In this document: positions 1 through 29,217 of the stretch, in pieces
Position numbering within the stretch: position 1 is the first letter of the stretch
Layout of the letters: each line of letters opens with the position of its first letter
Source of the DNA: an uncultured bacterium
GTDB lineage: Bacteria; Acidobacteriota; Blastocatellia; Pyrinomonadales; Pyrinomonadaceae
DNA length: 29,217 nucleotides
Assembly: GCA_965365725.1 (NCBI GenBank)
Contig: CBDUCU010000001.1
Coordinates: 1-29,217, forward strand
Direction: 5' to 3'
Translations under genes and position numbers: made by a program
Notes under the pieces: generated by a model
What the model was told of the DNA's origin: nothing
Database searches by the model: none
Seen by the model: only the letters and a program-made list of their open reading frames with translations

Positions 1-26
1 CCGCCGGCGCGCAAATCCCTGACCGC

Positions 27-2105
27 TTGGCGCGCTACAGGGAAGAGTTAAACGCCGAGCAATTTGCGGTGGCAACCGCTCCGGCAGGCGCGGCCCTCGT
101 CATCGCCGGCGCGGGGTCGGGCAAGACGCGCGCCATCACTTACCGCGTCGCATACCTTGTCGAGCACGCCGTCTCGCCGCAGCGCATCATGCTGGCGACG
201 TTTACCAACCGCGCTGCGCGCGAGATGCTCCGGCGCGTCGAGCAATTAACAGGCGGCTCAACCGATGTTGCGCGACGAGTCTGGGGCGGAACTTTTCATC
301 GCATCGCCAACCTCATCCTTCGTCGCCACGCCGAATCAATCGGCTACACCGCAAACTACACGATTCTCGATGCGGAAGACGCGCGCGATTTTCTAAACGT
401 CTGCATCGACGAAGCGGGCGTTGACACGCGCGCGCGCCGCTTTCCAAAGGCCGAAGTCCTGCAAGACATCATCAGCTTTGCCACCAACACCGACCGCCCC
501 ATCGAAGACGTCGTCGCGCGCCGTTATCCATACTTTGAGCCTCTGACCGCAGCCGTCAAACAGGTTGACCGCGTCTTTATCGAGCGCAAACGCGAGCGCA
601 ACGTGATGGATTACGACGACCTGCTTCTGAATTGGAAACGCCTCCTGATGGAGCGCGACGAGATTGCGCGGCTTTATCAAGACACGTTCGAGCACATTCT
701 TGTCGATGAGTATCAGGACACAAACAAGTTGCAGGCCGAGATTGTCGATCTGCTGGCGGTGAAACACAAAAACGTGATGGTCGTCGGCGACGATGCGCAA
801 TCGATCTTTGCCTGGCGCGGAGCGGAGTGGACGAACATCTACGAGTTTGAAAAACGCTACGCGGGCGCGCAGGTCTTCCGGCTCGGAACAAACTACCGCT
901 CAACGCCCGAAATTCTCTCGGTCGCAAACGTTTCAATCGCTGCAAACCGTAAACAGTTTCCAAAAACTTTACGCGCCGCGCGTCCTTCGCTCGGCCTACA
1001 GCCCGCGCTTATTCCATGCCGCGACGCAGACCAGCAGGCCGCCTTCACAGCCTCGCGCATACTCGAATTGCGCGACGAAGGCATCTCTCTCAAAGAGACC
1101 GCCGTGCTCTATCGCTCTCATTACCATTCGCTTGAGCTTCAGCTTGAGCTGACGCGACGCGGCATCCCCTATCGCATCCGTAGCGGCGTGCGCTTTTTCG
1201 AGCAGGCCCATATCAAAGACGCTGTCTCTTATCTGCGGCTGACGGTCAACCCGCGCGACGAGCTTGCATGGAAGCGCGTGCTAAAGCTTGTGCCAAACGT
1301 AGGGACGGCAACAGCCAATCGCGTCTGGGAACGCATCGCCTACGCGCCCGACCCGCTTGCGCTGGTTGTGCGCGGCGAAGCAGACCATACGGCCTCGCGT
1401 CGCGGCACGGCATGGACAGAGTTTCGCGCGCTTCTTGAATCGCTTGTTGCAGAAGAGGTGCGCGCAAACCCCGCGCGACAGCTCGAACTCGTGCTTGCGC
1501 GCGGCTACGAAGCCTTGCTCGAATCAAATTACGAGAACGCCGAAGCGCGCATAGAAGATTTGCGGCAGCTCGCTCTTTACGCCGCGCGCTACAGCTCGAC
1601 CGAAGATTTTTTGGCCGAATTAGCGCTGCTCTCAACCGAACGCTACGGCGCGCCGCAACCCTTAACCGCCGAAGACGTCGTCTCGGGCGGCGACGAAGAC
1701 GAACTGCTGACGCTCACCTCCGTGCATCAGGCAAAAGGTCTCGAATGGCGCGCGGTCTTTATCATCTGGGCTTCGGACGGTCGCTTCCCAAGCCCCAAAA
1801 GTTTGCGCGATGCAGAGGGCGAAGAGGAAGAGAGACGGCTCTGGTACGTGGCGCTTACGCGCGCGCGCGACCAGCTCTACATCGCCTATCCGCTTACCGC
1901 CGCCGACCGCAGCCGCATGACCGTGCTCCAACGCCCCTCGCGCTTCATCACAGAAGTTCCGCCCGATCTGTTCGAGGTCTGGAGCCTCGAAGAAGAGAAC
2001 GCGCTCGCCGCCGCATCTTTGAAAAACGCATTGACGGGCGCAAAAGAAGAGAGCAGCGAAGAGCCTCAAGCAGAGACGGACGGCGCAGAAGAGTACGTCA
2101 ACTAA
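27..2105 (+). CDS. UvrD/PcrA/Rep-family (SF1A) ATP-dependent DNA helicase
   Basis: Walker A AGAGSGKT, TFTNRAA, DEYQDTN (motif II), VVGDDAQSIF, NYRS, SVHQAKGLEW, EERRLWYVALTRA. TTG start is near the window edge, so the start is uncertain. Confidence 0.93.
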   Translation: MARYREELNAEQFAVATAPAGAALVIAGAGSGKTRAITYRVAYLVEHAVSPQRIMLATFTNRAAREMLRRVEQLTGGSTDVARRVWGGTFHRIANLILRRHAESIGYTANYTILDAEDARDFLNVCIDEAGVDTRARRFPKAEVLQDIISFATNTDRPIEDVVARRYPYFEPLTAAVKQVDRVFIERKRERNVMDYDDLLLNWKRLLMERDEIARLYQDTFEHILVDEYQDTNKLQAEIVDLLAVKHKNVMVVGDDAQSIFAWRGAEWTNIYEFEKRYAGAQVFRLGTNYRSTPEILSVANVSIAANRKQFPKTLRAARPSLGLQPALIPCRDADQQAAFTASRILELRDEGISLKETAVLYRSHYHSLELQLELTRRGIPYRIRSGVRFFEQAHIKDAVSYLRLTVNPRDELAWKRVLKLVPNVGTATANRVWERIAYAPDPLALVVRGEADHTASRRGTAWTEFRALLESLVAEEVRANPARQLELVLARGYEALLESNYENAEARIEDLRQLALYAARYSSTEDFLAELALLSTERYGAPQPLTAEDVVSGGDEDELLTLTSVHQAKGLEWRAVFIIWASDGRFPSPKSLRDAEGEEEERRLWYVALTRARDQLYIAYPLTAADRSRMTVLQRPSRFITEVPPDLFEVWSLEEENALAAASLKNALTGAKEESSEEPQAETDGAEEYVN

Positions 2106-2142
2106 AGATCAGGATTTACACACAAAGACGAGGCCATAATCT

Positions 2143-2841
2143 TTGACCGAACGCGACGCAACGCACACCGACCGCACGCTCACGGTAGAGACAAAGCTTT
2201 ACTACGATCTTTTCGTCCCCAACGCACACGCACCTGCGCCGCTTCTGATTGCGCTGCACGGCTATGGCAGCAACAAAGCGCGCATGATGCGCGATGCGCG
2301 CGCCTGCGCGCCCGAAGGTTTCGCCGTCGCTTCGTTGCAAGGCCCGCATCAACACCTCAAAGAAGCGCGCGAGCCGGGCGGCCCGCTCCGCTATGGCTTC
2401 GGCTGGCTGACAAACTTTCATCCGGAAGACTCTGTTGCCACGCATCACCGCGCACTCCTTGACCTGAGCGACGCTCTCATCAAACAACGCGTCGCGCGCC
2501 GCGAAGCAATCTTTCTTCTTGGATTTTCGCAAACCTCCGCGCTCAACTTTCGCTTCGCCTTTACACACACTGAAGTTCTGCGCGGCTGCATTTGCGTATG
2601 CGGCGGGCTTCCCGGCGATTGGCATACAAGCGAACTGTATAAACCTACACGGGCTTCAATTCTTTATCTTCACGGCACGCGCGACGAGTTTTATCCGCCC
2701 GCGCGCGTCGCTGATTATGCAGACCAATTGCACACACGCGCCGATGATGTCGAGATAAAATCTTACGACGCAGGGCACGAGATGACGGATGCGATGCACA
2801 GAGACATCCGTGCCTGGCTTGCCGCCCGCGCGCACGTCTGA
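2143..2841 (+). CDS. Alpha/beta-hydrolase (phospholipase/carboxylesterase-like)
   Basis: LHGYG oxyanion motif, GFSQT nucleophile elbow, HGTRDEF acid and GHE histidine give a Ser-Asp-His triad. TTG start with GAGG upstream. Confidence 0.8.
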   Translation: MTERDATHTDRTLTVETKLYYDLFVPNAHAPAPLLIALHGYGSNKARMMRDARACAPEGFAVASLQGPHQHLKEAREPGGPLRYGFGWLTNFHPEDSVATHHRALLDLSDALIKQRVARREAIFLLGFSQTSALNFRFAFTHTEVLRGCICVCGGLPGDWHTSELYKPTRASILYLHGTRDEFYPPARVADYADQLHTRADDVEIKSYDAGHEMTDAMHRDIRAWLAARAHV

Positions 2842-2880
2842 TCTGCTCTTTTCGCCCGCGTTTGTGAAAGGCAAAAAAAG

Positions 2881-3348
2881 ATGGAACGTCGTCCCGCATT
2901 TCTCTTTTCAATTATGATTTGCTTGCTTACGTTCGGAGGTTGCACGAACGTCTCTGAGGTGTCGAACGAAGAAGGCAAGCGCAATATCGCCGCCGTGCGC
3001 CAAGTCATTGAGGAGCAGGCTGCCGGATGGAATCGCGGCGACGTGGAAGGCTATATGAACGGCTACGCGCGCGAGGACGCAACCACTTTCGTCTCCGGCG
3101 ACACAATCACGCGCGGCTGGACGACGGTGCTTGAGCGTTACAAAAAATCCTACGACACACGCGACAAGATGGGCGCGCTCGAATTCTCAGAGCTTGAATT
3201 CAAACCTCTCAGCCCCTTCTACATCATGGCGACGGGCCGCTGGAAACTAACGCGCACAGCCGACGCTCCGCACGGGCGCTTTACACTCATCTTCCGGCGC
3301 ACCAACGACGGCTGGCGCATCATCCACGATCACACCTCGTCGGGATAA
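2881..3348 (+). CDS. NTF2/SnoaL-like (DUF4440-type) protein, probable lipoprotein
   Basis: Hydrophobic N-terminus ending FGGC (lipobox-like); [17 protein letters not shown] and GRFTLIFRR...WRIIHDHTS are typical of this family. Confidence 0.75.
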
Positions 3349-3473
3349 AGTCGTGAGTCTGGAGTCGAGAGTCAAAGTAAAGAGGGCGAAAACTTTTGTC
3401 GATGCTGAGAACAAGTCAATGAGCAATGAATCACAAACAATGACTCCAGACTCCAGACTCCAGACTCCAGACT
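3347..3473. repeat. Inverted pair of period-7 arrays: AGTC at 3349/3356/3363/3370 and (GACTCCA)x4+GACT at 3442-3473
   Basis: Read directly. TGAGTCTGGAGTC (3354-3366) is 12/13 complementary to the right array. Confidence 0.85.
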
Positions 3474-4762
3474 TGTTCATTTATAACTGCGCGCAACTCG
3501 TCACGCTTCGCGGCCCGCGCCGTCCGCGTGTGGGGGCGGAGATGCGGGAGCTTTCGATTGTTGAAGACGGAGCGATGTTTGTCAGCGACGGTCTCATCAA
3601 ACGCGTCGGCACGCGCGCGGAGGTTGCGCAGCATGTTGGGCCGCAGGCGGAAGCGTTTGACGCGGGCGGTCGCATTGTTGCGCCGGGTTTTGTTGATGCG
3701 CATGCGCATCCGGTCTTTGCGGGAAATCGTGCGGACGAATTTGAGAGGCGCGCTCTGGGAGCGACCTATCAGGAGATTGCGGCGGCGGGCGGCGGGATTC
3801 GCTCGACCGTCAGACGCACGCGCGCGGCCCTGGAAGATGAACTTGTCGCGGCGGGGAAGAGAAGGGCGGAGTGGTTTCTGCGCACGGGGACGACGACCGT
3901 CGAAGCCAAATCCGGGTACGGGCTGACGACCGAAGACGAGTTGAAGATTCTGCACGCGGTCAAGCGGTTGAATGATGAGACTCCACTAAAATTTGTGCCG
4001 ACCTTTCTCGGCGCGCACGACGTGCCGGAAGAGTTTCGCGCGCGGCGGGAGGATTACGTTCATCTCGTCACGGAAGAGATGCTGCCGCGCGTCGTCGCCG
4101 AAGGACTTGCAGAGTTTTGCGACGTGTTCTGTGAAGAGCGAGTCTTTACGGTTGATGAGACGCGAAAGATTATGACGGCGGCGCGCAGGCAAGGCTTGGG
4201 TTTGCGTCTGCACGCAGACCAACTCACGCTTGGCGGCGGCGCACAGTTGGCTGCGGAGTTGCGTGCAAAGACGGCTGACCATCTTGAGCACACGGATGCG
4301 GCAGGCATCGAAGCCTTAAAACGTGCGGGCGTGCAGCCGATTCTTCTGCCCGGCTCGGTCTATGCACTCGGCTCTGTGCGTTACCCTTCGGCGCGCGCGA
4401 TGATCGACGCGGGGCTTGCCGTCGTCATCGCAACGGATTTCAATCCGGGTTCGTCGCCCACGCCGTCGATGACGATGGCGCTTTCAATCGCTTCGACGCA
4501 GATGAAGATGTCGCCCGCCGAAGCTTTGACGGCAGCCACCGTCAACGCCGCTCACAGCCTTAATCGCGGCCACGAAACGGGAATGCTTGCAGAGCGAATG
4601 CGAGCGGATTTCGTCGTCCACGATTGCGAAGATTACCGCGAGCTTGCCTACTTTTTCGGCATCGAGCACGCGCACGCAACCTTCGTCGGAGGCCGCCTCG
4701 TTTATCTACGCGGAAGCGGCAACGAGGTTAAAGTGAATCCACAAGATAGTGTGCAAAAATAA
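3440..4762 (+). CDS. hutI: Imidazolonepropionase
   Basis: [42 protein letters not shown]. In-frame start options are ATG 3419, ATG 3440 and TTG 3473; the track start at 3353 lies in a repeat. Confidence 0.92.
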
Positions 4763-4765
4763 TTG

Positions 4766-4794
4766 TTGACGCACAATTTGTTGTCGTCTATATT
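4766..4794 (+). promoter_or_regulatory. Sigma70-type promoter TTGACG-N17-TATATT; predicted start site near 4801
   Basis: -35 at 4766-4771 and -10 at 4789-4794 with an exact 17-nt spacer, directly after the hutI stop. Confidence 0.75.
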
Positions 4795-4831
4795 GCGCGC
4801 TAACACTGGAAAGGAGGTGATCCAAAAACGT

Positions 4832-4867
4832 ATGAGTTCTTATCACAGTGAGGTGGCTGAGGCCTGA
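4832..4867 (+). CDS. 11-aa micro-ORF MSSYHSEVAEA
   Basis: ATG 4832 to TGA 4865-4867, preceded by a 16-nt SD-like complement of the 16S tail. Translation is unproven. Confidence 0.45.
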   Translation: MSSYHSEVAEA

Positions 4868-4977
4868 AAAGCTTCGGACGACCGGGTCAGAACATCTGTT
4901 TGCGACTGCTGTCCGAAGCAGCGACCCACTAAAAGAAATTGTGAGCGGTCGGGAAGGCTAATCCCATCAGTTCACCG

Positions 4978-5016
4978 AGAAGGCCCGCTTGAATAAGGCG
5001 GGCCTTCTTCTTTTCT
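4978..5016 (+). terminator. Intrinsic terminator
   Basis: AGAAGGCCCGC (4978-4988) / GCGGGCCTTCT (4998-5008) perfect 11-bp stem, followed by TCTTTTCT. Confidence 0.85.
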
Positions 5017-5042
5017 AATCAACTCCAGTCAACGCGATTAGA

Positions 5043-5103
5043 AACAGCGATGAGCGGCGGGTCAATCAGTGCGCGACCGTCAAATCCGCGTTCATCGCTG
5101 TTC
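5043..5103. repeat. Inverted repeat carrying TCATCG/CGATGA heptamer-family units, 3' of the ECF gene
   Basis: AACAGCGATGA (5043-5053) / TCATCGCTGTT (5093-5103), 11 bp perfect. The unit TCCGCGT-TCATCG also occurs at 20236-20248. Confidence 0.65.
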
Positions 5104-5143
5104 TCGCTTTTTTAGCATCCATCTACGCCAACTGCGCAAAATG

Positions 5144-5758
5144 CTAACGCCGCTTGATTAGTTTGCGCAGCTTGAGACGCGCCTTGTGGAGCTGAGATTT
5201 CGAGGTGCCGACGGCTAAGCCGAGCATCTTTGCGATCTCTTCGTGCTGGTAGCCTTCAACATCGTGAAGGATAAAGATGGTGCGGTAGCCTACCGGCAGT
5301 TCAGCGATGGCCTTGTCTAGTGCGATGCGGTCGACGACAGGCATTCGCGCGGGGTTCTCGGTTCCATCGACGATGCGCGTCGGAGTCTGATCGTCAACGG
5401 CGGTCATTTCGGGCCGCGCGCTCTTTTTACGAAAATGCATCAAGACCTGATTAACGGTCATGCGGTGTAGCCATGTTGTAAACTGTGAATCTCCTCGAAA
5501 AGAGCCGACCTTGCGATAAAGCTGGATAAAGACTTCCTGTGCTAAATCTTCGGCTTCGGCGACGTTTTGCGTCATCCGCAGACAGAGTGAATAGACGCGA
5601 CGGTTATGTCGCTCGTATAACTCTTCAAAAGCACTCATGTCGCCGCAAGCGGCCCTCTGTGTCAGCTCGTAGTCGGTGCATTTTGCAGGTTGCTTGAATG
5701 CTTCTGCGCTTTCAACCGTCGCTGTAGGCCAGATTGTCAAAGCTTCGGTATTGATCAT
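5144..5758 (-). CDS. ECF sigma factor with no adjacent anti-sigma
   Basis: Region 2 ([35 protein letters not shown]) and region 4 ([31 protein letters not shown]). ATG 5758 preferred; 5815 possible. Confidence 0.92.
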
Positions 5759-5939
5759 CTTTGCTTTACGGCCTTTGGGCCGCCCCCTTGTGCTGAAGCG
5801 CGCGAGCGGAGACAAAAGTCATTCTCCTCATCGCGCCTTTTTTGTAACGCCTTCCGTCTTTGTTAGCCGCCAAAAATTGCGACCTGCTTTCTCAACGCTC
5901 GCGCGCCGCATGCCTGTCGCCCCATCCACTATTACTTAC

Positions 5940-5967
5940 AGACACCGGAAGCGACGCGTCGGTTACA
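5940..5967 (-). promoter_or_regulatory. ECF-type promoter TGTAAC-N17-TGTCT facing the orphan ECF gene
   Basis: Minus strand: TGTAAC 5967-5962, 17 nt, TGTCT 5944-5940. Fits the general ECF AAC/(C)GTC pattern. Confidence 0.6.
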
Positions 5968-6009
5968 CACGCACGAAGGCTATTTTTTGTTGAAATAGGG
6001 GCTTGCGTC

Positions 6010-6037
6010 TGTAACGCATCGGTGGCCGTTGGTGTCT
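6010..6037 (+). promoter_or_regulatory. ECF-type promoter TGTAAC-N17-TGTCT facing the spy-sigma-antisigma operon
   Basis: TGTAAC 6010-6015, 17 nt, TGTCT 6033-6037. Boxes and spacing are identical to the divergent copy. Confidence 0.62.
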
Positions 6038-6137
6038 GAGAAGTTAGGAGCTTGAAAGAAGAGACTCTCGCAAGCTTTTTAACAAAGTGGACTCTTCCCC
6101 ACGCAATCAAGGTACACTCGAAGGAGCAAAAGCAAAG

Positions 6138-6689
6138 ATGAAAAGAATCGGGAAGATCAGAAATCTGGCGGTCGCATCAATCGCGGCTGTCGCGTTTGCC
6201 GCACCCGCCGCTTTGGCGCAGACGGGGCAGCACAATCAACAGTCTCCGCATACGGAACAGCACGGCGAGGGCAAAGCTCATCGCGGGCATCGGGGCAAAC
6301 ATCGGCGCGGCTTTGGCAGACACGGCTTTGGTCTGCGCAGCCTTAATTTGACTGACGACCAAAAGACACGCATAAAGCAGATTCGTGAGACCCATCGCGA
6401 GCGCACAAAACCTCTGCGCGAGCAGTTGCGCGCAAAGCGAGCAGAACTTCGTCAGGTCAAACAGGGTGGCACGTTCAACGAGCAGTTGGCCGCGCAGAAG
6501 CTGACGGAGAGCGCAGGACTCAAGGCCAAGCTGATGGGCGAGCGCTTTAGACTCCGGCAGGAGATGCTGGCGGTTCTTACGCCCGAGCAACGCACGCAGC
6601 TTGAACAACAGCGCGAGCAGTTCAAACAAAGACGCGAGCAGTTTAAGATGCGTCGCGGCGAGCGTCGCGGGAGCGGCGCGGCGCTGTAA
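6138..6689 (+). CDS. Spy/CpxP-family (LTXXQ) periplasmic chaperone with His-rich linker
   Basis: Signal peptide (AxA), LNLTDDQ and LTPEQ motifs, AAGGAG at 6121. Confidence 0.85.
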   Translation: MKRIGKIRNLAVASIAAVAFAAPAALAQTGQHNQQSPHTEQHGEGKAHRGHRGKHRRGFGRHGFGLRSLNLTDDQKTRIKQIRETHRERTKPLREQLRAKRAELRQVKQGGTFNEQLAAQKLTESAGLKAKLMGERFRLRQEMLAVLTPEQRTQLEQQREQFKQRREQFKMRRGERRGSGAAL

Positions 6690-6700
6690 ACTTAAACCAT

Positions 6701-6753
6701 GCGCGGCGGCAGACTTCTCTATACGAGACGGTAAGACGAGTCTGCCGCGCGCA
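6701..6753. other. Long imperfect hairpin between spy and the ECF gene
   Basis: GCGCGGCGGCAGACT ... AGTCTGCCGCGCGC, about 14-15 bp with one bulge and no U-tract. Possible mRNA stabiliser or attenuator. Confidence 0.45.
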
Positions 6754-6790
6754 AACATCTGCGGGGTGCGCCGAACTGCGGCAAGAGGAA

Positions 6791-7411
6791 TTGCAAAAAG
6801 CCTCGGATGCGGAGCTGGCGGGCCTTGCGCGCGAGGGCGACGAGTCTGCCTTCGCAGAGATCATGCGTCGCTACGGGCCGCGCGTCTTTCGCACGGCGGG
6901 CCGGTTCTTCCGGCAGCGCGAGCGCGTGGAAGAGGCCGCACAGGAAGTTTTTTTGAAAGCTTTCACTGAGCTTGAATCTTTCGAGGGGCGCGGCTCGCTC
7001 GAAGGCTGGCTGACGCGCATCGCTACCAACACCTGCCTAAACATCGTTCGCAGCGCCAAGCGACGACCGGAGATGACAATCTCGGATTTAACCGAAGACG
7101 AAGGTGCGTGGCTTGAAAATCAGACGGCAAATGCGGCGGCGGAAAAACATAGAGCGGCGGAGCGAAGCGCTGTCGCGGCAGATTTGGCGGGGCGCGTGCT
7201 TGAGACTTTGTCGGCTGACGATAGACTGGTCTTAACTTTAGTCGATGGAGAGGAAACGCCCGTCAAGGAAGTGGCAGAGATGACGGGCTGGTCTGAATCG
7301 AAAGTAAAGGTGCAGGCCTTTCGCGCGCGAAGGCGCATGCGCAAGGCCGTTGAGAAGCTTTTAGGATTGAAAGAAGGATCTGCGCAGACACAAACGCCAG
7401 GCACGGAGTAA
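6791..7411 (+). CDS. ECF sigma factor (SigW/RpoE-like)
   Basis: EEAAQEVFLKAF, SLEGWLTRIATN, region 4 EVAEMTGWSESKVKVQAFRAR. TTG start with AGAGGA upstream. Confidence 0.9.
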   Translation: MQKASDAELAGLAREGDESAFAEIMRRYGPRVFRTAGRFFRQRERVEEAAQEVFLKAFTELESFEGRGSLEGWLTRIATNTCLNIVRSAKRRPEMTISDLTEDEGAWLENQTANAAAEKHRAAERSAVAADLAGRVLETLSADDRLVLTLVDGEETPVKEVAEMTGWSESKVKVQAFRARRRMRKAVEKLLGLKEGSAQTQTPGTE

Positions 7412-7414
7412 GCG

Positions 7415-7918
7415 ATGAAGGGCGAACACATCATCGACATCCTTGAAAGCGACGCGCTCGCAAATTTAAGCGAGCGCGAGCTTGCGCGTGTGCGAGCACA
7501 TGCTGCGAAGTGCAGCGAGTGTCGGCGCGCGTTTGATGCGGCTCGCGTTGCATCGTTACTAATCAAAGAGCGCGCCGCCGAATCACATTTTGCGCCTTCG
7601 CCATTTTTTCAGACGCGCGTGCTGGCCGCGCTCAGAGAGAGACGCGCGAGCGAAGATGCACCCGCGTGGCGCAGGCTCTGGCGCGCTACCGGCGCGCTCG
7701 TCTATTCGATGGCGGCGGTCGTCGTGATGTTGACCGGATTAACACTTGTCGCGCCGCAATCGACAACGGAAATTTCGGATGCGTCCGAACCGTTCTCGAC
7801 CGAAGCCGTTTTGCTCGAACAAGCAGAGCTTTCGGAGGATGACGCGAATTTCGACGATGTCTTCTCAACCGTTTATGAAGCGGGAGACGCGGAGAGTGAG
7901 AATGGACAAGATCGTTAG
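7415..7918 (+). CDS. Membrane-bound ZAS-type anti-sigma factor
   Basis: HxxxCxxC (HAAKCSEC) near the N-terminus, one TM helix, acidic C-terminus; 3 nt after the sigma gene. Confidence 0.82.
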   Translation: MKGEHIIDILESDALANLSERELARVRAHAAKCSECRRAFDAARVASLLIKERAAESHFAPSPFFQTRVLAALRERRASEDAPAWRRLWRATGALVYSMAAVVVMLTGLTLVAPQSTTEISDASEPFSTEAVLLEQAELSEDDANFDDVFSTVYEAGDAESENGQDR

Positions 7919-8315
7919 AAACAAATGGCAGGTGCGCGTCGCCGCGCTCGCGGTCTTTCTGCTCGGATTTACGGCAGGCGCGCTCGCGCTCAATGCATAT
8001 CGTTCATGGGCGAGAGACGACAGTATAGTGCGCGCTCCGCGTCACAAAAACTTTGAGCGGATGCTTGAACGCCTCGATTTGACGAGCGAGCAGGAAGCGC
8101 AGGTTCGACAGATTCTTTCCGACACGCGTAAGCAGGTGCGCGCCATGCACAAAGAGTCTGAACCGCGTTTTGAAGAGGTTCGCCGGCAGACGGACGAGCG
8201 CCTGCGCGCGGTGCTCAATGCCGAACAGTGGGAGCGATTTCAGCAGATGAAAGAAGAGATGCGCGCTCGCAAAGCCGGTAAACGTCGCGGCCCGCCGCCG
8301 GTTGAGGAACGTTAA
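7902..8315 (+). CDS. Spy/CpxP/ZraP-like periplasmic sensor or chaperone
   Basis: N-terminal TM/signal, LDLTSEQ and VLNAEQ motifs; overlaps the anti-sigma stop. Confidence 0.78.
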   Translation: MDKIVRNKWQVRVAALAVFLLGFTAGALALNAYRSWARDDSIVRAPRHKNFERMLERLDLTSEQEAQVRQILSDTRKQVRAMHKESEPRFEEVRRQTDERLRAVLNAEQWERFQQMKEEMRARKAGKRRGPPPVEER

Positions 8316-8344
8316 ATCATCCGCGCCGAGAGATGTCTTTACGC

Positions 8345-8380
8345 GCCCGCGTCGTTAACAGAAAACGACGCGGGTGTTTT
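8345..8380 (+). terminator. Intrinsic terminator of the ECF operon
   Basis: CCCGCGTCGTT / AACGACGCGGG stem followed by TGTTTT. Confidence 0.75.
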
Positions 8381-8440
8381 ATCATGTCGGCATTCTTCTC
8401 CCACAGGCTATCTAACGACACACACAAACGGATGGTTGCC

Positions 8441-10369
8441 ATGAGACATTGCGCAAAAACCTTCGGCTCTTTTCTGGTGCTCTGCTGCGCCTTCGCCTCT
8501 TTGCTTCTGGTTCCGGCCCGCGCGCAATCATTGCCTGATGCGTCGCATCGGGGTCGCACAAACACCGTCGCAGCGGTCGAGGACATACACTCTTACTCCA
8601 ATCCGCAGGACGTTCGCGTCAAACACGTGGATTTGGATTGGACGGTTGACTTCAACCGCAAAACTTTGACGGGAACAGCGACGCTCGATGTCGAGAGAGT
8701 TTCGACGAACGAGCGCGCGCCTCTCATCCTCGATACGCGCGCGCTCAACATCACGCGCGTCGAGGCTTCCAGCAACGGCGCGCGTTTTACGGAGACGCAG
8801 TTTAGCGTCGGCGCGTCGAACGCGGTTTTAGGCGCGCCCCTGACGATTCAGTTGCCGCCGGACGCGCGCCGCGTACGCGTCCATTATTCGACGAGTCCGG
8901 GAGCATCAGGTCTTCAATGGCTTGAACCTGCGCAGACCGCAGGCAAGCGCCATCCGTTTATGTTCACGCAGTCGCAGGCGATTCACGCGCGCAGCTGGAT
9001 ACCTTTGCAGGACACGCCGCAGGTGAGAGTTACCTACGCGGCGCGCGTGCGCACGCCGCCTACGCTCCTCGCCGTGATGAGCGCCGAGAACGAGCCGCGC
9101 GCTGCGCGCGACGGCGACTATTCGTTCAGGATGAAGCAGCCCATTCCGTCGTATTTGATTGCGTTGGCTGTGGGCGATCTGCAATTTCGTCCGATGAGCC
9201 GTCGCACAGGCGTGTATGCCGAGCCGTCGGTCGTTAATAAGGCTGCATGGGAGTTTGCCGACACCGAGCGGATGATCGTTGCGACCGAGCGCATCTACGG
9301 CCCATATCGTTGGGGGCGCTATGACATTCTGGTACTGCCGCCGAGCTTTCCTTACGGCGGCATGGAAAATCCCCGTCTGACGTTTGCCACGCCGACAATT
9401 CTTGCGGGCGACCGCAGCCTCGTCTCTCTGATCGCGCACGAGTTGGCACACTCCTGGTCGGGCAATCTTGTGACCAATGCGACGTGGCGCGACTTTTGGC
9501 TCAACGAAGGGTTTACGACCTATCTTGAGCGGCGCATTGTTGAGGCGGTTTATGGGCGCGCGCGCGCCGAGATGGAGGCCGCGCTTGGGCGACGCGATTT
9601 GGAAGAAGAGATCAAGACGTTTGCAGACCGTGACGAGATTCTTCACGTCGACTTGACTGGACGCGACCCTGACGAGGGATCAACCGATGTGCCTTACGAG
9701 AAGGGCGCGCTCTTTCTTCGTAATCTCGAAGAGACTTTCGGGCGCGCGCGATTCGACGCATTCTTGCGCAGCTATTTCGACAGCCACGCCTTCCGCAGCA
9801 TCACGACCGAAGAGTTCGTCTCTTACTTGAAAGCAAACCTGCTCGATAAGTATCCACGCCTGGCCGCGCGCGTGCCCGTCGAGGAATGGATCGAGCGCGC
9901 GGGGCTTCCTTCGACTGCTCCGCGCCCCTCGTCGCCTGCTTTCTCGCGCGTCGAAGCGCAAGCTCGTCGTTGGTCTGAAGGAAGACTCACGACGGCGCGC
10001 ATCAACGCGGCGCGCTGGTCAACGCAGGAGTGGCTACACTTTCTGCAATCGCTGCCGCAGGATTTAAGCGCGGAAAGAATGGGTGAGCTTGACCGCGCGT
10101 TTCGTCTGACGACGACGGGCAATTCCGAAATCGCTTTCCAGTGGTTGATGATGTCGATTCGCAGCCGCTATCAACCGGCACAGCCGCGACTTGAAGAGTT
10201 TTTGACTTCGGTCGGAAGACGCAAGTTTATCCGCCCGCTCTATCAGGAATTGGCGAAGACGCAGGAAGGGCGCGAACGCGCTCTTTCGATCTACAGGCGA
10301 GCGCGCCCGACCTATCATCCAATCGCGGTGACGACCATTGACGAGATATTGAAATGGAAGGCCGAGTAA
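8441..10369 (+). CDS. Exported M1-family zinc aminopeptidase (leukotriene-A4-hydrolase-like)
   Basis: GGMEN, HELAH-x18-E (WLNEG), YEKG, C-terminal GRRKFIRPLY; signal peptide from ATG 8441. Confidence 0.92.
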   Translation: MRHCAKTFGSFLVLCCAFASLLLVPARAQSLPDASHRGRTNTVAAVEDIHSYSNPQDVRVKHVDLDWTVDFNRKTLTGTATLDVERVSTNERAPLILDTRALNITRVEASSNGARFTETQFSVGASNAVLGAPLTIQLPPDARRVRVHYSTSPGASGLQWLEPAQTAGKRHPFMFTQSQAIHARSWIPLQDTPQVRVTYAARVRTPPTLLAVMSAENEPRAARDGDYSFRMKQPIPSYLIALAVGDLQFRPMSRRTGVYAEPSVVNKAAWEFADTERMIVATERIYGPYRWGRYDILVLPPSFPYGGMENPRLTFATPTILAGDRSLVSLIAHELAHSWSGNLVTNATWRDFWLNEGFTTYLERRIVEAVYGRARAEMEAALGRRDLEEEIKTFADRDEILHVDLTGRDPDEGSTDVPYEKGALFLRNLEETFGRARFDAFLRSYFDSHAFRSITTEEFVSYLKANLLDKYPRLAARVPVEEWIERAGLPSTAPRPSSPAFSRVEAQARRWSEGRLTTARINAARWSTQEWLHFLQSLPQDLSAERMGELDRAFRLTTTGNSEIAFQWLMMSIRSRYQPAQPRLEEFLTSVGRRKFIRPLYQELAKTQEGRERALSIYRRARPTYHPIAVTTIDEILKWKAE

Positions 10370-10459
10370 AAGCGCTCGGTTTGGCAGTGGCGTTTTTGAA
10401 TCCTGAGCGAGAGCATTTTATCAACACAGCGAAAGAGGACAGAGAAACTGCCGACGCAG

Positions 10460-10490
10460 ATTTGAAATGTCAGGTTTGAGATTTCAAATT
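10460..10490. repeat. Period-7 array ATTTGAA-ATGTCAG-GTTTGAG-ATTTCAA, self-complementary
   Basis: Read directly; ATTTGAAAT / ATTTCAAAT arms form a hairpin. Confidence 0.55.
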
Positions 10491-10706
10491 CGCTCCTTTG
10501 TGTTTGTTCTGTTTCCTATATGTGTGTTGCGGTAAAAGCTCTCGCATTTTACTCGACATTGAATAGAGATTGGCGCGCGCGCAAAGCAACCATTGTCGGT
10601 CAAACATTTTAGTGCTAGAGTCTGCGTCCGTTCGATCCTGAATCGATGCTAAAGAGGCGCTCGCGCTCAATCCTCAACGCGCGCGCGAGCCGCAAGCAGC
10701 GCGAAT

Positions 10707-11423
10707 ATGTCTTTCTACCCCGACACCGATAGAGCTTCGACGTGGGTCGCCCTCGTCATGATCGGATTCATGGCCGTTTCATTGCTCGTCTGGATTCTGG
10801 GACGCGGGCCAAACGAACAGCCGTCTTCAACCGTGCCGCCACAGCCGCCACAATCTGAGGCTCCTGTGGCCGAAGCAGCACAACCAAAGACCGACGCGCC
10901 GCAGGCGACACAGCCTGTCGCACCGCTCGCAATATCACAACCCGTTCTCTCAAACTCTTACGCCGAAAAGCCGTCGGCGGACAATCGCTCTGCGGAATAT
11001 GCGCAGCCAGCTCAATTAGCCATTCGCACGCAGAGCAACCCGCCAGCGGCTTCTACCGCGCCTTTGGCTTCTCAGACAACTATCTCTTCCCCCACGCAGC
11101 CTGCTCCATCCATCCCAGCGCAGACTTCAGTGCTGCCCGCCGCACAGCCGACCCCGTCTTCGCCGACGACAACATCTTCTGTCGCGCGTGAGGCAGGGCC
11201 GAATGCATCGGCGCTTGTCAGAGGGTTGCGCTCAAACGGACATAGAGTTCATGCGACCGTCAGCGGCGCGGGCAGCTCGATGACGCTTTCGGTAACCGGT
11301 GCGACGCTCACACGCGAGGCGGCGGTCGAATGGCTCGGCGGCGCACGTCAAGAGCTCAAGGCCGCAGGCGTACGCGTCGTCTCGATCCATAGCGGGCAGG
11401 GAAGTTGGACGTTTATGCTCTAA
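10707..11423 (+). CDS. Hypothetical membrane-anchored protein: TM helix, Pro/Ala/Ser/Thr/Gln-rich linker, small C-terminal alpha/beta domain
   Basis: 238-aa ORF fills the intergenic gap and has a coherent architecture; no family recognised. Confidence 0.7.
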   Translation: MSFYPDTDRASTWVALVMIGFMAVSLLVWILGRGPNEQPSSTVPPQPPQSEAPVAEAAQPKTDAPQATQPVAPLAISQPVLSNSYAEKPSADNRSAEYAQPAQLAIRTQSNPPAASTAPLASQTTISSPTQPAPSIPAQTSVLPAAQPTPSSPTTTSSVAREAGPNASALVRGLRSNGHRVHATVSGAGSSMTLSVTGATLTREAAVEWLGGARQELKAAGVRVVSIHSGQGSWTFML

Positions 11424-11430
11424 ATTCAAT

Positions 11431-11541
11431 TGTCCGTTGTCAGTAGTCTGCTGTCAGTTGTTTATGCGTAGTATCTTGACGCTTTTCAATCAACAGCGTC
11501 GAGTCTGTAAAGCAGAAACAACGGACTACTGACAACGGACA
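11431..11541. repeat. Inverted pair of period-7 arrays between convergent genes
   Basis: GTC at 11432/11439/11446/11453 and GAC at 11524/11531/11538; perfect 18-bp inverted repeat 11431-11448 / 11524-11541. Confidence 0.85.
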
Positions 11542-11545
11542 TTTT

Positions 11546-12535
11546 TTAATCCGCGCGCTTGACCTCGATTAAAGGGATGGGCGGTTTCTCGCTTGTCGCA
11601 TAGACGGCTGCGCCGTCAGCTCCATAACAAATTGTCTCGCCTTGCCCGCGCGCGCCGAGTTCGATGGCGAGCGTGGGTTGCTTCCAAACATCATCGAACG
11701 TAGCACGCGCATCGTTTGCCGGCAGGCTCAACTCATAAGCCGCTAAATAATCGCACAACACGACGCGACGACCGTCAGGCGAGATGTCGCCGCCGGTGAT
11801 AAAACCGCCGAAGAGACCGGGCAGGCTGACCTCGCCGACGCGCTCAAGTGTGTTGACGGCGGAAGTGGCTGCCGCCGCGCGCAGACGATAGATTCCGGCT
11901 GCTCCTGTCCCTACTTTTGTGACGATGTAAATGTCTCCGCTCGCGGGATGCACCATCAACGTCTCAGCATCCTGCGCTCCGTCCGGATATTTTAATCTGA
12001 TGGCTTCAGCCGGTTCTGTCGCTTGCACGGCGCTCTGAGCTTCGGAGGCAAGCGCCGGTTCGGGAAAGCGATAGACGACGATCTCTGCGCGCCGCGACGA
12101 GTTGTCGCCGATGTCGCCGACATAGAGAAAGGCGCGCCCGTTTATCTGCGCGGCGGCCATATCTTCCCAATCGGTGTTGCGCGCGCCCGCGACGCGAAAT
12201 GTGCCGCGCGATTTGCCCTCGCGGTCAAAGGCGTAGACAAAAGGGCCGTCGCCCGAATCGTTGTGCGTCCAGAAAATGCCGTGCGTCAGACGCGAGGCCG
12301 CAAGACCGCTGCTCTCATCGATCTGCTTTTCCGCCAGAATCGCCAGTCTCGAAGGCGCGCCAAAAGGAGCGCGCTGCAAGTCGGCGTTTGTTTGTTGAGC
12401 GTCTTGCTTCTTGACCTCCTTGCTGCTAGGTCGTCTCTCTTTTTTCGATTGCGCATCCGGATAGGCACATGCTGGGGAAGCAATGCACAAGACGCAGAGG
12501 ATGAAGGCAAAGCAATTACTCAAAGATGTTTTCAT
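11546..12535 (-). CDS. Exported hypothetical protein, probably beta-propeller (HNDSGD-motif type)
   Basis: Signal peptide from ATG 12535; ESSGLAAS, WTHNDSGD, DWEDMA, GDIGDN, DAETL, GDISPDG and QGETI motifs. Function not assignable. Confidence 0.72.
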   Translation of the reverse strand: MKTSLSNCFAFILCVLCIASPACAYPDAQSKKERRPSSKEVKKQDAQQTNADLQRAPFGAPSRLAILAEKQIDESSGLAASRLTHGIFWTHNDSGDGPFVYAFDREGKSRGTFRVAGARNTDWEDMAAAQINGRAFLYVGDIGDNSSRRAEIVVYRFPEPALASEAQSAVQATEPAEAIRLKYPDGAQDAETLMVHPASGDIYIVTKVGTGAAGIYRLRAAAATSAVNTLERVGEVSLPGLFGGFITGGDISPDGRRVVLCDYLAAYELSLPANDARATFDDVWKQPTLAIELGARGQGETICYGADGAAVYATSEKPPIPLIEVKRAD

Positions 12536-12661
12536 ACACACATCAACCATCCAAAATTGAACCGGCGAGATAAAACCGAAGCGATGAATAGAATTCGAGA
12601 CGACCAACGCGAAATTTTAGTTCTCGAATCAAATCTCTACCCAGCTCTTGCATGTCAGCTT

Positions 12662-12677
12662 GCCGTCAGATTAACGA
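12662..12677 (+). repeat. Left copy of 16-bp direct repeat GCCGTCAG(A/C)TTAACGA
   Basis: 15/16 identical to 14973-14988. Confidence 0.65.
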
Positions 12678-12842
12678 CAACGCCATCTGCGCCGTCGTCC
12701 CGCGCTCTAAAATTTGACGACATTAACGCCCGCCGCCTTTTAACTTACTGACCGTGCAGCTTCATTATAGAGAATAACGCGGCGAAGAATAATGCGCCCT
12801 GCACTGCGTGCGACATTAATCGTGGCGACATCCATGCAGACT

Positions 12843-12851
12843 TGGTATAGT
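12843..12851 (+). promoter_or_regulatory. Possible extended -10 promoter (TGGTATAGT) for the histidine kinase
   Basis: TGn-TATAGT about 60 nt upstream of the start; no good -35. Confidence 0.35.
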
Positions 12852-12910
12852 CGCCTAGTTCCCCCAAAACTTTCTGCCGTTATTTCTTCGATTCTGTTTC
12901 GTCTAAGTGT

Positions 12911-14953
12911 GTGTATATGTCTGGCGCGTCTCCATCTTCAGAACTGCACGACGATAAACCCGAGACAGGTTCTCTGCCCGAGCCACACGACAAACTGGCT
13001 TCATATTGGCTGGCCGCTATTATTGATTCAGCTGACGACGCGATCATCACCAAAACGCTCGAAGGGGTGATCACAAGCTGGAACAGGGGCGCAGAGCGGA
13101 TCTTCGGCTACACGGGTCAGGAGGCAATCGGAAGACCCGTCACGCTCCTTATTCCGCCCGACCACATAGACGAAGAGCCGGCCATCCTGGCGCGGCTTAG
13201 AGCGGGAGAGCGCATCGAGCATTACGAGACCATCAGGGTTCGCAAAGATGGTACGCGGATAAACATCTCGCTCACCGTCTCGCCCATCGTGACACCGGAA
13301 GGACGAATCATCGGCGCGTCGAAAATCGCACGCGACATTACTGAGCGTAAGCTGGCGGAGATGGAGCTGAGCAGGTCGAGAAGACAACTGGAGACGGTTT
13401 TTAACAACGCCACGCTCGCTCTCTTCGTCATGGACGAGCGGCAGCACTGCACATACATGAATCCGTCAGCCGAAAAGCTCACAGGCTATAAGCTGGGAGA
13501 AGTACAAGGCAGGCCGCTGCATTATTTCATCCATCACACCCGCCCCGATGGTCGCCCCTACCTGCTCGAAGACTGTCCTATCGATCAAGCGTTGCCGCAA
13601 AACAATCAGGAGCAGGGCGAAGACGTTTTTGTACATAAGGACGGCTCTTTTTATCCGGTCGCATTTACGGCCAGCCCCATCCGTGAAAACGGTCGTCCCG
13701 TCGGTACGATCATCGAAGTGCGCGACACCACGCAGGAGAAGCGCGCGGCTGAAGAGAAAGAGAGACTGTACCGCGAGGCGCAGGAATCGAGCCGCCTCAA
13801 GGACGAGTTTCTCGCCACCGTGTCGCATGAACTCAGAACGCCTCTGACAGCCATTCTCGGCTGGGCGCATATGCTGCGCACGGGACAGTTCAAAGGCGAC
13901 TCCGCGACGAGGGCCTGCGAAACGATAGAGAGAAATGCGCGCGCGCAAGCTCAGCTGATCGACGACCTGCTCGATGTCTCGCGCATCATTACGGGCAAGC
14001 TCCGCATCGACGTGCGGCCTATCGATCCAAACTCCTTTATTGAAGCAGCCATCGAGGCGGTAAGACCGGCGACAGAGGCAAAGGGCGTGCGCCTAGAGAA
14101 GATTATGGACACGGGCGTAGTCACGGTCTCAGGCGACCCCGTCCGGTTGCAGCAGGTGATTTGGAATCTGCTCTCCAACGCCATCAAGTTCACTCCGCGC
14201 AGCGGACGCGTGCAACTTAGATTGGAGCGCGTCAACTCGCATGTTGAGATTGCGGTCAGCGACAGCGGGGTCGGGATTGCGCCCGAATTTCTCCCATTTG
14301 TCTTTGACCGCTTCCGCCAGGCCGACCAGCGCACCACGCGTCAACACGGCGGTCTCGGTCTCGGTCTTGCCATCGTCCGCCATCTGGTCGAGCTTCACGG
14401 TGGAAGCGTGCGAGCAGAAAGCATGGGCGAAGGTCGGGGCGCAACCTTCACGGTAATGCTGCCGGTCACACCCGTTTATCAAACCGTTAGTAAAGAGGAG
14501 CGCGTCCATCCGGCGGCCAGAGACACTCTGCCTTTGTATGAGTGTCCCGAAAGATTCGATGGGCTGAAGATACTCGTCATTGACGATGAGCCGGACACGC
14601 GTGAGTTGCTAAAAGTGGGGCTTGAGCAATGCGGAGCGGAAGTGATTACCGTCGGATCGGCTGACGAGGCGCTCAAGACAATCAGCGTCGCCGTACCCGA
14701 CTTGCTGATAAGCGATATCGGAATGCCGGGCGTAGATGGTTACGATCTGATGCGGCGCGTGCGCGCTCTGCCTGCCGATGGCGGCGGCAACGTGCCGGCC
14801 ATCGCCCTGACGGCCTATGCTCGCGTCGAGGATCGCATGCAGGCGCTACGAGTCGGCTATCAGATGCATGTACCCAAACCTGTCGAGTTGGCCGAACTGA
14901 TTGCGGTTGCCGCCAGCCTCGTTCAACGTCGAAGCAAGACAGGCGATTCCTGA
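12911..14953 (+). CDS. Hybrid sensor histidine kinase PAS-PAS-HisKA-HATPase-REC
   Basis: Two PAS repeats (SWNRGAERIFGY; YMNPSAEKLTGY), H-box VSHELRTPL, N-box NLLSNAIKF, G-boxes DSGVGI and GLGLGL, receiver DDE/DIGMP/KP. Soluble; no cognate regulator adjacent. Confidence 0.95.
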   Translation: MYMSGASPSSELHDDKPETGSLPEPHDKLASYWLAAIIDSADDAIITKTLEGVITSWNRGAERIFGYTGQEAIGRPVTLLIPPDHIDEEPAILARLRAGERIEHYETIRVRKDGTRINISLTVSPIVTPEGRIIGASKIARDITERKLAEMELSRSRRQLETVFNNATLALFVMDERQHCTYMNPSAEKLTGYKLGEVQGRPLHYFIHHTRPDGRPYLLEDCPIDQALPQNNQEQGEDVFVHKDGSFYPVAFTASPIRENGRPVGTIIEVRDTTQEKRAAEEKERLYREAQESSRLKDEFLATVSHELRTPLTAILGWAHMLRTGQFKGDSATRACETIERNARAQAQLIDDLLDVSRIITGKLRIDVRPIDPNSFIEAAIEAVRPATEAKGVRLEKIMDTGVVTVSGDPVRLQQVIWNLLSNAIKFTPRSGRVQLRLERVNSHVEIAVSDSGVGIAPEFLPFVFDRFRQADQRTTRQHGGLGLGLAIVRHLVELHGGSVRAESMGEGRGATFTVMLPVTPVYQTVSKEERVHPAARDTLPLYECPERFDGLKILVIDDEPDTRELLKVGLEQCGAEVITVGSADEALKTISVAVPDLLISDIGMPGVDGYDLMRRVRALPADGGGNVPAIALTAYARVEDRMQALRVGYQMHVPKPVELAELIAVAASLVQRRSKTGDS

Positions 14954-14972
14954 AAGATAAACAGACACGCGC

Positions 14973-14988
14973 GCCGTCAGCTTAACGA
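14973..14988 (+). repeat. Right copy of the 16-bp direct repeat
   Basis: GCCGTCAGCTTAACGA, 20 nt after the kinase stop. Confidence 0.65.
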
Positions 14989-15124
14989 TGAAGCGATAAG
15001 TTGAGAAATGAAGCGGCCCGGTTGAAGACTAACTTTGATTGCGCAAGACAAAGACGATCTTCGCGCTACGATCAGTCAGTTTCTTGAGGAAGTGTGGACG
15101 TTGTAATGTTCGAGACGAAGCTTT

Positions 15125-16978
15125 TTATCGTGCACGCTTGTTCAAAGAATAAGCGTGCAGGCGATTGTCTTTCGAGGTGTAGAGCAGGCTCGTCACTTCA
15201 TCGCTGATAAAGCGTACGTCGGGGTCGTCAATCGGCACAGCGCGGTCAGCCTCGCCCGTGTTGATGTTGACACCGGCAAGCCCATGTCCCGCCCCGCGCA
15301 AGTCCGTGTAAAAGTACATCCACTGCCCGCGCAAAGCTGCAAGACGGCGCTCTCGCCAGAGAAAACGCGAGAGACGCTCAAGCTGATTCGCCGGGTCGAG
15401 ACGGTCGAGGAGACGTTCCTCCACATCGACCGACGGGCGCGGAACGCTCGGCGCGCGAATCGAAGACGCGGAGCGTGCGCGCGCCAGAACTCCGAAAGTT
15501 TGAAACCGCTCGCGCACGCTGTCGCGCGCATAGTTTGTCGCAAGCGTCGTTAGATTTGTCGGGGTCGCATGAGCGGCAAGGCCCGACCAACGCAGCGAGC
15601 TTGCTGTTAAAAGAAGACGTGCGCCGCCCGCAACGGTTGAGATCGCGCCGCCGTAACGAAAATAGAGCGAGGCGGCGCGCGCTGCGATTGCCGCAACCGT
15701 GCGAAACAGGCCGCGCCCCGGCGGGTTGTGACGTGCGCGCCAAATTTCACTCTCACTTTGAAGATCAAATGCAGCCAGCTCGTTGCGCCCACCGACGACG
15801 GCCTCGCCGCGCTCGTTTAAGACGACAAAGGCTGCGCGCTCAATCTTGTGCGAGATTTTTTTGCGACGCTTCCCCGTCTCAGCATCAATCATGATGAGAT
15901 CGTCGCGGTCTGCAACGACGACCGTCGAAGCATCGGGCAAGACGAGATTTGTGATGCCTTTGTCTGCGCCCTTGTAGCGCCAGAGCACGCGCCCCGTTGA
16001 GGCATCAATCGCGCTTACGCCGAACGGGCCGCGCTCCGCCACGTCGCCGTCTTCCAGACGTGTAAACTGTCCACCCGTTCGCACGAAAAGCGTGCCGCGC
16101 GCCAAGATCATTTCGGGCGCAAGCCCCAAATCTTTCGACTCCCAAATCTCTTCGCCGCTCGCGCGCGAGACGGCGCGCACACGCCCGCGCCCCGAAAAAT
16201 AGATGTGCCTTTCATCGACAACCGGGTCGGCTTCCGTCAACGCCAGACCCTCTTCGTTGACGCGAAACTTCTCGCGCCGCCGCTCGCGCCCATCGCGTGC
16301 ATCGAGCGAAGTTACGCCTTCGTAGAAAAGATAAAGTCGCCCGTCAAGAAATGCGGGCGCGCGATAATTGTCGAGCGCGTAAGCAACCTCGTCGTCCGAA
16401 TTCTCGCGCCAAAGGGTCGGCATCAATTCGACTTCGCTCTCAAGCTCGCGCTTCCAAAGCTCTCGGCCCGTCGCCAGATCAAAAAGATGGACGACGGGCT
16501 TGCGTTTAAAGCCTGCACGCGGGCGCGAGCGTGCATCGCGTACAAGGACGGCTGCGAGCATCTTTGTCTCCGGGTCGAAGGCCAATTGCATCACGCCGCC
16601 TCGCACGCGCTCGCTACGCCACAAGGCATCGCCCGTCAAAAGATCGACGGCTTCGAGTCGCGTCCTTTCATCGCGCTCAAGACTAAGGAGCACAACGTCC
16701 GTTCCGGGCACGGGCGCAACGTCCGTCTCATCGAGACGCACATTTTTACGTCGCCACAAAATATCTCCGCGCTCTGCATCGACGCCGTAGAGCGAGCGTT
16801 CTGTTCCGACGACGAGCACGCCCACTTCCGTCGTTTGATAAAACCGCACGTCGCCGTCGAGTTTTGCCGACCATTGCGGCGCAGCCCACGCAGCATTTGC
16901 AAAGACAACGGATATGAGCACGACTTTTATCCAACTCTGCACAGGTCGCTTTGTCTTGAAAAGAGTGCTTACGGTCAA
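15125..16978 (-). CDS. Exported PQQ-repeat/BamB-like beta-propeller protein
   Basis: Repeated Trp-docking units (DAERGDILW, DLLTGDALW, DLATGRELW, DASTGRVLW); signal peptide ending AWA. Start uncertain (TTG). Confidence 0.8.
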   Translation of the reverse strand: MTVSTLFKTKRPVQSWIKVVLISVVFANAAWAAPQWSAKLDGDVRFYQTTEVGVLVVGTERSLYGVDAERGDILWRRKNVRLDETDVAPVPGTDVVLLSLERDERTRLEAVDLLTGDALWRSERVRGGVMQLAFDPETKMLAAVLVRDARSRPRAGFKRKPVVHLFDLATGRELWKRELESEVELMPTLWRENSDDEVAYALDNYRAPAFLDGRLYLFYEGVTSLDARDGRERRREKFRVNEEGLALTEADPVVDERHIYFSGRGRVRAVSRASGEEIWESKDLGLAPEMILARGTLFVRTGGQFTRLEDGDVAERGPFGVSAIDASTGRVLWRYKGADKGITNLVLPDASTVVVADRDDLIMIDAETGKRRKKISHKIERAAFVVLNERGEAVVGGRNELAAFDLQSESEIWRARHNPPGRGLFRTVAAIAARAASLYFRYGGAISTVAGGARLLLTASSLRWSGLAAHATPTNLTTLATNYARDSVRERFQTFGVLARARSASSIRAPSVPRPSVDVEERLLDRLDPANQLERLSRFLWRERRLAALRGQWMYFYTDLRGAGHGLAGVNINTGEADRAVPIDDPDVRFISDEVTSLLYTSKDNRLHAYSLNKRAR

Positions 16979-17041
16979 TGGATTTTTCCTCGGTCCTTTT
17001 GCAGACTAAGAAATAATTCAAACATGGAGGGGACAGGATGT

Positions 17042-17128
17042 AAGACAAGCGATCAAGGAGCAACGCTAAACGATGAATGATAAAACAGCTTGTCTTTCAT
17101 CCATCGTTTAGCGTTGCTCCTTCATCGT
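17042..17128. repeat. Inverted pair of ACGATGA-type period-7 arrays between two minus-strand genes
   Basis: Perfect 21-bp inverted repeat 17055-17075 / 17102-17122; units AGGAGCA ACGCTAA ACGATGA ATGATAA. A second inverted pair lies at 17042-17050 / 17088-17096. Confidence 0.85.
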
Positions 17129-17173
17129 TTCTTCTCCTGTGCATCCATGTTGATTCTTCCTCGACGACACGGG

Positions 17174-17806
17174 TTAGAAAGGGCTGCCCTTTGTGCCGAG
17201 CGAGCGTTCGGCAATCTTTGAGAGCGCGACGGCGAGCGCTGCGCCGCCAAGGACTTTGATGAGCATAGGCTGGCGCGCATAGACTTCGCTGACGCGCTCG
17301 ATGATCGAAGGATCATGCTTTTCGGCCTCGGCTGCCGCCTGCTCAACGGCTTCAGGTGAAATCTGCTCGGCCTGTTCGGGTGTAATCTGCGGCAACTGTG
17401 CATGGCCCGCCCCGCTTGCCGCGCCGCCGCCAAAGCCGCCGAGAATCTGATCGAGCGACGAGCCGCCGCCGCTGCCGCCGAAATTACCTCCGGCAGTGTT
17501 GTTGCTGCTGTTGCCACTGCGCGCGAGTATCTGTTGAAGAACTGTCGGGCCGAGCGCGGCAATTAAAGAGTTGAGAATGCCTGCGCGTTGTTGACCCGAA
17601 GACTGCGCGAAGATTTGACCGAGCATGTTTGGGAACGGAGGCGTGCGGTCGTCGCGGAAGGCTGCGGCTAAGCCGTCTGAAACAGCATTGGGCGGCGCGT
17701 TCTGTGCAAACTGGTCGAAGTCGTCCTCGACGGTGTCAGGAGCTTGATCGGGCTGGACGTTGTTGTATTGTTTGAGAAGATCGCTGATTCCGCTTACCCA
17801 ACTCAT
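17174..17806 (-). CDS. Conserved-looking hypothetical helical protein with Gly/Ser-rich insert
   Basis: AAGGAG SD, ATG 17806, C-terminal hydrophobic helix. Loosely YidB/DUF937-like, not certain. Confidence 0.72.
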   Translation of the reverse strand: MSWVSGISDLLKQYNNVQPDQAPDTVEDDFDQFAQNAPPNAVSDGLAAAFRDDRTPPFPNMLGQIFAQSSGQQRAGILNSLIAALGPTVLQQILARSGNSSNNTAGGNFGGSGGGSSLDQILGGFGGGAASGAGHAQLPQITPEQAEQISPEAVEQAAAEAEKHDPSIIERVSEVYARQPMLIKVLGGAALAVALSKIAERSLGTKGSPF

Positions 17807-17938
17807 TTTTGTTTCTCCTTGATGCTGGCAGAAAGGTTAAGAGAGGCGCGCATGCCTGTGTCGGGCGTGCGCGCCAATTTTTTGGGGGCGAAATCAAGGG
17901 GAGTTCGTGTCGCAGCTTAACGCGCGAGGCGCGGTTTG

Positions 17939-18577
17939 TTAAGGACGCGCGGGCGGCTTTGTCTTTGTGTCAACAGACGGCTCTCCGCCAGTAGTGCGCT
18001 CGGAGGGAAGGATGAGCGAAGGGTCTGGACGGTCGGGCGAAGTATGCGTATGTATGATCTTCCAGGCACCGCTGATGCGTTGAAAGACGAGCGTAAGCCG
18101 GCCTGTCGCCGTCTCTTCTGCGTCGCGCACGTTCTGCGTCTGCGTCCACAGACAGGTGATGAGCGCCGAGTCAGGGCTGAGGACGTGGACGCGCACGTCG
18201 CGCACATCGAGCTTTACATCCTTCAAATTTGGATACGAGCTTTCGCGGTTCGTCTTCACCTGCTGCCAGGACTTTGTGACCGTGCCGTTGTTATTAAAGA
18301 GCGTGAGCTGCGGCGAGTTCCAATACGCGCCCATGACGGTCTCAACATCGGCGCGACGGATGCCGTCAACAAGCGTGTCGAAGACTTCGCGTAGGGCGCG
18401 CTCGGTTGGAGAAGTCCGCGAGGCGCTGGGTTTCGGCGGCGGGGCGGGCGCAGCTTGCCCCGGACGTGCGGGCGTGCCCGTGACTGTTTGCACCTCGGAC
18501 GGTTTGGTGTTCTGCGCAAAAGCGACGGGGGCGAGCGTCGCCGCGAGCGCGGAGGCAAAAACTAATCTTTTGAACAT
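17939..18577 (-). CDS. Exported NTF2/SnoaL-like (DUF4440-type) protein, paralog of 2881-3348
   Basis: Signal peptide (AFA), Pro-rich linker, GRLTLVFQRISGAWKIIHTHTS. Confidence 0.78.
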   Translation of the reverse strand: MFKRLVFASALAATLAPVAFAQNTKPSEVQTVTGTPARPGQAAPAPPPKPSASRTSPTERALREVFDTLVDGIRRADVETVMGAYWNSPQLTLFNNNGTVTKSWQQVKTNRESSYPNLKDVKLDVRDVRVHVLSPDSALITCLWTQTQNVRDAEETATGRLTLVFQRISGAWKIIHTHTSPDRPDPSLILPSERTTGGEPSVDTKTKPPARP

Positions 18578-18660
18578 TGCTGTAGATCCCCCTTCAAAAT
18601 GTCGAAGGCGCGAATGAGGAATTTTTCACCCGCGCCGCCTGTAAAGTTGACACTAAATTT

Positions 18661-20160
18661 TTAGACCAGACGCGCGGCCTCGCGCAAGCGGCGCACGCTG
18701 CGCTCGCGGCCCACGACATCGTACACGTCAAACATCGACGGCCCAACCGATTGGCCCGTCAAGGCCGTCCGCGAAGCATTGATAAAGAGTCCGGCCTTGA
18801 CGCCTGCTTCATCTGCAAACGCGCGAAGCGCCGCTTCCACGTTCTCCATCGTCCACGTCTCAACCGTCTCGATGCGTTCGGCGAGCGCGGGCAACAGCTC
18901 TTTCAAGCGCGGCTCTTTTTTCAGATTCTTGGCAACGGCTGCGTCGTCAAACTCGAAATCATCGGCAAAGTATGCACGACCCTGGGCGGAAAAATCCTTG
19001 AGCGTGTAGAAGCGTTGACGGATGAGATCAATCGTTCTTTCAAGCCAAGCGCGCTCACCTCCATCAAACTCGGCGCGCCAAAGTCCGGCGGCTTCAAGCT
19101 CTCTGCGAACAAGCGGCAGAAGCTCTGCAAGAGGCATCATGCGGATGTATTCGGCGTTCATCCAAAGGGCCTTCTGGTCAGTCCATTGTCGCGCGTCGTG
19201 CTCGTTGAAATTGAAGACGGCGTTTGAGCGGTGAATGCCTTCGAGCGAAAACTTTTGCACAAGCTCGTCGAGCGACATGATTTCCGTTCCGTCTTCTGAA
19301 GCCCAACCGAGCAGCGCGAGAAAATTGCGGAAGGCTGCGGCGACAAACCCTCGGTCGCGGTAAGTGGTTAACGAGACGACCTCGCCATGCTTGCGCTTTG
19401 AGAGCTTTGCCTTGTTCGGAGCGAGTATGAGAGGCAGGTGAGCAAATGTTGGAATCTGCGCACCGAGAGCCTCGTAGATGAGAACCTGTTTGTGCGTGTT
19501 CGTCAGATGGTCTTGACCGCGTATGACGTGCGTGATCCGCATCTCGATGTCGTCAACGACGACCGAGAGATTGTAGAGCGGCGACAGATCGCCGGAGCGC
19601 AAGAGCACAAGGTCTTCAATCTCGGAATAATCGCGCTCCTGCGGCCCGTAGACAACGTCTTCAAACTGCGAGCGCCCGTCGCGCGCAACCTTCAGACGCA
19701 CGGCAAACGGCTCGCCCTCTGTGGCGCGCCGGTTCGACTCTTCTGATGGAAGATCGCGAAACGGATTGCTTCTGTGATCTGCGCCCTCGTTTGCGCCGCG
19801 CCGCGCGCGCTCGGCAATCTCCTGCTTGATGCCTGCGTCGGAGCGTTCCTCTTTCGGCGTGAAATCTCTGTAAGCTTTGCCCTCTTCGATGAGTCGCAGC
19901 GCGGCGGCGCGGTGCTTCTCGGCGTTGCGCGATTGAAAGACGATCTCTTCGTCGTAGTCTGCAAAGCCGAGCCACTCGAGCCCTTCGAGAATCGAGCGCG
20001 TTGACTCGTCGGTCGAGCGTTGCAGGTCCGTGTCTTCGACGCGCAGCAAAAACTTGCCTCCCGTCTTGCGTGCATAGAGCCAGTTAAAGAGCGCGGTGCG
20101 CGCACTCCCGATGTGGAGGTAGCCTGTGGGCGATGGTGCGAAACGGACGCGAACGGTCAT
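18661..20160 (-). CDS. gltX: Glutamate--tRNA ligase
   Basis: RVRFAPSPTGYLHIG (HIGH), LLRVEDTD, HVIRGQDH, KLSKR (KMSKS). Start at ATG 20160 (MTVRVRF). Confidence 0.96.
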   Translation of the reverse strand: MTVRVRFAPSPTGYLHIGSARTALFNWLYARKTGGKFLLRVEDTDLQRSTDESTRSILEGLEWLGFADYDEEIVFQSRNAEKHRAAALRLIEEGKAYRDFTPKEERSDAGIKQEIAERARRGANEGADHRSNPFRDLPSEESNRRATEGEPFAVRLKVARDGRSQFEDVVYGPQERDYSEIEDLVLLRSGDLSPLYNLSVVVDDIEMRITHVIRGQDHLTNTHKQVLIYEALGAQIPTFAHLPLILAPNKAKLSKRKHGEVVSLTTYRDRGFVAAAFRNFLALLGWASEDGTEIMSLDELVQKFSLEGIHRSNAVFNFNEHDARQWTDQKALWMNAEYIRMMPLAELLPLVRRELEAAGLWRAEFDGGERAWLERTIDLIRQRFYTLKDFSAQGRAYFADDFEFDDAAVAKNLKKEPRLKELLPALAERIETVETWTMENVEAALRAFADEAGVKAGLFINASRTALTGQSVGPSMFDVYDVVGRERSVRRLREAARLV

Positions 20161-20169
20161 AGTGTTCAA

Positions 20170-20249
20170 ATGATAAACGCGGAACGATGAACGATGAATA
20201 AAAGACAAGCCGCTTTTAATTCATCGTGGCAGCGTTCCGCGTTCATCGT
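20170..20249. repeat. Inverted pair of ACGATGA-type period-7 arrays between tRNA-Ser and gltX
   Basis: ATGATAA ACGCGGA ACGATGA ACGATGA (20170-20197) versus TCATCGT GGCAGCGT TCCGCGT TCATCGT (20221-20249). Confidence 0.8.
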
Positions 20250-20258
20250 TTCAAATTC

Positions 20259-20349
20259 TGGCGGAGATGGCAGGATTCGAACCTGCGATAGGCTTTTGAC
20301 CTATAACGGTTTAGCAAACCGCCGCCTTCAGCCACTCGGCCACATCTCC
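20259..20349 (-). tRNA. tRNA-Ser (anticodon GCT), 91 nt, long variable arm, encoded CCA
   Basis: GGAGATG/CATCTCC acceptor stem, D-loop GAGTGG, anticodon loop TTGCTAA, GGTTCGAATCC T-arm, discriminator G. Confidence 0.97.
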
Positions 20350-20381
20350 GCGCGCTTGTGGCTCAACCAGAGCGAATTGAG

Positions 20382-20410
20382 ATTTTCCGCGTCGCCTGCG
20401 GGTTTGTCAA
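20382..20410 (-). promoter_or_regulatory. Probable sigma70 promoter for the tRNA (TTGACA-N17-GAAAAT)
   Basis: Perfect -35 at 20410-20405; weaker -10. Confidence 0.5.
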
Positions 20411-20445
20411 GCGAAGTGGTCAGCAACAGAGAACGGCATGAACGT

Positions 20446-21543
20446 TTACCTGCGTGGATCAATGAGAGCTTTAACGACGCGCCCAGTGGCGACTGCCGCA
20501 AGCGCATCATTGGCTTGTGCGAGAGAGTAGCGTTCGAGCTTAAGCTCGGCCCAGCCGCGCCGGCGCACGGGGTCTGAGATGATCTGCGCGCCTCGATAAA
20601 AGTGTGAGAAATCAGACCCCCAACAGCCGCGCACGTCCAGGTGTTTGCGGTTGAGGTCTGTGTGCGGGTTGAGGTTGACCTCGCCGTGATCCGTGTACTG
20701 ACCGACGATGACGACTGTTCCTGCGTCGCGCGTATAGCGCATCGATTGAACGACAGCGACGGGCGAGCCGGTCGCTTCGATGGTCACATCAGCACCGCGC
20801 CCGTTTGTCTGTTCAAGAACCCATTCGAGACGCACTGCTTCATTGTGCGTGTCGATGTCTATTGTGGCGAAGGCTCCGGCAGCTTGCGCGGCTGCCAGAC
20901 GCGCAGCCGGTGCGCCGATGCAGAGGACGCGAAGCGCGCCCGCCATCTGCGCAAAGATGACTGTTGAGAGACCGACAGGGCCGCTTCCGAGAACGAGAAC
21001 CGTGTCGCCGAGTTTTATTCCCGCGCGTTCGACGGCGTGCAGCGCGGTTGGCAGCGCGCAGCCACCGGCCATAAAAGTCTCCGGCTCAACTTCGTCAAGT
21101 CGTATGCAGCGCGTCGCGGGCTTGAGATAAATCTTTTCGGCCCAACCGCCTGCTAAAGTGTCGCTCGCGCCGTAGGTGATGCCATAGACTTTTCTTGCCG
21201 GACAGCGCGTCGTCGCCTTTGCAACGAGACAATGCCAGCAGGCGTTGCACGTTCGATGCACGTCGAGAAACGTCGCGCGGTCGCCTTCACGAAAAGGCTT
21301 GCCTTCAACGTCCAACATTTTTCCGCGAATCTTTGAGAGACGACCGACCGAGACGTGACCGGGGATAAGAGGATATGGAACACCCGCAAGACGGCCCTGT
21401 TGCAGATAAACATCCGTGCCGCAGACTTCGCTCAGTTCAACATCAAAAAGCGCGGAATCTTGTTCAAGCTCAGGCTCTTCAAACTCGCGTAGTTCGACCG
21501 GCGCATGCGGTTCTGGGATGATCGCGGCCAAGACTTTGGGCAT
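20446..21543 (-). CDS. Zinc-dependent medium-chain alcohol dehydrogenase (MDR family)
   Basis: CGTD, GH(V) in place of GHE, structural-Zn CxxCxxC-x8-C, GCALPT, Rossmann GSGPVG. Confidence 0.88.
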   Translation of the reverse strand: MPKVLAAIIPEPHAPVELREFEEPELEQDSALFDVELSEVCGTDVYLQQGRLAGVPYPLIPGHVSVGRLSKIRGKMLDVEGKPFREGDRATFLDVHRTCNACWHCLVAKATTRCPARKVYGITYGASDTLAGGWAEKIYLKPATRCIRLDEVEPETFMAGGCALPTALHAVERAGIKLGDTVLVLGSGPVGLSTVIFAQMAGALRVLCIGAPAARLAAAQAAGAFATIDIDTHNEAVRLEWVLEQTNGRGADVTIEATGSPVAVVQSMRYTRDAGTVVIVGQYTDHGEVNLNPHTDLNRKHLDVRGCWGSDFSHFYRGAQIISDPVRRRGWAELKLERYSLAQANDALAAVATGRVVKALIDPRR

Positions 21544-21606
21544 TGTGGTTTTCAGTCTCCGGGAAAATTATTGCGCGCGGACGGGATGTTACAATCAACG
21601 CCCTGT

Positions 21607-22458
21607 ATGTCGGAAGTCGATCTGTCGCGGCGAAAATTTATCAAGGGGTTGGCGGCAGCCGGTCTCGTCGGCGCGTCGGCTGCGTCCGCCTACGCCACAC
21701 TCTTCGAGCCTTTCAATTATGAGTTGACCGAAACAGATGTTTTTCTCAGCAATCTGCCCGCAGCATTCGACGGCTTTCGCATCGCACACCTCACGGACGT
21801 GCATCACAGCCGCCTCGTCTCAATCGACGAAGTAAGGCGCGTCGTCGAGATTGCAAAGCGCGCGCGCCCGGATATGGTCGTGCTCACGGGCGATTACACG
21901 ACCGCGCGCCGCAGCTATATCGACCCCTGTGCCGGAGCGCTCGCATCGATTGAAACGCCGCACGGGACATGGGCCGTGCTCGGCAATCACGACCACTACA
22001 ACGACGCGGAGCTGACAACGCGCGCACTCGCGCGGCACGGCATTAACGTCCTCAACAACGCGAACACAAAGATCGCGCGCAGAGGCGACTCGTTGCAGCT
22101 TGCGGGTGTAGACGATTGGGGCTGGGGCGCGTGCGACATTCCGCGCGCGCTAAGCGGACTCGACCCTGCGCGCGCTATCGTCATGCTCTCGCACGAGCCG
22201 CGCGTCTTTGATATGGAAGGGGCGCGTGCGGTTTCACTCATGCTGTGCGGCCACACGCACGGCGGTCAAATCAACTTGCCTTTCATCGGAGCGCCCGCAC
22301 GCTTTCTCGCACGCCAGGAGTTTCGCTACATGCGCGGTCTCTACACACGCGACGACGCGCAGCTCTACGTCTCGCGCGGCACGGGCGTGATCGGCATCCC
22401 CGCGCGCTTCGGCGCACGCCCCGAAATCGCTTTGCTTCGTCTCCGGCAAAAAAAGTGA
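21607..22458 (+). CDS. Tat-signal calcineurin-like metallophosphoesterase (YkuE-like)
   Basis: SRRKFIK twin-arginine motif; DVH, GDY, GNHD, SHEP and GHTHGG metal motifs. Confidence 0.88.
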   Translation: MSEVDLSRRKFIKGLAAAGLVGASAASAYATLFEPFNYELTETDVFLSNLPAAFDGFRIAHLTDVHHSRLVSIDEVRRVVEIAKRARPDMVVLTGDYTTARRSYIDPCAGALASIETPHGTWAVLGNHDHYNDAELTTRALARHGINVLNNANTKIARRGDSLQLAGVDDWGWGACDIPRALSGLDPARAIVMLSHEPRVFDMEGARAVSLMLCGHTHGGQINLPFIGAPARFLARQEFRYMRGLYTRDDAQLYVSRGTGVIGIPARFGARPEIALLRLRQKK

Positions 22459-22459
22459 A

Positions 22460-22554
22460 GAAAGAGAGATGAGTAATAAGTGATGAGAAAAAAGTTGCCT
22501 TTACTCATCTCTCATCACTCGTTACTCATCACTTTTTCTACTTATTACTTATCG
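22460..22554. repeat. Inverted pair of TGATGAG/CTCATCA period-7 arrays between convergent genes
   Basis: AGATGAG TAATAAG TGATGAG AAAAAAG (22467-22494) versus CTCATCT CTCATCA CTCGTTA CTCATCA (22504-22531), then CTTATTA CTTATCG. Confidence 0.8.
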
Positions 22555-22944
22555 TTAAGAAAGACTTGTCGGGCGCGGGGCGCTCATCAATCGAACGGGA
22601 GGCTGCGGCGCGCAGCAGACGCGTTCGAGTCGCGCGCGGTCGCGCTGCATCTCACGGTCTTCAGCAAGCCAACGCATCACTTCTTCAAACACTTTTGCGG
22701 CGTGCGGATTCTCGTGCGCGATGACGCGATAATGCATCCACTTGCCTTCACGCCGCGCGCCGACCACACCGGCGCGGCGCAGGTATGCAAGATGGCGCGA
22801 AATCTTCGGCTGACTCTCGCCCAAGACCTCGACAAAAAAGCAGACGCAGACCTCGTCGCGCCCCATCATGTTCAAAAGTCGCAGCCGCGTGCGGTCTGCA
22901 AGCGCCTTAAAGAGCAGTTCCATCTGTTTATGTTTGGCTGACAT
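22555..22944 (-). CDS. arsR: ArsR/SmtB-family repressor, probably As(III)-sensing
   Basis: FKALADRTRLRLL, EVCVC, SQPKISRHLAYLRRAG, REGKWMHY and a C-terminal CC; divergent from arsM. Confidence 0.88.
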   Translation of the reverse strand: MSAKHKQMELLFKALADRTRLRLLNMMGRDEVCVCFFVEVLGESQPKISRHLAYLRRAGVVGARREGKWMHYRVIAHENPHAAKVFEEVMRWLAEDREMQRDRARLERVCCAPQPPVRLMSAPRPTSLS

Positions 22945-22999
22945 GAGATAGCCTCGCTGTGAATTTGCTGCGCGCGTCGGATGCACTAATAAATACGTC

Positions 23000-23029
23000 T
23001 TGACATATATGTTTTTCGGGTGCTATCGT
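23000..23029 (+). promoter_or_regulatory. arsM promoter TTGACA ... TGC-TATCGT (extended -10)
   Basis: TTGACA 23000-23005, TG 23021-23022, TATCGT 23024-23029. Confidence 0.65.
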
Positions 23030-23034
23030 GCCGA

Positions 23035-23056
23035 CATATTCGCATAGGCGAATGTG
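23035..23056. promoter_or_regulatory. Putative ArsR operator CATATTCGC-ATAG-GCGAATGTG
   Basis: 9-4-9 inverted repeat with one mismatch, overlapping the predicted transcription start. Confidence 0.65.
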
Positions 23057-23154
23057 ATTGTAGGCAGGATGAAGTGAGAAGACAAGCCTGCTGCGACGTT
23101 TGAAAGAATTTTTGAGGGTCGGCCAATGTTCGGCCCGGAAAGAGAGAGTTGGCG

Positions 23155-24108
23155 ATGTCTGAAGCGATTATCGATGCGGTGCGTTCGAGATATGGTGCGG
23201 TCGCGCAAGGAGGACTTTCGAGCGAGCAGGAGGGCGTGCGCGCGGTGGCCGAAGCCTTTGGCTACACGGCGGAAGAGCTGGCCTCGATCCCGGCGGAAGC
23301 GAACATGGGGCTTTCATGCGGCAACCCAACCGCGACGGCTCACTTGCGCGAGGGCGAGACTGTTGTTGATTTGGGTTCGGGCGGCGGTCTCGACGTTTTT
23401 CTTGCGGCACAGAAGGTTGGGCCGACGGGTCGGGCCGTCGGCATCGATATGACAACCGAGATGATCGAGCTTGCGCGCCGCAACGCCGCCAAGTTGCCCG
23501 GCAGTGCGCCCGCCAACGTCGAATTTTATCAGGCCACTATCGACCGTCTGCCGCTGGCAGACAATTCGGTCGATTGCATCATCAGCAACTGCGTCATCAA
23601 TCTTGCGCCCGACAAGCCTGCGGTCTTCCGCGAGATTGCGCGCGTGCTCAAGCCGGGCGGACGTTTGGCCGTCAGTGATATTGCGCTCAAGCGTGAGCTT
23701 CCTCCGGAAATCGGAAACGACTTGATGGCCTACGTCGGCTGCATTGCTGGCGCAATCTCGCTCGACGAATACCGGAGCGGACTCTCGGAAGCGGGCTTTA
23801 GCAATATCGCCATCATCGACGCAAATGCTGATCTAAACGCATATGCACAGGTCGAAGGGCAGTCGGGCTGTTGCTCTCCGGCGATGGATGAAAGCCGCGC
23901 TGAATCGAAATCGCTCCCCGTCAATATGTCTGAATGTTGTGCGCCCGCGTCGAGCACAGAAGCTTCCGCTACATCATGCTGCACACCTGCAACGGTTGAA
24001 AGCGCGCCGGAAGAAAAACTTCACAGCGCGTTGAGCGAACTGCTCTCGCGCTATAACGTTAACGACTACGCAGCGAGCGTCAAGGTCTTCGCCGTCAAGC
24101 CGAATTGA
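23155..24108 (+). CDS. arsM: Arsenite S-adenosylmethionine methyltransferase
   Basis: [17 protein letters not shown] motif, ISNCVINL and YVGCIAGA (the usual ArsM cysteines); CC-rich insert near the C-terminus; divergent arsR. Confidence 0.88.
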
Positions 24109-24168
24109 GTTTGATGAATAGATTTACGCGGCGAAAAACAAGGGCGAGCATCAGTACTTTTTGATTAA

Positions 24169-24213
24169 GCAAAACGGGTCGTGAGTTTGAGTAAAACTCA
24201 CGACCCGTTTTGC
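24169..24213. terminator. Bidirectional terminator-like hairpin between arsM and the spy paralog
   Basis: Perfect 20-bp stem 24169-24188 / 24194-24213, 5-nt loop, with AAAA/TTTT ends. Confidence 0.82.
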
Positions 24214-24234
24214 ATTCACTTTTTTGACAAGTTC

Positions 24235-24762
24235 TTACATCGTCTCGCCGCGCGTTATCTTGCGCTGTTGGCGAAACTGCTCGCGTCTCTCTCTACGCTC
24301 TTTTTTCAACTGTTCGAGCTGCGCGCGCTGCTCGTTGGTCAAAGTGGCAAGCAGTTCCTGACGTTGCGCCTTGCGTCTTTCGCGCAAAGTTTGCATAAGC
24401 GTGCGCGCACGCGCTTGCTGGTCGGCGTTGAGCTGGCCGCCTTCGCGTCTGAGCCTCATCAACTCTCGCAACTCTGTGCGCGCGGCTTTGTTCGACTCGC
24501 GGAAACGCTGCGAGAGCGTGCGCACCTGCTCGCGTTGCGCATCCGTCAGGTTAAGACTCTTGAGCGCGCGCAACCCTGCGCGTCTGTGGTGTCGGCGCAT
24601 CGCTCGTTTGTGTCGTCTGCCCATGCGTCGCTCGCCGCGCGCTTCCGGCCCAACTTGCGGCGCTCCCTGTTGCTGCGGAGCTACGCTTTGCGCAAGCCCC
24701 ACAATCGACAGACCGGCAATCATCCCGGCGGCCAACACAATCTTCGTAAAAGTGCCCTTCAT
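24235..24762 (-). CDS. Spy/CpxP-family (LTXXQ) periplasmic chaperone, paralog of 6138-6689
   Basis: Signal peptide, LNLTDAQ and LTNEQ motifs, GGAG SD; ATG 24762. Confidence 0.85.
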   Translation of the reverse strand: MKGTFTKIVLAAGMIAGLSIVGLAQSVAPQQQGAPQVGPEARGERRMGRRHKRAMRRHHRRAGLRALKSLNLTDAQREQVRTLSQRFRESNKAARTELRELMRLRREGGQLNADQQARARTLMQTLRERRKAQRQELLATLTNEQRAQLEQLKKERRERREQFRQQRKITRGETM

Positions 24763-24896
24763 AAATTTAGCTCCTATCGTGATTGAAACGTTTTGAATTT
24801 CTGCGCCCCGCGTTTGCACGTCTCGCCGGACGGCTTTCTGAACCTTTTAGACGCGCGCGACGTTCTTTTGGTCGAGAAAAGATTCTCGGCGGAAGG

Positions 24897-24960
24897 AAAT
24901 CAGGAGACAGGAGTCAGAAGAGGAGAGAACAGTCAGACGCTTTATTCTGACTTCTGCCTT
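24897..24960. repeat. Short inverted period-7 arrays (GAGTCAG / TTCTGAC)
   Basis: AAATCAG GAGACAG GAGTCAG (24897-24917) versus TTCTGAC TTCTGCC (24945-24958). Confidence 0.55.
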
Positions 24961-25018
24961 CAAAATCCCGGCTGCAATGGCAAAAAAATATTCGTCGCGC
25001 TACAATACCGGCCCGAAG

Positions 25019-26950
25019 ATGAACATCCTACAAACGATCAATTCGCCGGCAGACTTAAGAGGTCTGCGTCTTGAACAGCTACAGGAAGTAGCAACGGAAA
25101 TCCGTCAATACATCCTCGAAACGATGTCGCGCGTGGGCGGACACACGGGCGCAAGTCTCGGCGCGGTCGAGCTGGCCGTCGCCCTCCACTACGCGTTTGA
25201 TACGCCGCGCGACCGTCTTGTGTGGGACGTAGGTCATCAGGCTTACGCACACAAAATTTTGACGGGCCGGCGCGATCAGCTTCCGACCGTCAAGCAGTAC
25301 GGCGGGCTTTCGGGTTTTCTCAAACGCGATGAATCGGAATATGACAGCTTCGGCGCGGGTCATGCATCGACCTCGCTTTCCGCCGCGTTGGGGATGGCGA
25401 TTGCGCGCGACCAGAAGGGCGAGGATCATCACGTCGTTGCGCTCATCGGCGACTCGTCGCTGGCGGGCGGGATGGCGATGGAGGCGGTCAATCAGGCCGG
25501 ACATCTCAAGACGCGTCTGATCGTTCTGCTCAACGACAACGAGATGTCGATTGCTCCGGCGGTCGGCGCTCTGACGGGCTATCTCAATCGCATACGCGAA
25601 GCGCACGGCTATCATCGTTTCAAAGACGAGGTGGGCGACCTTTTGCACGACGCGCCGCTTTTTGGCGAGCGACTTTATCACGCCGCCAAGACCGTCAAGG
25701 ATGCCATCGCCGCAGCCGTTTTGCCCGGCGCGCTCGTCAACGAACTCGGATTCAAATATATCGGCTACGTCGACGGCCACAACCCGCGCGCACTTGTCCG
25801 CGCGCTCGAAGAAGCCAAACAGATCAAGGACGGCCCCGTCATCGTCCACGCGCTGACGCAGAAAGGCAAAGGCTTTCCGTCGCGCGAAAAGAATTATTAT
25901 GCCTGGCACGCGACCGGCCCGTTTGATCTAAAGACCGGCGAGGCCGTCAAGCCGTCGAAGCCTTCAAACCCTTCGTACACGGCAATCTTCGGCGAGACGA
26001 TGTGCGAGCTGATGGCGAAGGATGAAAAGGTCGTGGCGCTCACAGCCGCGATGCCGGACGGCACGGGCGTTGACAAGATTCTCGAAACCTTTCCCGAGCG
26101 CGCTTTCGATGTCGGTATCGCCGAACAGCACTGCATCACGTTCGCCGCCGGACTTTCCTGCGAAGGCTTAAAACCGGTCTGCGCCATCTATTCAACATTT
26201 TTGCAGCGCGCCTTTGATCAAATCGTCCACGACGTAGCTTTGCAGAATTTGAACGTCAAGTTTTGCATGGATCGCGGCGGCATCGTCGGCGGCGACGGGC
26301 CGACGCATCACGGTCTGCTCGATATCGCATACCTGCGCCCCGTCCCGAACATGACCGTTATGGCCCCGAAAGACGAGGGCGAAATGCGCGACATGATGCG
26401 GACGATGCTTGAGAATGAAGGCCCGATGGCGATGCGCTACCCGCGCGGCAACGGCATCGGCGCAGACATCAAACGCGAGCCGCAGACGCTTGAGATCGGC
26501 AAGGCTGAAATCCTGCGCGACGCGGGCGGCGAGGTCGCCATTATCGCTTACGGCTCGATGGTGCATCCGTCGGTCGCCGCCGCCGAGCATCTTTCGCGCG
26601 AAGGGATTGAAACGACGGTCGTCAATGCGCGCTTCGTCAAGCCGCTCGATGCGGAATTGATGCTTGCCCTGGCGCGCTCAAAGCGTCTGATCGTGACGGT
26701 CGAAGAGGCTTATCTGGCTGGAGGTTTTGGCTCTGCCGTGATGGAGCTTCTGGAAGAGAACGGGCTGCTCGATCAAGTAAAACTTGTGAGGATGGGCGTG
26801 CCCGACCGCATCATCACGCACGGCGACCCGAAGCTGCTTCTTGCCAAGTATGGGCTTGACTCAGACGGCATTTACACGCGCGTCAAAGAGTGCATCGAAG
26901 TTTTGGAACAACGACGCGCTCCGGCTCGGCTTCCGAGCGTTCGCAGTTGA
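25019..26950 (+). CDS. dxs: 1-deoxy-D-xylulose-5-phosphate synthase
   Basis: WDVGHQAYAHK, GAGHASTS, GD...NDN TPP motif, DVGIAEQH, YSTFLQRAFDQ, DGPTHHG. ATG 25019 preferred (24977 possible). Confidence 0.97.
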   Translation: MNILQTINSPADLRGLRLEQLQEVATEIRQYILETMSRVGGHTGASLGAVELAVALHYAFDTPRDRLVWDVGHQAYAHKILTGRRDQLPTVKQYGGLSGFLKRDESEYDSFGAGHASTSLSAALGMAIARDQKGEDHHVVALIGDSSLAGGMAMEAVNQAGHLKTRLIVLLNDNEMSIAPAVGALTGYLNRIREAHGYHRFKDEVGDLLHDAPLFGERLYHAAKTVKDAIAAAVLPGALVNELGFKYIGYVDGHNPRALVRALEEAKQIKDGPVIVHALTQKGKGFPSREKNYYAWHATGPFDLKTGEAVKPSKPSNPSYTAIFGETMCELMAKDEKVVALTAAMPDGTGVDKILETFPERAFDVGIAEQHCITFAAGLSCEGLKPVCAIYSTFLQRAFDQIVHDVALQNLNVKFCMDRGGIVGGDGPTHHGLLDIAYLRPVPNMTVMAPKDEGEMRDMMRTMLENEGPMAMRYPRGNGIGADIKREPQTLEIGKAEILRDAGGEVAIIAYGSMVHPSVAAAEHLSREGIETTVVNARFVKPLDAELMLALARSKRLIVTVEEAYLAGGFGSAVMELLEENGLLDQVKLVRMGVPDRIITHGDPKLLLAKYGLDSDGIYTRVKECIEVLEQRRAPARLPSVRS

Positions 26951-26978
26951 TTCTCAAAGCGAAAATTTATTCATCGCC

Positions 26979-27024
26979 GAGCGCGCCCCAACGCTTTTGA
27001 AGAAAAGGGCGCGCTCATATTTTT
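26979..27024 (+). terminator. Probable dxs terminator
   Basis: GAGCGCGCCC / GGGCGCGCTC 10-bp stem, 18-nt loop, then ATATTTTT. Confidence 0.55.
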
Positions 27025-27108
27025 GTCGCGCAGGATTATCCGGAGAATTTTGTAAACAGCCGCGCGCCCGTGCGTTGCATCAAAAGAGTCGCGTCAATGG
27101 GGTATGCC

Positions 27109-27151
27109 ACAAAATTGCAACAAAATTGTTGGCTCAATGCGTGACAAATTG
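27109..27151. promoter_or_regulatory. AT-rich direct repeats ACAAAATTG (27109, 27120; 11-bp period) plus ACAAATTG (27144)
   Basis: Helically phased repeats upstream of the 27180 gene; possible regulator site. Confidence 0.4.
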
Positions 27152-27179
27152 AGATCGTTTCACATCAAATAGGGTGAGA

Positions 27180-27974
27180 ATGACTGAAAGAGATCAACAA
27201 CTGAATGTGGCTCAAGACCCGGAAGCGACCGTCGTCAGCTCAATCTTCGACGATGGAGCAACCGTCATCGCACAACCTGTCGTCCCGCTTGATGACAAGG
27301 CCGTTACTGAAGACGTGGGCGCTTATGTCAATACGGGGACTGCACCGCCCGTCTATACGCGCGCGTGGAAGCGTCGCTCACAACTGACAATTGCGTTTGT
27401 CGTCGCCGCGCTTTTTACAGGGACTGTTGCAGGCATTGTGGGGCTTCGTCTCTACCAGCGCAGCCGTGCGGCTGTCCCGACTCCGACCGCCGTCGAGCAG
27501 ACGCAAACGGCGACCGAAGAAGCACAGCCTTTGCCTACGGATTCGCCGACGGAGACGACATCGGAGGTTGAGCAACCGCAACCAAGCGCAGAGCCTTCTA
27601 CGGTTGTCGCCGATGAAGAGAAGAAGGCTGATGTTGCGACCGTCAAAGCGAGTGCGACTGAGATAGAAAAATCGTCTGAGAGCGCTGTGCGAGGTGAGAC
27701 GACGGTAAAGGCCGAGCGCGTCGGTGCGGTTAAGCACGGTAAGAAGGGCGAAGCCGAAGCCGAGCCGGAACGAATTCCGGTTTATGTGCCGCGCGAGAAT
27801 GACATCTCAAGCCCGGAGGCCGAGCGACGTGCGCAACGTGAAGAGAATCGTTTGCGACGCGCTGAGCGCGAGGCGAGACGCGAGGCGAGGCGCGCGCGGA
27901 GGGAAAATCGTGCGCGCGCCATCGACAGCGTGCGCGGAATTTTTGAGGGTCGCGGCGAATCTCCTCCTCGCTAA
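27180..27974 (+). CDS. Hypothetical bitopic membrane protein with low-complexity linker and Arg/Glu-rich helical C-terminus
   Basis: One TM helix (LTIAFVVAALFTGTVAGIVGL); fills the dxs-tlyA gap; start ATG 27180 or GTG 27174. Confidence 0.72.
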   Translation: MTERDQQLNVAQDPEATVVSSIFDDGATVIAQPVVPLDDKAVTEDVGAYVNTGTAPPVYTRAWKRRSQLTIAFVVAALFTGTVAGIVGLRLYQRSRAAVPTPTAVEQTQTATEEAQPLPTDSPTETTSEVEQPQPSAEPSTVVADEEKKADVATVKASATEIEKSSESAVRGETTVKAERVGAVKHGKKGEAEAEPERIPVYVPRENDISSPEAERRAQREENRLRRAEREARREARRARRENRARAIDSVRGIFEGRGESPPR

Positions 27975-27996
27975 TTTGCTCAAGGGGGAGTGGAAG

Positions 27997-28034
27997 GGCG
28001 TGTCGAAGCGAAAGCTTTTCGACGCGCCTTTTTT
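27997..28034 (+). terminator. Intrinsic terminator
   Basis: GGCGTGTCGAA / TTCGACGCGCC stem followed by TTTTTT. Confidence 0.75.
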
Positions 28035-28162
28035 CTTTGGAACGAAGAGTCGGATGCGGACGCAACGCGACGTTGATCGTCGTGTGTACGTCAAATCCGT
28101 CTCATCCACGTTCCGCCTCTTGCTTGCGACAAACAATGGCCGACTCATAAAATCCGTCGTGC

Positions 28163-28918
28163 ATGAAACGCGAGCGCATTGATAAGCTTTTAGTAGAGCG
28201 CGGTCTTGCGCCTTCGCGCACGCGCGCGCAGGCTCTGGTGATGGCCGGGCTTGTGCTCGTCGGCGAGCAGCGCGTCGAAAAATCTTCGGAAACTTTTCCT
28301 TCGGACGCACACCTGCGCGTGCGCGGAAGCGACGACCCGGCGACGCGCTTTGTCGGGCGCGGCGGATTGAAGCTCGAAAAGGCCCTCAATGAATTTCAGA
28401 TAGACGTAAGCGGCGCGACGTGTCTCGACGTGGGCGCATCAACCGGCGGGTTTACGGATTGTCTTTTGCAGCACGGCGCGCGCCGCGTGGTCGCCGTTGA
28501 CGTTGGACATAATCAGATCGATTATCGACTGCGCACCGATGCCCGCGTCGAGGTGCGCGAGGGCGTAAACGCGCGACACCTGCAAGCGGAAGACTTTGAC
28601 GAGAAGTTCGATCTGGTGACGATGGATGTCTCTTTTATCTCGGCGACGAAGGTTCTGCCCGCGCTCAAAAATCTGCTTGGCCTGCGCGGGCGCATCATCG
28701 TTCTCATCAAGCCGCAATTTGAGGTGGGGCGAGGCGAAGTCGGCAAGGGCGGGATTGTGACAGACGATTTGAAACGCGCGCGCGTCGTTGAAGAGGTCAA
28801 CGCTTCCGCCGTCGAGTTGGGCTTGGTGGTGCGCGGCGTTGTCGAATCACCCATCAAAGGCGCGGACGGCAACGTCGAGTTTCTTGCGCACTATGAGCTT
28901 GCGTCGGAGGCGGCTTGA
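28163..28918 (+). CDS. tlyA: TlyA-family rRNA 2'-O-methyltransferase
   Basis: S4-like N-terminus (RIDKLLVERG), GRGGLKL, DVGASTGGFTD, DVSFIS, KPQFE, SPIKGADGNVEFL. Confidence 0.95.
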   Translation: MKRERIDKLLVERGLAPSRTRAQALVMAGLVLVGEQRVEKSSETFPSDAHLRVRGSDDPATRFVGRGGLKLEKALNEFQIDVSGATCLDVGASTGGFTDCLLQHGARRVVAVDVGHNQIDYRLRTDARVEVREGVNARHLQAEDFDEKFDLVTMDVSFISATKVLPALKNLLGLRGRIIVLIKPQFEVGRGEVGKGGIVTDDLKRARVVEEVNASAVELGLVVRGVVESPIKGADGNVEFLAHYELASEAA

Positions 28919-29217
28919 GAAAACTTTCAGAAGCGGCGGCGCTTGCGCGTCTGCAACGTGCAAAGGCCGATTATCAAAGTCACATCATCAAAAATTACGA
29001 GCACGCGGCTGAGGATTGTCGCACATGCCCGACCGCCGGCGTGTGCTGCACGGACGCGCATTTCGTCAACGTGCACATCACGCGGCTAGAAGCCGTTGCG
29101 ATTCGAGAAACTTTGGAGAGAACGCCGCGACTCGGTGACGTTGAGCGTCGCGCTGTCTTTGCGCGCGCGCGCGCAGCCGTCGAGCGATACGGTTTGAAGA
29201 CTGTGGGGGACACTTTC
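28915..29217 (+). CDS. 3'-truncated Cys-cluster protein (YkgJ/flagellin-N-methylase-like), not in the ORF track
   Basis: TTG 28915 overlaps the tlyA TGA; GGAGG at 28906-28910. Open to the window end: MRKLSEAAALARLQRAKADYQSHIIKNYEHAAEDCRTCPTAGVCCTDAHFVNVHITRLEAVAI..., with CxxC-x5-CC. Confidence 0.78.
   Translation, partial: MRKLSEAAALARLQRAKADYQSHIIKNYEHAAEDCRTCPTAGVCCTDAHFVNVHITRLEAVAIRETLERTPRLGDVERRAVFARARAAVERYGLKTVGDTF

Follow-up and report, generated by a model that had tools for sequence, protein, structure and literature searches.

Hairpins built from tandem heptamers are spread through the 4.36-Mb draft genome of a soil acidobacterium (Pyrinomonadaceae) that contains the window analysed here, a DNA stretch of 29,217 nt. 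We somewhat favour the reading that they are several families of small foldback repeats of the STRR/IVS kind, dispersed in the genome, maintained as palindromes at the DNA level and predicted to serve as RNase III substrates in mRNA. The preliminary description of the window, made from its letters, knew of no such system in this lineage, and we too found no earlier account of such repeats for Pyrinomonadaceae or Acidobacteriota in the literature.

Hairpin loci in the window

Seven loci and one related stem had initially been grouped by their period-7 arms. Five of the seven are strong hairpins, with a within-arm lag-7 identity of 0.57-0.96, but the locus at 24897-24960 is weak and that at 10460-10490 does not belong to the group; the related stem at 5043-5103 does belong, although in degenerate form. 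The loci, none of which is assigned to a strand, are as follows.

3349..3474, no strand: hairpin with heptamer arms, filling the spacer between a DUF4440 gene and an amidohydrolase gene
5043..5103 (5038-5108), no strand: degenerate hairpin, AACGATG/AACGCGG unit family, 3′ of an ECF sigma-factor gene
10461..10489, no strand: non-member, 9-bp stem ATTTGAAAT / ATTTCAAAT with an 11-nt loop
11428..11544, no strand: hairpin, CCGTTGT/CAGTAGT unit family, between convergent genes
17047..17130, no strand: hairpin, AACGATG/AACGCTA unit family, between two minus-strand genes
20165..20254, no strand: hairpin, AACGATG/AACGCGG unit family, in the tRNA-Ser/gltX spacer
22459..22553, no strand: hairpin, AGTGATG/AATGAGT unit family, filling the 96-nt spacer of two convergent genes
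24897..24960 (24893-24965), no strand: weak hairpin upstream of the gene starting at 24977

At 3349..3474 the 5′ arm consists of three GAGTCNN units and the 3′ arm of 4.6 perfect GACTCCA units, separated by a loop of ~66 nt. The arms (3355-3374 and 3441-3460) pair at 18 of 20 positions, their lag-7 identities are 0.77 and 0.96, and the fold z-score, calculated here and below against dinucleotide shuffles, is −3.3; the DUF4440 stop lies at 3348 and the amidohydrolase start was called at 3473. The outer stem of 11428..11544 is perfect (11431-11448 with 11524-11541, 18/18) and encloses a loop of ~75 nt which itself contains an inner stem (z −8.3). Its neighbours are a plus-strand gene (10707-11423) and a minus-strand gene (11546-12379), and its unit family has at least 18 members in the genome. 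The arms of 17047..17130 (17050-17080 and 17097-17127) pair at 29 of 31 positions across a 16-nt loop (z −10.0) between genes at 15125-16942 and 17174-17806, both on the minus strand. In the tRNA-Ser/gltX spacer, 17 of 19 positions pair (20168-20186 with 20233-20251, z −7.2), with tRNA-Ser (20259-20349) and the gltX start (20160) on either side, both on the minus strand. The hairpin at 22459..22553 (arms 22459-22488 and 22510-22539, pairing 26/30, z −5.0) separates a plus-strand gene (21607-22458) from a minus-strand gene (22555-22986) and carries the commonest unit family of the genome.

The degenerate stem at 5043..5103, beside the minus-strand ECF gene (5144-5758), has a z-score of −2.7 and a lag-7 identity of 0.55. 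At 24897..24960 a direct run of CAGGAGN/CAGAAGA-like heptamers (lag-7 identity 0.57) is followed by a downstream complement of just ~12 nt; with a z-score of −1.7, and 14 of 200 shuffles folding equally well, this is probably a decayed member. The stem at 10461..10489 (z −4.1) was rejected because period 7 is absent from it; positions 10448-10490 have an 86% identical counterpart in a genome of the same genus.

Abundance, position and unit families in the genome

Inverted-repeat loci with arms of at least 16 nt number 703 in the genome and 57 after block-wise dinucleotide shuffling, and the lag-7 identity reaches 0.6 or more in 318 of the 703, compared with about one locus per shuffled genome. 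With all arms pooled, lags 7 and 14 give identities of 0.58 and 0.59, other lags 0.23-0.29. The lag-7 excess expected of intergenic DNA is indeed present, since all 517 kb taken together peak at 0.281 (lag 7) and 0.274 (lag 14), with neighbouring lags at ~0.25 and shuffled sequence at 0.252; the autocorrelation of coding DNA has period 3 only. The proposed enrichment of inverted pairing likewise extends to the whole genome, where an inverted partner lies at most 250 nt away from 132 of the 147 tandem heptamer arrays that pass stringent criteria, versus 27 of 147 in the control. A chance origin is excluded genome-wide. An element comprises three to five tandem heptamers per arm, with arms of typically 20-38 nt, loops of 3-80 nt and a whole length of ~83 nt. 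None of the arms (0%) is G4-capable, that is, has three or more GGG runs, while 38% of the 5′ arms give stop codons in all three frames, as against 4% of shuffled arms.

Non-coding DNA harbours 93% of the elements. Their placement directly after stop codons holds, with a median start 5 nt past the stop, but a predominance of convergent genes is wrong genome-wide, as 236 of 2418 co-directional, 29 of 377 convergent and 13 of 404 divergent gaps are occupied. The median element ends 18.5 nt ahead of the next start, although gene calls came from a simple caller and distances to starts are approximate. The residual spacer has a median of 26.5 nt, versus 88 nt for hairpin-free gaps. Hairpins occupy three spacers in a row in the S10 ribosomal-protein operon, and further ones lie in spacers on the nuo contigs. 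The idea of an STRR-like, palindromic heptamer system with a REP-like distribution, downstream of genes and rare between divergent ones, is supported by these data.

About seven unit families, each with dozens of loci, account for most of the 318 strongly periodic loci; the locus specificity of units noted earlier is therefore a property of the window sample. Dispersed copies of a family have unrelated flanks, and similarity between elements continues beyond their ends by over 15 nt in only 3% of the alignments. No duplication of target sites was found. One order of variant units is common to dozens of copies whose loops differ, and the order AAGGCAA-AAGTAAA-AAGGTAA-AAGGCAA recurs at unlinked loci with unrelated flanks. 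The same unit families are found again in other species.

The PF05635 gene and the fate of hairpins in relatives

The genome has a single PF05635 gene (contig C85, 7938-8249, minus strand). PF05635 is the family of the 'S23p' or 23S-rRNA intervening-sequence proteins, which are Avd-like four-helix bundles; the gene sits inside a hairpin loop and exactly fills an intergenic spacer. The 30-nt arms around it belong to the AAAAGGC family and pair at 29 of 30 positions; an in-frame TGA lies close to the start of this copy. Thirty related genomes supplied 30 PF05635 genes, 27 of which are enclosed by tandem-repeat arms; all 24 genes in co-directional contexts are sense-oriented. We consider the heptamer hairpins to be the short, gene-less form of an element that also exists in a long form, with a PF05635 gene in its loop. 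Classical 23S rRNA intervening sequences and STRR hairpins are built to this plan. Pyrinomonadaceae genomes lacking PF05635, seven in number and phylogenetically non-independent, contain 3 heptamer hairpins in 346 kb, compared with 53 in 675 kb for PF05635-positive genomes. The number of PF05635 copies in a genome is no predictor of its hairpin density (Spearman 0.02). Among proteins of solved structure, the closest homologue is Xanthomonas XCC0516 (PDB 2gsc, E 4.5e-34), whose gene is abutted by a GGGAATC array. An RNase III gene is present in the genome.

A hairpin occupies the tRNA-Ser/gltX position in ~70 of 78 related species, with differing unit families, and close relatives differ from one another over the entire spacer. 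Homologous recombination via the conserved flanks, replacing one allele by another, would explain these differences as well as mobility would; no insertion or excision event was caught in the comparison of relatives. Within one allele class hairpin identity is 0.83, versus 0.68 for synonymous sites, and this conservation together with the kept position accords better with a function for the host than with pure selfishness. Among 14 orthologues, 11 of 34 pairs have changed on both sides and still pair, and at one orthologous locus AGTAGTC has become AGTGGTC in all units of both arms. Such concerted change agrees with the suggested arm-to-arm homogenisation, but the two arms of an element are only 3-10 points more similar to each other than to the arms of other elements of the family. 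Mismatches on the sense strand are of the G:U type in 99 cases and of the A:C type in 127, and the two are about equal among the 14 orthologues too; this balance is a symmetry at the DNA level.

We have combined these data into a model in which dispersal of family copies, by a putative mobility and agent, would act with slippage and arm-to-arm correction at each locus to spread the elements and keep them palindromic at the DNA level. Survival would be possible almost only in transcribed spacers, just past stop codons and ahead of the start region of the next gene, and the elements may be tolerated there because the insert folds back and leaves the effective spacer short (median residual ~26 nt). 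In mRNA, near-perfect duplexes of 20-35 bp would be expected, which should be cleaved as RNase III substrates and not act as intrinsic terminators. On the other hand, a four-helix bundle of 120 aa hardly suggests itself as a mobilising enzyme.

The foldback-repeat model has to be weighed against selection by the host on mRNA structure, with the repeats being incidental and the hairpins serving as processing or stability signals (RNase III sites, stems protecting 3′ ends) or as stop-to-start coupling devices. This is a possibility of some weight, though a clearly lesser one. The elements begin right past stops inside operon-like junctions, the tRNA-Ser/gltX hairpin, the two-sided changes and an identity at or above that of synonymous sites point the same way, PF05635 genes are always in sense, and roles in stability or translational coupling have been proposed for STRR hairpins (PMC2670836). 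However, G:U is not in excess over A:C on the sense strand, the design is symmetric on both strands, a few sequence families are spread over hundreds of unrelated junctions, and the hairpins must be dispensable since same-family genomes without PF05635 have almost none. Generation of the arrays at each site by slippage during replication and template switching, without dispersal, as first envisaged, appears doubtful. It would account for the change of units and both arms in concert and for the pairing of 90% of the arrays, and Mrazek et al., as cited in PMC4679880, proposed 7 nt as the length favouring polymerase slippage. Yet a purely local process cannot be the whole story because identical higher-order arrangements occur at dozens of loci that are neither linked nor related in their flanking sequence; in addition, the same families occur in several species and arms match only slightly better within than between elements.

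Mobilisation as REP/REPIN elements by a RAYT (Y1 HUH transposase), or as MITEs by a DDE transposase, is very improbable. In its favour are the small size, palindromic form, abundance and extragenic position of the elements, their scarcity between divergent genes and the presence of Y1_Tnp genes, but the search for a RAYT/TnpA-REP-like gene linked to the arrays revealed no link: the RAYT-like gene on contig C498 (1404-1871) has a non-heptamer repeat of its own, with three copies around it, and a weaker match on C416 adjoins a GC-rich palindrome. The absent target-site duplication is HUH-like and speaks against DDE-type MITEs, whereas the GTAG/CGTC end tag is equally common at outer and inner ends (0.11 vs 0.11) and many unrelated unit families replace a single cognate repeat. 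We give just as little credence to the role in termination considered at the outset, with the elements as unusual Rho-independent terminators whose stems are long and AT-rich. The elements do lie downstream of genes, 29 of them between convergent ones, and some have an A-rich 5′ flank and a T-rich 3′ flank. However, only 11% are followed by at least six T in the next 10 nt; the 89% without a T-tail and the three consecutive S10-operon hairpins, with more in the nuo clusters, argue that these are not terminators. Moreover, residual spacers are operon-like, the enrichment in convergent gaps belongs to inverted repeats without period 7 (106/377), and canonical terminator-like hairpins of a different design, with a GC stem and T-tail, coexist in the window (4977-5009 and 17845-17875).

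Relation to known repeat systems

23S rRNA intervening sequences with an S23p (PF05635) ORF occur in Coxiella, Leptospira and other bacteria. Their terminal inverted repeat (~28 bp stem) around a PF05635 ORF is the plan of the long form described here. In Coxiella, RNase III cuts the 28-bp terminal stem and so excises the IVS, which contains an S23p ORF and, in the stem region, two to three tandem GACAGAT heptamers whose copy number varies among strains; the element is regarded as selfish (PMC4990558). Unlike IVS, the elements lie in mRNA spacers between protein genes instead of 23S helices and most copies lack an ORF; in three related complete genomes the 23S genes are of normal length and thus have no IVS.

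STRR of filamentous cyanobacteria, which form hairpins between hupS and hupL with a proposed function in stability or translational coupling (PMC2670836), share the tandem 7-nt units, the intergenic or intercistronic location, the capacity to form hairpins and the presence of several unit families per genome. They belong to a different phylum, however, and the classical units CCCCAGT, TTGGTCA and CAACAGT do not occur as arrays in this genome; furthermore, Nostoc GGGGAYT repeats are rarely paired (PMC4692102), whereas 90% of the arrays are inverted pairs here. Xanthomonas campestris and X. axonopodis have 70 and 75 convergent (GGGAATC)n pairs per genome, mostly intergenic and more often convergent than divergent, with the repeat type kept between species and the length varying (Rehm et al. 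2015, PMC4692102). These too are heptamer arrays close together on opposite strands, and one abuts the gene of XCC0516, the nearest PF05635 relative of the proteins described above, but they use one G-rich, quadruplex-forming unit in place of many units without G4 capacity; in our genome the density is higher and pairing is nearly obligatory.

REP, BIME and REPIN elements are also short extragenic palindromes in hundreds of copies, located downstream of genes, rare in divergent spacers and without target-site duplication; the present elements differ by the internal tandem period of 7 in their arms, by their many sequence families and by having neither the GTAG/CGTC tag nor a RAYT association. 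TAACTGA direct repeats are found in marine Beggiatoaceae, Cyanobacteria and Bacteroidetes, and their forward arrays contain stop codons in all three frames (MacGregor 2015). In Beggiatoaceae they consist of one unit and are nearly all direct (169 direct sets vs 1 indirect), but they resemble the present elements in being heptamer arrays just 5′ of start codons, in some cases overlapping stop codons, and in the three-frame stops.

Heptamer hairpins in the window and in the source genome

The inverted repeats which a preliminary description had reported at seven places in the window, with a related stem at 5043-5103, are borne out in position, and five of them are strong heptamer hairpins, i.e. 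inverted-repeat loci in which each arm is a run of 7-nt tandem units. The dinucleotide-shuffle z of these five lies between −3.3 and −10.0, with a lag-7 identity of 0.57–0.96 within the arms.

3349-3474, strong heptamer hairpin
11428-11544, strong heptamer hairpin
17047-17130, strong heptamer hairpin
20165-20254, strong heptamer hairpin of the AACGATG/AACGCGG class in the tRNA-Ser/gltX spacer
22459-22553, strong heptamer hairpin
5043-5103, degenerate copy of the AACGATG/AACGCGG type (z −2.7)
24897-24960, weak locus (z −1.7)
10461-10489, plain 9-bp stem without period 7, not a member

The last of these had been counted as a period-7 locus (10460-10490), which is refuted. The stretch around this 9-bp stem (10448-10490) lies in a 338-nt gap behind the M1 peptidase gene and is 86% identical to G055:C628:185-228, on an unrelated contig of a genome of the same genus, while the flanking intergenic DNA is not conserved. 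Another palindrome that is not of the heptamer kind, a perfect 20-bp stem with a 5-nt loop and no period 7 (24169-24213), lies about 60 nt past the stop codon of a methyltransferase gene (23155-24108, plus strand). At gathering thresholds the tRNA was the sole Rfam match in the window, with none for the heptamer hairpins. The gene content, mapped with Pfam and a purpose-written codon-usage gene caller, is ordinary (UvrD, hydrolases, ECF sigma and anti-sigma factors, an M1 peptidase, a PAS histidine kinase, a PQQ beta-propeller, tRNA-Ser, gltX and others). The closest public homologues of gltX (72–83% amino-acid identity) belong without exception to MAGs that bear the label Pyrinomonadaceae or Acidobacteriota subdivision 4, which makes the source organism a soil-dwelling member of the Acidobacteriota (class Blastocatellia).

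The source genome is a draft of 767 contigs (4.36 Mb, GC 0.568, 88% complete, 3% contaminated) in which the window makes up the whole of contig C1. Scanning it for inverted repeats (seed 8, arms of at least 14 nt, complementarity of at least 85%, loops of up to 120 nt) gave 1430 matches, compared to 167 after block-wise dinucleotide shuffling; for arms of 18 nt or longer there were about 800 against 19, and merged loci with arms of at least 16 nt numbered 703 against 57. Inside the arms the identity is 0.58 at lag 7 and 0.59 at lag 14, compared to 0.23–0.29 at other lags and 0.28–0.31 in shuffled arms. A lag-7 identity of at least 0.6 is reached at 318 loci versus about one per shuffled genome, and by 80% of the arms of 30–40 nt. 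The two genome-wide expectations of the preliminary description hold as well. Intergenic DNA (517 kb) has an autocorrelation of 0.281 at lag 7 and 0.274 at lag 14, with about 0.25 at neighbouring lags, coding DNA showing period 3 only; and for 132 of the 147 stringent tandem heptamer arrays an inverted partner lies no more than 250 nt away, against 27 in the control. Period-7 arrays are also detected by TRF. The observation is thus confirmed and strongly non-random. Heptamer arrays as a cause of assembly fragmentation were considered and dropped, there being no enrichment at contig ends (0.3% versus 0.5%).

The units had been thought to be specific to each locus. This is not so: most of the 318 loci have consensus units that belong to one of about seven families recurring throughout the genome, and the window samples one or two members of each.

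Unit families of the heptamer hairpins and number of loci
AGTGATG/AATGAGT: about 55–60
AGCTGTT/AGCTATT/AGCTTTT: about 55–60
AAAAGGC/AAAAAGG/AAAAGGT: about 40
AATCGTG/AAATCGT: about 40
CCGTTGT/AGTTGTC: about 27
AAGTCAG: smaller
AACGATG/AACGCGG: smaller

Copies within one family agree in arm sequence and even in how the variant units are ordered, but not in their loops, and they are set in unrelated flanks; the share of alignments between elements that continue for over 15 nt into flanking DNA is only 3%. Within an element the two arms match slightly better (0.92–0.97 identical) than do arms of different elements of the same family (0.82–0.92). Direct repeats of 3–6 nt at the flanks were no commoner than with shuffled partners, so that there is no sign of target-site duplication, and a MITE was rejected on this ground. 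Shared arms with unrelated flanks and no target-site duplication argue for dispersed repeat families rather than for arrays grown independently at each site.

Gene junctions and the tRNA-Ser/gltX spacer

Strongly periodic hairpins are non-coding in 93% of cases. They occupy 236 of 2418 co-directional, 29 of 377 convergent and 13 of 404 divergent gaps, or 14, 11 and 3%, respectively, when only gaps of at least 60 nt are counted. About one in seven co-directional spacers of that size in the source genome thus holds a hairpin, core operons included; the Pyrinomonadaceae are abundant soil bacteria. Inverted repeats without period 7 are distributed differently from the heptamer hairpins, 106 of the 377 convergent gaps containing one. 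In co-directional gaps the hairpin starts at a median of 5 nt past the stop codon, overlapping it in a quarter of cases, and ends at a median of 18.5 nt ahead of the next start. Subtracting the hairpin leaves a spacer of about 26 nt, compared to 88 nt for hairpin-free spacers, which places these hairpins in tight, operon-like junctions. In the S10 ribosomal-protein cluster on contig C354, three consecutive spacers carry hairpins of three different families (the flanking genes being taken as L2 and S19 by size and order), and hairpins are also present on the nuo contigs. In a check of Shine–Dalgarno retention downstream of the hairpins, SD-like motifs were scarce genome-wide (23% versus 35%).

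The 80 gltX loci of related species contain 195 inverted-repeat loci in 617 kb, with a lag-7 identity of 0.589. In about 70 of 78 species the spacer between tRNA-Ser and gltX itself is occupied by a tandem-heptamer hairpin, of which there are at least four classes: AACGATG/AACGCGG, which is that of the window, AGTAGTC/AGTGGTC, AGAGGTC and ACGAGTG/AAGTGAC. Their distribution on the gltX tree is patchy, in that well-supported sister species differ in carrying classes unrelated to each other and every class reappears in clades far apart, and we therefore reject a gradual drift of the units in situ. Between close relatives the entire spacer, from a few bases past the tRNA to the start codon, is swapped while the flanks are nearly identical. 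This exchange could be either re-occupation by another element or allelic replacement via the conserved flanks. The same-genus genome G055 proved unsuitable as an empty-site comparison, being too far diverged (70–80% DNA identity) and having the relevant spacers rearranged. Outside the Pyrinomonadaceae the design is scarce though not absent, about 370 kb from 19 other Acidobacteriota genomes yielding three clear cases.

The PF05635 gene and known heptamer systems

The source genome has one gene for PF05635 (S23p or 23S-rRNA intervening-sequence protein, an Avd-like four-helix bundle), on the minus strand at C85:7938-8249 (80 bits). It sits in the 377-nt loop of a hairpin with 30-nt arms of the AAAAGGC family (29 of 30 positions paired), and this element (C85:7876-8312) exactly fills the spacer between two minus-strand genes. 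An in-frame TGA occurs early in the region matching the model, an ATG five codons further on leaving an ORF of about 105 aa. The copy may be in decay, which has been reported of the S23p ORF in Coxiella.

PF05635 is present in 54 of 61 genomes of the family, in up to 22 copies (a tally which includes the unpublished genomes G017 and G032), and among 14 control genomes in Bacteroides only. When the best copy of each of 30 genomes was inspected, 27 were enclosed by tandem-repeat arms of many different units, or 26 of 29 without L108, a locus of the unpublished G017. These arms mostly have period 7 and in a few cases period 8–9; the L102 (G030) and L113 (G023) loci have units of 8–9 nt, e.g. AGTCTGGCG, in 68-nt arms, so the period of the gene-bearing form is not strictly seven. 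In all 24 cases with both neighbours running the same way, the gene is sense-oriented. Heptamer hairpins number 53 in 675 kb of PF05635-positive genomes but only 3 in 346 kb of seven negative genomes, which are not independent of each other. Only presence and absence differ in this respect, hairpin density having no dose-response to PF05635 copy number (rho 0.02). We also considered that long-loop hairpins of the source genome might be decayed carriers of the gene and set this aside: apart from the C85 element, arms pairing over a long range belong for the most part to adjacent elements from a single family.

The long form, with the gene in its loop, has the plan of a ribosomal intervening sequence (IVS), in which a long terminal inverted-repeat stem surrounds a PF05635 ORF, and this holds for the C85 element and the 27 copies of the relatives. 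The IVS of Coxiella 23S rRNA has a 28-bp terminal stem, is excised by RNase III, carries the S23p ORF and contains two or three GACAGAT heptamers, their number varying among strains (PMC4990558). However, the classical site is helix 25 or 45 of 23S rRNA, while the copies described here lie between protein genes or beside a tRNA gene. In G001, G008 and G049 the 23S genes (2883–2950 nt) are of normal length and thus without insert, the 23S gene of the source genome itself being unassembled. Xanthomonas campestris has 70 convergent heptamer pairs (Rehm et al., PMC4692102), closely spaced as are the paired arrays here, but with a G-rich unit capable of quadruplex formation; here none of the arms contains as many as three GGG or CCC runs. 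The STRR heptamers of filamentous cyanobacteria, which form hairpins between hupS and hupL (PMC2670836), are a counterpart sharing the 7-nt tandem unit. The classical CCCCAGT, TTGGTCA and CAACAGT arrays are nevertheless absent here in an exact 18-nt search, and the host is one of the Acidobacteriota, for which we found no description of such elements in the literature. The present elements represent a version of the heptamer repeats in which families are many and pairing is nearly universal; in cyanobacteria and Xanthomonas such repeats have been on record for decades but never explained.

That PF05635 genes are so consistently enclosed provides these repeats with a concrete, testable candidate partner and suggests an origin for the ribosomal-RNA intervening sequences. 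The PF05635 proteins are closest to XCC0516 of X. campestris (PDB 2gsc, E 4.5e-34), next to which the table of Rehm et al. lists an abutting GGGAATC array. In a protein search made with the cross-phylum view in mind, the best 120 matches were all close Pyrinomonadaceae relatives. Tentatively, and as a doubtful possibility, the heptamer hairpins and the small pentameric PF05635 protein might constitute one widespread and so far undescribed mobile or self-maintaining element. The gene-bearing hairpin would be autonomous, the short hairpins would be its non-autonomous derivatives, and STRR hairpins, Xanthomonas GGGAATC pairs and 23S IVS would be the same system in other phyla. If true, PF05635 would gain a function, that of recognizing or propagating 7-nt-periodic hairpins, and the dominance of heptamers among the long simple-sequence repeats of bacteria would be accounted for.

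Upkeep of the palindromes and effects on annotation

The STRR/REP-like interpretation of the preliminary description was right in kind. It was wrong, besides the locus specificity, about terminators and a RAYT partner. Only 11% of the hairpins have at least six T in the next 10 nt, some lie inside the S10 operon, and their arms are AT-rich (mean GC 0.48 versus 0.57 for the genome). A terminator scan of window positions 1-20000 picked up none of them; hairpins with a canonical GC stem and T tail are found elsewhere in the window, at 4977-5009 and 17845-17875. The former closes about 200 nt of structured, non-coding DNA that lie behind a promoter-like site (TTGACG, 17 nt, TATATT; 10 of 12 matches) on the plus strand (4766-5010). 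The stretch is a candidate small RNA, with sub-threshold similarities only in Rfam (CC2171, 25.8 bits; gathering score 75).

The elements do resemble REPs and REPINs as short imperfect extragenic palindromes in high copy number. A RAYT-dependent origin was rejected, since heptamer hairpins flank neither of the two Y1_Tnp hits obtained in this genome (88% complete) and the GTAG/CGTC tag is no more frequent near the outer ends (11% of elements) than near the inner ends (11%). One of the hits, a RAYT-type Y1 transposase (C498:1404-1871, 155 aa, IS200/RAYT-like), is bracketed by three copies of an unrelated repeat of its own (C498:1375-2100; about 22 nt, hairpin-forming, core GCTCC-GTTA-GGAGC, absent elsewhere in the assembly) and is a separate, conventional transposase-plus-repeat unit. 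A reverse transcriptase acting as a telomerase-like generator was likewise rejected, RVT_1 not being found in the same genome.

We are inclined to prefer, if by no wide measure of confidence, a reading in which the hairpins are dispersed foldback elements of the STRR/IVS kind. Their palindromic state would be kept up at the DNA level, they would be tolerated by folding out of tight operon junctions, and in RNA they are predicted to be substrates of RNase III, the gene for which is present in the source genome. The main rival, a role in RNA for which the host selects, appears rather unlikely to us. Among members of the AGTAGTC class, conservation of the hairpin (identity 0.83) does not fall below that of the four-fold sites of gltX (0.68), and at 11 of 34 base pairs the pairing is kept by changes on both sides. 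Some changes in this class have spread to all units of both arms, so that the concerted evolution suspected for single loci does take place to some extent. Selection on the sense transcript predicts mostly G:U mismatches. However, mismatches in 238 oriented hairpins comprised 99 of the G:U type versus 127 of the A:C type, and the two were about equal in 14 orthologues. An RNA-level wobble signature is thus rejected, and with the symmetric design of the hairpins this points to DNA-level maintenance of the palindromes. A search for transcript evidence listed no sequencing run for a 9.9-kb stretch and, for gltX, two DNA runs only, with 5% of the words each; no RNA run of this organism was among those listed.

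Whichever strand is read, the 5′ arm of the heptamer hairpins contains little C (A 0.33, C 0.13, G 0.28, T 0.27), and the 3′ arm little G. Being C-poor, 5′ arms are rich in stop codons: 38% contain stops in all three frames, compared to 4% of composition-matched shuffles, and TAACTGA repeats have them in all three frames too (MacGregor). We regard this as a by-product of composition and of a period length indivisible by three, and the tolerance of copies touching gene ends may also be explained by it.

The longest ORF of the amidohydrolase gene in the window has its GTG start at 3353 and runs across the entire hairpin (3353-3473), so that the GACTCCA array would be translated, whereas according to coding statistics the gene starts near 3473. 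In genomes of this kind, N-termini will probably be extended too far, into such repeats, by automatic annotation. Since gene callers run starts into the arms in this way, annotation pipelines should mask the elements.
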